The notes beneath the pieces were generated by a model. That model had not been told where the DNA came from and did no database searches. It saw nothing but the letters and a program-made list of their open reading frames with translations. Source: a candidate division FCPU426 bacterium (GTDB lineage: Bacteria; Oederibacteriota; PGYV01; Palsa-1178). From it: a DNA stretch of 64,000 nt. Of the stretch, positions 1-64,000 are shown one piece after another. Each line of letters starts with the position of its first letter. Position 1 is the stretch's first letter. Where the stretch lies: assembly GCA_963840035.1 (NCBI GenBank), contig CAWIXE010000002.1, positions 480,001-544,000 of the forward strand, read 5' to 3'. The position numbers were made by a program, and so were the translations under genes.

Positions 1-1
1 G

Positions 2-442
2 GGCGCGGGTTATAACGTAATTCAGTCACAGATAGCCATAGGTTCCGGACAGATGCTGGGAAAAGGCTGGGCGCAGGGCACGCAAAGCCAGCTGAACTTC
101 ATTCCCATTAAATACACGGATTTTATATTCGCCGTCATATCGGAGGAATTCGGATTTTTGGGGAGTTTCCTGGTGCTGCTGATATACTACCTTCTTATAA
201 TGGAAGGTTTGAAAATCGTCAAACTATGCAGGTATTCGGCGGGAAAAATGCTGGGTTCAGCCTTAACCGGGGTCATTTTCCTGCAGGTTTTCATAAATGT
301 GGGCATGAACATAGGGATAATGCCTGTTACAGGAATAACATTACCGCTGTTAAGTTATGGGGGGTCGTCGGTGCTTGTCATCATGATAATAATCGGGATA
401 CTCCAGAACATTTACAGGGAATACATAAAAGTAGAGGAGTAA
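2..442 (+). CDS. rodA: Rod shape-determining SEDS protein RodA, 5' truncated by window edge
   Basis: Frame open from base 2 (GAGYNVIQSQIAIGSGQMLGKG); TDFIFAVISEEFG and GITLPLLSYGGSS are FtsW/RodA motifs; followed by rng as in mre-rodA-rng clusters. Confidence 0.85.
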   Translation, partial: GAGYNVIQSQIAIGSGQMLGKGWAQGTQSQLNFIPIKYTDFIFAVISEEFGFLGSFLVLLIYYLLIMEGLKIVKLCRYSAGKMLGSALTGVIFLQVFINVGMNIGIMPVTGITLPLLSYGGSSVLVIMIIIGILQNIYREYIKVEE

Positions 443-443
443 C

Positions 444-1916
444 ATGAAAAGCATATACATCAACTGCGAGGATTTTGACACAAATGTAGCCATTGCCGAG
501 GACGGCAGGATAGTAAACTATTTCACGGAAAAAAATATTTACGCCAACAACGGAAATGTCTACAAGGGGAAGATCTCAAAAGTGGTTTCAAACATGAATT
601 TTGTCTTTGTCGAGATAGGCGACGACAAACCGGCGTTCCTTTCGGAAAAGGAATATTTTGACCAGTCCGGAGAAGGCTCCAGGGAGGAATTCGGGCAGGA
701 TGACGGCGAGGCCGCGTCCAAACCGGCGGAAAACATCGCGTTACAGTTCAAAAAAGGCCAGGAAATTATGGTGCAGGTCATAAAGGAACCGTACAATACA
801 AAAGGGGCCAGGCTTACTACGAACGTATCGCTGCCCGGGCAGCATATTGTTTTCGCGCCGTTTTTAAGGCATGTCGGCGTTTCAAAAAGAATTACAAACG
901 AATCTGAGCGTTTCAGGCTTAAAAAATCAATGCGCGCCTTAAAGGATTCGCTTGGCGGAGAGTTTGGAATCATAGTAAGAACTAACGCGGAAGGGGTTGA
1001 TACCGCGGAGCTCGAGAGCGAAGTCAGGCACTATTTCCGCGAGTGGGAGCGCATAAAGGCGGAATTCAAGAAACAAAGGCCGCCAAAGCTTCTGTACCGT
1101 GAGCAGGACCTCGCGATAAAGGTCTTAAGGGAATATGTGACCGATGCCGTGGATGAGATTATAACGGACAGCGAAACGGTTCATGACGAAGTGAAAAGGT
1201 ATATGGAGGAGAAGTCAAAGAAGTCGGCTGAGGCGCTTTACTACGGCGGGGCTGACCACATATTCAACTATTATAAAATATCACAGCAGGTTGACGGGAT
1301 TTTCAATAATATCGTTTCATTTAAAAAAGGCGGCTATATTAAGATTGATGTGACTGAAGCACTGACCGTTATTGACATTAACAGCGGAAAATTCAAGGGA
1401 GCGGAGGATGTTGAGAATTCCATCCTGAACCTGAACATGAACGCCGCCAGGGAAGTGGCCAGGCAGATAGTGCTGCGCAATATCGGCGGGCTTATCGTAG
1501 TTGATTTCATAGACATGCACGAGTATGAAAACAGGAAAAAAGTAAAAGCTGTCATGGACGAGGAACTGGCCAAGTCAAAAATGTATTTTAAGACGCTTGA
1601 GATAAGCGAATACGGCCTGATGGAAATAACGAGAAAACGCGATTCAAAAAGGGTCGAGGACATATACTTTATGGAATGCCCGCGGTGCGCCGGAAGGGGC
1701 AGGATCTTAAATGAGGAATCAGTCTGCATCAACCTCCTCAAAAAGATAAAATACGAATGCAGAAAGGAACGCGGCAGGAATGTCTCTGTTTTATCGGACG
1801 CAAACACAAAAAGGCTTGTGGAAAAGAACTACAAGGAGAAATTACGCGAGTATGAGAGGATGTATAATAAAAAAGTTAATATAAAAATAGGGGAAATAAA
1901 GGAGGTGCGTATATGA
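444..1916 (+). CDS. rng: Rne/Rng family ribonuclease (RNase G-like)
   Basis: S1 region GNVYKGKI, VQVIKEP..KGARLT, TVIDINSG, LRNIGGLIVVDFIDM, CPRCAG zinc link; no long C-terminal scaffold. Confidence 0.9.
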   Translation: MKSIYINCEDFDTNVAIAEDGRIVNYFTEKNIYANNGNVYKGKISKVVSNMNFVFVEIGDDKPAFLSEKEYFDQSGEGSREEFGQDDGEAASKPAENIALQFKKGQEIMVQVIKEPYNTKGARLTTNVSLPGQHIVFAPFLRHVGVSKRITNESERFRLKKSMRALKDSLGGEFGIIVRTNAEGVDTAELESEVRHYFREWERIKAEFKKQRPPKLLYREQDLAIKVLREYVTDAVDEIITDSETVHDEVKRYMEEKSKKSAEALYYGGADHIFNYYKISQQVDGIFNNIVSFKKGGYIKIDVTEALTVIDINSGKFKGAEDVENSILNLNMNAAREVARQIVLRNIGGLIVVDFIDMHEYENRKKVKAVMDEELAKSKMYFKTLEISEYGLMEITRKRDSKRVEDIYFMECPRCAGRGRILNEESVCINLLKKIKYECRKERGRNVSVLSDANTKRLVEKNYKEKLREYERMYNKKVNIKIGEIKEVRI

Positions 1917-2884
1917 TAGTGGTGACAGGAGCCGCCGGATTTATCGGAAGCGCCATAGTCAAGGAGCTGAATGTAAGGGGCAACGCGGACATTCACTGCG
2001 TAGACTGGCTGCGGGATGACAATAAGTGGAGGAACTTAAACGGCCTTAAATTTGACGATTATGAGGAAAAGGACGCGTTTTTAAAACGGGTCCTTTTTGA
2101 CGACCCGGTCTTAAGGGGTTCGGTTACCGGAGTGATACATATGGGGGCGTGCAGCTCAACTACGGAAAAAGACGCCTCTTTTCTCATGGAAAACAATTAT
2201 AAATACACCCAGGTGCTGGCAAAATGGTGCGTAAGAAACGGGAAAAAGTTTGTATACGCGTCGTCGGCAGCCACTTATGGCGACGGGGCTAACGGATTTG
2301 ATGACAGCCATGATTCAATTGAGTCCTTAAGGCCTCTTAACATGTACGGTTATTCAAAACAGCTCTTTGATGTCTGGGCAATGAAAAAATCCATGCTCGA
2401 CAAGATTGCCGGCGTAAAGTTCTTTAATGTCTTCGGCCCCAATGAATACCACAAAGACGACATGAGAAGCGTCGTGGTAAAGGCGTTTGAACAGATAAGG
2501 GACACTGGTAAAATGAAGCTTTTTAAGTCTTATAACAAGGAATACAGGGACGGGGAACAGATGAGGGATTTTATTTATGTTAAGGACGCAGTGAAAATGA
2601 CGCTGCACATATACGATTCCGGCCTTGCCGGGATTTACAATGTGGGCGGGGGAAAAGCGCGCACTTGGAACGATCTTGTAAAAGCTGTTTTCTCCGCGGC
2701 GGGTAAAAAGGAACACATTGAGTATACGGAGATGCCTGAATCAATACGTGATAAATACCAGTACTTTACACAGGCAAAGACGGAAAAGATCATGAAGACA
2801 TATAAGGAAAAAATGATGAGCCTTGAAGAGGGCGTCGCGGATTACGTTAAAAATTACCTGATTGACGGGGAAAGAACACTTTAA
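1913..2884 (+). CDS. hldD: ADP-L-glycero-D-manno-heptose 6-epimerase
   Basis: MIVVTGAAGFIGS, HMGACSSTTE, YASSAATYG, PLNMYGYSK, FFNVFGPNEYHK, YQYFTQA. Confidence 0.93.
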   Translation: MIVVTGAAGFIGSAIVKELNVRGNADIHCVDWLRDDNKWRNLNGLKFDDYEEKDAFLKRVLFDDPVLRGSVTGVIHMGACSSTTEKDASFLMENNYKYTQVLAKWCVRNGKKFVYASSAATYGDGANGFDDSHDSIESLRPLNMYGYSKQLFDVWAMKKSMLDKIAGVKFFNVFGPNEYHKDDMRSVVVKAFEQIRDTGKMKLFKSYNKEYRDGEQMRDFIYVKDAVKMTLHIYDSGLAGIYNVGGGKARTWNDLVKAVFSAAGKKEHIEYTEMPESIRDKYQYFTQAKTEKIMKTYKEKMMSLEEGVADYVKNYLIDGERTL

Positions 2885-2970
2885 CTCAAAACGCAAAAGT
2901 CAAAATTCAAAAGTAAAACAAAGGCTTAATTTCGCCCCGCTTTTGATTTTTGAGGTTTGATTTTTAAACT
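2883..2970. repeat. Heptamer-periodic inverted array
   Basis: Left arm aactcaa aacgcaa aagtcaa aattcaa aagtaaa (2883-2917); right arm ttgattt ttgaggt ttgattt ttaaact (2943-2970). Confidence 0.8.
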
Positions 2971-2985
2971 TTCACGGGAGGTTCT

Positions 2986-3300
2986 ATGAAAAAGTTTGTG
3001 GTGATACTGGTACTGATACTTGCAGGATGGTTTGTGTACACAAAGTTCGCGCCCAAGGAAACAAAGGAGAATAACGCGGTTATAAGTTACGCGGACAACC
3101 TGAAAACAAGCGAGGAAAAAGCCTCGGCAGCAAAAAACACCGCTGATGTCGCGGTGCTTCAGAACGCCGTTAACTCGTTTAAGGGAGCTGAAGGAAGGTA
3201 TCCGGCAACACTCCAGGAGCTTGTTGAAAAGAATTACATAGGCAGGGTGCCGTCCGGCGATTATAAGTATGACGCGCTCTCCGGAAGCGTATCGGAATGA
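2986..3300 (+). CDS. Small membrane-anchored protein with pseudopilin (GspG C-terminal)-like segment
   Basis: N-terminal TM helix; LQNAVNSFKGAEGRYPATLQELV resembles the GspG/pilin 'G.YP..L..L' region; RBS gggagg. Confidence 0.5.
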   Translation: MKKFVVILVLILAGWFVYTKFAPKETKENNAVISYADNLKTSEEKASAAKNTADVAVLQNAVNSFKGAEGRYPATLQELVEKNYIGRVPSGDYKYDALSGSVSE

Positions 3301-3329
3301 TTTCCAGGCGGTTGTGATAAGGGGGGAGA

Positions 3330-3836
3330 TTGAAACCAGAAAAGAGACCTGAAAATAGCGGCATAAATAAAGAGTTCATACCGGTCATATTCATACTGGC
3401 TACTCCTGCGCTGGCTTTCATGAACGGTTTCGGCGTAAGGACGGCTTCTTTTGGATTTGACCTGTATTACATACTGCCGGCTGTTTTTGGAGTGATAATG
3501 TGTTTTATTAACAGGATAAAACTTACCATGAAATATGAATTTGCCCTGTTGCTTGTGCTTGAAATAGTCATAAATATCCCTTACATGAAGGCGGATAATT
3601 ATTTTAACGGAAATTACATATATTTAATAATAACATATTCGCTCATCATCATGTTCCTGCTCATGATGGGCTTATCGTTCGCCGTAAATAATCCGTTTTA
3701 TATAAACTATTACATATCGGATAAAAAGCCCTATGTAATGATATACAGGCTGATAGCCGCTTTCTTTCTGGGAATACTGGCATATCACGTATATCTTTTT
3801 ACAAAGATCCTGGACATACTTAAAATCGCATTCTAA
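3330..3836 (+). CDS. Hypothetical integral membrane protein
   Basis: 168 aa, about 5 hydrophobic segments, TTG start after ggggag. Confidence 0.6.
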   Translation: MKPEKRPENSGINKEFIPVIFILATPALAFMNGFGVRTASFGFDLYYILPAVFGVIMCFINRIKLTMKYEFALLLVLEIVINIPYMKADNYFNGNYIYLIITYSLIIMFLLMMGLSFAVNNPFYINYYISDKKPYVMIYRLIAAFFLGILAYHVYLFTKILDILKIAF

Positions 3837-3870
3837 TTCCTATTATCTTAATTGCTTTTCCATATTTTTG

Positions 3871-3899
3871 TTTACAAAACACTGTTTCGGACTTATAAT
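3871..3899 (+). promoter_or_regulatory. Sigma70-type promoter of pta-ackA
   Basis: tttaca-17 nt-tataat. Confidence 0.6.
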
Positions 3900-3949
3900 G
3901 ATTTCAGTCAATTTTTAACAAAATCCCTTATATATGAAAGGAGTTTTTA

Positions 3950-4954
3950 ATGGCTTCATTCATGGAAACTGTTTATGAAAAAGCAAAAAAATCCCCAAAA
4001 AGAGTAGTGCTCCCCGAAGGAAATGACGAGAGGACGGTTGAAGCCGCTGTAAAAGCCACGCAATTAGGAGTGGCAAAAGTCGCCATGATAGGGGACCTTT
4101 CAAAAATGAAGGAAATCGCAAAAAATAAAGGGCTGTCGCTGGACGGCGTCGACCTCATAGACCTAAATAACCTTCCGGATATTGACGCGTACGCGAAAGA
4201 TTTTTTTGACATAAGGAAAGGCAAATGCGCCACCATGGAAGAAGCCATGGCAACAATGAAAAGGGATGTATATTACGGCGCCATGATGGTAAGAAAAGGC
4301 CTCGCCGACACGTTTGTAGCGGGAGCTGTAAATACCACGGCGGATGTGTCGCGCGCCGCAATATACCTCATAGGCATGAAACCCGGCATAAAAACCCTGT
4401 CCAGTTTTTTTGTGATGATTCTTCCGGACAAGTCATTTGGAAAAGACGGCATTCTTTTTTATTCTGACGGAGGCTTTGTCATAGACCCGAACGACGAACA
4501 GCTTGCTGACATAGCGGTCACGACGGGCGCCACATACAGGGAATTAATCGGTGAGGAACCTAACGTGGCCATGCTTTCATTCTCTACAAAAGGCAGCGCA
4601 AAACACGAGCGCATTGATAAGGTGACAAGGGCGCTCGCGCTGGCAAAAGCAAAAGACCCTTCATTGAACATAGACGGCGAGCTGCAGGGTGACGCTGCGC
4701 TCATACCGGCTGTCGGCGCGAAAAAAGCGCCAGGGTCGGCAGTTGCAGGAAAGGCGAATGTCCTTATATTCCCGGACCTTGATTCAGGGAATATCGCGTA
4801 TAAACTCACTGAAAGGCTTGCAAAGGCCGAAGCTTATGGCCCAATTTATCAGGGTACGGCAAAGCCGGTCAGCGACTTATCCCGCGGATGCAAAGCCTCG
4901 GATATCCTGAACGTCGCGGCGATAAATGTGGTAAGGCTGCAGAATAGCAAATAA
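3950..4954 (+). CDS. pta: Phosphate acetyltransferase
   Basis: VVLPEG, AMLSFSTKGS, DGELQGDAA, ANVLIFPDLDSGNIAYK, DLSRGC; adjacent to ackA. Confidence 0.95.
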   Translation: MASFMETVYEKAKKSPKRVVLPEGNDERTVEAAVKATQLGVAKVAMIGDLSKMKEIAKNKGLSLDGVDLIDLNNLPDIDAYAKDFFDIRKGKCATMEEAMATMKRDVYYGAMMVRKGLADTFVAGAVNTTADVSRAAIYLIGMKPGIKTLSSFFVMILPDKSFGKDGILFYSDGGFVIDPNDEQLADIAVTTGATYRELIGEEPNVAMLSFSTKGSAKHERIDKVTRALALAKAKDPSLNIDGELQGDAALIPAVGAKKAPGSAVAGKANVLIFPDLDSGNIAYKLTERLAKAEAYGPIYQGTAKPVSDLSRGCKASDILNVAAINVVRLQNSK

Positions 4955-5048
4955 GAAAGAGGTTAAGAGACAAGAGTTAGGAGACAGGAGTAATTCGTTT
5001 AGATTTCCTGCCTTACTTTTGTCTCCAGTCTCTTGTCTCTTAAACTCA
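4955..5048. repeat. Heptamer-periodic inverted array between pta and ackA
   Basis: ggttaag agacaag agttagg agacagg ... tttgtct ccagtct cttgtct cttaaac. Confidence 0.8.
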
Positions 5049-5085
5049 AAGGCATAAAATATACAACAACACAACGGAGGCTCTT

Positions 5086-6312
5086 ATGAAGGTAATGGTC
5101 ATTAATTGCGGAAGCTCTTCCCTGAAATTTAAGCTTTATGATATGGAGAAGACAAACACTGTAATAGCCGAGGGCGTTATTGAGGAAATCGGAAAGGACA
5201 AATCTAAGTTTAAGTATAAATCAAAGCACATGAAAAAAGATGAGGAAGCGGTCAGGGACGTGGAGGCAAAGGACCATACTCAGGCCGTGGACCAGGTAAC
5301 AAAGATCCTGCTGGACCCGAAAATAGGGGTTTTTAAGGATAAAATTGAAGTTGACGCGGTAGGGCACAGGGTAGTACATGGCGGTGAAAAATTCTCAAAG
5401 TCCGCGCTGATTACAAAGGGCGTCAAAGAGGTCATAAAGGACTGTTTTGAGATAGCTCCGCTCCATAATCCGCCGAATTTTTCCGGAATAGAAGCCTGTG
5501 AAGCAATCTTTCCCGGGATACCTCAGGTTGCCATATTTGACACCGCGTTCCATCAGACCATGAAAAAGGAAGCCTACATTTACGGGCTGCCTTATGAGCT
5601 TTATGAGCGTTATCATATCAGGAAATACGGCTTTCACGGGACTTCACATGAATATGTATCACAGAGGGCCGCGGATTTCCTGAAAAAGGACATAAAAAAA
5701 CTTAAAATAGTTACCTGCCACCTGGGAAACGGAGCGAGCATAACAGCCGTTAAAAACGGCCTCTCAGTAGATACCTCCATGGGTTTGACACCGCTTGAAG
5801 GGCTTGTAATGGGCACCCGGTGCGGGGACATGGACCCGGCTGTGGTAACGTTCCTGATGAAAAAAGAGCATTTAAGCGCGGATGACATAGACGGCCTGCT
5901 GAATAAAAAGAGCGGTCTAAAAGGAATATCGGGAGTTTCCAATGACCTGCGCGAGATAATGGAAGCGGCAGCCCACGGCAACGACAGGGCACAGTTCGCT
6001 ATCGATATTTTCTGCTACAGGATAACCAAGTATATCGGCTCATATGCGGCGGCAATGGGCGGGCTGGATGCGGTAGTGTTTACAGGCGGCATCGGAGAGA
6101 ACGCGGTAGATGTAAGGATGAAAGTTATGGAGCCGCTCGGATTTATGGGGATAAAACTGGATCCGGCAAAGAATAAGTCAAAAGAAAAGGAAAAGATAGT
6201 CTCGTCGGTGGGTTCAAGGGTAAAAGTGCTTGTTGTCCCGACGAACGAAGAGCTTATGATAGCTTTAAAGACAAAGTATGTCGTGAATGAGTCGGGTAAT
6301 ATTTACAGATAA
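5086..6312 (+). CDS. ackA: Acetate kinase
   Basis: VINCGSSSLK, GHRVVHGG, APLHNP, YGFHGTSH, HLGNGAS, VFTGGIGEN, PTNEEL. Confidence 0.96.
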   Translation: MKVMVINCGSSSLKFKLYDMEKTNTVIAEGVIEEIGKDKSKFKYKSKHMKKDEEAVRDVEAKDHTQAVDQVTKILLDPKIGVFKDKIEVDAVGHRVVHGGEKFSKSALITKGVKEVIKDCFEIAPLHNPPNFSGIEACEAIFPGIPQVAIFDTAFHQTMKKEAYIYGLPYELYERYHIRKYGFHGTSHEYVSQRAADFLKKDIKKLKIVTCHLGNGASITAVKNGLSVDTSMGLTPLEGLVMGTRCGDMDPAVVTFLMKKEHLSADDIDGLLNKKSGLKGISGVSNDLREIMEAAAHGNDRAQFAIDIFCYRITKYIGSYAAAMGGLDAVVFTGGIGENAVDVRMKVMEPLGFMGIKLDPAKNKSKEKEKIVSSVGSRVKVLVVPTNEELMIALKTKYVVNESGNIYR

Positions 6313-6316
6313 ATAC

Positions 6317-6403
6317 GTGGCGGGTGACGGGTGCTAAGTGATATGTGCCGGATACTGGTTTTTGGTTGTTCCACTTTGTACTCACCACTCGCCACTTACC
6401 ACT
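6317..6403. repeat. Heptamer-periodic inverted array between ackA and pfkB-family gene
   Basis: gtggcgg gtgacgg gtgctaa gtgatat gtgccgg ... ttccact ttgtact caccact cgccact taccact. Confidence 0.8.
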
Positions 6404-6419
6404 TTTATTGGACTTTGTC

Positions 6420-7307
6420 ATGCCAACTGTTATAACCCTCGGGGAGATCCTCGCTGATTTTGTGCCTGAAGGCAAAGGGCATGCGCTTAGGCCCGGCGGA
6501 GCTCCTTCAAATGTGGCTGTGAACCTGGCCAGGCTCGGCGTCAAATCAGGTATAATTTCAAAAATCGGAGTTGATCCTCTCGGCAGTTTTCTTAAAAAAT
6601 TCCTCAAAGCAAACAAGGTTGATACCTCAAATGTCTTTACGACAAAAAAAGCAAAAACAGGGCTTGTACTGGTATTTTTAGACGAAAAAGGTGAAAGCGG
6701 TTTTTCATTTTACGGCGATCCGGCCGCTGATAAATACCTCTCATCCGCTGAAATCAACCCGGAATACATTAGAACCTGTTCGGTATTCCACTTCGGGTCG
6801 ATAAGCATGATGCATCCGGTATCAGCCGCGGCTACCATGAAAGCCATACGCATTGCGCGGCGCATGGGAAAGCTTGTTTCTTATGACCCCAATGTAAGGC
6901 TTAACCTGTGGAAGGGCAGGCATGCGCAGGCCAGAAAAATGATGAGAAGTTTTTTTAAATACGCCGATATAATAAAAATCAACGAAAAAGAATTAAAATT
7001 TATTTTTGGCGTAAAACCGGACGCGAAAAAACTTAAACAAATTTTCAGCCCGGGGCAGCTTGTGTATATAAGCGCCGGGGCAAAAGGCTGTTATGTTTAC
7101 CATGACGGATTTTTCGCGGCTGTTAAAGGGTTTAAAGCCAGGGCAGTTGATACGACCGGCGCCGGGGACGCGTTTATGTCAGGGGTGCTTTACGGAATTA
7201 TAAAACGGTCATTAAAACTTTCATTTTCAAAAAAAGAAATGATTGGCATTGCTGTTTTTGCCAACAAAATGGGCAGCGCGGCCGTTAAGCATAAAGGGGC
7301 TGTTTAG
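6420..7307 (+). CDS. PfkB family carbohydrate kinase (fructokinase-like)
   Basis: GGAPSNVA, YDPNVR..LW, VDTTGAGDAF; start moved to ATG 6420 because the upstream extension is repeat DNA. Confidence 0.88.
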   Translation: MPTVITLGEILADFVPEGKGHALRPGGAPSNVAVNLARLGVKSGIISKIGVDPLGSFLKKFLKANKVDTSNVFTTKKAKTGLVLVFLDEKGESGFSFYGDPAADKYLSSAEINPEYIRTCSVFHFGSISMMHPVSAAATMKAIRIARRMGKLVSYDPNVRLNLWKGRHAQARKMMRSFFKYADIIKINEKELKFIFGVKPDAKKLKQIFSPGQLVYISAGAKGCYVYHDGFFAAVKGFKARAVDTTGAGDAFMSGVLYGIIKRSLKLSFSKKEMIGIAVFANKMGSAAVKHKGAV

Positions 7308-7336
7308 AGGCGTTTTAAAAGAAAATTCAGATAAAT

Positions 7337-7365
7337 TTGACTTTGATGGTTTCGTTGGCTATACT
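7337..7365 (+). promoter_or_regulatory. Sigma70-type promoter upstream of methyltransferase/signalling operon
   Basis: ttgact-17 nt-tatact. Confidence 0.6.
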
Positions 7366-7520
7366 TATTGTGTAAGAAAAAACACACCTGACTAAAAAGA
7401 TTGCCCACAGTATATAAAAAACATCTGATTTCATTTACCGCTCAAAAACTTAACCGCTATCCGACAAAACTTACTTTAAAGAATTATGTCTTTAAATATC
7501 ATTCGTGTCCGGGGGGGCCT

Positions 7521-8522
7521 ATGAACGGAAAAACAAATACTGACCTGATGGAAGTGGTTAATTCACTGGGTGAAGCATGGACATTCTCGCTTATTACTGC
7601 CGGTTTAAATTCCGGTATTTTTTCAGCCCTTAATGATTCCAGGCCGGTTTCTGTGGAATCATTGGCGTTGAAACTGAAATATGACCCTGAAAAACTTGAT
7701 AAATGGTTCTATTTCTGCGAAAACGCCGGGTATGTCGCAAGGAAAGACGGGGGATATGTAATCACGCCAAAAACCGCGGTATTTATGCCTGATTCACCTT
7801 ATAAAGACATAATAGGTTTTGCCAGGCTCAATGATTTCTTTATGCGGGCGGCTGTAAATTCCTCGGAATGCTTCAGGAAAAATAACAGCCTTGATAAACT
7901 CACCGAAGGAAAAATCACGCGCGACTACCAGCCGAACGTAAGCGACAACCTTTCTGCTGAGCTTATTAAATTCTTTCACCAATATAACATGGGCGAAAAT
8001 GACAGCCTGATCGATATCGGCTGCGGCATAGGCGCGTTCGCAAGGTCCGTGGCAAAACAGCTTCCCGGCTTAAAAATAACAGGGTTTGATTCCAATTTGT
8101 TTGCCATTGAATGGGCAAAAAAGGAAAACAAGCAGCTCGGCCTTTCAGACCGCATAAAGATGGTGGTAGGTAACGCCCTCGAAGACCTGGGGGATTTCGC
8201 TGATAAATCTTTTGACTGGGTAATGGCGATAAATGTTTTTCACTTTTATCCTGTCGAGCACAGGGAAGCGCTTATAGACCAGATGATAAGGATATCAAAA
8301 AGGGGGACGTTTTTTACAGAAATCATTGCGGAGAAGACGAGGATTTCATTCGCTGCAGACCCTCTGATGTCTCTATTGTGGAATGATTTTACGGGGTTTT
8401 TCAGGGAAGCGGACGCTGAAAAACTTAACGCCAGCGTTCAGAAAAAACATCCTGAGGCGGTATTTGAAAAGCACAGCATTCTGCAGGGTTCAAGCTACCT
8501 GATGGCAGTCATTAAAAAATAA
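7521..8522 (+). CDS. Class I SAM-dependent methyltransferase with N-terminal wHTH-like domain
   Basis: IDIGCGIG motif I, GFDSN, FDWVMAINVFH; N-terminus GIFSAL..SVESLA; start ATG 7521 after G-rich RBS. Confidence 0.8.
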   Translation: MNGKTNTDLMEVVNSLGEAWTFSLITAGLNSGIFSALNDSRPVSVESLALKLKYDPEKLDKWFYFCENAGYVARKDGGYVITPKTAVFMPDSPYKDIIGFARLNDFFMRAAVNSSECFRKNNSLDKLTEGKITRDYQPNVSDNLSAELIKFFHQYNMGENDSLIDIGCGIGAFARSVAKQLPGLKITGFDSNLFAIEWAKKENKQLGLSDRIKMVVGNALEDLGDFADKSFDWVMAINVFHFYPVEHREALIDQMIRISKRGTFFTEIIAEKTRISFAADPLMSLLWNDFTGFFREADAEKLNASVQKKHPEAVFEKHSILQGSSYLMAVIKK

Positions 8523-8542
8523 CCGACAGGATAGGGGAATTC

Positions 8543-9949
8543 ATGATACTGGACATGTTGCTTAATCTAGGGGTTAAAGAGGGATATGACCTTCATAAAA
8601 TAAGGCTGATGAGGCAGATAAACGGCCTTAACCTGTTCTATACGGCGATAGCCGGGTCAGTTTCCATCATTTTTATTTTCATACGGTCATCACCGGTTTT
8701 AGCGACAGTGCAGGTCGCCGCAACTTTCCTGTATATGTTAAATCTCATATTAAACTCGGCAGGCAAGCTTAGGCTGACATCAAACCTGACCATATACCTG
8801 TTTGAAACTCAGATGTTTGTTGTGATGCTTTACACGAACGCCTGGCACAGCGCCGCGCTTAACCTAATAATACTGTACCCTCTACTGGCGGCGTTATGTG
8901 AGGTTTCCATTACACTGCACATGGTCAACGCGCTTGGACAGGCAATGGCGCTTTACCTCATTCACAGGTTCGCGCCGGGAGTGGAACAGTATTTTGTCTC
9001 GGCAGGGGGCGTAAATGAAATGGCAGGAGAAGTGCTTATGGTGATGGCCGGGACATATACGCCTGTCATGGCAGCGGTTATCATAGGCATTATATATAAT
9101 GAAAATTTAAGGGCCAGGCGCAAGCAGAAGGAGATGCTGGCCGAGATATCCGACGCTAACAGGCAGCTTGAAACATACGCAAACCAGCTGAAGGATGAAA
9201 CGCAGAGGTTAAAAACCGAAATCAGCATAGCAAAACGCATACAGACCATGGTGCTTCCGTCCGAGGAAGAGGTTGCCATGGTCAATGATCTTGACATAGC
9301 CTGCATCATGAGGACGGCCACGGAAGTTGGCGGCGATTATTACGATGTGATAAAAATCGGGAATAAAATAACCATAGGCATGGGCGATGTCACAGGGCAC
9401 GGCTTGTCAAGCGGTTTGATAATGCTCATGGCCCAGACAGCCATAAGGACGCTGGCCGAAATGAAGGTCGTGCTGCCTTCGGAGTACCTTGAGGTAATAA
9501 ACAGGGTGCTCCACGCGAACATCAGCAGGATAAAGGATAACAGGAGTATGACGCTTATAATACTGAATTATGAAAACGGGAAATATACCGTATCCGGACA
9601 GCATGAATCCATAGCCATCTGCAGGAACAACGGGGAAATTGACCTCATTGATACCATGGATAACGGTTTTTACGTGGGCATGACGCTCGAACCTGCCGTA
9701 AAATTCAATAATACTTCGCTTAAGATGGAAAAAGGCGATGTCATGATGCTGTATTCTGACGGCGTTACGGAGGCGGAAAATGAGGAGAAAACGCAGTTTG
9801 GCCTGGAAAATTTGTGCGCGACACTGCGTAAATATCACGCCCTAACCGCGGAGCAGATAAAAAACAAGTTCATGAAGGACCTATATAATTATATGGGGGA
9901 ATCCGAAATATATGACGACATTTCAATGGTCGTTATAAAACAAAAATAG
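8543..9949 (+). CDS. Membrane-bound SpoIIE/RsbU family PP2C phosphatase
   Basis: About 6 TM segments, coiled coil, AKRIQTMVLP, EVGGDYYD, GDVTGHG, YSDGVTEA, DDIS. Confidence 0.9.
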   Translation: MILDMLLNLGVKEGYDLHKIRLMRQINGLNLFYTAIAGSVSIIFIFIRSSPVLATVQVAATFLYMLNLILNSAGKLRLTSNLTIYLFETQMFVVMLYTNAWHSAALNLIILYPLLAALCEVSITLHMVNALGQAMALYLIHRFAPGVEQYFVSAGGVNEMAGEVLMVMAGTYTPVMAAVIIGIIYNENLRARRKQKEMLAEISDANRQLETYANQLKDETQRLKTEISIAKRIQTMVLPSEEEVAMVNDLDIACIMRTATEVGGDYYDVIKIGNKITIGMGDVTGHGLSSGLIMLMAQTAIRTLAEMKVVLPSEYLEVINRVLHANISRIKDNRSMTLIILNYENGKYTVSGQHESIAICRNNGEIDLIDTMDNGFYVGMTLEPAVKFNNTSLKMEKGDVMMLYSDGVTEAENEEKTQFGLENLCATLRKYHALTAEQIKNKFMKDLYNYMGESEIYDDISMVVIKQK

Positions 9950-9963
9950 CGGGGTGGAGTGCC

Positions 9964-10497
9964 ATGGTTTTAGGGGAATATACGGAGCAGAGCAATCAGG
10001 ACTGTATCAAGCTGAAATTATCCAGGGATGACCTGAATAAGATATGGAAAAGGTGCGGCCTGACAGCGGATTACAGCGCTAACTATGTCTCCACTTATTT
10101 TGAAAACAAGAAGGAGATAGAAAATTCCGCTTCTACTATTTTAAATGAGCTTATAGAGAACGCGGCTAAGTATTCGGCTAACCGTGAAAATGATATTGAA
10201 ATAGATGTGGCTGTATACAGGAACTCCGTGGTTTTTGAGGTCAATAACTATGTTGATTCAGAGGCGTTCTACTCATTCAGGGATTTTGTCACAAAAATAA
10301 TCGAAAGCGATGACATTGACGCGGCTTATTTTGAAGCGTTAAGGAGCCTTAATGGCGCCGATAAGGAAAAGTCAGGCATAGGGCTCCTGACAATAATGAG
10401 CTTTTTTAAGCTTAAACTCGGCATGAAATTTGAAAATTCGGAAAACAACCATGATTATAAGGTTTCTGTCCAGGCAGCAATGCCGGTTGGCAGGTGA
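9964..10497 (+). CDS. HATPase-like Ser/Thr kinase (SiaB/slr1658-like)
   Basis: N-box ILNELIENAAKY and G-box SGIGLLTI; lies between a PP2C gene and a STAS-like gene. Confidence 0.7.
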   Translation: MVLGEYTEQSNQDCIKLKLSRDDLNKIWKRCGLTADYSANYVSTYFENKKEIENSASTILNELIENAAKYSANRENDIEIDVAVYRNSVVFEVNNYVDSEAFYSFRDFVTKIIESDDIDAAYFEALRSLNGADKEKSGIGLLTIMSFFKLKLGMKFENSENNHDYKVSVQAAMPVGR

Positions 10498-10501
10498 CGA
10501 T

Positions 10502-10885
10502 ATGCAGATAAACGGCGACGGATACAATATAGTGTTCGATGACGGCAGCAATACCGTGAATTTTAAAGGTTCGCTCAGGCTGGAGAATATGGGCGAGTAT
10601 AACAATATAGAGAAGTTCCTGCTCGACATTCATGAGCTGAACCTTCCGTACCTTAACCTGGATTTTAAGGATGTGGAGTTCTTAAACAGTTCGGGGATAG
10701 CCATGCTCTGCAGGTTCATCATGGACGTAAAGAAGATAAACAAAATGCCGGTAATTGTCACGGGAAATGAAAATATTCTATGGCAGAAAAAGTCTTTTTC
10801 AAACCTGAAAATGCTCTGGGACAAGGTGGAGGTCAGGTTTGCCGGCGGCGGAGATGATAATAATGTTACAAAACGAGCATTCTGA
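10502..10885 (+). CDS. STAS-like phospho-acceptor protein (SiaC/slr1659-like)
   Basis: FKGSLRL, LDFKDVEFLNSSGI (STAS-type phospho-Ser motif), WQKKS..NL; start ATG 10502. Confidence 0.75.
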   Translation: MQINGDGYNIVFDDGSNTVNFKGSLRLENMGEYNNIEKFLLDIHELNLPYLNLDFKDVEFLNSSGIAMLCRFIMDVKKINKMPVIVTGNENILWQKKSFSNLKMLWDKVEVRFAGGGDDNNVTKRAF

Positions 10886-11513
10886 AAAGGTAAACCCTTC
10901 AAAGCTTGAGCGCGATATCAGGTGCCTTCAGCGGGAAAACGATGAGCTAAAGCTTATGTATGATACCGTGGTAAAGCACGCTACGTCTCTTGAAAATGAC
11001 CTGGAACGCAGGATGCGTGAAGTCACATATCTGTCGGTCACGGACAGCCTCACAGGGGTCTATAACAGGCGCAAATTCAACCAGTGCCTCGTTTACGAGG
11101 TAGACAGCGCGAGGGCGCAGGACAGGGAACTGTCCCTAATCATATATGATGTTGATATTTTTAAAAAAATTAATGACACATACGGCCACGATTACGGCGA
11201 TTTCATACTGCTTACCATTACGAACATAGTCCGCGAGACCATTACCGGGGCTGATATCATAGCGCGCTGGGGCGGAGATGAGTTTACCATATTGATGCCT
11301 GGAAAATCACTTGAAAAAGCGGCGGCCGCGGCCGAAGAAATCAGGAAAAAGATTTATGGCGTCTACTTTGACGCGGCTGAAACAATATCGTGCAGTTTCG
11401 GAGTGTCGTCGCTTAAAACAGCGGACGATTTTAAAAGTTTTGTTGTCAGGGCTGACATGGCCCTGTATGAGGCAAAGAATTCAGGAAGGAATTGCGTAAA
11501 ATCCCTGGAATAA
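10863..11513 (+). CDS. Diguanylate cyclase with N-terminal coiled coil
   Basis: TDSLTGVYNRR, DVDIFKKINDTYGH, RWGGDEF, ADMALYEAK; start 10854 or 10863. Confidence 0.92.
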   Translation: MLQNEHSEKVNPSKLERDIRCLQRENDELKLMYDTVVKHATSLENDLERRMREVTYLSVTDSLTGVYNRRKFNQCLVYEVDSARAQDRELSLIIYDVDIFKKINDTYGHDYGDFILLTITNIVRETITGADIIARWGGDEFTILMPGKSLEKAAAAAEEIRKKIYGVYFDAAETISCSFGVSSLKTADDFKSFVVRADMALYEAKNSGRNCVKSLE

Positions 11514-11545
11514 AAACCCGCCACCGGCCCGGCAAATATGCCGTC

Positions 11546-11574
11546 TTGACTTTGAAAATCCGCTAACTTATAAT
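11546..11574 (+). promoter_or_regulatory. Sigma70-type promoter of feoB-like gene
   Basis: ttgact-17 nt-tataat. Confidence 0.7.
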
Positions 11575-11611
11575 AAATCACTGACTAATAAAATCATAAG
11601 GAAGTGAATTT

Positions 11612-12850
11612 TTGCCTGTACCTGAAATTAAAGGGAAGTTCTCTCCGAAAGAAAAACACATAGTAAGCGTGGCTTTAGACAGGCTTTTAACCGGCCCCGT
11701 GACCGGACTTCCTCTCTTTCTTTTTGCCATATTCCTGGTTTTTAAGCTCTCTTTTGGGCTCGGGCAGCCTGTTTCAAATCTTATCGGTGCGCTGTTCGCG
11801 TGGTTTGCTGATATGCTTATGGGCCTCGTGCACCGTTATAATGGGCCGGTCATTCTTGAGTCTCTGATTCATGACGGCTTAGTCGGAGGTGTCGGTTCGG
11901 TGGCAATGTTCATTCCAAATATAGCCATCATGTTCTTCCTTATCGCCGCGCTTGAAGACTGCGGATACATGACAAGGGCTTCAATGATAATGGATAAATA
12001 CATGCACAGGGTGGGGCTGCACGGCAGTTCGTTCATGCCGCTTATGCTCGGGTTCGGCTGCAACGTGCCGGCTATAATGGAAGCCGCCAAACTTAAGGAA
12101 AAAAAGGACAGGCTTGTCACGATGCTTGTGATACCCTTCATGTCATGTTCGGCAAGGCTCCCGGTGTATATGCTTTTCGCCTCGGTTTTCTTTGATTTTA
12201 AATACAGGGCGTTTATCGTATGGGTTATGTATATGCTCGGGGTCATCGCGGGAGGCATAACGGCAAGACTGTTCAGCATTATGGTTTTTAAAAAGGACAG
12301 GGAACTCATAAAAAGGGATATACCCGATTACAGATGGCCGAGGTTTTCCAGGATGGTTTCGAATATGTGGTTCGGCGCTAAAAGCTACATGATGAAAGTG
12401 ATTACTATCATATTAGGCGGCTCTATAATCATCTGGCTGCTCGGAAATTTCCCGCTGGGCGTGCAGTATGCGTCTGAAAAAAGCCTCATTGGCATGATAG
12501 GCCGGTTCGTTGCCCCCATACTTGTTCCGGCCGGATTCGGTTTTTGGCAGGCGGGTGTTTCACTTATTACCGGAGTAATGGCAAAGGAGATAGTTGTGTC
12601 AACATTTGGGACCATCGTAGGGTCGGGAAGCGGAGGCACAGCCGAAGGCCTGAAAATGCTATTTACGCCGCTTTCCGCTTTTTCATTCATGATTTTTACC
12701 CTGTTATACACGCCTTGCCTCGGAGCTCTTGCCGTATTAAGAAAAGAAGGCGGCACAAAATGGATGGCGCTTGTTACTGCTTATACTTTCTCCGTTGCCT
12801 GGCTTTCGTCGGTAGCCGTTTACCAGATTGGCCGGTTATTTATTAAATAA
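11612..12850 (+). CDS. feoB: FeoB membrane domain only (no N-terminal GTPase)
   Basis: LEDCGYMTR, GFGCNVPA, PFMSCSARLP, AKEIVVST, LYTPC. Confidence 0.8.
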   Translation: MPVPEIKGKFSPKEKHIVSVALDRLLTGPVTGLPLFLFAIFLVFKLSFGLGQPVSNLIGALFAWFADMLMGLVHRYNGPVILESLIHDGLVGGVGSVAMFIPNIAIMFFLIAALEDCGYMTRASMIMDKYMHRVGLHGSSFMPLMLGFGCNVPAIMEAAKLKEKKDRLVTMLVIPFMSCSARLPVYMLFASVFFDFKYRAFIVWVMYMLGVIAGGITARLFSIMVFKKDRELIKRDIPDYRWPRFSRMVSNMWFGAKSYMMKVITIILGGSIIIWLLGNFPLGVQYASEKSLIGMIGRFVAPILVPAGFGFWQAGVSLITGVMAKEIVVSTFGTIVGSGSGGTAEGLKMLFTPLSAFSFMIFTLLYTPCLGALAVLRKEGGTKWMALVTAYTFSVAWLSSVAVYQIGRLFIK

Positions 12851-12949
12851 AGACATGTAATTTTTTAATCAAACCCGCACTTGAAACCTTTATTAAAATA
12901 GGGTAATATAATTCCGTTAATTAAATTCATCATATAAATATGGAGAAAA

Positions 12950-13018
12950 ATGAAAACCATGAATATGCTTGTGGTCGGCCCTTCTACAGGCTCAGGGCAA
13001 ATGGGAATATGCGTATGA
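12950..13018 (+). CDS. 22-aa upstream ORF resembling the IorB N-terminus
   Basis: RBS ggag, then [22 protein letters not shown]; its TGA overlaps the iorB ATG (ATGA). Confidence 0.4.
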   Translation: MKTMNMLVVGPSTGSGQMGICV

Positions 13019-13593
13019 AGACTATTAATATTTTAGTGGTCGGCGTCGGCGGGCAGGGTGTGGTGGCGGCGTCAGATATAATCTCGGACATGGCGCTTTC
13101 AAAAGGGTTTGACGTAAAAAAATCCGAGATACACGGCATGTCCCAGAGGGGCGGAGTTGTCTCCAGTTATGTAAGGTTCGGGGAGAGAGTGTCATCGCCA
13201 TTGCCGTCCGGAAACGACATAGACTATATACTTTCTTTTGAGGAAATGGAAGCGCTGCGCGCGGCAGGTTCCATGAATAGGGATACAAAAGTAATCATAA
13301 ATACTCACAGGATAAAGCCGGCGTCCATGGCAATCACCAAACAGGAATACCCTGATGTTAAAGTCCTCTTAAAGCATGAAAAATCCTATTTCCTGGAAGC
13401 TACACAAGAGGCGGAAAAACTTGGAAATGAAAAAGTGGTTAACAGCCTCATGGTCGGCGCGCTCTGCGCGTTCCTTGATTTTTCCGAGGAGGATTTTAAG
13501 GCGGCGCTGGCAAAAAGGGTGAAAAAATTCATCGATGAGAATATAGCGGCTTTTAAAAAAGGGAAGGAACTGGTGAAAAATTATGTTCTATAG
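13015..13593 (+). CDS. iorB: Indolepyruvate:ferredoxin oxidoreductase beta subunit
   Basis: [27 protein letters not shown]. Confidence 0.9.
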
Positions 13594-14881
13594 CAAAGAA
13601 GAATCCATGTCGAGGGAAGACCTGAAGAAACTGCAGTCTGAAAGGCTTATAAAGACCGTAAACAGGGTATATGATAACGTGGACTTTTATAAGAAAAAAT
13701 TTGATGAGGCGGGCGTAAAGCCGTCTGATATCAGGTCCGTTGACGACCTTCATAAACTGCCATTCACGACAAAGCAGGACCTAAGGGATAATTATCCGTA
13801 CGGGCTTTTTGCAGCGCCCATGAAAGATATTGTAAGGATCCACGCGTCATCTGGCACCACGGGCAAGATGACCGTGGTCAGCTACACAAAAAATGATATC
13901 GATGTCTGGTCAGAGCTCATTGCCAGGTGCCTGTCAATGGCCGGCGCCACGAGCGCGGATATTATTCATAACGGCTACGGGTACGGACTTTTTACCGGAG
14001 GGCTGGGCGTCCATTACGGCGCTGAAAAGCTAGGCGCCACAGTAATACCCGTTTCCGGGGGGAATTCACAGCGGCAGATAAAGATCATGCAGGATTTTGG
14101 ATCGACAATACTCACGTGCACGCCTTCATACGCCTTAAATCTCGCTGAAACAATGAAGGAAATGGGTGTCACACCCAAAGACATAAAACTCAAAGCAGGC
14201 CTTTTTGGCGCTGAGCCATGGTCTGAGAACATGAGGCGCGATATTGAAAAGCTCTGGGGCATAGACGCGCTGGATATTTATGGGTTAAGCGAGATAATGG
14301 GGCCGGGCGTGGCAAATGAGTGCCTTGAAAAGAAGGGTCTGCACGTATTTGAGGACCATTTTATACCTGAGATTATAGACAAAGAAACAGGGAAGGTGCT
14401 TCCCCCTGGGCAGCCCGGAGAGCTTGTTTTCACAACCATTACAAAAGAAGGCATTCCACTGATAAGGTACCGCACAAAAGATATTACGCGCATGATACCT
14501 GAAAAATGCAAATGCGGCAGGACTTTTAACAGGATGGAACGTCTCTCAGGCCGGACCGATGACATGCTTATAATAAGGGGCGTTAATGTTTTCCCGTCGG
14601 AAATCGAGATGGTAATAATGTCCATAGAAGGCGTGGAACCGCATTACCAGATTATTATAGACAGGGCCGAGCACGGGCTTGATACGCTGGAAGTTCAGGT
14701 GGAAGTCAATGAGAAGCTCTTCTCGGACGAGATAAAGGCGCTTGAGGCCATAGAGCGTAAAATTGAAAAAGAGATTAATTCGGTTCTGGGGATCGGCGTA
14801 AAAGTTAAACTGGTTGAGCCGAGGTCAATACCGAGAAGCGAAGGCAAAGCAAAGAGGATAATAGATAAGAGGAAAATATAG
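13583..14881 (+). CDS. paaK: Phenylacetate--CoA ligase
   Basis: [56 protein letters not shown]. Confidence 0.93.
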
Positions 14882-14884
14882 ATC

Positions 14885-14966
14885 AATTTAAAACTTGAAA
14901 TTGAAAACTGAAAGTGGGTTCGTTCTACGGTTCAACTTTTAGTTTTAAGTTTTCAGTTTCAAGTTA
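14885..14966. repeat. Heptamer-periodic inverted array
   Basis: atttaaa acttgaa attgaaa actgaaa ... ttcaact tttagtt ttaagtt ttcagtt tcaagtt. Confidence 0.8.
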
Positions 14967-14980
14967 AAACGGAGGTTCAA

Positions 14981-15406
14981 ATGAAGATAGTCCAGTTATC
15001 GGTTTTTATTGAGAACAAGGAAGGCCGTCTTGCGGACATTATAGGCGTCCTGGCTGACGCAAATATAAACATACGGGCGCTTTCACTGGCGGATACGGCT
15101 GATTTTGGGGTATTACGCATGATAGTGGACACCCCGGCGGCCGCCATTGAAGCCCTGAAAAAGAAGTCAATTATGGTCAAGACCACGGATATTATCGCGG
15201 TGGAAGTCGAGGATAAACCGGGAGGGCTTGAAAAGGTCCTTAAGGTATTTAAAAATGAAGGTATAAATATTGAATATATGTACGCGTTTGTGGAAAAGAA
15301 TAACAGCAACGCGGTGCTTGTTTTCAGGGTGGAAAACCCTGACGCGGCATTAGGGAAGCTCAATGGCGTTAAAGTGCTGAAAGCTGAGGACGTGTATAAT
15401 ATATAA
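14981..15406 (+). CDS. Tandem ACT domain protein
   Basis: QLSVFIENKEGRL, NIRALSLADTADFG, DKPGGL, NIEYMYAF; typical paaK neighbour. Confidence 0.9.
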   Translation: MKIVQLSVFIENKEGRLADIIGVLADANINIRALSLADTADFGVLRMIVDTPAAAIEALKKKSIMVKTTDIIAVEVEDKPGGLEKVLKVFKNEGINIEYMYAFVEKNNSNAVLVFRVENPDAALGKLNGVKVLKAEDVYNI

Positions 15407-15565
15407 GGCGTTCGGAGTTCGGAGGGTGGGGTTCGGAGTTAGGCGTTTGAAGTTCGGAAGTGGTGTCCGGAGTTTGTAGTTGTACGGTTCGAACTCCGAA
15501 CTCCGAACTCCGAACTCCGAACTCCGAACTCCGAACTCCGAACTCTACCCTCCACCCTTCGAACG
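15407..15565. repeat. Heptamer inverted array containing perfect (CGAACTC)8
   Basis: Left arm gttcgga gttcgga gggtggg gttcgga...; right arm 8 exact cgaactc units at 15490-15545, then taccctc caccctt cgaac. Confidence 0.92.
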
Positions 15566-15588
15566 CACTAAAACAATGGAGATGCTGA

Positions 15589-17157
15589 ATGACTGAAAAG
15601 AAACTTTTATCCGGGGACGAGGCCATAGCGCTTGGCGCTTATGAAGCCGGCATATACGCGGGATTTGGATATCCCGGAACGCCTTCAACGGAGATACTTG
15701 AGAATTTTTCCCGATATAAGGGAATATACGCGGAATGGTCCATAAATGAAAAGGTGGCCCTGGAAGCGGCGACAGGCGCTTCGCTCGGCGGCGTCCGGGC
15801 CATGTGCACGATGAAACACGTGGGATTGAACGTTGCCATGGACGCTTTTGTTACCCTGGCTTATACGGGAATAAACGGCGGGCTTGTAGTGGTTAACGCC
15901 GATGACCCGGGAATGCATTCATCACAGAACGAACAGGACAACAGGTACCTTGGCAAATTCGCTTACGTGCCGGTGGTTGAGCCTTCATCATCGCAGGAAG
16001 CAAGGGATTTTATGAAAGACGCCGTGGAAATAAGCGAGAAGTTCGATTTGCCGGTGCTCTTCAGGATAACCACAAGGATAGCCCATTCAAAAAGCGTCGT
16101 TTCATATGACCCGGCGTTTAAACCGGATTTTCCAAAGAAAAAAATGGACGTGCCATGGGACAAATACGTAATGATGCCGTTAAACGCGAAAAAACGGCGT
16201 GTTGTGCTTGTCGATAAATACGCGAAACTGAAGAAATTCGCTGAAGAAACAAAACTTAATAAAGCTGAGATGGCTGAAACGGATTTTGGTTTTATTACGT
16301 CGGGAGTGGCTTATGAGTATGTGAAGGAAGTTTTTCCCGGCAAATCAGTGTTTAAGCTTGGCCTGCTGAATCCATTGCCTTTAAACAAAATCAGGGAATT
16401 CTGCGCGAAGGTAGGTAAAGTATATGTTGTTGAAGAACTCGAACCGTATATCGAGGATTATCTGAAAGCCGAAGGAATAAAGGTTGAAGGCAAATCGGTT
16501 TTCCCGTTAATTGACGAACTTTCGCCGGACATAATAAGGGAATCTTTTAATAAAGCAAACGGTATTGCAATTGAAAATTCAAAATTCAAAATTGAAAATT
16601 CTGCAGTTCCTTCCCGTCCACCGTCTTTGTGCGCTGACTGCGGCCACCGCGGGGTGTTTAAGGTTATTAATGAACTGGGCCTGCTCGCCATGGGCGACAT
16701 AGGATGCTACACGCTGGGCGCGTTGCCTCCGTTTTCAGCGATGAACACATGCATAGACATGGGCGCGGGAATTAACCACGCGTACGGGGCCGAGCGCGCC
16801 GGCGAATCGCCTGAAAAGGTTGTGGCGGTGATAGGGGACTCAACATTCATGCACTCGGGCATTACCGGCATGGCAAACATGGTATATAACGGCGGCAATA
16901 CAATGACCATTATCCTGGATAACAGGACTACCGCCATGACAGGAAGGCAGCCGCATGCCGCGGCAGGGAAAACCCTGATGGGGAAAGAGGCATACAACAT
17001 AGACCTGGAGAAACTACTGGAAAGCCTCGGGGTTCAGCACGTGGCGGTCATTGACCCGTTTAAGATGAAGGAGCTAAAAGAACTAATTCAGGATTATCTG
17101 AAGAAAAAGGGTGTTAAAGTTATAATCGCAAGGCGCGAATGCGCGCTGTTAAAATAG
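15589..17157 (+). CDS. iorA: Indolepyruvate:ferredoxin oxidoreductase alpha subunit (no C-terminal ferredoxin domain)
   Basis: GYPGTPSTE, MKHVGLNVA, SSQNEQD, RPPSLCADCGH, GDIGCYTL, IGDSTFMHSG, LDNRTTAMTG. Confidence 0.92.
   Translation: MTEKKLLSGDEAIALGAYEAGIYAGFGYPGTPSTEILENFSRYKGIYAEWSINEKVALEAATGASLGGVRAMCTMKHVGLNVAMDAFVTLAYTGINGGLVVVNADDPGMHSSQNEQDNRYLGKFAYVPVVEPSSSQEARDFMKDAVEISEKFDLPVLFRITTRIAHSKSVVSYDPAFKPDFPKKKMDVPWDKYVMMPLNAKKRRVVLVDKYAKLKKFAEETKLNKAEMAETDFGFITSGVAYEYVKEVFPGKSVFKLGLLNPLPLNKIREFCAKVGKVYVVEELEPYIEDYLKAEGIKVEGKSVFPLIDELSPDIIRESFNKANGIAIENSKFKIENSAVPSRPPSLCADCGHRGVFKVINELGLLAMGDIGCYTLGALPPFSAMNTCIDMGAGINHAYGAERAGESPEKVVAVIGDSTFMHSGITGMANMVYNGGNTMTIILDNRTTAMTGRQPHAAAGKTLMGKEAYNIDLEKLLESLGVQHVAVIDPFKMKELKELIQDYLKKKGVKVIIARRECALLK
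16569..16601. repeat. In-frame heptamer run inside iorA
   Basis: aattgaa aattcaa aattcaa aattgaa aattc, encoding IENSKFKIENS. Confidence 0.75.
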
Positions 17158-17186
17158 CGGGTAGTGAGTGGCGGGCAGTGGGTAGC
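17155..17186. repeat. Single heptamer arm at iorA stop
   Basis: tagcggg tagtgag tggcggg cagtggg tagc. Confidence 0.65.
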
Positions 17187-17250
17187 ATTCAAACAATTCA
17201 AGCGGTTTCAGGGCGGATGTGTTATAATGTTTAAAACAAAGGAGGGACCA

Positions 17251-17622
17251 ATGAAAAAAATAATCGTGGTTTTGACTTTGCTTGCTTTTGTTTTTTCCTT
17301 TGCCGGCTGCGCGACAACATCCACAATATCAAATCCCACTAAATCTGACCTTAAAAGAATTGAAAAAGAAAACAACTATAATATGATAATGGGCCTTTCA
17401 TCATTCGGCGGATTTATTATAGGCGGAGTAGCCGGGCTTATAGCCGGGCCTGAAAACGGAAAGATCGTTTCTATGATAAGTTACGGGCTAGGCGGCGCGG
17501 TACTTGGCCTTGGCGGCGGTTATGTGATTACCCAGACAATGCGAAGCAATGAAGATAAAGTTGATAATTCAAAAGCAGACCAGTATTTCAGGGATTATAA
17601 GAATATACAGGGAAAAGATTAA
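17251..17622 (+). CDS. Putative lipoprotein with glycine-zipper-like helices
   Basis: RBS aaggagg; MKKII..FAGC lipobox; GGFIIGGVAG and GGAVLGLGGG. Confidence 0.7.
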   Translation: MKKIIVVLTLLAFVFSFAGCATTSTISNPTKSDLKRIEKENNYNMIMGLSSFGGFIIGGVAGLIAGPENGKIVSMISYGLGGAVLGLGGGYVITQTMRSNEDKVDNSKADQYFRDYKNIQGKD

Positions 17623-17647
17623 GTAATAAGTGATAGGTAATAAGTCA
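17620..17647. repeat. Heptamer arm at lipoprotein stop
   Basis: taagtaa taagtga taggtaa taagtca; only degenerate complementary units downstream. Confidence 0.6.
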
Positions 17648-17876
17648 GAATTGAAGCAAAGGCGTAACCTATAACCATCCTACCAAATGTCGCTTGAAAT
17701 CAACGATTTACTTATTATGTCCCTCCTGGCACATAATAATGCACCTTTTAGGACGTGTATAATGTCAGATATTTTGTAAACTCTAACAAAATAAGGCTTA
17801 TTATATTGGCATGCATAGTGCTTATATTTAAACGTCGGGAAAGTGGACAGATTAAAATAAAACTCGGCGGTGGCAT

Positions 17877-18269
17877 ATGTTTCCTGACTATATCGAGCAA
17901 ATGTATAATGACAAGTTTGGCACAAAAATCAACATGACGGCAGACGTCCTGTACAAAGTGTTAAGGCGCGACGACAGGGAAATGCACGGGCTAAATAAGG
18001 TGGCGCAGCTTACGTGCCTTTATTCACGGGGAATGACAATGCGGATGAAGGAATTTGTAAGGGACGGGGACGCAATGTTAGTTGAGATACATTTTGAGGA
18101 TAACGGGGTAAAAAAGGTTCTGAAATCGTGCTGCGGCATCTTAAACTGCGAAGAATCTGACAAAGAAAAATCCATATATGAGACAGACGTTGAATTCCTT
18201 ATATTGAAAGACCCTGACAGGGATTTTATTGACAGGTTTATTTCAGAGAAATCAAAAATAGCTGTATAA
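17877..18269 (+). CDS. Hypothetical protein, possible degenerate PilZ-like fold
   Basis: Beta-rich pattern ending YETDVEFLILKDPDRDFIDRFI, like PilZ C-termini; RxxxR and DxSxxG not intact. Confidence 0.45.
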   Translation: MFPDYIEQMYNDKFGTKINMTADVLYKVLRRDDREMHGLNKVAQLTCLYSRGMTMRMKEFVRDGDAMLVEIHFEDNGVKKVLKSCCGILNCEESDKEKSIYETDVEFLILKDPDRDFIDRFISEKSKIAV

Positions 18270-18340
18270 AAATAGTCTCACACCGGCACCTCGAGGGCAG
18301 GTTACACACCCCCAAAAGCCTGCCCTCGGACTTTAAAGGC

Positions 18341-18448
18341 AGTCACAAGTCCCAAATTACAAATCCCAAAGAAGAAACGGCAAGTTCTCCTTTGGGATCT
18401 GTGATTTGGGATTTGTGATTGTAGTTATGATTTGGGACTTGTGATTGG
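18341..18448. repeat. Heptamer-periodic inverted array
   Basis: agtcaca agtccca aattaca aatccca ... tttggga tctgtga tttggga tttgtga ... tttggga cttgtga. Confidence 0.85.
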
Positions 18449-18494
18449 TTTTTTCTTGTTGTATAATAATAAAAATCAATCAGGAGGATATTAA

Positions 18495-19079
18495 ATGAAA
18501 AAATTAGTGTTTGCGTTAATACTTGTTTTTGCGGCGGGAATGGTATTTGCCAATGATATTGCGTCCCCGGAGAAAGTGACCTATACCGTAGGCGAGAAAA
18601 CTATCATTGTTTATGACCCTGTAAAGCATACTGAAACAGCTTCAAATGTATTCATGCTCTGGGGCGGATTATCAACCGCGGCAGGTATTCCCACGATGTT
18701 TTCCAGGGACACAGTCACAAGAAGCGTCGGAATTGGGATGCTTACGTATGGAGTTGTGGAAACCGCAATGGCCATTTATAACATAAACTGGGGTACAAAA
18801 ATAACCGACCCTGAAAAAGCAAGGACGGCAATGATAGAAAAGTCAGGGCTTTCGTCTATTCTCGGGCTTGTGCAATTTGCCGGCGGAGGTTTGATCGCTA
18901 TATTTGGAAGCGACGACCTGAAAGGATACGGAATTGCCATGGCCATACAGGGCGGTTTCTTTTCCATAAATGACGGCTTAAATTATTTCATATCAAAGGA
19001 CCCCGGCACAGTCCGCGACTGGCAGACAGACACCACATACAGGGTCCGCCTCGCTTCCATGGATTTTTACGGAAAATAA
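18495..19079 (+). CDS. Hypothetical exported/membrane protein
   Basis: RBS aggagg; signal peptide MKKLVFALILVFAAGMVFA; four Gly-rich hydrophobic helices. Confidence 0.7.
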   Translation: MKKLVFALILVFAAGMVFANDIASPEKVTYTVGEKTIIVYDPVKHTETASNVFMLWGGLSTAAGIPTMFSRDTVTRSVGIGMLTYGVVETAMAIYNINWGTKITDPEKARTAMIEKSGLSSILGLVQFAGGGLIAIFGSDDLKGYGIAMAIQGGFFSINDGLNYFISKDPGTVRDWQTDTTYRVRLASMDFYGK

Positions 19080-19117
19080 CTATTATTGACGATTAACCAT
19101 TGTTAATTGCCAATTAA

Positions 19118-19162
19118 ATAAACACAAAACCGCCTGCGATTAACAGGCGGTTTTGTGTTTAT
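19118..19162 (+). terminator. Intrinsic (probably bidirectional) terminator
   Basis: 19-bp perfect inverted repeat ataaacacaaaaccgcctg / caggcggttttgtgtttat. Confidence 0.8.
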
Positions 19163-19170
19163 AGGACCTT

Positions 19171-19313
19171 GTAGGGGCGAGCCGGTGGCTCGCCCGGAAT
19201 TAGATTGGACTTGAATCTGTTGGGGATTGCTTTGATGGTCAGGCAAGTGAGTCACCAGGCTTTAGACCCTAATTCTAAATCAAAGGCCGGGCGAGTCACC
19301 GACTCGCCCCTAC
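19171..19313. repeat. Inverted pair of GTAG-REP elements (REPIN-like)
   Basis: gtaggggcgagccggtggctcgccc (19171-19195) and gggcgagtcaccgactcgcccctac (19289-19313). Confidence 0.8.
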
Positions 19314-19340
19314 GAAGACAAACAACAAAAAATTGCATTC

Positions 19341-19372
19341 CACTTAGCACCCGCCACCCGTCACGCGCCACT
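19341..19372. repeat. Single heptamer arm upstream of murJ
   Basis: cttagca cccgcca cccgtca cgcgcca; reverse complement of units at 6318 and 17169. Confidence 0.7.
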
Positions 19373-19407
19373 TGTAAATATACCCTAATTGTATTATAAT
19401 CCTACCC

Positions 19408-20991
19408 ATGTCAACAAAACACATAGCAAAATCAGCGGCCATAGTCAGCGTAATTACCATGCTTTCGCGCATCCTTGGTTATGTCAGGGATGCTTTAAAC
19501 GCGGCGCTTTTAGGCGTAGGCATGGCTTCGGACGCTTTTTTTGTCGCTTTCCGCATTCCCAACATGCTCAGGAACCTGCTTGCCGAAGGCGCGTTATCAT
19601 CCGCTTTTGTCCCTGTATTTACCGAATACCTTGAAAAAAAGAAAAGGGAAGACGTCTGGGCGCTTGCCGCGAATGTGCTGACCCTTCTTTCGCTTGTATT
19701 AACCGGAATCACTGTTCTCGGAGTTGTTTTTGCGGATCCCATAGTGCGCGTCATGGCGCCGGGATTCATCGGCGACAAAGCAAAATTTGAACTGACAGTT
19801 TCCCTTACCCGTTATCTTTTTCCGTTCATCCTCTTCGTTTCGATAGCCGCTTTATTCATGGGCATACTGAATTCGTTAAAAAAGTTTTCCATGCCTGCGT
19901 TCGCGCCGGTCATTTTAAATGTTTCAATGATTGGGGCGGGAATTTTTATCTGCCCGCGCATGGGAGACACCCCGGAAACGCAGGTGTACGGCTGGGTCAT
20001 CGGCGCGCTTGTGGGGGCTGTACTGGAGATTATGATACAGTGGATACCCGCGCAAAAAGAAGGTTTTAAATTCCGCTTCTTTGTGGATTTTAACGACCCG
20101 GGGTTAAAGAAGATATTAAAACTCATGGTGCCAGCGACTGTGGCGCAGTCTGTCACGCAGATAAACCTGCTGGTGAATACCATCCTCGCGTCATTTTTAG
20201 CGGGCGGCGCCGTGACATACCTTTATTACGGAAACAGGCTGATGCAGCTTCCGTTCGGGGTATTTGGCGTGGCCATAGCGACAGTTTCTTTTACTTATAT
20301 ATCCCAGTATGCCGCGAGAAATGACATGAAAGGATTGACCGATACCATACACTCTTCGCTAAAGCAGGGCTTTTTTATAACCATTCCCGCATCCGCGGGC
20401 CTGATATTTTTATCCATGCCGATTAACGCGCTTTTATTTAATTACGGAAGGTTCACATACGCGGACGCGGTCGAAACGGCAAAGGTAAGCGCTGTTTATT
20501 GCGTGGCGATATTCGCTTTTACGGGAATTAAGATACTTACGCAGGTATTTTATGCCATAGATAAAGCATCCACGGCGGTTAAGATAAGCACGGCGTCAGT
20601 GGTCATAAATATTGTGCTGTGTATCGCGCTCATGAAGCCCTTCGGTTATATCGGCCTTGCCATTGCCACGGCTGTAACAGGAATCATACAGTACATGTTC
20701 TTATACCATTATACAGCCAAACTTACAGGGGGCCTAAAAACAAGGGAACTGCTCCTTTTTGCGGCTAAAATAACAGTTTCTTCCATTATAATGGGGTTTG
20801 CCTGTCTTGGGCTTTATAACTTAATGGCTGGCGCGTTTAATAAGGAATACAGCAGGCTGGTCAACGGGGTGCTTGTCTTAATATCCATAACAGCGGGAGT
20901 AGGTATTTTTGCCATATTAATGCCGCTTTTCCGGGTAAAAGAAGCCGGGACTTTTATTGGTATGGTAAAGGACAGGCTCAGGAAGAAATAA
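19408..20991 (+). CDS. murJ: Lipid II flippase MurJ
   Basis: SRILGYVRD, DAFFVAFRIPNMLRNLLAEGALSSAFVP, NRLMQLPFG. Confidence 0.95.
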   Translation: MSTKHIAKSAAIVSVITMLSRILGYVRDALNAALLGVGMASDAFFVAFRIPNMLRNLLAEGALSSAFVPVFTEYLEKKKREDVWALAANVLTLLSLVLTGITVLGVVFADPIVRVMAPGFIGDKAKFELTVSLTRYLFPFILFVSIAALFMGILNSLKKFSMPAFAPVILNVSMIGAGIFICPRMGDTPETQVYGWVIGALVGAVLEIMIQWIPAQKEGFKFRFFVDFNDPGLKKILKLMVPATVAQSVTQINLLVNTILASFLAGGAVTYLYYGNRLMQLPFGVFGVAIATVSFTYISQYAARNDMKGLTDTIHSSLKQGFFITIPASAGLIFLSMPINALLFNYGRFTYADAVETAKVSAVYCVAIFAFTGIKILTQVFYAIDKASTAVKISTASVVINIVLCIALMKPFGYIGLAIATAVTGIIQYMFLYHYTAKLTGGLKTRELLLFAAKITVSSIIMGFACLGLYNLMAGAFNKEYSRLVNGVLVLISITAGVGIFAILMPLFRVKEAGTFIGMVKDRLRKK

Positions 20992-21354
20992 TTATTATTC
21001 ATATTTTGTTGACCCCGATTTAAACGCTTTCATGTAATGCTGCTATGGTTTCTGCCATCAAGGTTTTTCTGCAAGCACGTCCACGCCGGCACGCACGCAG
21101 ACAAATTCCGCAAATGTTTAACATCCCCTGTATTAATTCAGGCGCGGCTATATTGCGCGGATTTTGTGCAAACGTGTTCAATAAAAATGAGATTTATTGC
21201 GCAAAAACGCAGTTAAGTGTTTACTTCAAAAAAATGGTATGTTACATTTTAGCTAAGCAAACAAGCGGCAAACCGAGGGTAAGACTGTTTCTATTGTCAA
21301 TATTTTTACGTAAAAACAGCTTATGCTGCGATGTTTTATAGCGGGTGGCGGGAT

Positions 21355-24060
21355 TTGAAAAAAACTTTCAGGTTGTTTAAATTCCTTTTTTTGCCAATTT
21401 TTTTAATATGTCTGAATTCATTTATCTCCGCGGCGTGCGGTCCTGTCAGCGCCACGCTTTGTATTAATGGAGATGACAACACCACTGTCTGGCTCAATGG
21501 GCACAACATGGGCGATTTTCCATATGTGGGCTGGAATTCGGTAACGGATCCGGTTTGCGTCAACGTACCGATTGCATATCTTCAGGAAACCGGAAATGTG
21601 ATAGCACTGTCAGTTACTGACACGGCGGGCGGGCAGGTATGGGGATCATTTACCCTGGACGTCATATGCGGCGGCGGGATGCATTCGTACATATCAAGTA
21701 ATGACGGCAATATTAAGCTTTTAACATCACAGGTATACAATACGCCTCCAGCAAATGACGGGGCTTCCAATTTGTGGTACACCCAAGCTTACACGGGGGA
21801 TACCACCTGGGTGAATGCCACACAAGTAACCTGTACGACGTGGTCAAAATCAATGTATGATCCTTCGGACGGCAAGTATGTCCAGCCATATTCATTTGAC
21901 CAGTGCGGATATGCCGGTGAAAATCAGTGGGATATAGATCATCCAAAGATGCTGTATATGAGGAAAAAATTTGACCTAAGCGCTGTAACGCCGCTGCCGT
22001 CAGCAACGATATCAATAAGCAAGATATCTTCCCGGTCTAATCAGATTACCTCCGGGGATTGTGTTACCATGACAGTTACCATATGTAATACAGGGGGGTT
22101 TACAAACAAGCCTGTGCTCATATCTGATTACTGGGTGGGAAGTGAGTGGGGATTTGTCGGGCCATGGTATTACAATGATATAAATAACGGCATTATGCAG
22201 CAGAGCGGAAATTCGCTTACGGTATACTTCCCGCTGGGTATGGAGGCAAATTCGTGCAAGACCTTCACTTACTGGATGCAAACCGGATGGTTTAACACTA
22301 CCACGCCAAACGCGTCATGGTGCAAGCAGACTTATAATTACGCGAGCGTTACGTGGAGCGCAGGGGCAACGACGGCTTCAGTTTCAACATCCATAGAGAT
22401 GGACCTGTTATGTCCGTCATCGACGGTTACTCCTACGAAAACTTTTACACCGGCCACTACTTTGACATTTACAATGACGCCGTCGTTGAGCGTGACCAGA
22501 TCACAAACTCCTACGTTTACACATACTCATACTCAGACGCAGTCCGGGACCCCGAGCAGGACTTATACACCGTCATCAACGTTTACAAGCACCGGTACGC
22601 CTTCGCAAACTACGGCAGCTACGTTTACGCTGACTCAGACAGGGACATACACCCTGACACTTACATCTACATATACCCAGACGCCGTCTAAGACGCCGAG
22701 CAGGACAAATACGCCGTCATCGACGTATACCAGTACCGGGACGCCATCGCAGACCATGGCCTCGTCAGATACATTTACTCCCACTGTTACGCCGACATTT
22801 ACTAAAAGCAGCACGCCGAGCAGTACGCAGTCACCGAGCATAACCGGCAGCCCGACATCAACCGGTACCGCAACACCCACCAGGACGGTTACAGGTTCAC
22901 ATACAACAACGCCGAGCAGGACACATACGCCAAGCCAGACTATTACTGACACCATATCTTCCAATACGCCTACTTTTACGCAATCATATACAGATACACC
23001 TACGGTGACACCGACAGGTACAAACACGCCGAGCATCACTTGCAGCCCTGTACCCACGGACACGGCTAGTCCGGGCACGACGTCTTCTTCGTCAATGACA
23101 AAAACCGCCACAGGCACGCCATCTTCAACGGTTACAATTACGGAAACTCGGACTCCGTCATTGTCGCCCACCGCGACCACGACAGCAGTTTCAAGTTATA
23201 CGATGACCCTGACCCATACTGTCCCGCCAAATACGGCGACTATAACCGTAACTTACACAAATACGCCTGCGGCCACCCCTACATGTACAGGAACGCTGTC
23301 CGTGACTTATACATGCACTTCCACCCCGGTCAATACGCCTTCATCTACGGGGACTTCTATAGCCACTCCGACTGGCACCGTTACAAATATTCCTTCCGGA
23401 TTACCTGTGACGCTCACTATAGATTTTTCCGCAAAAGGCGATGATCCCGCTGCCGGGGCAGTTGTAGAATACAGGATAGCGATAACAAACAACGACAAAT
23501 CAAAAGCATCCAATACGGTAATTTGGACGACACTGCCGGCTGAAATGAGTTTTATGGGCGCGCCGGCAGGTTCCACAATACTGCCGTCGCAAAATGGCCA
23601 AATGATTATCTGGACTATGCCGCCGGGTTCGGAGCTGCTGCCCGGAGAAAAATACACATTTTATTACTCGGTACGGATTAATTATTTAAATCCCTCAGGG
23701 ATCATACAAAGCACCGTCTCAACCGATTATAACGACGCCTATTTTACCGCGCCGGAGAGGCATAATCCCTTAACGTCAGATTATTGTTTCTACCCCGGGG
23801 GGCAGATAGTTTTATTTCCGAATCCGTATTCGCTGGCAGGAAAACCGCTTAAAATAGAAAATTATGTCGCAGGGTCAATGATAATGATATATACGCTTGC
23901 CGGCGAGAATGTTGTGGCAGCCAGGCCGCCAGGTGTGAGGTTTGTGTGGGACGGGAAGAACAGAATGGGAAGCAAAGTATCGCCGGGCATATATTATTAC
24001 CTTATTATAAACCGGTATTCCAATCAGTCGACCCAGGGTAAGTTCTTTATTATAAGGTAA
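21355..24060 (+). CDS. Large secreted Ser/Thr/Pro-rich protein with DUF11-like domains and FlgD/T9SS-type C-terminal Ig domain
   Basis: Signal peptide (TTG 21355 or ATG 21331); jelly-roll-like DDNTTVWLNG..GNVIAL; about 320 aa of TPS/TxT repeats; VEYRIAITN; FPNPY..IYTLAGE..WDGKN..PGIYYY. Confidence 0.75.
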   Translation: MKKTFRLFKFLFLPIFLICLNSFISAACGPVSATLCINGDDNTTVWLNGHNMGDFPYVGWNSVTDPVCVNVPIAYLQETGNVIALSVTDTAGGQVWGSFTLDVICGGGMHSYISSNDGNIKLLTSQVYNTPPANDGASNLWYTQAYTGDTTWVNATQVTCTTWSKSMYDPSDGKYVQPYSFDQCGYAGENQWDIDHPKMLYMRKKFDLSAVTPLPSATISISKISSRSNQITSGDCVTMTVTICNTGGFTNKPVLISDYWVGSEWGFVGPWYYNDINNGIMQQSGNSLTVYFPLGMEANSCKTFTYWMQTGWFNTTTPNASWCKQTYNYASVTWSAGATTASVSTSIEMDLLCPSSTVTPTKTFTPATTLTFTMTPSLSVTRSQTPTFTHTHTQTQSGTPSRTYTPSSTFTSTGTPSQTTAATFTLTQTGTYTLTLTSTYTQTPSKTPSRTNTPSSTYTSTGTPSQTMASSDTFTPTVTPTFTKSSTPSSTQSPSITGSPTSTGTATPTRTVTGSHTTTPSRTHTPSQTITDTISSNTPTFTQSYTDTPTVTPTGTNTPSITCSPVPTDTASPGTTSSSSMTKTATGTPSSTVTITETRTPSLSPTATTTAVSSYTMTLTHTVPPNTATITVTYTNTPAATPTCTGTLSVTYTCTSTPVNTPSSTGTSIATPTGTVTNIPSGLPVTLTIDFSAKGDDPAAGAVVEYRIAITNNDKSKASNTVIWTTLPAEMSFMGAPAGSTILPSQNGQMIIWTMPPGSELLPGEKYTFYYSVRINYLNPSGIIQSTVSTDYNDAYFTAPERHNPLTSDYCFYPGGQIVLFPNPYSLAGKPLKIENYVAGSMIMIYTLAGENVVAARPPGVRFVWDGKNRMGSKVSPGIYYYLIINRYSNQSTQGKFFIIR

Positions 24061-24112
24061 TTCCAAAGAATGGTATTAATGGCTGTAAACCGGTAATTGT
24101 TGTTGATTTCTC

Positions 24113-24142
24113 TTGACGAAACAACAGTGTTTATTGTATATT
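24113..24142 (+). promoter_or_regulatory. Promoter of infC operon
   Basis: ttgacg-18 nt-tatatt immediately before the L20 leader. Confidence 0.55.
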
Positions 24143-24152
24143 GTATTCACAT

Positions 24153-24275
24153 TAGCAAGTAGAAGCGGTGCTTCTCACCCTCAGGCTTTAGCCAAACGGG
24201 TTCAAAAAAATGAATGTATATTAAGTGCTTAATATATATGAGAAGACGGCTTTTTGGCCGTCTTTTTTGTTTTTC
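24153..24275 (+). promoter_or_regulatory. Ribosomal protein L20 leader (attenuator)
   Basis: agtagaagcggtgcttctcacc ... tgagaagacggc tttttggccgtctttttt upstream of infC-rpmI-rplT; cttctca/tgagaag pairing overlaps a terminator hairpin. Confidence 0.8.
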
Positions 24276-24401
24276 ATATAAGTCTCTTTTGAAGTAAGCG
24301 AAAGCAAAATATATTAACTTGTTTCGGGCGGATTTAACGTTCCGAGAAACCAAGTTGAACCTGCGGCTTTAAGCCGCCGGGACTCCAGGGAGGTGGACTG
24401 T

Positions 24402-24926
24402 ATTTCATTTACAGAATTGAGAGTTAACAGCCAGATCAGGGTAAGCGAAGTAAGGGTAATTGATGAAGCAGGAAATTCGCTTGGCGTCATGACGGTTAAC
24501 GATGCGATCAAGAAGGCGGAAGAACGGGCGGTGGATTTAGTCGAGATCAGCCCGGCTGCGAAGCCTCCGGTCTGCAAGCTTTTGAATTACGGCAAGTACC
24601 GCTACGAACAGATAAAAAAGGATAAGGAAGCAAGGAAGAACCAGCACGTGGTAGTCGTAAAAGAGATCCAGATCAGGCCGAATATCGACAAGCATGACCT
24701 GGGGATTAAGCTCAACCACGCGACAGAATTCCTCGAAAAAGGCTTTAAGGTAAAGTTCGTAATACGGTTCAGAGGCAGGGAACTGGAGTATAAGGAAATA
24801 CGCGGCGCCGAGATGCTTGATACTGTATATAAACATACCGCGGGTGTGGGCCAGCTTGAAGGCGACCCGTTCAAGGAAGAACGTTCGATCATATTTGTGA
24901 TGATGCCGATAAAGAAACAAGTTTAA
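24402..24926 (+). CDS. infC: Translation initiation factor IF-3 (ATT start)
   Basis: RVNSQIR, DLVEISP..KPPVCK, KEIQIRP, FRGRE; GGAGG at 24389-93 with in-frame ATT at 24402. Confidence 0.95.
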   Translation: MSFTELRVNSQIRVSEVRVIDEAGNSLGVMTVNDAIKKAEERAVDLVEISPAAKPPVCKLLNYGKYRYEQIKKDKEARKNQHVVVVKEIQIRPNIDKHDLGIKLNHATEFLEKGFKVKFVIRFRGRELEYKEIRGAEMLDTVYKHTAGVGQLEGDPFKEERSIIFVMMPIKKQV

Positions 24927-24985
24927 AGTTTTAAGTTTAGAGTTTAAAGTTAAAAGCATAACGCTTAAGACTTAAACCGTAAAAT
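24920..24985. repeat. Heptamer-periodic inverted array between infC and rpmI
   Basis: agtttaa agtttta agtttag agtttaa agttaaa ... taacgct taagact taaaccg taaaat. Confidence 0.75.
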
Positions 24986-25000
24986 AAAAAGGAGAAACAG

Positions 25001-25198
25001 ATGCCGAAATTGAAAACGAATTCGTCAGCAAAAAAAAGGATCTCAAAAACAGCGACAGGCAAGCTTAAGTACAAAAGGCCGGGCCTGCGCCACCTGCTCC
25101 ACCAGGAGAGCAGCAACTTAAAAAGGCCGAAAAGAAGGAAAGCATACGTAGCGCACGCGAACGCGAAAAACGTGGCAAAGCTGCTGCCGTACGGATAG
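25001..25198 (+). CDS. rpmI: 50S ribosomal protein L35
   Basis: MPKLKT..AKKR..TATGK..RHLL..LLPY. Confidence 0.96.
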   Translation: MPKLKTNSSAKKRISKTATGKLKYKRPGLRHLLHQESSNLKRPKRRKAYVAHANAKNVAKLLPYG

Positions 25199-25294
25199 AC
25201 AATTTCAAATTTGGGGCCTGACGCCTGAAATTTAATTTAGGGCAGCCTCAAAAGCAACGGAAGACAATTTAAACAATATTAAAGGAGAACAGAC

Positions 25295-25639
25295 ATGCCA
25301 AGGGTAAAAAGAGGCGTTGTTTCAAAACGCAAGCACAAAAAGATGATAAAACTTGCTTCGGGTTTCTATGGCAGGAAGAAGAACATTTTTACAAGGGCCA
25401 CGGAGCAGGTACAGAAAGGCTGGCAGGCTTCCTATAAAGGCAGGAAGCTCCGCAAAAGGGAATTCAGGAACCTCTGGATAATCAGGATAAACGCGGCATG
25501 CAGGGAAAACGGAATATCATACTCCAGGTTCATCAGCGCTTTGAAGAAAGCCAATATTGATCTTAACAGGAAGCAGCTTGCCGAAATGGCTGTTACTGAC
25601 GCGGCTTCTTTCACGAAAATTGTTAACAGCGTAAAATAA
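25295..25639 (+). CDS. rplT: 50S ribosomal protein L20
   Basis: MPRVKRG, RKREFRNLWIIRINAA, SYSRFI, LNRKQLAEMA. Confidence 0.97.
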   Translation: MPRVKRGVVSKRKHKKMIKLASGFYGRKKNIFTRATEQVQKGWQASYKGRKLRKREFRNLWIIRINAACRENGISYSRFISALKKANIDLNRKQLAEMAVTDAASFTKIVNSVK

Positions 25640-25650
25640 TAACGTGCCAT

Positions 25651-25690
25651 GGGCGGGCCGTTATAAGCCCGCCCTGGCGCCTATTTTTTT
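25651..25690 (+). terminator. Probable intrinsic terminator after rplT
   Basis: gggcgggc / gcccgccc stem followed by a T tract. Confidence 0.55.
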
Positions 25691-25745
25691 CTGACGTATT
25701 TCATCTGTTTGTTTGAAGGTTCTGAATAAATAAACAGGGGTCGAA

Positions 25746-27995
25746 ATGAAAACTAATAAGTCAAAAAATCAAAATAATATGCTGGCAGGAGCCATAAGGG
25801 ACTTCGGGCAGTTTAACACCATGGTACTTTCTTTCCTTGTTGCATTCATAGGCCAGTACCTCGTCTATTTTAATAAAATGATACTGCCGGGCGTTATTTT
25901 ATTCGCGCTGGCAGTTGTCATTTTTATCCTTTCTGACATTTATGGAAAAAAAGACATAAATGTTGAGGAACAAATTGCTCCCGCGGTTGAAGTCGCGTTA
26001 TTCCTTGCCATCATGGCTGTAGCGGTATTTTTCAGGGTGTGGATGCTCGACCAACTGCCGTCAGGCTGCTACCGCGATGAAGGGGAAAACGGAAACGAAG
26101 CCATAAATATAATGAACGGCATAGAGCTGGAAGGAACTGCCACGCCGGTTTACATAGAGCGCCTGACACAGCAGGCTGCAATGTATAATTATTTTATCGC
26201 TGTAATTTTCAAAATATTCGGCATTGGCGTTGTGCAGATAAGGGCGGCTTCGGTTGTCTTCGGCGTATTATGCGTCCCGGCCGTTTATTTCCTTGTCAGG
26301 CACCTTTTCGGCGTCAGGCTTGCCGTAATCGGCGCGTTCCTTCTTGCCGTAACACGCTGGCACATAAACTTTTCCAGGATAGGTTTTGTAGGCATTGTTT
26401 CAGTTTTTTTTGTTGCTGTCTGCCTTTATTTCGCGTACAGGGTTTACAGGAAAAGGGGCGTCATTGATTTTGTCATGCTCGGCGCCACAACCGCGCTGTC
26501 GCTCTACTCTTACATTGCCGCGAGGTTCATACCCGTCGGTTTATTTATTTTCATGGCATATGTTTTTGTCACCGAAAGGTCCTTTTTTAAAAACTATAAA
26601 AAGCAGATGATGGCCGGCATCATAGCGTTCCTCATAGTTTTCGCGCCGCTTGGATTGTATGTGGCGCAGCACCCGCAGAACTTCATGAACAGGGCGTCAA
26701 AAGTATCCATATTTAATAAAGACACGCTTAAGGTAATCGGCGGAAGGTACCTGGCTAAAGACGGCCAGCCTAAAAGCTGGATTTCACTATACGCTGAAAA
26801 TACGATTAACACTATCCTTATGTTCAATTACCGCGGGGACGGAAATTCCAGGCATAATTACCAGGGCAAACCCATGCTGGATTTTGTTTCGGGGATGCTT
26901 TTTGTGCTCGGGTTTGGTTATGTCCTTTATCATTTCAGGAAACCCAGATATTTCCTCCTGCTTGTGATGTTCGGATCCCTTGTGCAGCCCGGGCTGCTTA
27001 CCATTGAGTCGCCGCAGGCGTTAAGGACCGTTACGCTTGTGCCGCTTATCATTATTTTCATTGTAATCTTTTTACAGAAACTTTATGAAGCCGCGCTCGC
27101 TCAGTATGGCAAGGCTTCTCTTAAGGTGTTAACAGGCGTTCTTGCCGCGCTGATGTTGTTCGTGGCGGCGGATAATTACACCCAGTATTTTGAAAAATAC
27201 AGGGATAACCCGGGTTCGTGGGCTGATTTTTCCGTGGAGGAATATTCCATGGCAAAATACATACATGACCTCGGGCCGGACTGGACAGCCATAGTCCAGC
27301 CTGACTGGATAGACAGCTATACGTTCCACTTCGGGACATATCCGTACCAGAATTATGAGCGTTTTGAACTCTCCGAGTGGGTGCCGATAAAATCAAAAAT
27401 AAGAAAGAATTTCACCTATGTCATCGGCAGCGAGTATCTTCCGCTTGTCCCGCTTTTAAGGCAGATATACCCGAACGGGAAATACGGGGAATTCAGGCAT
27501 AAGTTTAATCAGCAGCTTCTGTTTTACTTTACATATGAAGTGCCTTACGATGACATAAAGAAGTTTCAGGATGGCCCGGGTTTTAAGAACGGGCTAAACG
27601 CCAGATATTATTACGGAACAGACTGGAAGGGAAAATTACAGCTTTCCAGGGTTGACCCGCTCATACTTTTTAACTGGACCAGGGATCCGGTGGCGTCGCC
27701 ATTCTCAGTGTTATGGGAAGGCAGGATTTTCATAAAAACCGCAGGGGAGTATCAGTTCAGGACTGTTTCAAATGACTTCTCCGATGTTTACATAGACGGT
27801 AAAAAGGTTGTTGAAAACCCCGGTTTCGCAAAGACACAGGATAAGACGGACGGGGACATAAAACTATCCGCGGGTTATCACTCTATACGGGTGCGGTATT
27901 CAGAGTCAATTCAGCATTCAAAAATGCATTTCTGGTGGAAGCCTGCGGGCGCTGACGATTTCGAGATTGTGCCAAGCTCGGTTTTGTTCAGGTGA
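25746..27995 (+). CDS. GT-C (ArnT/PMT-like) membrane glycosyltransferase with C-terminal PA14 domain, copy 1
   Basis: About 13 TM; P.GCYRDE loop motif; WHINFSRIG; PA14-like GLNARYY..FSVLWEGRI..SNDFSDVYIDG..GYHSIRVRY. Confidence 0.8.
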   Translation: MKTNKSKNQNNMLAGAIRDFGQFNTMVLSFLVAFIGQYLVYFNKMILPGVILFALAVVIFILSDIYGKKDINVEEQIAPAVEVALFLAIMAVAVFFRVWMLDQLPSGCYRDEGENGNEAINIMNGIELEGTATPVYIERLTQQAAMYNYFIAVIFKIFGIGVVQIRAASVVFGVLCVPAVYFLVRHLFGVRLAVIGAFLLAVTRWHINFSRIGFVGIVSVFFVAVCLYFAYRVYRKRGVIDFVMLGATTALSLYSYIAARFIPVGLFIFMAYVFVTERSFFKNYKKQMMAGIIAFLIVFAPLGLYVAQHPQNFMNRASKVSIFNKDTLKVIGGRYLAKDGQPKSWISLYAENTINTILMFNYRGDGNSRHNYQGKPMLDFVSGMLFVLGFGYVLYHFRKPRYFLLLVMFGSLVQPGLLTIESPQALRTVTLVPLIIIFIVIFLQKLYEAALAQYGKASLKVLTGVLAALMLFVAADNYTQYFEKYRDNPGSWADFSVEEYSMAKYIHDLGPDWTAIVQPDWIDSYTFHFGTYPYQNYERFELSEWVPIKSKIRKNFTYVIGSEYLPLVPLLRQIYPNGKYGEFRHKFNQQLLFYFTYEVPYDDIKKFQDGPGFKNGLNARYYYGTDWKGKLQLSRVDPLILFNWTRDPVASPFSVLWEGRIFIKTAGEYQFRTVSNDFSDVYIDGKKVVENPGFAKTQDKTDGDIKLSAGYHSIRVRYSESIQHSKMHFWWKPAGADDFEIVPSSVLFR

Positions 27996-28011
27996 GTATT
28001 GTTTTTGTATT

Positions 28012-28129
28012 GGTAGCCGCAGCCTCCATGTCCGCCGAAGCTTTAGCGGAGACGGATTAGGCTGCGCAACGCCGCGTTTCGCATCCTTAACTATGTTCTG
28101 CCTTACGCAGCCTGAAGGCTGCGGCTACC
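28012..28129. repeat. Inverted GTAG-REP pair with a second palindrome nested in the first copy
   Basis: ggtagccgcagcct[ccatgtccgccgaagctttagcggagacgga]ttaggctgcg ... cgcagcctgaaggctgcggctacc. Confidence 0.75.
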
Positions 28130-28161
28130 GGAATATAAAAAGATAAAATCGGGAGGTACTT

Positions 28162-30423
28162 GTGGGAAAAAAGAAAAAAAAGGTAAAAAAATACGGGAAT
28201 AACCGGCCGCTTATGAAGTCCATATATGAGTTCGGGACATTTAACCTTACAGCGCTTGCTTTTCTCGTGGCGCTTACCGGACAGTTCTGCCTTTATATGC
28301 AGAAGTGGCTTATTCCGGGGCTGGTTTTATACGCCATAGCGGTGATAATATTTATCATAGCTGAAAATGCCGGAAAGAAACCTGAAGAAAAAGAAAACAT
28401 AGCGCCATCCATGGAAATTGCCCTGTTCCTGTCCATCCTTGCTGTCGCGGTATTTTTCAGGGTGTGGATGATAGACCAGCTTCCGGCAGGCTGCTACCGC
28501 GATGAAGGGCAAAACGGTACGGAAGGCATAAATATAATGAACGGTGTGGAATTAGACGGGACAAAACTCCCGGTTTATATAGAAAGATGGACGCAAAACG
28601 CCGCCATGTACATGTATTTTATCGCGGCGTTCTTCAAGCTTTTTGGCATCGGGGTCATTCAGATAAGGGAAGTATCGGTGTTTATCGGCGTGTTGTGCGT
28701 GCCGGCTTTTTACTTCCTGGCAAGGTACCTTTTTGGAGTCAGGGTGGCGTTAATCGGGGCGTTTTTAATGGCTGTCACGCGCTGGCATGTCAACTTCTCA
28801 AGGATAGGTTTTTTGGGCATTGCCACGGTATTCTTCGTCATTACCTGTATGTACTTCGCTTACAGGCTTTACAGGAAAAGGCAGGTAACTGATTTTATAA
28901 TTTTCGGGGCATTAACAGCCCTGTCACTTTATACATACCTGGCGTCCAGGCTTATCCCGGTTGGTTTCGCGATATTTATGGTTTATATGTTTTTTGCGGA
29001 ATCAAAATTTTATAAGAAGAATTTAAAGGGGCTGCTTTTCGGCATAACAGCCTTTTTTGTGGTTGCGGCGCCGCTTGGCATTTATGCCATGCAGCACCCG
29101 GAGAATTTTATGTCAAGATCATCCACGGTTTCCATATTTAACCAGGAAATGCTCCATGAAGTGGGGGGGCGTTATGTGGAAAAGGACGGTACCACGCCAA
29201 AGCACTGGACAAAACTGTACGCGGAAAATTTTTGCAATACCATGCTCATGTTCAACTACGTGGGCGACGGAAACCCCCGGCATAATTTCCATACACAGCC
29301 CATGCTGGACTTCATTTCCGGGATATTTTTTGTGCTGGGCTTTGGGTACGCTGTCTTCCATTTATTAAAAGCGCGGTATTTCCTGCTGCTTGCGCTTTTC
29401 GCGGCATTTCTCCAGACAGGCCTGCTTTCCACGGAGTCGCCACAGGCATACAGGACCATTGTGGAAATCCCGGTTGTCATAATATTCATGCTGATATTTT
29501 TTGAGCAGCTGTTCAAAAATGCCTACGCTCAGTACGGTAAAAAGATCATGCTGCCGCTTGTCCTGTCCGTTTCGCTCGCGTTAGGCGTGGTCGGCGTGAA
29601 TAACTACCTGCTGTATTTTGACAAATGGGCGAATAACCCGGGAAGCTGGGCGGAGTTTTCTTCTGATGAATATTCCATGGGAAGGTATGTGAAAGGCCTT
29701 GGCGACGACTGGACCGCTATAGTGCAGGCGGACTGGGTCGAGAGTTATACTTTCCGTTTCGCCATTTATCCTAATAATAATGTGGAGGTATTCAACCCGT
29801 CAGACTGGATACCCATCCAGTCAAAGATTAGGAAGAACTTTGTTTTCATCCTTGACGATACATACCTGCCGATGCTTACCATCTTAAGGCGCATGTATCC
29901 TGAGGGAAAGTATACCGATTTCAGGCATAAGTTCTATCCGAACCTGGTGCTTTACTGGACATACGAAGTGCCGTATGAGGCGGTAAAAAGGTACCAGGAT
30001 AAGCCCAATAAGAACGGGTTAACGGGATACTATTATAAGGGCCTTAAATGGGAAGGTAAACCCGCGTTTACCAGGCTTGACCCGTTTATACTTTTTAACT
30101 GGACCAGGGACCCGATAATGGGGCCTTTTTCGGTTAAGTGGGCCGGGAAGCTGTACGCTGAAAAAACAGGCACATATACCTTCATGACCGAGTCAAACGA
30201 CTACTCCGACCTTTATATAGACGGCAAGCAGGTCATAAATAACCCCGGTTATTCAAAGGGGCAGCAGAATATAAAGCAGGATATAAAACTCTCCGCGGGA
30301 TACCATTCCATACAGCTGCGTTATTATGAATCGATACATTACTCGCGCATGCAGTTTTTCTGGCGCGCGCCGGGGATGGAAGACATGGAGGTTGTGCCAA
30401 GTGAAGTCCTCATCCCGCAGTAA
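28162..30423 (+). CDS. GT-C membrane glycosyltransferase with PA14 domain, copy 2 (paralog)
   Basis: Colinear with 25746..27995 (PAGCYRDEG, WHVNFSRIG, NPGSWAEFS, FNWTRDP). Confidence 0.8.
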   Translation: MGKKKKKVKKYGNNRPLMKSIYEFGTFNLTALAFLVALTGQFCLYMQKWLIPGLVLYAIAVIIFIIAENAGKKPEEKENIAPSMEIALFLSILAVAVFFRVWMIDQLPAGCYRDEGQNGTEGINIMNGVELDGTKLPVYIERWTQNAAMYMYFIAAFFKLFGIGVIQIREVSVFIGVLCVPAFYFLARYLFGVRVALIGAFLMAVTRWHVNFSRIGFLGIATVFFVITCMYFAYRLYRKRQVTDFIIFGALTALSLYTYLASRLIPVGFAIFMVYMFFAESKFYKKNLKGLLFGITAFFVVAAPLGIYAMQHPENFMSRSSTVSIFNQEMLHEVGGRYVEKDGTTPKHWTKLYAENFCNTMLMFNYVGDGNPRHNFHTQPMLDFISGIFFVLGFGYAVFHLLKARYFLLLALFAAFLQTGLLSTESPQAYRTIVEIPVVIIFMLIFFEQLFKNAYAQYGKKIMLPLVLSVSLALGVVGVNNYLLYFDKWANNPGSWAEFSSDEYSMGRYVKGLGDDWTAIVQADWVESYTFRFAIYPNNNVEVFNPSDWIPIQSKIRKNFVFILDDTYLPMLTILRRMYPEGKYTDFRHKFYPNLVLYWTYEVPYEAVKRYQDKPNKNGLTGYYYKGLKWEGKPAFTRLDPFILFNWTRDPIMGPFSVKWAGKLYAEKTGTYTFMTESNDYSDLYIDGKQVINNPGYSKGQQNIKQDIKLSAGYHSIQLRYYESIHYSRMQFFWRAPGMEDMEVVPSEVLIPQ

Positions 30424-31213
30424 AAAACAGAAAGTTGTAGTGGTCATGCCGGCGTATAACGCGGCAAAGACCCTTGAGAAGACATACAGGGATATACCCA
30501 AGAGCGTTGTGGACAGGATAATACTTGTCGATGATGTCTCAAAAGACGAGACAGTCGAAGTGGCAAGGCACCTGGGCATCAAGACCATAGTCCACATACA
30601 AAATAAAGGCTACGGCGGCAACCAGAAGACCTGTTACATAGAAGCTTTAAAGGAAGGCGCGGATATCGTGGTCATGCTCCACCCGGATTACCAGTATGAT
30701 TCAAGGCTCATACCCGAGATGATAGCGCCTATCATAAACGGCCACGCGGATTTTGTGCTCGGCTCAAGGATGCTCGGAGAAGGCGCCCTGCGCGGCGGGA
30801 TGCCTTTGTACAAGTACATTTCAAACAAGGTGCTTACATTCATCGAGAACGAGTGCTTCGGCAAGCATTACTCCGAACTGCATACGGGGTTCAGGGCATA
30901 CAGCAGGAAGCTCCTGACCACGATACCTTTCACCCTTAACTCGGATGATTTTGTTTTTGACACGGAAGTCATAGCGCAGGTGGAGATGTTCAAGTTCCAG
31001 TCGAGCGAAGTGCCTGTGCCGACGAGGTACTTTAAGGAAGCTTCATCAATAAATTTTTTAAGGTCTTCCATTTACGGACTTGCCACACTGAAGGTCATGG
31101 CACAGTTCCTCATGCATAAGTGGGGGATAAAGAAATACCCCAAGTTCAGCAAAACCTTATCCGATGTTGTCAGCCCCTTTTACGCGAAAAAGTTAAAAAA
31201 AGGAAGCAAATAA
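30401..31213 (+). CDS. GT2 family glycosyltransferase (DPM1-like polyprenol-phosphate sugar synthase)
   Basis: VVMPAYN, VDDVSKD, NKGYGGNQK, LHPDYQY, VLGSR, HTGFRAY; GTG after GGAGG. Confidence 0.85.
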   Translation: MKSSSRSKKQKVVVVMPAYNAAKTLEKTYRDIPKSVVDRIILVDDVSKDETVEVARHLGIKTIVHIQNKGYGGNQKTCYIEALKEGADIVVMLHPDYQYDSRLIPEMIAPIINGHADFVLGSRMLGEGALRGGMPLYKYISNKVLTFIENECFGKHYSELHTGFRAYSRKLLTTIPFTLNSDDFVFDTEVIAQVEMFKFQSSEVPVPTRYFKEASSINFLRSSIYGLATLKVMAQFLMHKWGIKKYPKFSKTLSDVVSPFYAKKLKKGSK

Positions 31214-32265
31214 TGGTGAAAAAAATAATTTTCTGGCTTGGAATGGCTGTGACGGTAGTTTGCATGTATTTTGTCCTGCGTGGCATTAAATACAATGAAC
31301 TGCTGGAAATAGTAAGCCATATAAACATATGGCTGCTGTGCGCGACCGTAGCCCTTTATATAGGCGGCTATTACATCAGGGCTGAGCGGTGGCACCATCT
31401 GTTAAAGCACATAAAGCCGCTTAAAGCGGTGGAGCTGTTTCCCTACCTGGTAATGGGATTTATGTTCAATAACGTCCTGCCGGCGCGTGCCGGCGAGTTC
31501 ATCAGGGCGTATATGACAGGCACGAAAAAGGGCGTCTCAAAGTCGTCTACTTTCGCGACGGTGGTCATAGAAAGGGTCTTTGACGGGCTTGTCATGATTT
31601 TTTACTTCATTATAGGATATCTTGCGTTCCATTTCATAACAAAGCAGTCAGAAGTGCCGCCGATAAATGTATTCTCGTTTTCTTTCGGCGTAAAGGACGC
31701 GGTTTTAGCTTTTGCAATCGCGGGGAGCGTTTTATTTATAGGAATTTTTGTTTTTATGTTTATGCTGCTTTATAAAAGGGAAGCCACGGAAAAATTTATT
31801 CATACCATGTTGAAAGTTTTTCCGGAGAGTATTCGTTCCAAAGCGGTCGGGTTCCTGGATACTTTCATTAACGGGCTCGGCGTGCTTGGCAGCCTAAAGG
31901 ATATAATGACGGTTTTTGGTCTTTCTTTCCTGGCGTGGACAGTGGAGGCTTTTACTTACTGGCTGATGGGACAGGCCATGCATTTGCATATAAGCTTCCT
32001 GCTAATCTGTCTTATTATGTCGGTGGCGAATTTTGCCATAATGGTGCCGTCCACCGCGGGTGGAGTCGGGCCCTTTGAGTTTTTTGGCATGGCGATTATG
32101 CTCCTGTTTGCCTACCAGAAAGAAGAAGCGGCGGCTTTTGTTTTTATAGTACATATGATGATACTTATACCGATAATTATTCTTGGCCTTATCTTTATGT
32201 TCACGGAAGGCCTGACATTTAAAAAAGTATTAACAGAAAAAGAAAAGGAGGAAACAGCAAAATGA
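31213..32265 (+). CDS. Flippase-like membrane protein (LPG synthase TM/UPF0104 family)
   Basis: [37 protein letters not shown]. Confidence 0.85.
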
Positions 32266-32816
32266 AAAAGATTTTAGCGGTTGTATCAGTATTAGTACTT
32301 GCAGTGGTTTTCATGGGCGCGGGATGCGGCCAGGGAACCGAAACTAAAGCACCGGAGGGACAGACAGTGGCGGCAACAGGGACAGGCGAACCGATAGCGG
32401 TACTGGAAACAACGAAAGGCGTCATTAAGTTCAGGTTTTTCAGCGCTGACGCGCCGGGCACGTGCAAGAATTTCATCGACCTTGCAAATAAAGGCTTTTA
32501 TAACGGCCTTACATTCCACAGGGTCGTTCCCGGTTTTGTAATACAGGGCGGGGACCCTCTCGGCACAGGCGCAGGCGGGCCGGGATATAACATAAAGGCG
32601 GAGTTTAACAAGAACCCGCACTTAGACGGCACAGTAGCCATGGCAAGGGCGCAGGACCCTGACTCGGCAGGAAGCCAGTTTTACATCTGCCTCGGGCCGC
32701 AGTCGTTTTTAGACGGCAACTATACGACATTTGGCCAGGTTACGGAAGGCCTCGATGTAGTGCATAAGATCGCAATCGGTGATAAGATGACAAAGGTTTA
32801 TATAGAAAATAAATAA
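32262..32816 (+). CDS. Cyclophilin-type peptidyl-prolyl isomerase, lipoprotein
   Basis: GAGC lipobox; [27 protein letters not shown]. Confidence 0.92.
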
Positions 32817-32821
32817 GATAT

Positions 32822-32850
32822 AAAAGGGCCGGCTAAAAGCCGGCCCTTTT
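32822..32850 (+). terminator. Intrinsic terminator
   Basis: aaaagggccggc taaaa gccggccctttt. Confidence 0.8.
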
Positions 32851-32870
32851 ATTTTGAATAGGGGGATGTC

Positions 32871-33680
32871 ATGGATAAAATTGAGAATAAAGAACGGGTA
32901 TTAATGCCTGTGTTATTTCTCGGACATGGCAGCCCGGTAAACGCAATTGAAGATAATGAATTTTCACGCGGCTGGAAAAAAATTGCCGCTGAAATACCAA
33001 GGCCAAAGCAGATACTTTGTATTTCCGCCCACTGGGAAACATGGGGCACGTGCGTAACATCCGGCGAAAAACCGCGCACAATACACGATTTCGGGGGCTT
33101 TCAGTCCGAATTATACGATGTATCCTACCCGGCAAAAGGCGACCCCAAATTCGCTAGGCTCGTTAAGGACATTATAAAATCAACTGATGTTCAGTTGGAA
33201 GGCCACCGCGGGCTTGACCACGGCTGCTGGAGTGTTTTAAGGCGCATGTATCCGGAGGCCGACATACCCGTGGTACAAATGAGCCTTGATGATTCAAAGC
33301 CGCCGGAATACCACTATGAGCTCGCGAAAGAACTTCTGCCGCTTCGTGAGCGCGGCACGCTAATCATCGGAAGCGGTAACATGGTGCACAACCTATACAT
33401 GGTGCAATTAAAGAATGAAAATTTTAACGAACCATACGGTTTTGACTGGGCAATAAGGGCAAATGACATGTTAAAGAAAATGATCAGGAACAGGGAGCAT
33501 AAGCAGCTCGCGGATTATAAGTCGCTTGGCAAAGACGCGGAACTCGCGATACCTACCCCGGAACACTACCTGCCCATGCTCTATGTGCTTGCATTGCAGG
33601 GCGGGGATGAAGACGCCCGGTTCTTTAACGACAAACCCCTTGCCGGTTCGCTTACTATGACTTCATTTATCATAAAATAG
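32871..33680 (+). CDS. ygiD: 4,5-DOPA extradiol dioxygenase (YgiD/LigB family)
   Basis: LFLGHGSP, ISAHW, TIHDFGGF, GLDHG.W, GSGNMVHNL, PTPEHYLP. Confidence 0.9.
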   Translation: MDKIENKERVLMPVLFLGHGSPVNAIEDNEFSRGWKKIAAEIPRPKQILCISAHWETWGTCVTSGEKPRTIHDFGGFQSELYDVSYPAKGDPKFARLVKDIIKSTDVQLEGHRGLDHGCWSVLRRMYPEADIPVVQMSLDDSKPPEYHYELAKELLPLRERGTLIIGSGNMVHNLYMVQLKNENFNEPYGFDWAIRANDMLKKMIRNREHKQLADYKSLGKDAELAIPTPEHYLPMLYVLALQGGDEDARFFNDKPLAGSLTMTSFIIK

Positions 33681-34019
33681 ATACAACTGATTGTAATCAC
33701 TTCAAAAGTATATCCAAATAGACATCCAAAACTCGATTTATAAAACCGGTTCAAAAAAAAGCCTTATTTTTAAGGTGTTTTTTTACTTAAAATTCAGGTT
33801 AATTAAACTAAAGTAAAATATATTTTTGCTTAAATATTTTACGTAACCGGTTAATCATATTTTTATCCATGTTTATATAGTGTTTATAAAAATGGCTTTC
33901 TAGTATTTTATACGCCTATCCTGCCTCGCGCGGTAGAAACTAAAAAAAAGCGCTTTTGTCTAAATATATAGACAAGGCGCAGGACTGTGCGCCTTAATTT
34001 AATTATACGAGGTATGACG

Positions 34020-35477
34020 ATGAGAATAACCGCACCTGTAGCCGCCCTCTTTGTCATCGTTTTTCTATTATTACCTGCGCAATCGTATTGTGCGCAGGCA
34101 GCTGACCAGGGAGTTTTTGTAGTCCCTGAATCTGAACGGCCACTTGATTTTGTGGTAATAGGATTGTGGTCAAATAACCATAAGTATATATGTATGCCTG
34201 AAGTTAACTGGCCAAAGTCTGCAAGTTTACCGCAAAAGAGGGAAATTGAAAAACAACTATACTGGATTAACCTTGAATTTACCCACGGCGAGATACTCCA
34301 AAAACTTCCGGCGTACACGAAAATATTTGTGGCAGTGCCAAACAGCGCCAGCGTTAATGACGCCACCGGGGACGAAAAGAGTTATTTTATAGATTACCTG
34401 AAAGCCAGATGCGGTTTTACCGACGCCGGGATAAAACTGCGTGTTAAATTTTTCCATTCATCCGCGATGATTGTCTGGCCGCAGGATATGTGCAAAGTAA
34501 TCGGATATGACAGGGTTGATGGCAGGGTGGCAATAGCGCGCAGCGCCGGAGACGCGGATATATACGTAAAAGTTACAAAGGAACTCACTGACGCCTTTCC
34601 GGAAACGTTTGTTTTAAAGGATGTGGATAAAAATACAAGCGCGGAAGGCGGGGACGAGGACATTATTAAACTCCCGGGGCCGGGCCATAAAGTGGCAATA
34701 ATAACAGGAAGGCACCGCGTACAGCGATATGCCGAGAGGGTAAAAGGCGTTTCTTTTGACAGAGCGCCTATAGATGACGCCATGAAAGCGGAAGCTGCCG
34801 CGGCATTTTCCAAATCGTATTTCGGGGTGGAAGCGGTTTTTCTCCCTGAGGAAATAATGAAAAAACCGGAAAAGGGAAGCGAAGAAGTATTTCACCTGGA
34901 TATGGTGACTTCCATACTGCCGGACCCTAAAGGCGGCAAACCGAAAGCTTTCATACCGTCGATAGCCAATAATTGCTATGTCTCATTAAATGACGAACAG
35001 CTTAATAAGGAATTCGTATCCCACATACAGGCGGAATATGACGCAGCCGCGTCCCAGATGCGCAGGCTCGGTTTTGACACGCCCAGGCTGTATTACTGCG
35101 ATCATCCGGTAAGGGGCCCGGTAAATATAATAAAGTACCATGATAAAATATCAGGCGGTTATTCCGTTATGCTGGGAAAATACCCGAACCACCTGCCCGT
35201 GGACGACCCCTATACAGCCCAGCACAGGGTAACGGATATTTTCAAGCTGCTGGCTAACCGTTTCAATGAGTGGTCAAATAAACAGGACGCGGCAACATAT
35301 AAACAGCTAAAGGCAACCATGGACGGCGTCTGGACGGTCATGGATACGGTCTCAGAAGAGACAAACAGCGTTTATGATGAGCAGAAAAAGATGTTTGAAA
35401 AGTACGGTTATAACGTAATAACAGTGCCGGTATACGCCTGGGGAGCGGGCGGGCTGCACTGTATGGTTATGTACTGA
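34020..35477 (+). CDS. Secreted pentein-superfamily enzyme (agmatine/peptidylarginine deiminase-like)
   Basis: Signal peptide; ordered motifs WPQD, EGGD, HLD, PVN and terminal GGLHC. Confidence 0.7.
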   Translation: MRITAPVAALFVIVFLLLPAQSYCAQAADQGVFVVPESERPLDFVVIGLWSNNHKYICMPEVNWPKSASLPQKREIEKQLYWINLEFTHGEILQKLPAYTKIFVAVPNSASVNDATGDEKSYFIDYLKARCGFTDAGIKLRVKFFHSSAMIVWPQDMCKVIGYDRVDGRVAIARSAGDADIYVKVTKELTDAFPETFVLKDVDKNTSAEGGDEDIIKLPGPGHKVAIITGRHRVQRYAERVKGVSFDRAPIDDAMKAEAAAAFSKSYFGVEAVFLPEEIMKKPEKGSEEVFHLDMVTSILPDPKGGKPKAFIPSIANNCYVSLNDEQLNKEFVSHIQAEYDAAASQMRRLGFDTPRLYYCDHPVRGPVNIIKYHDKISGGYSVMLGKYPNHLPVDDPYTAQHRVTDIFKLLANRFNEWSNKQDAATYKQLKATMDGVWTVMDTVSEETNSVYDEQKKMFEKYGYNVITVPVYAWGAGGLHCMVMY

Positions 35478-35487
35478 TTTAAAAATA

Positions 35488-35519
35488 AAATTACTAATGA
35501 CAAATTACTAATTACTAAT
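35488..35519. repeat. Single heptamer arm
   Basis: aaattac taatgac aaattac taattac taat. Confidence 0.6.
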
Positions 35520-35532
35520 AGAAGTACTGCCT

Positions 35533-35950
35533 TCGTAGGGGCGATTCACGAATCGCCCAAAACGATGGTTCTTGTAGAGACGCAGACTTGCCGCGTCTCT
35601 TTTTTGTTTATGTTCTGGGTATTGGTCTCCGTAGGGGCGAGCCGGTGGCTCGCCCGGATCTTGATCCCGGCCTAAAGGTCGCGTGTGTTTTTGCCTATGC
35701 CACTGGCTCACCCGGAGTTAAATACAATAAATGTCTGTAAAATATTGAATAATCATAAAACCATGATTATTTACAGAGTTTTAAACAAAGTGCTAATAAA
35801 ATAAGTGGGATTTTGTTATAATGTCTTGAGTCAAGGCACGGTGTGGGGATTCTGAATCCCAAAATAAATATGAAACAGGTCTCGTAGGGGCGATTCACGA
35901 ATCGCCCAAAACGATGGTTCTTGTAGAGACGCAGCTTGCTGCGTCTCTTT
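35533..35950. repeat. Cluster of five GTAG-REP palindromes including a ~70-bp direct duplication
   Basis: REPs at 35535, 35574, 35631, 35884, 35923; 35533-35585 identical to 35882-35934. Confidence 0.85.
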
Positions 35951-36120
35951 TTTTATATCAAAATAATAATAATGCTTGAATGTACGATATAAACTAAGTG
36001 ATAACAAAAAAATGGTTTTTTGTTATAATATCTTTACCCAAGGCGTGATGTATTTTTTTTGCATTATCTTTGATGCTTCGTGTTAAAGTGCGTAAAAATT
36101 TGTAATATCGATGGTGATGA

Positions 36121-36564
36121 ATGAAGCGAAAAAATATCTGCGAAGATAAAGTTACAAAAACTGATACTAAAATATTTCATTTAATAGTTTCGTTGTTGCT
36201 GTTGGCGGGATTAGTGATAATTTTATTATCATATTTTATCGTAATTCCAAAGACAAAAATAAACATCCATGTCATAATATTATTCTCTTATTTCTTAACA
36301 ACATACTTACTAATTATTATCCCGATAAGACGTTTTGGCAAAACACAAATGAAAAAATATATAATTCGCTTTCGCTTAATCCTCAATACTGTCTTGTTTG
36401 CTTTATTTTTTTATATTTTGCCAAATGTACTTGTTTTTAATGATGCGCGTTTTGGCGTCTTGGGATTTAGGGTCATAGTGATATTCGCTTTAATGATATT
36501 TATAGCTTGTTTGATGCTTGAACAATTGTTGCTAAAGTACTTGTTTAAAAATGAAAAAGCATAA
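36121..36564 (+). CDS. Hypothetical AT-rich 4-TM membrane protein
   Basis: 147 aa, four hydrophobic stretches, markedly AT-rich relative to neighbours. Confidence 0.5.
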   Translation: MKRKNICEDKVTKTDTKIFHLIVSLLLLAGLVIILLSYFIVIPKTKINIHVIILFSYFLTTYLLIIIPIRRFGKTQMKKYIIRFRLILNTVLFALFFYILPNVLVFNDARFGVLGFRVIVIFALMIFIACLMLEQLLLKYLFKNEKA

Positions 36565-36621
36565 ATTAATAAATGTTAATGCCAAAGGCCAATTGAGGGT
36601 ATGTATACCGCGAAAATATTC

Positions 36622-36650
36622 TTGACATTCATTATAATAAGTTGTATCCT
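36622..36650 (+). promoter_or_regulatory. Promoter of pyr operon
   Basis: ttgaca-17 nt-tatcct. Confidence 0.65.
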
Positions 36651-36671
36651 TAACTCGATTCAGAAAAGCAA

Positions 36672-36796
36672 TTGATCCTTTAAACTGGCCCTGCGAGGCT
36701 GGTAAGGAGCTGGTACTTGTCCGCCGGAGCGTAATATGCGAAAGTGGATTAACGCCTTCTTACTGCGTACGCATGGCAGAAAGAGGGCTTTTTTTA
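36672..36796 (+). promoter_or_regulatory. PyrR binding loop and attenuator terminator
   Basis: cctttaa-actggccctgcgaggctgg-taagg fits the PyrR loop (CUUUAA..CCNGNGAGGYU); terminator gccttctt...aagagggc-ttttttt. Confidence 0.8.
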
Positions 36797-36850
36797 TGCC
36801 TCCAACTGCCTCGTAAGCTTTAGCTTCGCCTGCCTATACGGAGGCAATAC

Positions 36851-37402
36851 GTGGACAAAAAGCTTAAAATTAAGAGTGAAATCCTTGACAAACCTTCCAT
36901 TGAGCGGGCATTGACCCGTATTTCCCATGAAATAATCGAAAAAAACAAAGGCGCTAAGAATGTCTATATCGTGGGTATACGCTCACGGGGCGATGTTTTA
37001 GCAGCCCGTATCGCTAAAAAAATCAATGAAATAGAGAATGTGGCAGTGCCTGTGGGCGCTGTGGATATTACATTTTACCGGGACGACTATGACCGTGTCA
37101 CAAAAGCTGAAGTAAAATCAACCGAACTGCCCGTGTCAGTGGATGATAAGGATATAGTTCTGGTGGATGACGTGCTTTATACGGGCAGGTCCACGCGCGC
37201 TGCCATGGATGTCATCATCGAATTCGGCAGGCCAAAAACCATTCAACTGGCTGTTCTCATAGACCGCGGGCATAGGGAACTGCCAATACAAGCGAATTAC
37301 GTAGGTAAAAATGTGCCGACAAGTTCTGAAGAAATGATAGTTTTAAAGTTACAGGAATCTGACGGCGAAGAAAAAGTTCTTCTTGCCGAAAAGGAGGCGT
37401 AA
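36851..37402 (+). CDS. pyrR: Bifunctional pyr operon attenuation protein/UPRTase PyrR
   Basis: [39 protein letters not shown]. Confidence 0.96.
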
Positions 37403-37403
37403 G

Positions 37404-38337
37404 ATGTCACTTAACCATCTTATTTCACTGCAGGATATTTCAGCCGAACAGATAACAGAGATTTTAAATCTTGCTAAAACTTTTAAGGAAGTAAATGAAC
37501 GGCAGGTAAAAAAACTTCCCACGCTTAAAGGCAAAACTGTCGCCAACTTTTTCTTCGAAAATTCCACCAGGACCAAAACTTCGTTTGAAATAGCGGCAAA
37601 GAGGCTCTCGGCAGATGTTCTTAACCTGGCGATATCCACATCCTCAGTGGCCAAGGGTGAAACCCTGATCGATACCATCCGCACTATTGAAGCCATGCAG
37701 ATAGACATCGTAGTAATCAGGCACGGCGTTTCAGGCGTGCCTCATATGTTAACCAGCAAAATATCCTCCCATATAATAAACGCCGGAGACGGCATGCACG
37801 AGCACCCTACGCAGGGGCTGCTGGATATGTTTACCATGAGGGACAAAAAGGGCCACCTGGAAGGATTGACCGTGGCTTTGGTTGGCGACATAGCGCACTC
37901 GCGCGTGGCGCGCTCGAACATATGGGGGCTGAAAAAGATGGGGGCGAAAGTACGCGTTGTCGGCCCGGCAACGTCTCATACCGCGCGACATAGAACAAAT
38001 GGGCGTGGAAGTCTATAATGACCTTGAAAAAGGCATCAAGGGCGCTGATGTGGTAAACATACTCAGGATACAGCTTGAAAGGATGAAAAAGCATCTCTTC
38101 CCGACAATCAGGGAATACGCCATGCTCTTCGGGGTCAATACCACAAAATTAAAAAGCGCGAAGCCGGACTGCCTTGTCATGCATCCGGGGCCGATGAACC
38201 GCGGCATAGAAATATCGCCGAACGTGGCTGACGGGCCGCAGTCGGTCATAGAAGAACAGGTGACAAACGGAGTGGCTGTGAGAATGGCTGTCCTGTATCT
38301 CATGGGAGGAGGCAAATCAAATGAAATTATTGATTAA
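37404..38337 (+). pseudogene. pyrB: Aspartate carbamoyltransferase, split by one extra base near 37974 (error or pseudogene)
   Basis: FFENSTRT, HPTQ, GDIAHSRVARS in one frame; [21 protein letters not shown] in the next; deleting T37974 restores GPATLIPRD. Confidence 0.85.
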
Positions 38338-39598
38338 AAACGGCACGGTAGTCGATCCCGCCAATAAAAAAGAGGAAAAGGCCGACATTCTTATAAACAA
38401 CGGCAAAATAGAAAAGGTCGCGAAATCCATAACTGACAAGGACGCGCAGGTCATTGACGCCGCGGGCAGGACCGTGATGCCGGGTTTTCTCGACATGCAC
38501 GTGCATTTCCGCGAACCCGGTTTTGAGTATAAGGAAACCATAGAGTCAGGCTCGCGCGCCGCGGCAAAAGGCGGATTCACGACAGTCGCATGCATGCCGA
38601 ATACTGACCCGGTAATAGACAACCAGGCCATGGTTGAATTCATAAATATGAAATCAAAGCAGGTCGGTTTAATTGACGTCAAAGCCATAGGCGCTATAAC
38701 AAAAGGCAGGGCAGGGCTTGAACTTGCGCCGATAGGCGAACTTTTTAAAGCGGGAGCGGTCGCGATATCGGACGACGGCTGTACCGTAATGAACGCCGAG
38801 ATTGTAAGGCGGGCAATGCAATACTGCAAAATGTTCGGTATGACGCTTATAGAACATTGTGAAGATGTGAATCTGGCTGGCGATAATACCGTAAATGAAG
38901 GTTACTTCGGTACTATGCTCGGATTAAAGGGCATACCGGCGTCAGCTGAAGAGTCAATCGTTGCGCGCGATATTATGATAGCCAGGGATACGCAGGGACG
39001 GCTGCATCTGGCGCATCTGTCAACGGCAGGCGCGGTAGAGATACTAAGGTGGGCAAAAAAACAGGGCATAAACGTAACCGCTGAAGTAGCCCCGCATCAT
39101 TTTGCGCTGGACGATTCGAACTTAGTATCATATGACACAAATTATAAGATGAACCCGCCGCTGCGCTCAAAAGCGGACGTGGAAGCCATGAAAAAAGGCT
39201 TAAAAGACGGCACCATAGACGTAATAGCCACGGACCACGCCCCGCACGCTGAACTGGACAAAAACGTCGAGTGGAACCAGGCGGCTTACGGTATAATCGG
39301 CCTTGAGACTGCTTTTCCTTTAATAATAACAGAATTGGTCGGTCCGGGAGTGTTGACGATTTCAGAGGCGGTTGAAAAAATAACAATCAATCCGGCAAAG
39401 ATATTGAACCTCGATAGGGGCACGCTTTCAGAAGGCAAGGAAGCGGATGTTGTAATAGCGGACATAAATAAGGAGTTTGAGGTAACTGAAAAGTTCTTTG
39501 GTTCCCGTTCCACTAACTCGCCATTCATCGGGCGGAAGCTAAAAGGCAGCATTGAGTGTGTGATTAAATCGGGTAAGGTGGTTTATAGTGGAGAGTAA
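38321..39598 (+). CDS. pyrC: Dihydroorotase
   Basis: [38 protein letters not shown]. Confidence 0.95.
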
Positions 39599-39631
39599 GT
39601 AGGTGGTAAGTGATATGTGGTATGTGGTAAG
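39596..39631. repeat. Left heptamer arm flanking four-helix-bundle gene
   Basis: taagtag gtggtaa gtgatat gtggtat gtggtaa, starting at the pyrC stop. Confidence 0.8.
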
Positions 39632-39684
39632 GGAAAACTAAAAATATGACAGGACGTTTGGGCTTGAAAAATGGGGGGGCGCAA

Positions 39685-40059
39685 ATGAATGTTGTTAAGA
39701 GTTTTGAGGACCTTGAAGTGTGGAAAAAAGCAATAGATATATCTGATCTTACACATGCAATTGTAGATGATTTTCCAAAGCAGGCGATATGGACGCTGGG
39801 TACGCAGATGTTAAGGTCTTCTGTTTCTATAGGATCAAACATTGCAGAAGGATGCGAGCGCCAGCATACGCCGGAATACATACAATTTTGTTATATTGCC
39901 CTGGGATCATGTGCGGAACTATATACACAACTTATAATTGCAAAAAGAAGAAAGTATCTGCCTGAGGAAAAATATGATCAGATATCAGAAATGATCCAGC
40001 ATGAACGAAGAATGTTGCTGAATTTAACAAAAAGCCTGAAATTAAGAAGAAAACAGTAA
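39685..40059 (+). CDS. Four helix bundle protein (23S rRNA IVP/Avd-like family)
   Basis: SFEDLEVWKKA, FP, L..QMLRSSVSIGSNIAEG, F..IALGSCAELYTQL. Confidence 0.92.
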   Translation: MNVVKSFEDLEVWKKAIDISDLTHAIVDDFPKQAIWTLGTQMLRSSVSIGSNIAEGCERQHTPEYIQFCYIALGSCAELYTQLIIAKRRKYLPEEKYDQISEMIQHERRMLLNLTKSLKLRRKQ

Positions 40060-40079
40060 CGTAATAAAAGGTATGGCTG

Positions 40080-40107
40080 CTGGCACGTAGCACGTACCAC
40101 TTATCAC
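40080..40107. repeat. Right heptamer arm flanking four-helix-bundle gene
   Basis: ctggcac gtagcac gtaccac ttatcac, reverse-complementary in pattern to the left arm. Confidence 0.75.
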
Positions 40108-40142
40108 GTTCTTGTTTGAAACTAAGGAAACAAGGAGAACAT

Positions 40143-41288
40143 ATGAAAAAAGCAATGCTTATGCTTGAGGACGGCACGTGCTTTGAGGGCGTTTCTGCCG
40201 GCGCTGACGGGGAAACCTACGGCGAGATAGTTTTTAACACATCTATGATGGGTTATCAGGAAATTTTAACCGACCCTTCTTACCGCGGCCAGATTGTTAC
40301 CATGACTTACACGGAAATCGGCAATTACGGTATTAACGAGGATGACATAGAATCAGGAGAAGTGCAGGTCGAGGGTTTTGTTATGAAAGAGATAAGCAAA
40401 ATAAGGTCAAACTGGCGTTCGGGAATGACGCTGCAGGAATACCTGAGGAAGTATAAGATCGTCGCCATAGAAGGCATAGATACAAGGGCGTTGACCCGTC
40501 ATATCAGGGATTTTGGAGCCATGAAATCAGTGCTTTCAACAATTGACCTGAATAAAAAATCACTTCTAAAAAAAGTCAAGGCTTCCCAGTCCATAGTTGG
40601 TATTGACCTTGCAAAGGAAGTATCCACTAAGAGCCCTTATAAATGGAGCGAGAAGTTAAAGCCGGTCGGTATGATGGAAAAGGAATGCGACTATGTCAGG
40701 GTCGGGGTTAATAAGAAAAGGCTGAAAGTTGTGGCTTACGACTGCGGAATAAAGCACCACATACTGCGCATACTCGCGGACTTAAACTGCGAAGTGACGG
40801 TTGTGCCAATCACTGCCACAGCAGAGGAAGTATTAAGCTACAAACCGGACGGAATATTCATCTCAAACGGCCCGGGCGACCCGTCTGCTGTGCCTTATAT
40901 AGTGGAAGAACTCAAGAAACTGCTCGGAATAAAGCCGATATTCGGCATCTGCTTCGGCCACCAGTTGTTGGGCCAGGCTTTAGGAGGAGTTACCTACAAA
41001 TTGAAATTCGGACACAGAGGCGCGAACCATCCGGTAATGGCGATGGATACCAGGAAGATAGACATCACAGTTCAGAACCACGGTTTTGCTGTGGACCCCA
41101 AATCATTCAAAAAATCAAAGCATAAAGTTGAAATAACTCACATCAACCTGAACGACAGGACGGTAGAAGGTCTTGAAGTTAAAAAGCTGAAGGCCTTCTC
41201 TATACAGCATCATCCTGAAGCATCGGCAGGCCCACATGACGCACGGTATATCTTTAACAAATTCATAAAATATATGGCGAAAAACTAA
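40143..41288 (+). CDS. carA: Carbamoyl-phosphate synthase small subunit
   Basis: [38 protein letters not shown] 40143 after aaggag. Confidence 0.96.
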
Positions 41289-41308
41289 AATATAAAAGGA
41301 GCTACACC

Positions 41309-44300
41309 ATGCCCAAACGTACAGATATTAAAACGATACTCCTAATAGGTTCAGGCCCGATAGTTATAGGGCAGGCCTGCGAATTTGATTACTCGGGAAC
41401 ACAAGCCTGTAAGGCTTTAAAAGAAGAGGGCTACAGGGTTGTTCTTGTTAACTCCAACCCCGCGACTATCATGACTGACCCTGAATTCGCTGACGCTACA
41501 TATATAGAACCGTTGACAGTCGAAATGCTTGAAAAAATAGTGGCAAAGGAAAGGCCTGACGCCATACTGCCGACAGTGGGAGGGCAGACAGCTTTAAACC
41601 TTGCTACGGATTTTGTTAAAGCCGGGTTGGATAAGAAGTATAAGGTAGAGCTCATAGGCGCTAATTTCAAATCTATCCACAAAGCTGAAGACAGGCAGGA
41701 ATTTAAAAAAGCCATGAAGAAGATAGGTCTTGATGTGCCTAAAAGCGAATATGTCACGAACATGAAGCAAGCTATGGCAGCGGCTAAGAGGATAAAATTC
41801 CCAATAATCATAAGGCCCGCGTTTACCCTTGGTGGGACAGGCGGAGGCATAGCTTATAACGCTTCCGAGTATAAGGAAAAAGTAAACAGGGGTTTAAAAG
41901 ATTCTCCCATATCCAGCGTCCTGCTTGAAGAATCCGTGCTCGGCTGGAAAGAGTACGAACTCGAGGTAATGAGGGATTTAAAGGATAACGTCGTTATCAT
42001 ATGTTCCATTGAGAACTTCGACCCCATGGGCGTGCACACAGGCGACTCCATAACCGTAGCGCCTGCCCAGACTTTAACTGACCGCGAATATCAGTTTATG
42101 CGCGACGCGTCAGTGGCCATCATCAGGGAAATCGGGGTGGATACGGGCGGGTCAAATATCCAGTTCGCAGTAAATCCGGAAAATGGCAGGATGATAGTTA
42201 TTGAGATGAACCCGAGGGTATCGCGCTCTTCGGCGCTGGCGTCCAAAGCCACGGGATTCCCCATAGCAAAGATTGCGGCAAAGCTTGCCGTTGGATACAC
42301 GCTTGATGAGATTCCAAACGATATCACAAGGTACACACCGGCTTCGTTTGAGCCGACACTTGACTATGTCGTGGTCAAGATACCGCGATTTACATTTGAG
42401 AAATTCAAAGAGTCAAAAGATGAACTCGGCGTGCAGATGAAATCAGTCGGCGAAGTCATGGCCATCGGCAGGACATTCAAGGAATCCATGCAGAAGGCCC
42501 TGCGTTCAATGGAAGTGGGCAGGGCAGGCTGGGGTTCGGACGGCAAAGACCTTGACCTTTCGAAGCTGACAATGAAGGAGATAGAAAACAAGCTCGGCGT
42601 CCCGAACTCACAGAGGATTTATTACCTGAAATATGCCATGCAGAAGGGTATGACAGACGCGCAGATATTTAAGATTACCAAGTTTGACCCGTGGTTCCTC
42701 CAGAATATGAGGGAGATACTTAATATAGAGAACGACCTCAGAAAAACTGCAGCAAAAACAGGAAAGCTTACTGTTAAATCCGCGTTAAAAATAAAAGAAC
42801 AGTTATATAAGGCAAAGCAGAACGGATTTTCCGACATACAGCTCGGAGTGATTTTTGGGTTAAAGGAAGACGCTTTCAGGAACATCAGGCTCGCGCTTAA
42901 AATAAAGCCGGTTTATAAGATGGTTGACACCTGCGCCAGCGAGTTCAAGGCGTACACGCCGTACATGTATTCCACATACGACCAGGAAAACGAGAATCCC
43001 GTATCAAAAAAGAAAAAAGCCGTGATTTTAGGCGGCGGGCCCAACAGGATAGGCCAGGGCATAGAGTTTGATTATTGCTGCGTGCACAGCGTATTTGCCC
43101 TCAGGGAAGAAGGCTATGAAGTATCCATGGTTAACTGCAACCCCGAGACGGTCTCGACCGACTATGACACTTCTGACAAGCTTTACTTTGAACCGTTAAC
43201 CATGGAAGACGTTATGTCCATAGCCGATGAAGAGGGCAAAGACACCGGTTTTATCGCGCAGTTCGGCGGACAGACGCCGCTGAAGCTGGCCATGCCGCTT
43301 TATAACAAGAAAATAAAGATCATGGGGACTTCGCCCGTATCCATAGACATTGCCGAGGACAGGGAGAAATTCGACAAGATCCTGACAAAGTTAAATATCA
43401 ACAGGCCGGAAAACGGCACCGCCTTCTCATTAAAAGAAGCGTGGGTAATAATCAGGCGTATAGGCTATCCCGCGCTTGTGAGGCCGTCGTATGTTTTGGG
43501 CGGCAGGGCCATGGAAATAGTTTATGACGATGAGACTTTTGAAAAATACGCCAAGGAAGCTTTTATAGTTTCGGAGAAACATCCGGTACTCATCGATAAG
43601 TTCCTGGAAGACGCCATTGAAGTGGATGTGGACTGCGTATGCGACGGAAAGGAAGCGGTCGTATGCGGTATCATGGAGCATATTGAGGAAGCGGGAATTC
43701 ATTCAGGCGACTCGGCATGCGTGTTGCCGGCTTTGACATTAAGGCAGGATACCATAAACAAGATAAGGGAATATACGTATAAGATGGCCCTTGAATTAAA
43801 TGTCATCGGGCTTATGAATGTGCAATACGCGGTAAGAAACGACCAGGTATATGTCCTTGAAGTCAACCCCCGCGCGTCACGCACCGTGCCGTTTGTCTCA
43901 AAAGCAACCGGAATACCGTGGGCAAAGATAGCCACAAAGATAATGGCAGGAAGGTCCATAAAATCTCTGAAGATAAAGGAAAACCTGGACCTGCCGCACA
44001 TAGCGGTCAAGGAATCCGTATTCCCGTTCAATAAATTCGCCGGGGCAGATACCGTGCTCGGGCCTGAAATGAAGTCAACGGGCGAAGTAATGGGTATAGA
44101 CACGGATTTTGGCAGGGCGTATTACAAAGCGCAGATAGCGGCCGGACAGAAACTGCCTCTTAAGGGAAATGTCTTTGTAAGCGTAAAGAATAAAGACAAG
44201 CGTGACATAGTTTTTGTGGTAAAAAAGCTTGAAGACCTGGGATTTGGCATAGTCGCCACTGAAGGCACCGCGAACGCCTTAAGGCGTTACGGCATAAAGG

Positions 44301-44575
44301 TTGAAAAGGTAAACAAGGTCCTTGAAAAAGCGCCGACAATCCTCGACCTTATCAAGGCCGGGAAAGTGAACCTGATAATCAACACGCCCATAGGCAAAGG
44401 CCCGAAGAGCGACGACTATAAAATCAGGACGCTTGCGATAACCGCGGGCGTGCCATATACGACCACCATGTCAGGCGCACAGGCAGTAGTAGCCGCGATA
44501 GAGGCGGTAACAAAGAAAGGTTTAGAAGTAAAGCCACTGCAGGAGTATTATAAGCCGTATAAAGCGGCAAAATAG
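41309..44575 (+). CDS. carB: Carbamoyl-phosphate synthase large subunit
   Basis: [47 protein letters not shown] domain. Confidence 0.97.
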
Positions 44576-44599
44576 TTCGGAACTGGATCTTTGAGATTT

Positions 44600-44678
44600 G
44601 TAGGGGCGATTCACGAATCGCCCAAACGCTGACAATTTATACCGAAACCCTTGTAGGGGCGGCCCCGTGTGGCCGCCC
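44600..44678. repeat. Two tandem GTAG-REP palindromes between carB and pyrK
   Basis: gtaggggcgattcacgaatcgccc (identical to 35535 and 35884) and gtaggggcggccccgtgtggccgccc. Confidence 0.8.
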
Positions 44679-44690
44679 GAAGGATGGACA

Positions 44691-45467
44691 ATGAAGTACA
44701 CAGGCAAAGTAACAAAAAACACAGAGATTGCTGAAAACATATGGAAAATGGAAATTTCCACAGGCAAGGTTTTTAAATCCAAACCGGGGCAGTTTATAAA
44801 CATCCTGGTCAATGATACCTATGAACCGCTTCTCAGGCGCCCGTTCTCGATTTACGACGCCACAAATAAGTCTGTTACGGTCGTGTATAAGGTCATAGGA
44901 CAGGGAACAAAAGCGATGACGGAAAAGAAACCTGGCAACAAACTCGATTTTATCGGACCGTTGGGTAACTCGTACCTGGACTTTAAATCACAAATCTCAA
45001 ATCCCAAATCCCAAATTGTAATTATCGGCGGCGGCACAGGCGCTGCTTCTACGTACTACCTCGCCAAATACCTCAAATCAAAGAAAATTAAATTCAAATT
45101 CATCCAGGGAGCACGCTGCAAATCTCAGATGGTAGCTGTCCCTGAATTTAAAAAAATCGGGTGTGTCTTTGCCACTGATGACGGTACTCTGGGGAAAAAG
45201 GGCTTTGTCAGCGATATTTTAAAAGATACACTTGAAGATGATTCAACAATATTCACGTGCGGGCCCAAGCCCATGTTTAAGGCAATAAAGACTGTAGCTG
45301 ACTCTAAAAACCGGGTAAAAGTATTCGCTTCGTTTGAGGAATATATGGGGTGTGGTATTGGCGCATGTGTGTCGTGCGTGGTGGAGATAAAAATGGGCGA
45401 TACGAATGAGTACAAGCGCGTCTGTAAAGACGGCACTATTTTTGACCTGAATGATGTGGCTTTTTAA
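44691..45467 (+). CDS. pyrK: Dihydroorotate dehydrogenase electron transfer subunit
   Basis: PGQF, LRRPFS, GPLGN, TCGPKPM, MGCGIGACVSC..RVCKDG. Confidence 0.92.
   Translation: MKYTGKVTKNTEIAENIWKMEISTGKVFKSKPGQFINILVNDTYEPLLRRPFSIYDATNKSVTVVYKVIGQGTKAMTEKKPGNKLDFIGPLGNSYLDFKSQISNPKSQIVIIGGGTGAASTYYLAKYLKSKKIKFKFIQGARCKSQMVAVPEFKKIGCVFATDDGTLGKKGFVSDILKDTLEDDSTIFTCGPKPMFKAIKTVADSKNRVKVFASFEEYMGCGIGACVSCVVEIKMGDTNEYKRVCKDGTIFDLNDVAF
44985..45017. repeat. In-frame heptamer run inside pyrK
   Basis: aaatcac aaatctc aaatccc aaatccc aaatt, encoding KSQISNPKSQI. Confidence 0.75.
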
Positions 45468-45486
45468 ATCAATATGGAGATGATAA

Positions 45487-46404
45487 ATGGCTGTAAAAGT
45501 TAGCACAAAAGTAACCATAGCAGGCCTTGAGTTCCGTAACCCCGTTATGACCGCCTCAGGAACATTTGGCTACGGACTTGAGTTCGCGGAATACATGGAC
45601 TTAAGCTCTATTGGCGCGATTGTGACCAAAGGCCTGGCCATCAAACCGGTCAAAGGCAACGCGCCGCAGAGGCTTGTGGAAACTACAGCAGGAATTATCA
45701 ACGCGATAGGCCTCCAGAATATAGGCGTTGACGCGTTTCTAAAGGACAAATTGCCAAAACTGAAAACATATAAAACTCCAATAATTGCCAATCTTTACGG
45801 CACATCCGTGGAAGAATACGTTGCGGTGGCTGAAAAACTCGAAGGCACTGAAGTCGCGGGGGTTGAGGTAAACATATCTTGTCCTAATGTAAAAAAAGGC
45901 GGCCTTGCCTTTGCCGCGGACAGGGACGCCATAAAAGGGATACTTGAGGGCGTCAAGAAAGTATATTCAAAACCCGTAATAATAAAACTTTCCCCGAACG
46001 TCGGGCCGCTTGACGGCATAGCGAAATTTTGCGAGGACCATGGCGCGGATGCGCTGTCCCTGATAAATACGCTTGTGGGAATGTCCATAGACCTTGAAAA
46101 ACGCAGGCCGCGCATCGCCAATATTTACGGCGGCTTGTCAGGCCCGGCTATAAAGCCTGTAGCGCTTGCATTTGTCCATAAGATATCAAAAGTTGTAAAG
46201 ATCCCGCTGATAGGCATCGGCGGCATCATGACAGCCACGGACGCCCTTGAGTTTATGGTTGCCGGCGCCACAGCAATACAGGTAGGCACGGCAAACTTCC
46301 GCGACCCGGCGGCATCAGAGGCCATAGCAAAAGGTATGAGGGATTATATGGTCAAGAATAAGATAAGGGATATAAAAGAAATAATAGGGAGCCTTAAGGT
46401 TTGA
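45487..46404 (+). CDS. pyrD: Dihydroorotate dehydrogenase family 1B catalytic subunit
   Basis: ASGTFG, NAIGLQN, VNISCPNV, KLSPN, GGLSGPAIKP, VGTANF. Confidence 0.95.
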   Translation: MAVKVSTKVTIAGLEFRNPVMTASGTFGYGLEFAEYMDLSSIGAIVTKGLAIKPVKGNAPQRLVETTAGIINAIGLQNIGVDAFLKDKLPKLKTYKTPIIANLYGTSVEEYVAVAEKLEGTEVAGVEVNISCPNVKKGGLAFAADRDAIKGILEGVKKVYSKPVIIKLSPNVGPLDGIAKFCEDHGADALSLINTLVGMSIDLEKRRPRIANIYGGLSGPAIKPVALAFVHKISKVVKIPLIGIGGIMTATDALEFMVAGATAIQVGTANFRDPAASEAIAKGMRDYMVKNKIRDIKEIIGSLKV

Positions 46405-47261
46405 TGAAACGTTTCCTCGGCGCGCTCATAATAGTTATAACTTTCGCTTCTTTTTCAACTGCGTCAGATGCCTTTGTGCTTCTTGACACCAATGTTGTTA
46501 AAGAAGGCGGCATCATCAAGATAAAGATATTCTGCGAAAAACCGCTGCGCGCGGCCGAGATAGAGTTCAACGGCAATACCTATTCCGCTTTTTTCAAACA
46601 GTTTGATATAAAAGAAAACTATTTCATTTTTAACTCCATTATCCCGGTAAAGCTCGGGACCAGCGGCCGTAAAAACCTTACCATCAAGTACCTGCTCCAG
46701 AACGGCGGGGAGCGGGAGACAAAGGAAAAGATCAAAGTTAAGGCCATGATGGAAAAGAAAGTGGAGATAAACACGGGCCAGGTAAATGACGAATTTAACA
46801 GCCAGCTAAAAACCGACGGCAAGGCAATCTACTCTGTCCAGGGCCCGATAACCCCCATTAAGTATAATTTCCCGTTTATCATGCCGGTAACGGCAACGGT
46901 CAGCGGCGGTTTCGGGGACTCGCGTAATTATGATAACGGTCAGGGGCAGTGGAGGCATAAAGGAATAGACCTAGCCGCAAAAAAAGGTACGCCTGTTCAT
47001 GCTGATAATAATGGAACCATAGTTGGCGCGTTTTCCACAAAAACATACGGTAATACTGTTATACTTGACCACGGTGCCGGAATTTATTCGCTATTTTTTC
47101 ACCTCTCAAAAGTATACGTAAAAAAAGGCGCTGTTGTCAGTAAGGGTGATATTATCGCCACGGTGGGTGATTCAGGTTTGTCCACCGGGCCGCACCTTCA
47201 CTGGCAGATTTGTGTCTTTAAGACACCGGTCAATCCGATGGAATTTTTAACGGACTTTTAA
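46404..47261 (+). CDS. M23 family metallopeptidase, exported
   Basis: Signal peptide; HKGID, YGNTV..DHG, TGPHLHW. Confidence 0.9.
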   Translation: MKRFLGALIIVITFASFSTASDAFVLLDTNVVKEGGIIKIKIFCEKPLRAAEIEFNGNTYSAFFKQFDIKENYFIFNSIIPVKLGTSGRKNLTIKYLLQNGGERETKEKIKVKAMMEKKVEINTGQVNDEFNSQLKTDGKAIYSVQGPITPIKYNFPFIMPVTATVSGGFGDSRNYDNGQGQWRHKGIDLAAKKGTPVHADNNGTIVGAFSTKTYGNTVILDHGAGIYSLFFHLSKVYVKKGAVVSKGDIIATVGDSGLSTGPHLHWQICVFKTPVNPMEFLTDF

Positions 47262-47359
47262 AATACCGGCAAGCTGTAAAAAGTCGGATCTGTCTTATGA
47301 TTTCAGCGGAATGACGGGGGATATTAATTTCAGCATAAGTTTCTAATTTAAACATCATC

Positions 47360-47390
47360 AAAAAATGGGCGGGAAACCGCCCCTTTTTTA
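47360..47390. terminator. Bidirectional terminator between convergent genes
   Basis: aaaaaat gggcgg gaaa ccgccc c tttttt. Confidence 0.7.
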
Positions 47391-47446
47391 TTTTATAAAT
47401 AAGACATGAGATAGGAAACGGGAGTAAAACAAAACCTTTATTTGAG

Positions 47447-49276
47447 TCAAAAATCTACACCCTTGCGCACAAACACAACAATCCGTTTTGTCCGTAAATA
47501 CTGGTGATAGTTGATCTTTATAAAATTACCTGCGCTGAGCGCGTCTGTGCGGGAGTCATTAAAAAGTATATAAATGTCGGAGTTATTATATGGCAAAGGC
47601 ACGTATACAAACCTTCTGGAAGATACGTGGGGCAGGAGGTTGTAATCTGCTGAAACTGTGTATTTTGCCGGTATTTTTGCCATGAACTTCAGCGCCTCTT
47701 TATCTATGTCGTGCGGGATGTGCCTGAAACAGCCTGTCCATCCGTTATAAAAATACTGATTGTATGACGGCGGAGCTTCATTTGGGCCTACCCAGGTGAG
47801 CTTGTATGATTTTGAAAAGAAGCTGCCGTAAAGGAATGACCACATGAGTGAAAAAATAAGGATAAAACCAAGCGCGGCATTGCGCCGGGGCAGGTTGTCG
47901 TCGTGTTTTCTCGCGGCATGAATAAAAGTATAAAACATCGCGGCAACAAGCAGGGTGCCATGCTGGAAGCCTGAGGTGAAATGCGGGGTGTGGCTTGATA
48001 AAACGGTAAAAATAAGCCCCGGGGCCAGCAGTATCATGTTTTCAAGCGCCGCAAAACTTAAGAACAGGAATGGCGCGAAGGTTATAATCAGGAATTCAAT
48101 TTTTGCCTTCTGCAGAATATTCATAAGCGTATATACCGGATTGATGAAGATGAGCGAAATAACGCCCGCCGAATCCGGCGTGAAATAACTGAACCTGAGC
48201 AGGTCTTCGTTTGTTTTGCCAAGTGCTTTAAGCACGAGCGTGTCGGTGGTTAACAGGATAGCTCCTGCCCCGAGCAGCAGAATCGCGTTTTTCAGGCTGA
48301 GTTTTTTTATGGACAGGAAATATAGCGGCAAAAACATGGCGCCAAACGCCGCGTCCTCACGGACAAAGAATATTAAAAAGTATGATAACGCAAAAAGTTT
48401 TGTCTTTCCGCTTTCGGCCGCGTAAAAGCAGGCCATGAAAAGCGGCAACGCCGCGGTTATGGGGTGAAAATCGCTTAACATCATGTTCTGCACGCCCGGG
48501 TGGAGCAGGAATGCCGCTGACACAACAGCCGCGGCAGGCGCGCTGCGGAAGGATTTATCGGCGGTCAGATAAGCAAACAGGCCTGCCGCGCCGATAAAAA
48601 ATACCTGAAGCACAAGCAGGAATTCAGGCCGGGGAAAGAGCCTGTAAAACGGGGCAAACAAGTAATATATAAATGCCGTGTGGTCGCCGAAATTATTGGG
48701 CGATGTGCCCATGGTGGTAAACGGTATGCCTGTCTGTGAGAGGTTGTACATTGCCTGGTTTTCCCAGCCAAGGTCAAAACAGTTTGATAATAGCGCCGCG
48801 TGGCGCGTAAGGCAAAGCCATATGAAATATGAAACATAAACGGCGAGGAAGGCGTAAAAAGCATATTTGTATATTTTGCCGCCTGTTTTTAACTGCGGCA
48901 GCACTGGCGCAAGTTTTAAAATATAAAAGGAAAGTCCGGCTGTTATAATCAGTGTCATGAAGATATTCTGGTATTCAAACCATGAGTTGTCAAAAACCTG
49001 CCACGCCAGGATTGATGCCAGCGTTGCCGATACAGCGTGCATGAAAAGAAAATAGCCGCGTGAATATAGAAAAAAAGCGGCTATTGATGTTACGGCAAAA
49101 CAGGCAAGCAGCGCGTATTTGTCCGCGAGTGTGTCATACTGCATGATGTTCTGCAGAAGAAAACCCGGGGCCGGGGTTGACTTTGAGACGGCTCCGTATA
49201 TGAAATAAGCGCATGTAAGTGAAAAAAGGTATGAGATAAAAACAGAAAAAAGCCTGCCGTATGGTTTATTTGTCAA
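47447..49276 (-). CDS. DUF2079-like polytopic membrane protein (GT-C-like)
   Basis: FDLG..NQAMYN, FGDH, LLVLQ, DFHP, VRED, LPHVSSRR. Confidence 0.7.
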   Translation of the reverse strand: MTNKPYGRLFSVFISYLFSLTCAYFIYGAVSKSTPAPGFLLQNIMQYDTLADKYALLACFAVTSIAAFFLYSRGYFLFMHAVSATLASILAWQVFDNSWFEYQNIFMTLIITAGLSFYILKLAPVLPQLKTGGKIYKYAFYAFLAVYVSYFIWLCLTRHAALLSNCFDLGWENQAMYNLSQTGIPFTTMGTSPNNFGDHTAFIYYLFAPFYRLFPRPEFLLVLQVFFIGAAGLFAYLTADKSFRSAPAAAVVSAAFLLHPGVQNMMLSDFHPITAALPLFMACFYAAESGKTKLFALSYFLIFFVREDAAFGAMFLPLYFLSIKKLSLKNAILLLGAGAILLTTDTLVLKALGKTNEDLLRFSYFTPDSAGVISLIFINPVYTLMNILQKAKIEFLIITFAPFLFLSFAALENMILLAPGLIFTVLSSHTPHFTSGFQHGTLLVAAMFYTFIHAARKHDDNLPRRNAALGFILIFSLMWSFLYGSFFSKSYKLTWVGPNEAPPSYNQYFYNGWTGCFRHIPHDIDKEALKFMAKIPAKYTVSADYNLLPHVSSRRFVYVPLPYNNSDIYILFNDSRTDALSAGNFIKINYHQYLRTKRIVVFVRKGVDF

Positions 49277-49288
49277 ATGAACACCGGA

Positions 49289-49867
49289 TTAGATTGCCGC
49301 TTCTTGTGTGAATACCATGCTGTTAATGGCTGTTGAAACGAATTCCCGGTCGTAGTCGCGCAGCTCGGGGTGGAAGTATTTTTCCCATCTTTTAACCCTG
49401 GTAGGGGATATGACGTTGGAATAAACCAGGAACTTCGGTTCGTGCGGCTCTTTCATAAGGCGCATACCGGCTTCTTTAAGCGGCCTGTCGCCCTTTTTGT
49501 TATTACAGGAATGGCAGGCGGTGACAACATTGAACCAGTTTGTCTTGCCGCCCTTTGACTTTGGTATGATATGGTCTATGGTCGGTTTGGGGGTGTGTTT
49601 GCCGCAATACTGGCAGTGGAAATTATCCCTTATGAAGACTGCTTTTTTAGAAAATTTGGGGGCTATGTAGGGTTTTCTTACATAGTAGGCTATTTGTATG
49701 ACAGATGGGAGCCTTACCTTTGCCCGTACAGTGGAGATAAAGGAAATGCCTTCCTCGACAGAATGGGCTTTTTTGGAAAATAGCAGTTTAAGGGCGCGGC
49801 GAGGGTTGACCACCGTCAAAGGCTCAAATGTGGTGTTCAGAAGCAGTACGCTTTGATCTGACTCCAT
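49289..49867 (-). CDS. HNH endonuclease family protein
   Basis: VLLLNTTFEPL, RDNFHCQYCG, TIDHIIPKSKGG, NVVTACHSCNNKKG. Confidence 0.92.
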   Translation of the reverse strand: MESDQSVLLLNTTFEPLTVVNPRRALKLLFSKKAHSVEEGISFISTVRAKVRLPSVIQIAYYVRKPYIAPKFSKKAVFIRDNFHCQYCGKHTPKPTIDHIIPKSKGGKTNWFNVVTACHSCNNKKGDRPLKEAGMRLMKEPHEPKFLVYSNVISPTRVKRWEKYFHPELRDYDREFVSTAINSMVFTQEAAI

Positions 49868-50000
49868 ATCCTTGCTCCTTGTGTAACAGGATTTACCATA
49901 TTTTATAACAACATTTGGCCCAAATCAAGTTTTTTTTACGTGAACTATTGCCAGCCAGCCGCCGTCTAAGTAACAATAGCAAAATATATCTTTAAAAGAT

Positions 50001-50028
50001 TTGCATTATTTTAGTGTTATGCTATAAT
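50001..50028 (+). promoter_or_regulatory. Promoter of bamA-lpx operon
   Basis: ttgcat-16 nt-tataat with extended TG. Confidence 0.55.
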
Positions 50029-50071
50029 AATGAACGTTTTGCTAAAAATTATTAGGAGGTTTTTCGATTTT

Positions 50072-52426
50072 ATGAGGAAAACAATGGGATTTATGCTTAT
50101 ATTAACGTTACTTTTTGCGGCTGCGTCTTTCGCGGCTGTTCTAAAAGCGGAGACACCGGACGGACTCATTGACGACATCAAGATTACGGGTAATTCAGCG
50201 GTGCCTGAGAAGGAGATACTTGATCAGATATCCTACGGAATCGGAATGGTTTTTTCAAGATACAAAACAAAGGAAGACATTAAAAACCTTTACAAAACCG
50301 GGAAGTTTGATGATATAAAGGTATCCATGACAAAAGAAGCCGGTAAAAACATACTTTTAATCGAGGTTAAGGAAAAAACGCAGATAGGAAAGATTATAAT
50401 CAAGGGAAATAAGGATGTTGGCGAAGGCGATATCAAGGCAAAGTTGGACGATGAGGAAAAGCTGGGCGTTAAGATAAAGGAAGGCGAGTACCTGGACGAA
50501 TACAAGCTTAAAAAAGCCATCCTTGCCATAAAGGCCATGTATAAGGAACGCAATTATTATTATGTCACGGCCGATTATACCCTCAATGAAAGGGAAGAGG
50601 AAAAAGAAGGCAAGAAGGTAAAAAAACTTGATATTGAGATAACTATTGACGAAGGCGCGAAGATCAAAGTTACATCGATCGGGGTCACGGGAAATAATGT
50701 GTTCTCGGCGGATAAGATAAAAGGCATTATGAAGACCAAGGAAGAGGGCTGGTTTGTAAGCGGTACTTACAGCGACAGCCTGTTCATAGAGGATTTAAAA
50801 CTCATACTTACTGCATACCAGCAGGAAGGCTATGTAAAGGCCAAAATCAACGGGATGAACATAGGGGAGTTTGACATCAATGCCAAGGAACTTGTGGCAA
50901 AGGACGTAAAGATCGATAAGGAAAAAAAGGCGATTGCCATAGAAATACCGGTACAGGAAGGCATCAAATATAAGATTAAAAAACTTGATATATCCGGGCA
51001 GGCTATCTTTACAAAAGAAGAACTCACGGACAGGATGGCAAGCGCGCCTGAAAAGACGTTTGACAGGCCTGGGTTTGACCGCGATCTGGCTATGATCAGG
51101 TCGCTTTACGCTGAAAAAGGCCACATATTCGCGCAGATTAAGGACACCTATGTATATGACGACGATAACGGCGATGTGGCCGCGAAAGTTGAAATAACGG
51201 AAGGCCCTGTGGCGTATGTCAACAACATAAAGGTCCGCGGCAACTATGTCACAAAGGATAAGGTAATTCTCAGGGAGATTCTTTTAAGGGAAGGCGAAGC
51301 TTTTGACTCCAATAAGATAAGGAAGTCCCAGGAAGCTGTGTATAATCTCGGTTTCTTTGATAATGTCATGATTGACACGGAGCAGGTGGACATAGACAAA
51401 CTCAACATCATATTTGAAGTTCAGGAAAGAAAGACCGGAAATGTAGGATTGGGCGCCGGTTACTCCACGGTCGAAGGCCTCGTGGGTTATGTGCAGCTCT
51501 CGCAGTCAAATCTTTTCGGCGAGGGCAAAGCCTTTGCCGCGGACGTGCAGTACGGAAACCAGAAAAAGTCATGGACTCTTTCTTACAAGGACCCGTGGCT
51601 TTTTGATTCCCCGACTTCGTTCGGCGTGGACCTGTGGAACACATTTAAGAATAAATCATACAATAACCAGGGATATGACCTGGACAGCTATGGCTTTGAT
51701 TTAAGCGGCGGCTGGCGTCTTGACGAAAATCAGAAAGCGTTCCTGACATACAGGTACCAGGAAGACAAATATTCAAACATCGACAGCGAATACCAGTCCA
51801 TCATTTCAGACGGCAAAAGCCAGATAAGCTCCATATCGCCGACATATGTGCTCGATACCCGAGATGACGTTTTTGACGCGAACAGGGGCGCTTACATCAA
51901 CGCGGCCGTGCAAATCGGCGGCGGGTTATTGGGCGGCGATTATAATTACATAAAAGAGACTGTTGATGTCAGGTATTTTGTGCCGAGCTTCTGGAAATTT
52001 GTCCTGGGCATCCATGCCAAGGTCGGCAACGGGACAGGCTACTCTTACCGCTATGGAACTGCGGCGCTGCCTATAACCGAGAAATTTTACTGCGGCGGTA
52101 CAGACACGGTCCGCGGTTACGAAGAGCGCGCTTTCGGGCCCATCGGCGGCGGAGACTTTACCATGGTGGCGAATATAGAGTATAAGCTAAAAGTTGTTGA
52201 AAGGGTCCTTACGGTCGCGGCTTTCTACGACGCCGGAAACTGCTGGGATAATTTTGAAAATGTAAACTGGCAGGAACCGCAGCTTTTTTCCAGCGTGGGA
52301 GCGGGCATAAGGCTCACCATACCGGGAACGGTCATGGTCATCAGGCTTGATTACGGTTACGGCCTTGACCCGGTTCTGCGTTCGCCGGGCGGAAAGATAC
52401 ACTTTAACATCGGGAATATTTTTTAA
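50072..52426 (+). CDS. bamA: Outer membrane protein assembly factor BamA
   Basis: POTRA repeats, GAGYS, NLFGEG, GGTDTVRGY, terminal HFNIGNIF; ATG 50072 after aggagg. Confidence 0.93.
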   Translation: MRKTMGFMLILTLLFAAASFAAVLKAETPDGLIDDIKITGNSAVPEKEILDQISYGIGMVFSRYKTKEDIKNLYKTGKFDDIKVSMTKEAGKNILLIEVKEKTQIGKIIIKGNKDVGEGDIKAKLDDEEKLGVKIKEGEYLDEYKLKKAILAIKAMYKERNYYYVTADYTLNEREEEKEGKKVKKLDIEITIDEGAKIKVTSIGVTGNNVFSADKIKGIMKTKEEGWFVSGTYSDSLFIEDLKLILTAYQQEGYVKAKINGMNIGEFDINAKELVAKDVKIDKEKKAIAIEIPVQEGIKYKIKKLDISGQAIFTKEELTDRMASAPEKTFDRPGFDRDLAMIRSLYAEKGHIFAQIKDTYVYDDDNGDVAAKVEITEGPVAYVNNIKVRGNYVTKDKVILREILLREGEAFDSNKIRKSQEAVYNLGFFDNVMIDTEQVDIDKLNIIFEVQERKTGNVGLGAGYSTVEGLVGYVQLSQSNLFGEGKAFAADVQYGNQKKSWTLSYKDPWLFDSPTSFGVDLWNTFKNKSYNNQGYDLDSYGFDLSGGWRLDENQKAFLTYRYQEDKYSNIDSEYQSIISDGKSQISSISPTYVLDTRDDVFDANRGAYINAAVQIGGGLLGGDYNYIKETVDVRYFVPSFWKFVLGIHAKVGNGTGYSYRYGTAALPITEKFYCGGTDTVRGYEERAFGPIGGGDFTMVANIEYKLKVVERVLTVAAFYDAGNCWDNFENVNWQEPQLFSSVGAGIRLTIPGTVMVIRLDYGYGLDPVLRSPGGKIHFNIGNIF

Positions 52427-52453
52427 TATAAAATACATGGAGGTGGAGTTGAA

Positions 52454-52945
52454 ATGAGGAAACTTACTTTTTTACTGGCAATGGTTATGGTTTTTGTTTT
52501 TACCGCGGGCGCGTACGCGCTTCAGGTAGGCTATGTGGACATTGAAAAGGTGTTTAACCAGTATCAGGGAACAAAGGCCGCGAAGGACAAGCTCCAGAAG
52601 GAAGTCGCAAAGGAGCAGAAATCAATTGAAAAAGAAAAAGACGACCTTCTTCAGATGAAGGCGGATCTGGATAAGAAAAGGTCCATTCTTGATAAGGACA
52701 AGGTAAAGCAGCAGGAAGAAGAGCTCCAGGCAAAACTTGAGAAACTCCAGGCAAAAGCCATGGAAGTACAGCAGAAACTGATGTCGCAGGAAAAAGAACT
52801 CACAGCGAACATAGTAGATGAGATCAGGGCCATCGTGCAGAAGATCGCGAAAGAGAAAAACTATGATTATGTTTTCGAGAAGAACATGCTCCTCTTCGGC
52901 GGCGATGATGTGACCTTCCTTGTCATCAAAAAGATGAACGAATAA
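52454..52945 (+). CDS. skp: Periplasmic chaperone Skp/OmpH
   Basis: [10 protein letters not shown], coiled coil, [14 protein letters not shown]; position between bamA and lpxD. Confidence 0.9.
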
Positions 52946-52959
52946 AGAAGAAGCAAAAG

Positions 52960-53976
52960 ATGGAACTTACATTACAGGCTATAGCCGATAAAATAGGCGG
53001 GGAAATAAAAGGAAATGCCGGACTCAAAGTGTCCGGCATTTCTGACCTTAAAGGCGCGTGCGCGTCCGACTTAAGCTTCATCCTTTCAAAAAAATTTTTG
53101 AAAGAGGCTGAGGAAAGCAAGGCGCCGGCAATCATATCGGATTCACTTGATGAAATTGCCGGAAAGACTGTTATAAAGGTCGGGAACGCGAAAGCAGCGT
53201 ACGCCGCGGCAATATCAATCATATTCCCGCCGGTAAAGCATCCGGGAGGCGTATCGCCAAAAGCGTGCGTTAACCCGTCAGCGCATATTGGAAAAGACAC
53301 ATATATTGACGACGGCGCCGTTGTAAAAAGCGGGGTTGTAATAGGCGAGGGAAGTTTTATAGGCTCAGGCACCTTTATCGGGGAGAACTGCCGCGTAGGA
53401 AACAACACTATTATTTACGCAAATATCTCAATGTATGACCGTGTTGAGATAGGCGATAACTGCGTTATCCACTCCGGGACCGTAATAGGCGCGGATGGAT
53501 TTGGTTTTGTGGAGGATAATGGCAGAATAATTAAAGTGCCGCAGATCGGATGCGTCAGGATCGGCAATAACGTCGAGATCGGGGCGAATTGCTGCATAGA
53601 CAGGGCTGCTTTCGGCGCTACTGTAATAAAAGACAGCGTAAAGGTCGATAATTTTGTCCATGTAGCGCATAATGTGGAAATAGGCGAAAGCACTATTGTT
53701 GTTGCGCAGTCAGGAATATCAGGCTCCACAAAAGTCGGCAGGGGCTGTGTCATAGGCGGACAGGTCGGCATAGTGGACCATATTACCATCGGCGACGGCG
53801 CAAAGATAGGTTCGCAGTCCGGCATTTCAAAAGATGTTGAGCCCGGAGCCATGCTCTCGGGGACGCCCGCAAGGCCGCTTTTACAGCTGCGCAAAGCCGA
53901 AGCGTACATGATGAAACTTGAGGACCTCTTTAAAAGGGTAAAGGCCATTGAAGAGGGGCAAAAGAACCCAAAATGA
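52960..53976 (+). CDS. lpxD: UDP-3-O-acyl-glucosamine N-acyltransferase
   Basis: Hexapeptide repeats, [26 protein letters not shown]. Confidence 0.95.
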
Positions 53977-54791
53977 AACAGATAACCCTTAAAACGGATG
54001 CGGTAATTACCGGGCCCGGCCTTCATAAAGGCGGTAAAAATAAAGTCACTATCCGTCCTTCCGGAGCGGATACCGGGATTATAATAAAAAATAACGGCGA
54101 GTCATATGTTTTGACGCCGGATGTTGTCCTTGATACGAAGCGCGGCACTACCATAAAATACGGAAAATCAACGGTACATACAATAGAACATCTGACATCC
54201 GCCCTGCGCGGGCTGTCAGTGGATAACGCGGTTCTTGACATGGAAGGCGGTGAGCCGCCGGCAGTTGACGGAAGCTCGCTGCCGTACGTGGCCGCCATAA
54301 AAAAAGCCGGTCTAAAAAGCCTTTCGAAAGAAAAAAAATATTTAAACCTGAAATCGCCTGTCATGATGGAAGACGGCGACAGGTATATGGCGGTTTTGCC
54401 GTGTGAAGGTTTTAAAGTGACCTACTTCGCGGATTTTTCAAAACATGGCGTGAAAGCCAACGATGTGTCAGTGGAAATAACGCCGGCTGCATACGAAAAA
54501 ATGGTTTCAAAAGCGAGGACTTTCGGCTTTAAGTCCGAAATAGGATGGCTCATGAAAGCCGGACTCATAAAAGGCGCGTCCCTTGAGAATGCCATATTAA
54601 TGGACAAAGGAAAGCCTGTCCAGGGTACTTTAAGATACGAAGACGAACTGACAAGGCACAAGATACTAGACATAGTAGGCGACTTTGGAATGCTTGGCGC
54701 CAACCTTAACATGCATATTATTGCCGTAAAAACAGGCCACAAACATAATGCGGCCATGGCGGCAAAGATATACAAACAGGTCCAGGGTTAA
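53973..54791 (+). CDS. lpxC: UDP-3-O-acyl-GlcNAc deacetylase
   Basis: GPGLH, TIEHL, DGSS, ARTFG, RHKILD..GD, GHKHN. Confidence 0.93.
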
Positions 54792-54827
54792 AGGCATACC
54801 CTGCACCCATACTTCACGGAGGTTCAC

Positions 54828-55274
54828 ATGGAAGGACAGCTAAGCGTAGTTGAAATTCAAAAGTTAATACCACACAGGTTCCCGTTCCTGTTAGTCGACA
54901 GGGTGCTTGAGATAAAAGACGGGGAATCCATAACGGCGATTAAGAATGTCACGATGAATGAATGGTTCTTTCAGGGCCATTTCCCCGGTGCCCCGGTCAT
55001 GCCGGGCGTGCTCATTGTGGAAGCCATGGCGCAGACAGGCGGGATACTCATGGCTAAAAAACTCTCAAACGCCGAGGCGCCCAAGGTGGTATATTTCATG
55101 ACGATCAACAATGTAAAATTCAGGCAGCCGGTTACGCCGGGCGATACATTGAAATTTGTAGTCACCATGACCAAACTGAAAGGCACGATAGGGACTCTGC
55201 ACGGGGAAACTTTCGTCGGCGAGAAGAAAGTGGCCGAAGCCGATATGATGGCCATGATAGCGGACGCACAGTAA
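54828..55274 (+). CDS. fabZ: 3-hydroxyacyl-ACP dehydratase
   Basis: PHRFPFLLVDR, FQGHFP..PVMPGVLIVEAMAQ. Confidence 0.96.
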   Translation: MEGQLSVVEIQKLIPHRFPFLLVDRVLEIKDGESITAIKNVTMNEWFFQGHFPGAPVMPGVLIVEAMAQTGGILMAKKLSNAEAPKVVYFMTINNVKFRQPVTPGDTLKFVVTMTKLKGTIGTLHGETFVGEKKVAEADMMAMIADAQ

Positions 55275-55338
55275 GTTCGAAGTTCGGAGGGTAGGGTTCG
55301 AAGTTTGAACTTCGAACCCCGAACTTCACCCTTCGAAC
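55274..55338. repeat. Heptamer-periodic inverted array between fabZ and lpxA
   Basis: agttcga agttcgg agggtag ggttcga agtttga / acttcga accccga acttcac ccttcga. Confidence 0.85.
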
Positions 55339-55355
55339 GAACACAAGGAGATTGT

Positions 55356-56126
55356 ATGAGCATCCACCCTACAGCCATAGTTTCACCAAAGGCAAAGCTC
55401 GGCGCTGATGTTACAGTTGGGGCTTTTGCCATTATAGATGATGATGTAATAATCGGAGACAAATGCGTCATAGGGCCGCGCGCGCACATAGAGTTTACTG
55501 AAATGGGCGCTAATAATTTTATCGGCGAAGGATCCATGATAGGGGCTGCGCCCCAGGACCTGAAATATAAAAATGAGCGTTCGTTTGTAAAAATAGGCAG
55601 CAATAATGTTTTCAGGGAATATGTTTCCATACACAGGGCCACGCATGAAGGCGAGTCTACGGTAATAGGCGACTCCAATTTTTTTCTTACTATGGCGCAT
55701 GTCGCGCACGACTGCAAGGTCGGAAACAGGGTGGTTCTTATTAACAATGTGGGTATGTCAGGGCATGTGACTGTTCATGACGGCGCGGTGATTTCCGGTT
55801 ATACCCTAATACACCAGCATGCCAGGATCGGCAGCTACGTCATGGCGGGTGGCGGCACTAAAATAGTCAAAGATGTGCCCCCTTTTATGATGATAGACGG
55901 AAACCCGGCGGCAATACACGGGCTTAACAAGCTGGGGCTGAAAAGGAATGGGTTCTCGCCTGAGCGCATAAAAATAATTGAGGACATGTACGCCATATTC
56001 ATAAGGGATAAGAACCTTCTTTTTGCGGAAGCGGTAAAAAAGATAGAGGATACAATACCAAAGAATGATGATGTTAATTATTTTATTGATTTTATAAAGA
56101 ACTCCAAAAGGGGCATTGAAAGGTGA
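55356..56126 (+). CDS. lpxA: Acyl-ACP--UDP-GlcNAc O-acyltransferase
   Basis: IHPTAIV, PQDLKY, FREYVSIHR, HVAHDC, KDVPPF, GLNKLGLKR. Confidence 0.95.
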   Translation: MSIHPTAIVSPKAKLGADVTVGAFAIIDDDVIIGDKCVIGPRAHIEFTEMGANNFIGEGSMIGAAPQDLKYKNERSFVKIGSNNVFREYVSIHRATHEGESTVIGDSNFFLTMAHVAHDCKVGNRVVLINNVGMSGHVTVHDGAVISGYTLIHQHARIGSYVMAGGGTKIVKDVPPFMMIDGNPAAIHGLNKLGLKRNGFSPERIKIIEDMYAIFIRDKNLLFAEAVKKIEDTIPKNDDVNYFIDFIKNSKRGIER

Positions 56127-56933
56127 AATATAAGAAAATCGCTTTAATAGCCGGCGGCGGCGACCTTCCGCTTATTTTTTTGCGCAACGCGCAGAAAGCC
56201 GGGCAGGAAGTCCTTGTCCTTGAGATTCAGGGGGAAGGCAACCCCGGCATCACACGCTATCCTTTTAAAAAAGTCAGGATAAACATAACACACCTGGAAG
56301 AGATAATTAACACTACAAAACAGGAAAAGATAAAACACATCATGTTCCTGGGTTATGTGCGGCCGCAGCGCCTTTTGAAGGACATTATTTTCGACGAGAA
56401 GGACCAGGACAACCTTCTTAAACCTCATGGATAAGAGGCCGAAGGCGCTCATGGAATCAGCCATTAATGAATTTAAAAAAGACGGGATAGAAGCCATACC
56501 TTCCACTTACCTCATGGATGAAGTGCTGGCAGGCCCGGGTTTTTTGACGCGGATTAAACCGGACTTAAAAGAGCTCAAGGCGGGCATAGACATTACGCGC
56601 GCTCTGGCGGGGCTTGACGTTGGCCAGACCACTGTGGTGTGTTCAGGCATGATATGGGCGGCGGAAGCCATGGAAGGCACGGATAACTGCATTAAGCGCG
56701 GCGGCAGGCTCGCGAAAAAGGGTTTTACCGTCATTAAAATGGCAAGGCCAAAGCAGGATTTGAGGTATGACGTTCCTGCGGTGGGGCTTAAGACGCTCAA
56801 ACTTATAAAATCACTCGGCGGCCGCGGGATAGTAGTGGAAGCAGGGAAGACTTTTTTACTTAACAAAGATGAGCTTTTAAGGTATGCTGATACCCATAAT
56901 TTATTCATATACGGCTGGAGGAAAAGCAAATGA
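56123..56933 (+). pseudogene. lpxI: UDP-2,3-diacylglucosamine pyrophosphatase LpxI, split by one extra base near 56399
   Basis: IAGGGDLP in first part; DVGQT, EAMEGTD..IKR, KQDLRYDVPAVG in second; deleting one A at 56399-56400 gives FDERTRTTFLNLMDKRP. Confidence 0.8.
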
Positions 56934-58048
56934 TACCCATATCAAAACCGAACCTGGATGAGAAAGAAAAAGAAGCGGTACAGGCAGTACTTAATTCCGG
57001 GATAATAGCGTCAGGCCCGAAGGTGAAAGAATTTGAAGCGGCATTTGCCGCCTATACTTTTTCCGACTATACCGGGGCAAAACACGCGATTGCGGTTTCA
57101 AACGGCACCTGTTCACTGCATACCTGCCTTGTAATGAATGGCATTGGCAAAGGCGACAGGGTAATAACCTCGCCATTTACATTTATAGCGACTGGAAACT
57201 CCATCATTCACGCCGGGGCTGAACCGGTATTTGCGGATATTTGTGAAGGTTCTTTCAATATAGACCCGGACAGGATTGAAGCAATGTTGAAAAAGGATTT
57301 TTTTAAAAAAATAAAAGCGATCATGGTAGTTCATATTTACGGCCAGGTTTGCGAGATGGACCGTATAATGGCAATCGCGAAGAAATATGGCGTTAAGGTA
57401 ATAGAGGACGCGGCGCAGGCGCATGGCGCGAAATTCAAGGGACAAAACGCCGGCACATTTGCGGACGGCGGTTCGTTTTCCATGTACGCCACAAAGAATA
57501 TTACGACCGCAGAAGGCGGCGTGGTTACGACTAATGACGATAAAGCCGCGGAGATCGCGCGCAGTTTCATAAACCACGGATCGGAAAAAATATATTACCA
57601 CACAAGGCTCGGTTACAATTACAGAATGACAGATATCGAAGCGGCCATCGGGATTGTGCAGTTGGCCAAGCTAGACGGTTTTAACATTAAACGCAGGAAG
57701 AACGCCGAAATTCTTAAAAAGCACCTTTCAAAATTTGATTTCATAACTGCCCCGCCGGAAGGCAAGGATAATTTCCATATTTACCATCAGTTTACCATAA
57801 GGGTTAAAGGCGGAAAAAGGGACGCGCTTTTAAAGCACCTTTCTGACAGCGGCGTGGGGGCTAAAGTGTTCTACCCGATACCGCTGCATAAACAACCGTA
57901 TTACCTGAATGATGTTCTTAAAAAGAACATTACACTGCCTGTATCTGAAGAAGCGGCAGCTCAGGTAATAAGCCTGCCGGTGCATCCGGGCTTAACGGAT
58001 GCGGAAATGACAACAATTAAAGGCGCTTTTGACAGCTTTAAGATCTAA
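56930..58048 (+). CDS. DegT/DnrJ/EryC1/StrS PLP-dependent sugar aminotransferase
   Basis: SNGT, FTFIAT, EDAAQAHG, FSMYATKNITTAEGG, GYNYRM, SLPVHP. Confidence 0.9.
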   Translation: MIPISKPNLDEKEKEAVQAVLNSGIIASGPKVKEFEAAFAAYTFSDYTGAKHAIAVSNGTCSLHTCLVMNGIGKGDRVITSPFTFIATGNSIIHAGAEPVFADICEGSFNIDPDRIEAMLKKDFFKKIKAIMVVHIYGQVCEMDRIMAIAKKYGVKVIEDAAQAHGAKFKGQNAGTFADGGSFSMYATKNITTAEGGVVTTNDDKAAEIARSFINHGSEKIYYHTRLGYNYRMTDIEAAIGIVQLAKLDGFNIKRRKNAEILKKHLSKFDFITAPPEGKDNFHIYHQFTIRVKGGKRDALLKHLSDSGVGAKVFYPIPLHKQPYYLNDVLKKNITLPVSEEAAAQVISLPVHPGLTDAEMTTIKGAFDSFKI

Positions 58049-58077
58049 TCACTGATTACAAATGGCTGATTACTAAT
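58046..58077. repeat. Single heptamer arm before smc
   Basis: taatcac tgattac aaatggc tgattac taat, starting at the stop codon. Confidence 0.6.
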
Positions 58078-58098
58078 AAAAAACATAGGAGTTTTTAA

Positions 58099-61000
58099 TT
58101 GAAACTTAAAGAATTACACCTGTTCGGATTCAAGTCGTTTGCCGACAAGACAAGCCTTGAATTCGGACACGATATTACAATAGTTGTCGGCCCGAACGGT
58201 TCCGGAAAATCCAACGTCTTTGACGCCATAAGATGGGTGTTGGGAGAGCAGAGCGCAAAACAGCTCCGCGGCGGAAAGATGGAAGACGTCATATTCATCG
58301 GCTCGGATTCCAGGAAGACACTGGGTATGGCCGAAGTAACCATTGTCATGGATAACACAGACAAGACCATTAACCTGCCTTATACCGACGTAAAAGTCAC
58401 CAGGCGGCTTTACCGCTCCGGCGAATCTGAGTATTCAATTAACGACCAGCAGGTGCGCTTAAAGGACATAGTTGAGATATTTATGGATACAGGCGTAGGC
58501 CTTGATTCATATTCCATCATTTCACAGGGCGAAGTTGACAGGATTATAAATGCCAAGCCCGTGGAAAGAAGGGAAATATTTGAGGAAGCGGCAGGCATTA
58601 CCAAATATATTAAAAAGAGGGACGAAGCCTTAAGGAAACTCGAGGCTACGGAGCAGAACATGCTCCGCATAAACGACATATTAGTAGAGGTAAAAAGGCA
58701 GGCGGCGGTGCTGGAGCGCCAGGCAAAAAAAGCGGAGCAGTATAAAGCCCTCAAAATGGAATGCAGCGACATGGAAATCCGCATGCATAAAAAAGACGTA
58801 AAAGAATATAAAATAAAGCATAACAATCTTGAGGCACAGAGGCTTGAAATAGACAAAAAGATAGAGGCGGAAGAGGCGGGCCTGTCAAGCTTTGAGAAGT
58901 CCTTTGAGGATATGAAACTTAAAGGAACTGATATGGAACGTATGATCGCGGAAAAACGCGAAAAATGGGTCATAAAACAGGAAGAGATAAAGAGGCTTGA
59001 AGACAGCCTGAAGTACTTATCCGAGAGGCACACAGAGCTTTTATCACGCATTGAATCATTGAAAAATGAGAATGTGGAGAATGTCGGCAAGATAGAGTCC
59101 GTCAAGGTGGATATCGAAGGAAAAAACAGGTCAATTGCGGAAAAGGAAACAGTTGTAAAGGACAGGGAAGCGCAGCTTGAGAACCTGAACAAGAGGTATG
59201 AATCATTTACGGTTGATTTTGAAGGGGCAAAAAAGGCGAGGGATGAAAAACAGGATAAGGCCGGGCTTTTAAATAATGAGCTTAACGGGTTAAAAGGAAG
59301 GATAGTTGAGCTTGACCTTAATATTAAAAATATGGACGAGCAGCTTGTAAAGATAGCCGCTGAGAAAAAGGACGCGGAAGACAAACTTCACAGGACGGAT
59401 ATTGAGCTTGAATCCATAAGCGAAAACAGGGGACTAAAAGAAGAGGAAATTAAGGGAATAAAGGACCGGGAGGAAGAACTTCTCAAGGAGAAAATAAAGA
59501 GAAAGACCTCTTTTGTCACAACTGAAGAAACTTTAAAAGACCTCGGTTTTGTCATAGGCAAGCTTGAGTCGCGCCAGAACTTTTTAAAACAGATGCACCA
59601 GCGCATGGAAGGATACGGCGAGATAGTAAGGAAAGTACTGACTGAATACAAACTCCAGCTTGATGACGACGCTAAGGGCTCGCTTGTGGATGTCGTGGCT
59701 AACCTTATTGCCGTGGAAAAACCCTACGAGCGCGCCGTAGAAAGCACGCTTGCGGGACTGCTCCAGACAGTCTTCGTCCGCAATGAAAAAATGATTGAGG
59801 AAATATTTTCGCTCTATGAGCATGAAAAAGGCGAGATAAGCTTCATAAATTCTCAGAACATGAAAGTTAATCCCGCGGCTGTAATGGCGCGCTGGAAGGA
59901 AATGGTAAAGCATAAGAACATAACCGCGTACCTTCCGGAACAGGTTCAGGTAGAGGATGGCAATGAGGCCATAAAGCTCCTGTTCCACAATATCTTTGTG
60001 GTTGAGAGCCTTGAGAAAGCCAGGGAAGTCTTAAACGACGTCAGAAGGGACGAGCAGTATTACCTTTTAACGCAGAACGGCGAACTCATATCCAATTTCA
60101 GCATTTATACCAAGGGCGAGGGCTTAGCCGGGGAAGGATTGCTCTCAAGGGAAAGGGAAATAGAGGAAATAGCCTCCGAAATAGGGACGGCCCGCGGCAA
60201 ATACGCGTCCGTGGAAGACGAGAAGAATTTTCAGTCGATAAAAATAGCTTCGCTTGAAAAAGAGATAGAAAACCTGTCGATTACATATCACGCCCAGTAC
60301 GTGGAAGTTATCAAGGATGACGAGCGCATCAAGCAGAAAAATGAGGACAGGGAACGCCATATGGCAAGCATAGTCAGGATAGAAGAACAGGCTGTTGCGA
60401 TAGCCTCTGAAAGAACGGGTTTCACCACGGGAAGGGAAGCGCTCTCCCTTGAGGAAAAAAGGATGCTTGATTCCATTGAGGAGTCAAGGCTGGGTATTGA
60501 GGCGTCAAAGCTGGACATCCAGGCAAAAGAGGATAATTTAAACCAGGAAAAGGCTTTAATAGACGATAAAAAAGTTGAAATACTGACATTAAAGAACGAA
60601 TATGACATGGATATAAACAACAAGTCCATGCTTGAAAGCAGGCTTAAGGAAGTCGAGGAAAATTACAGGAATACCGGGCTTGAGATAGAAGGCTTAAATG
60701 AAAAGGTGAGGATGTCAGAGGATGAAAGCAAAGCTAATGACGCGAAGATAAATGAACTAAAAACCACCCTTATACTGGACGAACAGTCGCTGGAAACATC
60801 AAAAAAGGAACACGAAGAATTCAGGGTTCAGCTTAACACGCTCGAAGATGACATAAAAAAGATGTCAAAGACCAGGGATAAGCTTAAAGACGAGCAGTAT
60901 GACATAAAGGTGAATTTAAGCGAAATAGCCATACAGATAAAAAATATATATGAAAAAATGAACGAGGATTTCAAGATTGCGCCAAGCGACGAGGATGTTT

Positions 61001-61830
61001 ATTCCGTAGAGATACCCGAGGAAGAGTATAAGGAACTGACGCTGAAGGTGACCGAGTATAAGGAAAAGATAGACAAACTCGGCGTTATTAACCTGGTGGC
61101 CATAGAGGAATACAATGACCTTAAATCAAGGAACGAACATTTACAGACGCAGTATGACGACCTGAATACTGCCAGGGATAATCTGAAAAAGATCATTAAA
61201 AAGGCCAATGAAGAATCGAAAGAACTCTTCAATAAGGCTTTTGACGCCATAAAAATACAGTTTGCCGATGTGTTCAAGAAGATGTTTAACGGCGGAGAAG
61301 CGGACCTTGTGCTTTCAGACAAGGATAACATGCTTGAATCCGGCATAGACATCATAGCCAGGCCGCCCGGAAAAAAACTCCAGAACATATCGCTTTTATC
61401 CGGCGGAGAAAAAGCCATCACGGCCATATCACTGCTTTTCGCGCTGTTTTTGACAAAGGCCAGCCCGTTCTGCGTTATGGACGAGATAGACGCGCCGTTA
61501 GATGATATCAATGTCACAAGGTTTACAAACCTGGTAAAAAGTTTCAAAAGGACTCAGTTCATTATCATATCCCATAACAAGCTGACTATGGAAATCGGCG
61601 ACGTATTATACGGGGTATCCATGGAAAAAGCGGGCGTATCCCAGATAATATCCATTAAACTCGACAGGGACAAGGAAAAACTGGCAAAATCCCTGGCAAG
61701 CGACGGCAAGTCGGCGGCTTTAAAGGAAAGCGAAGAAAAGGCAAAAGCAAAAAAAGAAATAGAAGATGCTGAAGCGGAAGAAAACGCCAAAGCCGCGCTG
61801 GAAGGAGAGCCAGGGGATGGAGAAAAATAG
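58099..61830 (+). CDS. smc: Chromosome segregation protein SMC
   Basis: GFKSF, GPNGSGKSN, long coiled coils, hinge, LSGGEK, VMDEIDAPLD; TTG start. Confidence 0.95.
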   Translation: MKLKELHLFGFKSFADKTSLEFGHDITIVVGPNGSGKSNVFDAIRWVLGEQSAKQLRGGKMEDVIFIGSDSRKTLGMAEVTIVMDNTDKTINLPYTDVKVTRRLYRSGESEYSINDQQVRLKDIVEIFMDTGVGLDSYSIISQGEVDRIINAKPVERREIFEEAAGITKYIKKRDEALRKLEATEQNMLRINDILVEVKRQAAVLERQAKKAEQYKALKMECSDMEIRMHKKDVKEYKIKHNNLEAQRLEIDKKIEAEEAGLSSFEKSFEDMKLKGTDMERMIAEKREKWVIKQEEIKRLEDSLKYLSERHTELLSRIESLKNENVENVGKIESVKVDIEGKNRSIAEKETVVKDREAQLENLNKRYESFTVDFEGAKKARDEKQDKAGLLNNELNGLKGRIVELDLNIKNMDEQLVKIAAEKKDAEDKLHRTDIELESISENRGLKEEEIKGIKDREEELLKEKIKRKTSFVTTEETLKDLGFVIGKLESRQNFLKQMHQRMEGYGEIVRKVLTEYKLQLDDDAKGSLVDVVANLIAVEKPYERAVESTLAGLLQTVFVRNEKMIEEIFSLYEHEKGEISFINSQNMKVNPAAVMARWKEMVKHKNITAYLPEQVQVEDGNEAIKLLFHNIFVVESLEKAREVLNDVRRDEQYYLLTQNGELISNFSIYTKGEGLAGEGLLSREREIEEIASEIGTARGKYASVEDEKNFQSIKIASLEKEIENLSITYHAQYVEVIKDDERIKQKNEDRERHMASIVRIEEQAVAIASERTGFTTGREALSLEEKRMLDSIEESRLGIEASKLDIQAKEDNLNQEKALIDDKKVEILTLKNEYDMDINNKSMLESRLKEVEENYRNTGLEIEGLNEKVRMSEDESKANDAKINELKTTLILDEQSLETSKKEHEEFRVQLNTLEDDIKKMSKTRDKLKDEQYDIKVNLSEIAIQIKNIYEKMNEDFKIAPSDEDVYSVEIPEEEYKELTLKVTEYKEKIDKLGVINLVAIEEYNDLKSRNEHLQTQYDDLNTARDNLKKIIKKANEESKELFNKAFDAIKIQFADVFKKMFNGGEADLVLSDKDNMLESGIDIIARPPGKKLQNISLLSGGEKAITAISLLFALFLTKASPFCVMDEIDAPLDDINVTRFTNLVKSFKRTQFIIISHNKLTMEIGDVLYGVSMEKAGVSQIISIKLDRDKEKLAKSLASDGKSAALKESEEKAKAKKEIEDAEAEENAKAALEGEPGDGEK

Positions 61831-62683
61831 TTTCGCAAAACCCCGTTCTTTCCTCGATAAACTGAAAAATATATTTTCAAAAGGCCCGGCAAAAGAACAC
61901 CTCGACGACCTCGAAGAAATCCTCATATCCGCTGACATTGACCTTGTAATCGTTGATGAAATCATGGAAGCCTTAAAGGCGGAAAAAGTATCAACGTATG
62001 AAGACGCAAGGAAATTCCTTAAGGATGAATTCATAAGCAAACTGAAGCCAAATACCCCGGATGAAAAGCGCAGGAGAAAAGTAATCCTTTTAGTCGGCAT
62101 TAACGGGGCCGGCAAGACCACTACCGCGGCAAAACTGGCAAACCTTTATAAGAAACAGGGGAAAAAAGTGATTTTCGCCGCCGCGGACACATTCCGGGCC
62201 GCGGCCATAGAGCAGCTTGAAGCGTGGGCTCTAAAGGCGGGCATCGAAATCATAAAGGGCAAGGACGGCGGGGACCCGGCTGCAGTGGCCTTTGACGCCG
62301 CGCAAAAAGCCGTTAAGGAAAAAGCCGACGTTCTGATAATAGATACCGCGGGCAGGCTCCATACAAAGTCAAACCTCATGCAGGAGCTGGCCAAGGTAAA
62401 AAAAGTTGTCTTAAGGGAGATCCCTGAAGAGGAAGTGGATACCCTGATCATAATAGACACGAATACCGGAAAGAACGCCTTTGTCCAGGCAAAAGAATTT
62501 CATGACTCGCTGAAATTAACGGGGGTAATACTTACGAAGTTCGACTCGTCCGCCAGGGGCGGCTCCATAATAAAGATAAAACACGAACTGAACCTGCCGA
62601 TAAAGTATATGACATACGGCGAGAGCATGGAAGACATAGCGGAGTTTGATGAGAAGGAATTTGTGGAAGGGATTTTTGAATAG
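61817..62683 (+). CDS. ftsY: SRP receptor FtsY (short NG-only form)
   Basis: GINGAGKTTT, DTFRAAA, DTAGRL, TKFD..ARGG. Confidence 0.95.
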   Translation: MEKNSFAKPRSFLDKLKNIFSKGPAKEHLDDLEEILISADIDLVIVDEIMEALKAEKVSTYEDARKFLKDEFISKLKPNTPDEKRRRKVILLVGINGAGKTTTAAKLANLYKKQGKKVIFAAADTFRAAAIEQLEAWALKAGIEIIKGKDGGDPAAVAFDAAQKAVKEKADVLIIDTAGRLHTKSNLMQELAKVKKVVLREIPEEEVDTLIIIDTNTGKNAFVQAKEFHDSLKLTGVILTKFDSSARGGSIIKIKHELNLPIKYMTYGESMEDIAEFDEKEFVEGIFE

Positions 62684-62684
62684 C

Positions 62685-62759
62685 AACTGAAAACTTGAAG
62701 CTGAAAAGTGAAAGTTGTGACAGAACCAGCTTTCAGTTTTCAATTTTAAATTTTAAGCT
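62685..62759. repeat. Heptamer-periodic inverted array between ftsY and recJ
   Basis: aactgaa aacttga agctgaa aagtgaa ... gctttca gttttca attttaa attttaa gct. Confidence 0.8.
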
Positions 62760-62770
62760 CAAGGAGTAAC

Positions 62771-64000
62771 ATGAACTGGCAGTATGCTGAAGAAAAGAAC
62801 ATAGACCCCATACTGAAGGCCGAACTAAAGGACAAGCTCCAGCTTCCTGATTATATTGTCACGGCCTTTATTAACCGCGGTATTGATTCATTTGACCGCG
62901 CCAGGGAAGTCTTTGAGATAGACAGCGCGCCGCTTTATCCGCCTTATCTTTTTGAGGATATGGAAAAAGCAGTATCAAGGATAGAAAAGGCCGTTAAATC
63001 AAATGAAAAGATAGTAATATACGGCGATTATGACGTGGATGGAGTGACCGCCATAGTGGTTCTGTTCCTTTTCTTTAAAAACTTTCTGAAATACACAAAT
63101 ATAGATTATTACATTCCCCACAGGCAGGACGAAGGTTACGGCCTGAATATCGACGCGCTGACAGCCATAAAAGCCGCGGGAGCAGGCCTTATTATTTCGG
63201 TGGATTGCGGCATATCGGCCAAAAAAGAAGTGGAATTCTGTTCGGTTAACAATATGGATATCATTATAACAGACCATCACATACCTGAAGGCGAAACTAC
63301 GCCTGATAAAGCATTTGCTATAATCAACCCGAAATTATCCAAAAAATACCCGGAGAGAGAACTATCTGGCGCAGGGGTGGCGTATAAACTCCTTTGCGCG
63401 CTTGCCGACAGGTTCAAGATAGACATTAAAAATGAATTCCTTGATTTTGTGGCTCTTGGGACTGTGGCGGATATTGTTCCGCTTACATATGAGAACAGGA
63501 TACTGGCGCGCAGGGGTTTTAAACAGATAGAAAAAACCACAAATATTGGGCTGAAGAAGCTTAAGGAAGTGGCGGGAATAAAGACGGACGCGCGCATATC
63601 GACATACCACGTGGGATTTATCCTCGGCCCCAGGATCAACGCCGCAGGCAGACTGGAGCACGCTAAAAAGGCGGTGGAACTTTTTGTCTCGGATGACGCG
63701 GAACTTGTGGAAACCATAGCGCGCGAGCTTAATGAGACAAACGAAGAGCGCAAAAGCGTCATGAATAAAACACACGAAGAAGCGGTTAAAATGTTAAAAG
63801 ACGGTTATAACCCGGAAGAGGATTTTGTCATAATATTATATGATTCACTGTGGAACGCGGGAATAGTGGGGTTGGTAGCTTCAAAAGTGGTAAGGTCCTT
63901 TAACAGGCCCGCATTTATTCTGACAAAAAGCGATGATGGGCTTATTCATGGCAGCGCCAGAAGCGTGCATTCTGTAAATATTTTTGAGGCAATCAAATCA
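62771..64000 (+). CDS. recJ: Single-stranded DNA exonuclease RecJ, 3' truncated by window edge
   Basis: Read manually: YGDYDVDG, PHRQDEGYG, VDCG, ITDHH, ALGTVADIVPL, PRINAAGRL, GSARS. Confidence 0.95.
   Translation, partial: MNWQYAEEKNIDPILKAELKDKLQLPDYIVTAFINRGIDSFDRAREVFEIDSAPLYPPYLFEDMEKAVSRIEKAVKSNEKIVIYGDYDVDGVTAIVVLFLFFKNFLKYTNIDYYIPHRQDEGYGLNIDALTAIKAAGAGLIISVDCGISAKKEVEFCSVNNMDIIITDHHIPEGETTPDKAFAIINPKLSKKYPERELSGAGVAYKLLCALADRFKIDIKNEFLDFVALGTVADIVPLTYENRILARRGFKQIEKTTNIGLKKLKEVAGIKTDARISTYHVGFILGPRINAAGRLEHAKKAVELFVSDDAELVETIARELNETNEERKSVMNKTHEEAVKMLKDGYNPEEDFVIILYDSLWNAGIVGLVASKVVRSFNRPAFILTKSDDGLIHGSARSVHSVNIFEAIKS

Follow-up and report, generated by a model that had tools for sequence, protein, structure and literature searches.

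Tandem repeats of 7-base units between genes have been described before. In Xanthomonas and Nostoc, intergenic heptamers follow stop codons by no more than 50 bp when on the coding strand and precede start codons when on the other strand, with 70 to 75 convergent pairs per Xanthomonas genome; each genome has one G-rich unit, which was interpreted as a quadruplex, and the word 'helix' does not occur in the main text of that paper (Rehm et al. 2015, PMC4692102). The TAACTGA repeats of Beggiatoaceae occur in intergenic sets of two to six with a fixed orientation to genes, and protein binding was proposed for them, with S1, Csp and Csr as binders (MacGregor 2015, PMC4679880). That system has a single unit, placed mostly just before start codons and with one inverted set, and the article text contains neither 'intervening' nor 'IVP' (PMC4679880). 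The 23S rRNA intervening sequence, which carries the S23p ORF and has two or three tandem GACAGAT heptamers in the stem before it, is located in helix 45 of the rRNA, from which RNase III excises it (Warrier et al. 2016, PMC4990558). TRAP of Bacillus subtilis offers a functional analogy only: the number of its ring subunits equals the number of short RNA repeats, but its fold is unrelated, and it binds 11 triplets at few regulatory sites and is immobile (PMC4027176).

Two puzzles stand open in the papers cited, namely the excess of intergenic 7-base repeats and the role of the S23p four-helix-bundle protein. DGRs overwrite a target region, and the GxxExxY family is another repeat-flanked gene. 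The DGR accessory protein Avd is a pentameric four-helix barrel related to S23 proteins, and its five protomers all contact one RNA element (bioRxiv 10.1101/2023.10.23.563531). A literature search yielded no publication linking gene-junction heptamer arrays to a four-helix-bundle protein (TIGR02436).

The genome analysed here ties intergenic heptamer repeats and an S23p-type protein together at scale. The window, a stretch of 64,000 nucleotides, comes from a candidate division FCPU426 bacterium (G000; its relatives carry labels such as G002 and G030). Like the Xanthomonas and Nostoc repeats as reported, its arrays are tandem 7-base intergenic units with a coding-strand copy after the stop and an inverted partner downstream; unlike them, they form about 26 mostly A/T-rich families with a shared register and a five-core ceiling. 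The likeness to the 23S rRNA intervening sequence as described lies in a PF05635 ORF between inverted arms at 39599-40109, whereas empty pairs differ, cassettes lie between protein genes such as pyrC and carA, and gene-less arms outnumber genes by about 90 to 1. In contrast to DGRs, no reverse transcriptase (PF00078) was found in this 98% complete genome, and its arms are tandem cores, while the reported Avd ligand is a stem-loop. The search of the genome also returned no GxxExxY family member. Heptamer repeats with the same geometry are thus known; in-frame, length-neutral arms in genes such as ispG and trmD are new, and so is an iorA linker occupied by a different family in each of three genomes.

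Heptamer arms in the window and at gene junctions

An earlier note on the window had listed nine gene-less arm pairs and five single arms, and all of them were recovered, the right arm at 24920 being weak. The features are as follows.

2883..2972, + strand: arm pair between a heptose-epimerase gene and a small ORF (left arm about 2883-2918, right arm about 2940-2972)
4957..5047, + strand: arm pair between pta and ackA, AGACAAG-type unit
6317..6403, + strand: arm pair between ackA and a sugar kinase gene, GTG-core unit
14885..14966, + strand: arm pair between a paaK-like gene and an ACT-domain gene, AAACTGA family
15410..15566, + strand: arm pair between the ACT gene and iorA, GAGTTCG family
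16569..16600, - strand: five-core arm in frame within iorA
17155..17185, + strand: lone left arm starting within the iorA stop codon
17620..17648, + strand: left arm starting within a stop codon, partner weak at most
18341..18445, + strand: arm pair of the AATCCCA family, 71 nt past a stop and behind another hairpin
19341..19373, - strand: right-type arm upstream of murJ
24919..24980, + strand: left arm that overlaps the stop codon of infC and has a weak right partner
35489..35519, + strand: lone left arm of the TAATTAC family, ahead of GTAG-headed palindromes
39599..39629, + strand: gene-filled cassette, left arm, which begins at the stop codon of pyrC
39697..40059, + strand: four-helix-bundle gene (TIGR02436, PF05635)
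40083..40109, - strand: right arm of the gene-filled cassette
44985..45015, + strand: in-frame arm in the dihydroorotate dehydrogenase electron-transfer gene
55273..55338, + strand: arm pair between fabZ and lpxA, GAGTTCG family
58046..58079, + strand: lone left arm starting within a stop codon, before smc
62685..62759, + strand: arm pair after ftsY

The gene-filled pair at 39599-40109 and the in-frame arms at 16569 and 44985 were missing from the earlier note. Rfam gave no match in the window.

Arrays were called at score 11, with period 6, period 8 and dinucleotide shuffles as controls. Genome-wide, the 551 kb of DNA between genes yielded 547 period-7 arrays, compared with 33 arrays of period 6, 3 of period 8, and 1, 4 and 2 period-7 arrays in three dinucleotide shuffles; 2.9 Mb of coding DNA held 29. 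Given these counts and the placement at stop codons, period 7 is enriched over periods 6 and 8 between genes and positions are not random relative to stops, the two points on which the earlier note could have failed. The period itself is not fixed at 7: families with periods 6/7, 8 and 9 show the same layout. About one in seven genes of G000 is directly followed by a run of about five heptamer units, often with an inverted run opposite. Leading and lagging strands did not differ (367/2502 versus 42/316, p = 0.55).

The arms had been described as tied to stop codons on the left and to the RBS on the right. The result showed that eight of the nine left arms of pairs in the window start no more than 12 nt from a stop, the exception being that at 18341, 71 nt after it. 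Where pairs had at least 60 bp of spare room, the left arm lay within 12 nt of the stop in 31 of 36, and none of the 36 right arms had the start within 25 nt. Of left arms in junctions 150 bp or longer, 92/116 were within 12 nt of the stop, versus 13/77 REP-like elements; the counts were 40/48 in convergent and 0/38 in divergent junctions. These results demonstrate that the anchor of the arms is the stop codon and not the RBS. The reported restriction to co-directional genes merely reflects the gene layout of the window: genome-wide, arrays per junction of at least 40 bp were 254/917 and 181/663 for co-directional, 38/123 for convergent and 33/149 for divergent genes. Where a junction held two arrays, they were inverted in 169/182 cases, with 86% Watson-Crick pairing between arms.

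Such placement could reflect a host regulatory network, in which the ring protein would coat 35 nt of mRNA past the stop in a TRAP-like manner, shielding it from Rho or nucleases or insulating neighbouring genes, and in which arms would be selected and homogenised by gene conversion. The sense-strand polarity of arms at stops is consistent with this, as are the arm's position ahead of the terminator in 20 of 22 junctions, the 102 lone left arms versus 32 lone right arms, the rarity of arms after low-GC3 genes (6/179, versus 272/1499 after high-GC3 genes), the presence of genes for both Rho and RNase III, and the example of TRAP, with one repeat for each subunit (PMC4027176). However, close relatives lack arms at the same junctions, with no array in 120 kb of G003, 57 kb of G004 or 78 kb of G005, arm families change freely, and arms of both polarities lie in frame within genes. 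We regard a regulatory origin as unlikely.

RNA folding and the grammar of the arms

When folded as RNA, eight of the nine pairs (all but 15407) reached z = -1.9 to -7.9 against 200 shuffles. Whole-pair folding energy was lower on the sense strand in 98 versus 54 cases, an advantage that was gone when only the arms were paired. The structural selection offered by the earlier note was not supported for an RNA hairpin: G-U pairs were no more frequent than A-C (122 versus 108, p = 0.39), sense and antisense arm duplexes were equal (p = 0.19), and 102 of 148 testable lone left arms had no detectable partner. Control hairpins did show a G-U excess (133 versus 96, p = 0.017; terminator-like hairpins 44 versus 22, p = 0.009). 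The view that the arms are not ordinary terminators fared better, a U-tract standing behind only 17 of 157 right arms and the arm preceding the terminator as given above; terminators were neither enriched nor depleted in arm junctions (p = 0.8). Arms were also considered as REP/BIME and this was rejected: the GTAG-headed palindromes are separate elements, and in 17 of the 19 junctions that hold both they come after the arm.

The units of 157 pairs form about 26 families, 12 of them with at least four members, and these have a common purine-purine-pyrimidine register. Over 85 distinct units the shared register scored 1.83, versus 1.37-1.49 in ten column permutations; the matrix separates arm orientation poorly and fits foreign arms modestly (1.38 versus 1.08 +/- 0.13, null maximum 1.46). 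Arrays rarely exceed 5.5 units (30/948). In the largest family exactly five cores occur in 210 of 285 arms and six in 5 arms, and the modal count is five in 6 of 11 usable families and three to four in the other five, family 3 being left out because the scan matched the reverse complement of family 0; arms of 10-20 units occur in some relatives. Arms end in phase with the core (chi-square p 1e-18 and 7e-10), and the largest family holds 86 identical whole-arm pairs versus 15 expected. The earlier note had held that period and geometry are conserved while sequence is not. Fixed geometry with a changing unit was indeed seen, most clearly at the iorA linker; the second half is unsupported because units form multi-locus families common to other genera, with sequence conserved within families.

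Polymerase slippage with template switching, followed by selection of the hairpins as terminators or RNase III sites, would draw on the reported over-representation of heptamer repeats in many bacteria (PMC4692102). The good folding of the pairs and their lower sense-strand energy also fit, as do mirrored left-arm variants (55/238 versus 28 expected, a figure biased upward by a register chosen to maximise pairing) and occasional long perfect expansions, such as that at 15490; the right arm of the ACT-iorA pair has grown to eight perfect copies. Slippage is nevertheless improbable in the face of the five-core ceiling, the phased ends, the families common to different loci and genera, the missing G-U excess, the loss of the sense advantage in arm-only pairing and the same layout at periods 8 and 9; a single 7-base slip would also frameshift ispG or trmD.

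That the arms are not one MITE, as the earlier note argued, agrees with the lack of target duplication and with a second genomic match for just 19 of 118 arm loops. Numerous small MITE families mobilised by a conventional transposase, for example that of resident IS30-type elements, could account for the converging terminal arrays (153/157 pairs), for one whole element whose loop is present at four loci in both orientations, and for IS30-like elements located within arms. Such an origin is very improbable: the mean longest flank repeat was 2.96 versus 3.14 in shuffles (a 2-bp duplication is possible, the ends being fuzzy by 1-2 nt), most loops are unique, lone arms are many, and the IS copies interrupt arms and possess their own termini.

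Arms in relatives and inside genes

At orthologous junctions relatives mostly had no arms or an arm of a different family, and of 70 comparisons with arm-free orthologues, 62 showed the arm-bearing junction to be the longer one. At the pta-ackA junction G002 and G006 have pairs of other families and five relatives have no pair; the ackA-sugar kinase junction of G006 has an AAGTTTT pair; at fabZ-lpxA, G002 has the same family and G006 a lone left arm of another; and the pair after ftsY was absent from all four relatives compared. A 14-mer in common with arms of G000 was found in 21 of 75 relatives' arrays versus 5.5 expected. Conversely, three junctions filled in relatives (L003, L004, L005/L019) have conserved flanks and no arms in G000. 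For array-rich relatives, co-occupancy at orthologous junctions was 11/43 versus 5/83 (p = 0.004), three comparisons having been dropped because the array of the relative belonged to another junction; junctions unable to take up an insert confound this result, which is not used as evidence.

Arms also occur in frame within genes, in both polarities, and those in ispG and trmD are length-neutral for the protein. Five of ten in-gene sites compared matched the length of some or all relatives. The iorA linker carries three different families in one register in three genomes: the arm in G002 and G006 has the position, register and linker length seen in G000 and a different unit. In the dihydroorotate dehydrogenase electron-transfer gene the linker is 2-5 aa longer than in six relatives. 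Family change at fixed sites and in-frame occupation of coding patches are thus observed, and they mean that a process rewrites segments of conserved enzymes; overwriting is read here from relatives of different genera, which do not give the ancestral sequence at the sites.

The four-helix-bundle gene and the origin of the arms

The genome has eight TIGR02436 genes, at least four of them enclosed by inverted arms and several flanked on a single side or on neither; for most of the 26 arm families G000 lacks a cognate gene. The pyrC-carA cassette was absent from all seven same-family genomes and is a lineage-specific gain. Its arms pair in the predicted fold, with a whole-cassette z of only -1.2. 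We know of no catalytic activity for the protein. Its closest solved homologue, 2gsc, has five chains (TM of the predicted model 0.88) and is described as a homopentamer (PMC4990558). The match to the Avd fold is weak (4dwl, TM 0.78, E 0.04, about 11% sequence identity), and PF22296 appears in the precomputed annotation of the protein, the profile match not reaching E 1e-8.

The arms co-occur with this gene. Among 80 metagenome four-helix loci, 66 were distinct with full flanks, and 57 of these had a period-7 array within 170 bp, versus 3 of 111 distant control windows; arrays stood on both sides in 33, inverted in 28 of them. The correlation with gene counts proposed in the earlier note was also found: across 29 relatives, sampled at 34-126 kb per genome and not independent as kin, array density followed copies per Mb (rho 0.60, p = 6e-4), versus rho 0.16 for control periods. 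Exceptions were G014 and G030, with one gene each yet array densities of 15 and 5 per 100 kb, G027, where a single array was found and no match to the gene, and G023, whose five genes come with period 8 and without any period-7 array at score 11.

Each empty pair might be the remnant of a separate gene-bearing cassette that lost its ORF, as arm families common to filled and empty forms and the gain of the pyrC-carA cassette in one lineage would allow. However, a permissive tblastn search with 28 four-helix proteins found no gene fragment, in loops or elsewhere, outside the eight genes below E 0.07. About 700 arrays face eight genes, the length-neutral ispG and trmD arms would need exact deletion of a 500-bp insert, and G000 is armless at the three junctions filled in relatives. 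A remnant origin therefore seems doubtful, and we rate it below a regulatory one.

The runs bracket the gene of a ring-forming protein and form in-frame patches in essential genes, and they are therefore likely mobile-element ends whose copying this protein assists. Our tentative preference, held at somewhat less than even confidence, is that the arms are non-autonomous ends of the four-helix-bundle cassette and that each subunit of the predicted pentamer binds one core of an arm. The ring would hold the arm as a single strand of nucleic acid, and repair enzymes of the host would paste arm copies of about 30 bases, or whole pairs, into new sites, with target bases lost and none duplicated. The zone just past a stop codon may be the favoured or best-tolerated target; within genes, frame-keeping events alone would survive; and an arm of another family could write over one already in place by way of the core register common to both.

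A bolder and clearly less probable version of this preferred reading is patch-writing that needs neither a nuclease nor a reverse transcriptase of its own: an Avd-like pentamer would capture five-core strands and host enzymes would overwrite about 30 bases, writing behind stops and even in frame in essential genes, and swapping families in place. If this is true, bacterial heptamer repeats, S23p intervening sequences and a supply of new peptide segments for proteins would all go back to a single cause. In annotation, the arms can yield false N-terminal extensions and spurious ORFs.

Period-7 arrays at gene junctions

All fourteen array sites listed for the window in the earlier note (nine arm pairs and five single arms) were confirmed to be present. 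For the whole genome, 2,818 genes were called by a simple codon-model script, which overlooks some small genes, including the four-helix-bundle gene (TIGR02436/PF05635) and rpmI. A scan of intergenic DNA at score 11 yielded 547 period-7 arrays (runs of 7-base units, here called cores), compared with 1–4 in shuffled sequences and with 33 and 3 arrays of period 6 and 8, respectively, showing that period 7 is enriched over both neighbours. Coding DNA contained 29 such arrays at this score, and an array begins directly after the stop codon in 409 of the 2,818 genes. Because degenerate left arms escape the detector at five of the window's nine pairs, the number of pairs is a minimum and the number of lone arms an overestimate.

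The earlier note placed all of its arrays between co-directional genes, a preference not borne out genome-wide: array frequency was about equal whether junctions were co-directional (254/917 and 181/663), convergent (38/123) or divergent (33/149). Among the 1,353 co-directional junctions of 40–400 bp, 182 carried two arrays, which were inverted in 169; 157 were pairable, with 86% Watson–Crick pairing and a median loop of 26 nt. As the earlier note proposed, left arms start at or near stop codons (31 of 36 roomy pairs). In long junctions, 92/116 left arms were at the stop compared with 13/77 REP-like elements, and arms were at the stop in 40/48 cases in convergent junctions and 0/38 in divergent ones. 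The stop codon is the anchor of the arms. A terminator lay downstream of the arm in 20 of 22 junctions, its median distance being moved by the arm from 22 to 43 nt. Lone right arms, by contrast, tended to be close to starts, with 16 of 32 within 23 nt.

The window also contains the following elements, the palindromes being distinct from the heptamer arms. The pyrR leader is probably a PyrR attenuator; Rfam gave no match to it at gathering score.

Other junction elements in the window
19170–19325, GTAG-headed REP-like palindromes
35530–35715, GTAG-headed REP-like palindromes
35885–35950, GTAG-headed REP-like palindromes
36660–36850, pyrR operon leader with terminator-like hairpins

Unit families and arms at orthologous sites

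The 157 pairs fell into 26 families, 12 of which had at least four members. A purine-purine-pyrimidine register common to 85 distinct left-arm units outscored 10/10 column permutations, and this core is both the first and the last element of family consensus arms. Array length had its mode at 4–5 units and exceeded 5.5 units in 30/948; the largest family had exactly five cores in 210 of 285 arms, and, of 11 usable families, 6 had a modal core count of five and the others one of 3–4. In this genome, families with periods 6/7, 8 and 9 share this inverted layout, and period 8 is frequent in one related family, there too flanking four-helix genes. An AATCCCA-family arm has apparently grown to about 95 units in the C2:1613150 region (location inferred), and BIME-like tandem piles of approximately 50–100-bp units of period-6/7 arm pairs were seen at C2:243859–244550, C1:882541–883000 and C3:96034–96340 (C1–C3, contigs of this genome).

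When junctions with arms were set against arm-free orthologous junctions, the armed one was longer in 62 of the 70 cases (medians of 114 and 40 bp), indicating that the arms between genes were gained. Where a relative was also armed at the same junction, its family differed in 9 of 11 comparisons (three further rows, in which the array sat at another junction, were left out). This supports the earlier view in part: the unit can change with period and geometry retained, but unit sequence is shared across loci within the 26 families.

Called ORFs contained 35 arrays, some at doubtful N-termini. Ten in-ORF sites were compared against relatives: five had the relatives' length, three had net insertions and two sit in loops too variable for a length judgement.

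In-gene arms compared with relatives
ispG/GcpE, length kept vs. 5/5 relatives
metallo-beta-lactamase-fold gene, length kept vs. 5/5 relatives
class I tRNA ligase, length kept vs. 3/5 relatives
trmD, length kept vs. 2/4 relatives
iorA (window 16569), length kept vs. 3/7 same-family genomes
Mur ligase, net insertion of +14 aa
laccase-like gene, net insertion of +18 aa or more
gene at window 44985, net insertion of +2 to +5 aa

In iorA, the genome under study (G000) and two relatives (G002 and G006) have five-core arms at the same base, register and polarity, drawn from three different families; the linker is equal in length without an array in G004 and 6 aa shorter in four other same-family genomes. 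Because single 7-base slips would frameshift these genes, the simplest reading is that an arm was pasted in one step at the cost of target bases, or that an existing arm was converted by a different one; gradual substitution may instead have produced the in-gene arms.

Hairpin, remnant and MITE readings

Structural selection on a hairpin, as previously suggested, was not supported. A G-U excess was absent among mismatches (122 vs. 108) and present in control hairpins, arm duplex energy was equal on sense and antisense strands, and of 238 left-arm variants 55 were mirrored in the partner and 175 were not. Whole-pair energy nevertheless favoured the sense strand (98 to 54). Slippage followed by hairpin selection is rated quite unlikely, and a TRAP-like mRNA-binding network unlikely. 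No partner was detectable for 102 of 148 testable lone left arms, and two families were mixed within about 10 pairs (counted by eye). That the arms are decay remnants is also rated quite unlikely.

No target duplication was seen and loops were mostly unique, which argues against a classical MITE and agrees with the earlier statement that the arrays are not one MITE. One loop was found at four loci in both orientations, and identical whole arms in the largest family numbered 86 compared with 15 predicted from unit shuffling, an excess absent in families 1, 2, 4, 8 and 11. A MITE driven by a transposase is highly improbable. Separately, two elements that we take to be IS30-like from their transposase sequence insert into arms: one has 3/3 copies inside TAATTAC-family left arms and the other 2/4 copies inside GATTCT-family arms.

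IS30-like insertion sites in arms (first three, TAATTAC family; last two, GATTCT family)
C2:827230–828450
C3:54900–56095
C3:228230–229415
C2:388070–389225
C2:169476

The four-helix-bundle gene

The genome contains eight TIGR02436 genes, and inverted arms enclose at least four of them, including that at window 39697–40059, a cassette missing at pyrC–carA in 7/7 same-family genomes. Among 66 distinct full-flank metagenome loci (of 80 fetched), a period-7 array lay within 170 bp of the four-helix gene in 57, compared with 3/111 control windows. Across 29 relatives sampled over 34–126 kb each (G021, under 25 kb, was left out), array density correlated with four-helix gene copies per Mb (rho 0.60), as anticipated; the 855 kb from relatives with at most one gene contained 13 arrays and the 761 kb from relatives with at least five contained 53, the exceptions being G014, G030, G027 and G023. 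No four-helix gene fragments outside the eight genes and no reverse transcriptase were found in the genome.

The protein matched 2gsc (five chains; E 3e-16, model TM 0.88), which is termed a homopentamer in PMC4990558; that paper also describes heptamers repeated in tandem within an intervening sequence of rRNA. We tentatively favour, at somewhat below even chances, a reading in which the arms are non-autonomous ends of the four-helix cassette: a predicted pentameric ring would bind an arm, one core per subunit, and host enzymes would paste arms into sites. Heptamer repeats with this geometry have already been published as single units (PMC4692102 and PMC4679880), as has the gene-in-a-stem design for rRNA (PMC4990558); our literature search found no paper joining gene-junction heptamer arrays to a four-helix-bundle protein.

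A four-helix gene behind a tRNA keeps its position in four genomes (C2:73000–73720 here; L011, L013 and L015 are the loci in relatives). An empty arm pair lies ahead of it; the unit of this pair in G000 and G006 differs from that in G002, and a loop motif reappears at locus L012 with another unit again. A 111-aa gene lies between CCCTCTCC palindromes at C2:1647932–1648267. The relative G001 has a four-helix cassette at this junction (locus L002), implying different small cargoes at the same site.

Further window features
37383–38337, pyrB, split into a pair of overlapping ORFs by either a frameshift or an assembly error
49289–49867 (−), stand-alone HNH protein of 192 aa, partially matching the HNH domain of IscB
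56123–56933, lpxI-like gene, likewise split into a pair of overlapping ORFs by either a frameshift or an assembly error

What the first reader, a model, noticed from the sequence alone, without database searches (positions are those of the whole stretch)
34020..35477. Secreted, divergent deiminase-like enzyme with an intact catalytic motif set
Seen: signal peptide and ordered motifs WPQD, EGGD, FHLD, PVN and GAGGLHC four residues from the C-terminus, with a helical-looking insertion before the last motif. Known: pentein enzymes (agmatine deiminase, PPAD, PAD, ADI) use Asp, His-x-Asp and a terminal Cys; WxQD is the animal PAD-type form. Inference: an extracytoplasmic guanidino-modifying enzyme, possibly a protein-citrullinating deiminase. 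No agmatine or arginine catabolic genes are adjacent.
Basis: partly seen in the sequence, partly recalled or inferred. Interest (0 to 1): 0.7.

Follow-up and report, generated by a model that had tools for sequence, protein, structure and literature searches.

The report
Unnamed exported arginine-deiminase-fold enzyme family
This gene encodes a protein with an export signal that is predicted to fold like arginine-modifying deiminases and keeps their five catalytic residues; it belongs to a family no protein database model recognises, and it likely converts arginine in peptides to citrulline outside the cytoplasm, though the substrate is untested.

Summary
Window 34020-35477 (+) encodes a 485-aa protein with an N-terminal export signal and the ordered motifs WPQD, EGGD, FHLD, PVN and GAGGLHC. 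Pfam and NCBIfam do not recognise it, yet it has 109 homologues at 28-63% identity. In 105 aligned members D156, H292, D294 and C481 are invariant, and N369 is kept in 103. The AlphaFold model (pLDDT 95.8) matches penteins: PPAD Z 24.6, agmatine deiminases 22.4-23.9, Ca-bound PAD3/4 20.1-20.8, ADI/DDAH/amidinotransferases 18 or less. It fails membership tests for agmatine deiminase, PPAD and PAD. Export signals are family-wide (85/105), neighbours are unrelated, and the genome lacks aguB and arcC but has agmatinase, so a catabolic role is unlikely. New here: positions 159 and 214 covary between Q/E/E (38/105), which has the spacing of the PAD calcium-1 ligands, and Q/K/D (28/105, including this protein), where lysine likely replaces the ion. 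Verdict: a new exported family of the guanidino-modifying superfamily, very likely an active deiminase (about 0.85). Peptidyl-arginine is the most likely substrate (about 0.45), untested.

The parts
34020..35477 (+). CDS, 485 aa (P0001), exported pentein-fold guanidino-modifying enzyme; single copy in the genome
34020..34097 (+). predicted Sec signal peptide (about aa1-26; cleavage site approximate)
   Evidence: hydrophobic core 3.74; hydrophobic N-terminus in 85 of 105 family members
34227..34286 (+). conserved helix aa70-89 with the family motif YWLNFELxHG (G90 invariant)
34476..34496 (+). W153-P-Q155-D156-M-C-K159: first guanidinium-binding Asp, channel Trp, and the PAD Ca1-like positions 155 and 159
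   Evidence: D156 105/105, W153 89/105, Q155 92/105; aligns to AgD WxRD; PAD4 WMQDEME
34644..34661 (+). E209-G-G-D212-E-D214: EGG motif; position 214 covaries with 159
   Evidence: EGGD 105/105; covariation; PAD4 FGNLE
34884..34904 (+). E289-V-F-H292-L-D294-M: catalytic His and second Asp; acidic residue at His-3
   Evidence: F, H, D, M 105/105; E/D at 289 in 102/105
35100..35126 (+). D361-H-P-V-R365-G-P-V-N369: family signature ending in the conserved pentein Asn
   Evidence: D361, P363, R365, P367 105/105; N369 103/105; Arg at Asn-4 also in both sister proteins
35187..35375 (+). about 60-residue helical-hairpin insertion (about aa390-452) with conserved W418 and W438, absent from agmatine deiminases and from sister L138
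35442..35462 (+). G-A-G-G-L-H-C481: predicted catalytic nucleophile, four residues before the C-terminus
   Evidence: G477, H480, C481 105/105; the model's last residue aligns four residues after the catalytic Cys of PPAD, C. jejuni AgD and PAD3
33740..33775 (+). upstream element conserved with close homologue locus L146; possible regulatory site
   Evidence: 33 of 36 identical, E 5e-8; not found in front of most other members
33956..33975 (.). short palindrome upstream of the RBS; its first 14 nt are shared with L146

Best explanation
The protein is a stand-alone, likely exported enzyme with a predicted pentein fold that likely removes ammonia from arginine side chains in peptides or proteins outside the cytoplasm, turning them into citrulline. 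Predicted steps, by analogy with PPAD and PAD4: D156 and D294 hold the guanidinium in a channel lined by W153. C481 attacks the guanidino carbon, H292 acts as acid/base, ammonia leaves, and water hydrolyses the covalent intermediate to a ureido group; N369 completes the site. In 38 of 105 members a PAD-like calcium-1 site (Q/E/E at 155/159/214) likely stabilises the core. In this protein K159 paired with D214 likely replaces the ion, so it would be calcium-independent. Shown: motifs, conservation, hydrophobic N-terminus, lack of partner genes, covariation. Predicted: fold. Inferred: export, activity (about 0.85 for a guanidino hydrolase), substrate class.
For: Fold: Foldseek top hits are C. 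jejuni AgD (E 3.8e-9) and PPAD (E 3.7e-8). VIA gives PPAD Z 24.6 (rmsd 2.8, 282 aligned), AgDs 22.4-23.9, Ca-bound PAD3/4 20.1-20.8, and ADI 17.5, DDAH 17.2, AGAT 16.7. All five residues that PMC4893104 calls strictly conserved (PPAD D130, H236, D238, N297, C351) have counterparts kept in 103-105 of 105, aligned motif to motif with AgD by hhalign. Both Asp are kept, unlike the ureido-acting CtlX (PMC9007349), which points to a guanidino substrate. Export signal in 85 of 105; 12 N-termini were short, truncated or not located and 8 were below threshold. No aguB: the two CN-hydrolases are NadE and Lnt. No arcC over cut-off. The genome has pdaD-speE-agmatinase. Four Acidobacteriota carriers have separate agmatine deiminase and ADI genes (4 of 5 genomes each), so the family does not replace them. 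The Trp that walls the agmatine channel in plant AgD (PMC6447857) has no clear counterpart: W in 3 of 105 in the matching segment. WxQD plus Glu at Asp+3 and at GGx+2 reproduces the spacing of PAD4 Ca1 ligands 349/353/411. Positions 159 and 214 are each other's top covarying pair (MI-APC 0.38, Neff 64), and Q/K/D arises in more than one clade.
Against: No activity data. PPAD's lead over agmatine deiminases is only 0.7-2.2 Z. The R-x-R pair used by PPAD and present in PAD4 (SPRNR) is missing (2 of 105). A conserved acid at His-3 (E289) lies next to the His-4 acid that binds agmatine's amine in plant AgD. Profile-to-profile scores are weak: AgD probability 23-37 local, 11-65 global depending on the set; PPAD-like 2.0; PAD 1.5. 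The loop comparison rests on a low-confidence part of these alignments. Two Holophagales loci have a divergent spermidine-synthase-domain gene next door (L023, L025), a faint polyamine hint. Covariation may be inflated by relatedness.
Confidence: 0.45

Rival explanations
1. It is a periplasmic deiminase for a small free substrate (agmatine, free arginine or a similar guanidine), releasing ammonia outside the cytoplasm for nitrogen supply or pH buffering.
For: Agmatine deiminases are nearly tied with PPAD as closest folds. The best profile match is AgD. Acidic E289 at His-3 in 102 of 105, and Glu at Cys-5 in 12 of 105, would suit a distal amine. The genome makes agmatine (pdaD). No R-x-R.
Against: No aguB, arcC or transporter partner. 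Agmatinase is already present. Acidobacteriota carriers keep separate AgD and ADI genes. The AgD WxRD and the lid Trp are absent.
Confidence: 0.28
2. It modifies a non-peptide guanidino or amidino group outside the cell, such as an antibiotic or an envelope glycan or lipid, by hydrolysis or by amidino transfer.
For: Penteins can take unusual substrates, for example NnhA on 2-nitroimidazole (PMC11659421). The best sequence-profile hits in the PDB include amidinotransferases HsvA (E 0.069) and StrB1 (E 2.8). The family has invariant residues of its own (R40, D361, R365) and a Trp-bearing hairpin that could form a second binding site. Distribution is patchy: 26 of 99 genomes in its phylum.
Against: Amidinotransferases score far lower by fold (Z 15.9-16.7). 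No biosynthetic, resistance or glycan cluster recurs among the 97 neighbours scanned. Not found in plasmids or viral contigs.
Confidence: 0.2
3. It is a catalytically inactive pentein used as a binding or scaffold protein.
For: Inactive penteins exist (PADI6, titled 'Inactive'; eIF6).
Against: D156, H292, D294 and C481 are invariant across 105 sequences down to 28% identity.
Confidence: 0.04

Closest known systems
Porphyromonas gingivalis peptidylarginine deiminase (PPAD; PDB 4yt9/5ak7)
   Same: Top structural match (Z 24.6, rmsd 2.8, 282 aligned); exported; same five catalytic residues and channel Trp.
   Different: 10-12% identity; WxQD instead of WxRD; no R152/R154 pair; no C-terminal Ig-like or T9SS domain (the chain ends four residues after the Cys); about 60-residue helical hairpin. 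True PPAD-like proteins (YNRPRPNDD) exist separately in Acidobacteriota.
Agmatine deiminases (PF04371; C. jejuni 6b10, E. faecalis 2jer, plant 6nib)
   Same: Z 22.4-23.9; motif-by-motif alignment of W-x-x-D, EGG, H-x-D, N and HC.
   Different: No Pfam hit; the local AgD profile scores it E 0.61; no FNxWG lid Trp; acid at His-3 rather than His-4; export signal; no agmatine catabolic genes.
Animal and bacterial PADs (PF03068; human PAD4)
   Same: WxQD; in 38 of 105 members Glu at Asp+3 and GGx+2, the spacing of Ca1 ligands 349/353/411; Z 20.1-20.8 to Ca-bound forms.
   Different: No PAD_N or PAD_M domain; no R-N-R; profile alignment to bacterial PADs not significant; this protein has Lys at the Glu353-like position.
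Arginine deiminase, DDAH and amidinotransferases
   Same: EGGD and HLD motif forms as in ADI; same fold.
   Different: Z 15-17.5; no PF02274 or PF19420 match; no arc genes.

Membership tests
Pentein / guanidino-modifying superfamily (CL0197) | alpha/beta propeller fold | tested here: met
   Predicted model pLDDT 95.8; ranks 1-18 of 48161 chains are penteins (Z 13.1-24.6), rank 19 is eIF6 (8.6), unrelated folds 7.8 or less
Pentein / guanidino-modifying superfamily (CL0197) | Asp, His-x-Asp, Asn and C-terminal Cys in order | tested here: met
   D156, H292, D294, C481 105/105; N369 103/105; aligned to AgD motifs
Pentein / guanidino-modifying superfamily (CL0197) | catalytic residues converge in one pocket | tested here: inconclusive
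   No coordinates returned. Only the register of the Cys is shown: the last aligned residue is Cys+4 in PPAD (351/355), C. jejuni AgD (315/319) and PAD3 (646/650)
Pentein / guanidino-modifying superfamily (CL0197) | Cys-dependent turnover of a guanidino substrate | not testable with these tools
   needs an assay
Agmatine deiminase (PF04371) | Pfam PAD_porph match | tested here: not met
   no hit for P0001 at E up to 10 or for 32 relatives at E up to 0.05; 0 of 99 phylum genomes, controls ring in 5 of 14
Agmatine deiminase (PF04371) | WxRD and FNxWG lid Trp | tested here: not met
   R at 155 in 12 of 105, not in P0001; W in aa172-184 in 3 of 105; the loop alignment is low-confidence
Agmatine deiminase (PF04371) | acid at His-4 binding the agmatine amine | tested here: inconclusive
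   His-4 variable (D29, E24 of 105); His-3 acidic in 102 of 105
Agmatine deiminase (PF04371) | aguB or carbamate-kinase partner genes | tested here: not met
   putrescine carbamoyltransferase was not searched separately
PPAD | export signal | tested here: met
   hydrophobicity rule only
PPAD | R152-x-R154 carboxylate clamp | tested here: not met
   R-x-R in 2 of 105 in the matching segment
PPAD | Ig-like and T9SS C-terminal domains | tested here: not met
   the chain ends four residues after C481; no longer relative found (weak evidence)
PAD (PF03068) | PAD_C profile match and PAD_M/PAD_N domains | tested here: not met
   (the same family search rings in 4 of 401 Acidobacteriota); hhalign probability 1.5
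PAD (PF03068) | WxQD motif | tested here: met
   Q155 in 92 of 105; PAD4 WMQD
PAD (PF03068) | Ca1 site (349/353/411) | tested here: inconclusive
   Q/E/E in 38 of 105 by motif-anchored spacing; P0001 has Q/K/D; no residue-level superposition
Arginine deiminase (PF02274) | Pfam ADI match and arc operon | tested here: not met
Amidinotransferase (AGAT/StrB1/HsvA) | closest fold and profile | tested here: inconclusive
   weak profile hits E 0.069 and 2.8; Z 15.9-16.7; hydrolase versus transferase cannot be told from these

The most novel reading that the evidence does not exclude
This is an independent class of bacterial protein-citrullinating enzymes, exported by uncultured anaerobe-associated lineages and invisible to current annotation. 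It carries the PAD calcium-1 site on a single PPAD-like domain, and some lineages have swapped the ion for a lysine, making it a natural bridge between calcium-independent PPAD/agmatine deiminases and calcium-activated PADs.
Probability: 0.22. Interest if true: 0.75.

Novelty: new variant of a known kind. Interest (0 to 1): 0.52.

Why it matters
PMC8826395 names PADIs, PPAD and Giardia ADI as the known citrullinating penteins. An exported family outside Pfam and NCBIfam, found where 0 of 99 genomes of the phylum match the agmatine-deiminase, ADI or PAD models, would widen this modification to environmental bacteria and supply small single-domain citrullinating enzymes. The natural Glu/Glu versus Lys/Asp pair offers a direct test of how calcium dependence arose in PADs. 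If the substrate is a small molecule instead, it is still a new exported branch of guanidine metabolism, of more modest interest.

Tried and rejected
Sequence libraries:
- Pfam and NCBIfam gave only sub-threshold noise such as RAP (32 relatives were scanned because the whole alignment was over the size limit).
- PDB by sequence gave only chance hits, E 0.85 or worse, and none for the motif region.
- A search with the family profile returned 25 proteins, all already known members, so no bridging homologue.
- No longer or fused forms among 6179 candidates (weak evidence); none in viral contigs or plasmids.

Gene context:
- 44 loci were gene-called with a crude script. 97 of the 161 first and second neighbours were scanned, after dropping most apparent orthologues among close kin by eye. 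They are heterogeneous.
- Proximity to cyclophilin and pyrR-pyrB-pyrC-carAB is shared only with close relative L146, so it is read as synteny, not function.

Upstream AACCGGTT motif as a sugar regulon:
- 21 of 81 genome copies are intergenic, against 11% expected and 5-13% for control palindromes. The longer form sits at 4 intergenic sites, one before a GH5-like gene (named from recalled motifs).
- Close matches occur in only 4 of 86 upstream regions (window, L146, and loosely L116 and L119). In relatives it precedes unrelated genes or lies inside coding sequence. Not used as evidence.

Tools that gave nothing:
- Complex prediction (homodimer through the hairpin) was not available, so the oligomeric state is open.
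- No sequencing run was listed, which says nothing on expression.
- Earlier-findings look-ups returned nothing.
- The careful tree did not finish; only the quick tree is reported.

Literature:
- The Linsky and Fast review was not held.
- Nine searches listed no paper whose title or abstract describes this family. The library lacks most subscription journals and no supplements were read; the network data of PMC11659421 could bear on novelty.

Full report
Observation. Window 34020-35477 (+) is a 485-aa ORF, single copy in a 3.46-Mb, 98% complete genome. An ordered-motif pattern matched only this protein among 2857 crude ORFs and 0 of 200000 shuffles.

A family without a name. Pfam, NCBIfam and PDB sequence search gave nothing significant. 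A homologue search returned 110 proteins including the query, at 28-63% identity and nearly all full length; the only Pfam label among them was one RAP entry. Sources call them hypothetical, and those with a taxon name are Ca. Goldbacteria/Goldiibacteriota or Acidobacteria. An unfiltered search of 1.84 billion representatives gave 67 hits, 39 of them at E up to 1e-30. The profile found 26 of 99 genomes of the window's phylum (20 of 60 good-quality) and 2 full-length matches among 301 sampled Acidobacteriota. Forty genome loci carried titles including Goldiibacteriota, Thermoanaerobaculia, Holophagales and Terriglobia, and some titled Spirochaetia or proteobacteria, which I did not check. A quick tree of 50 proteins separates an own-phylum group from an Acidobacteriota group, with one own-phylum sequence (G075) inside the latter. 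The careful search did not finish, so no direction of transfer is claimed. The Atlas listed three hypothetical clusters at 0.91-0.92, one with 10% PAD_porph members; this is a lead only.

Conservation. In 105 aligned sequences (A1; fragments P0025, P0041, P0061, P0084 and P0086 left out), R40, G90, D156, E209-G-G-D212, G230, F291-H292, D294-M295, R356, D361, P363, R365, P367, G477, H480 and C481 are invariant, and N369 is kept in 103. PMC4893104 (passages and Discussion read) lists D130, H236, D238, N297 and C351 as strictly conserved in guanidino-modifying enzymes, W127 as a cavity wall, and R152/R154 as the carboxylate clamp. hhalign against agmatine deiminases from Acidobacteriota puts WxQD on WxRD, EGG on EGG, HLD on HVD, N369 near the YxN motif and GGLHC on GGAFHC. 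The probabilities are low (36 local and 65 global; 37; 23 and 11 with another set). PMC9007349 (passages) notes that the ureido-acting CtlX replaces both Asp by Asn; both are kept here.

Fold. AlphaFold2 gave pLDDT 95.8 and pTM 0.93. Foldseek ranked C. jejuni agmatine deiminase (E 3.8e-9), plant AgD and PPAD first, and PAD4 at rank 46. VIA against 48161 chains: PPAD Z 24.6, Chlorobium 1xkn 23.9, H. pylori AgD 22.9, ADI 17.5, DDAH 17.2, AGAT 16.7, unrelated folds 7.8 or less. The second look gave AgDs 22.4-23.9 and Ca-bound PAD3/PAD4 20.1-20.8. The model's last residue aligns four residues after the catalytic Cys named in entry titles (C351, C315, C646), as C481 does here. Coordinates were not returned, so convergence of the site was not measured.

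Additions to the core. A helical hairpin of about 60 residues lies between N369 and C481 (112 residues against about 51 in AgD). A signal-bearing sister group in Acidobacteriota (L138/L139 and L140; hhalign 96-98.5) has WAQD, YHLD/FHLD and Arg at Asn-4, has no Pfam hit, and lacks most or all of the hairpin (Asn-Cys 53 and 71). P0138 is a more distant member with a twin-arginine-like N-terminus.

Location and context. 85 of 105 members have a hydrophobic N-terminal segment (12 short, truncated or not located; 8 below threshold). In 16 it starts after residue 25, suggesting a membrane anchor (a simple hydrophobicity rule). Among 97 of 161 neighbours from 44 loci there is no recurring partner and no arginine or agmatine catabolic gene; two Holophagales loci have a spermidine-synthase-domain gene divergently placed. 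The own genome has pdaD, speE and agmatinase together, CN-hydrolases that are NadE and Lnt, no arcC over cut-off and no DDAH. PF04371, PF02274 and PF03068 match 0 of 99 phylum genomes (controls ring for the first two, and PF03068 rings in 4 of 401 Acidobacteriota). Four of five other carrier genomes hold their own AgD and ADI. A catabolic or polyamine role is therefore unlikely (inference).

Substrate clues. For peptides: export, no partners, no AgD lid Trp (3 of 105; PMC6447857 passages and section 14), PPAD as top fold, and PAD-type WxQD. Against: no R-x-R (2 of 105), an acid at His-3 beside the amine-binding His-4 position of AgD, and a near tie between PPAD and AgD.

A calcium-or-lysine switch. 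PMC13023937 (passages) gives PAD4 Ca1 ligands as residues 349, 353 and 411. It writes Glu349 in one legend and Gln349 elsewhere; the PDB sequence shows WMQDEME and FGNLE. The equivalent positions by motif spacing are 155, 159 and 214. They are Q/E/E in 38, Q/K/D in 28 and R/K/E in 6 of 105, and the remaining 33 are mixed. Positions 159 and 214 are each other's best covarying partner. On a tree built without these columns, Q/E/E is spread over several clades and Q/K/D falls in at least two separate groups. All 16 AgD and PPAD-like controls have Arg at 155. The inference is that a cation sits here: calcium in Q/E/E members, lysine in this protein. This is not verified by superposition, and the profile does not align to bacterial PADs. 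PMC8826395 (passages and section 7) reports calcium site 1 as conserved in all PADI homologues.

Comparison and novelty. It works like PPAD/agmatine deiminase/PAD chemically, but fails the defining tests for each family (see Membership tests). PMC11659421 (passages) built its superfamily network from Pfam clan CL0197, which this family would not enter. Nine literature searches listed no description of it. PMC7031533 (passages) describes Goldbacteria as rare cellulose degraders enriched under anaerobic incubation; the window's lineage is only inferred to be related. The mechanism steps are established pentein chemistry, partly recalled.

Verdict. Real, and a new exported variant family of a known superfamily. 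Active guanidino hydrolase about 0.85; peptidyl-arginine deiminase 0.45; small-molecule deiminase 0.28; other substrate or transferase 0.20; inactive 0.04. Interest 0.52.

Noticed in passing
window 37383-38337: pyrB (aspartate carbamoyltransferase-like) is split into two overlapping ORFs by one extra base near 37975 relative to the intact 310-aa copy in L146; sequencing error or real frameshift.
   Followed up: partly
window 35535-35605 and 35882-35955: Two copies of a palindromic REP-like intergenic repeat downstream of the gene; about 76 matches to its 24-nt core genome-wide. The second ends in a terminator-like hairpin at 35925-35948.
   Followed up: partly
window 33740-33775, 33845-33856, 33956-33975: Two AACCGGTT palindromes and a further palindrome upstream. 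The first element and part of the third are conserved with L146 although the upstream gene differs; a similar site precedes a GH5-like gene and a large secreted protein elsewhere in the genome. Possible operator, unexplained.
   Followed up: partly
L138:1384-2616 (-) and L144:6247-7419 (-): Sister group of signal-bearing WAQD penteins in Acidobacteriota with little or none of the hairpin and no Pfam hit; 2 clear members in 301 genomes.
   Followed up: partly
L137:988-1596 (+): A family member in G257 whose N-terminal and C-terminal motifs lie close together with the middle missing: an internally deleted gene or an assembly artefact.
   Followed up: no
L099, L100, L107 (also L101, L108): Acidobacteriota encode signal-bearing PPAD-like proteins with YNRPRPNDD and long C-terminal domains, that is, likely PPAD orthologues outside Bacteroidota.
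   Followed up: no
L201-L205: Bacterial PAD_C proteins in 4 of 401 Acidobacteriota genomes; L201 matches human PAD4 at E 1e-64 with WLQD and GNLE motifs.
   Followed up: partly
L089, L104, L110 (G107): Five tandem agmatine-deiminase-family genes in one genome.
   Followed up: no
L134 (G000:C2:320535-324311): Gene cluster of pyruvoyl-dependent arginine decarboxylase, speE and agmatinase in the own genome.
   Followed up: yes
window 25746-32265: Two tandem PMT_2+PA14 membrane glycosyltransferase-like genes, a GT2 and an LPG_synthase_TM gene: a likely surface glycosylation locus upstream; not conserved beside homologues.
   Followed up: no
window 39646-40059: A 23S_rRNA_IVP (four-helix bundle) gene lies between pyrC and carA and is absent at that place in L146.
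   Followed up: no
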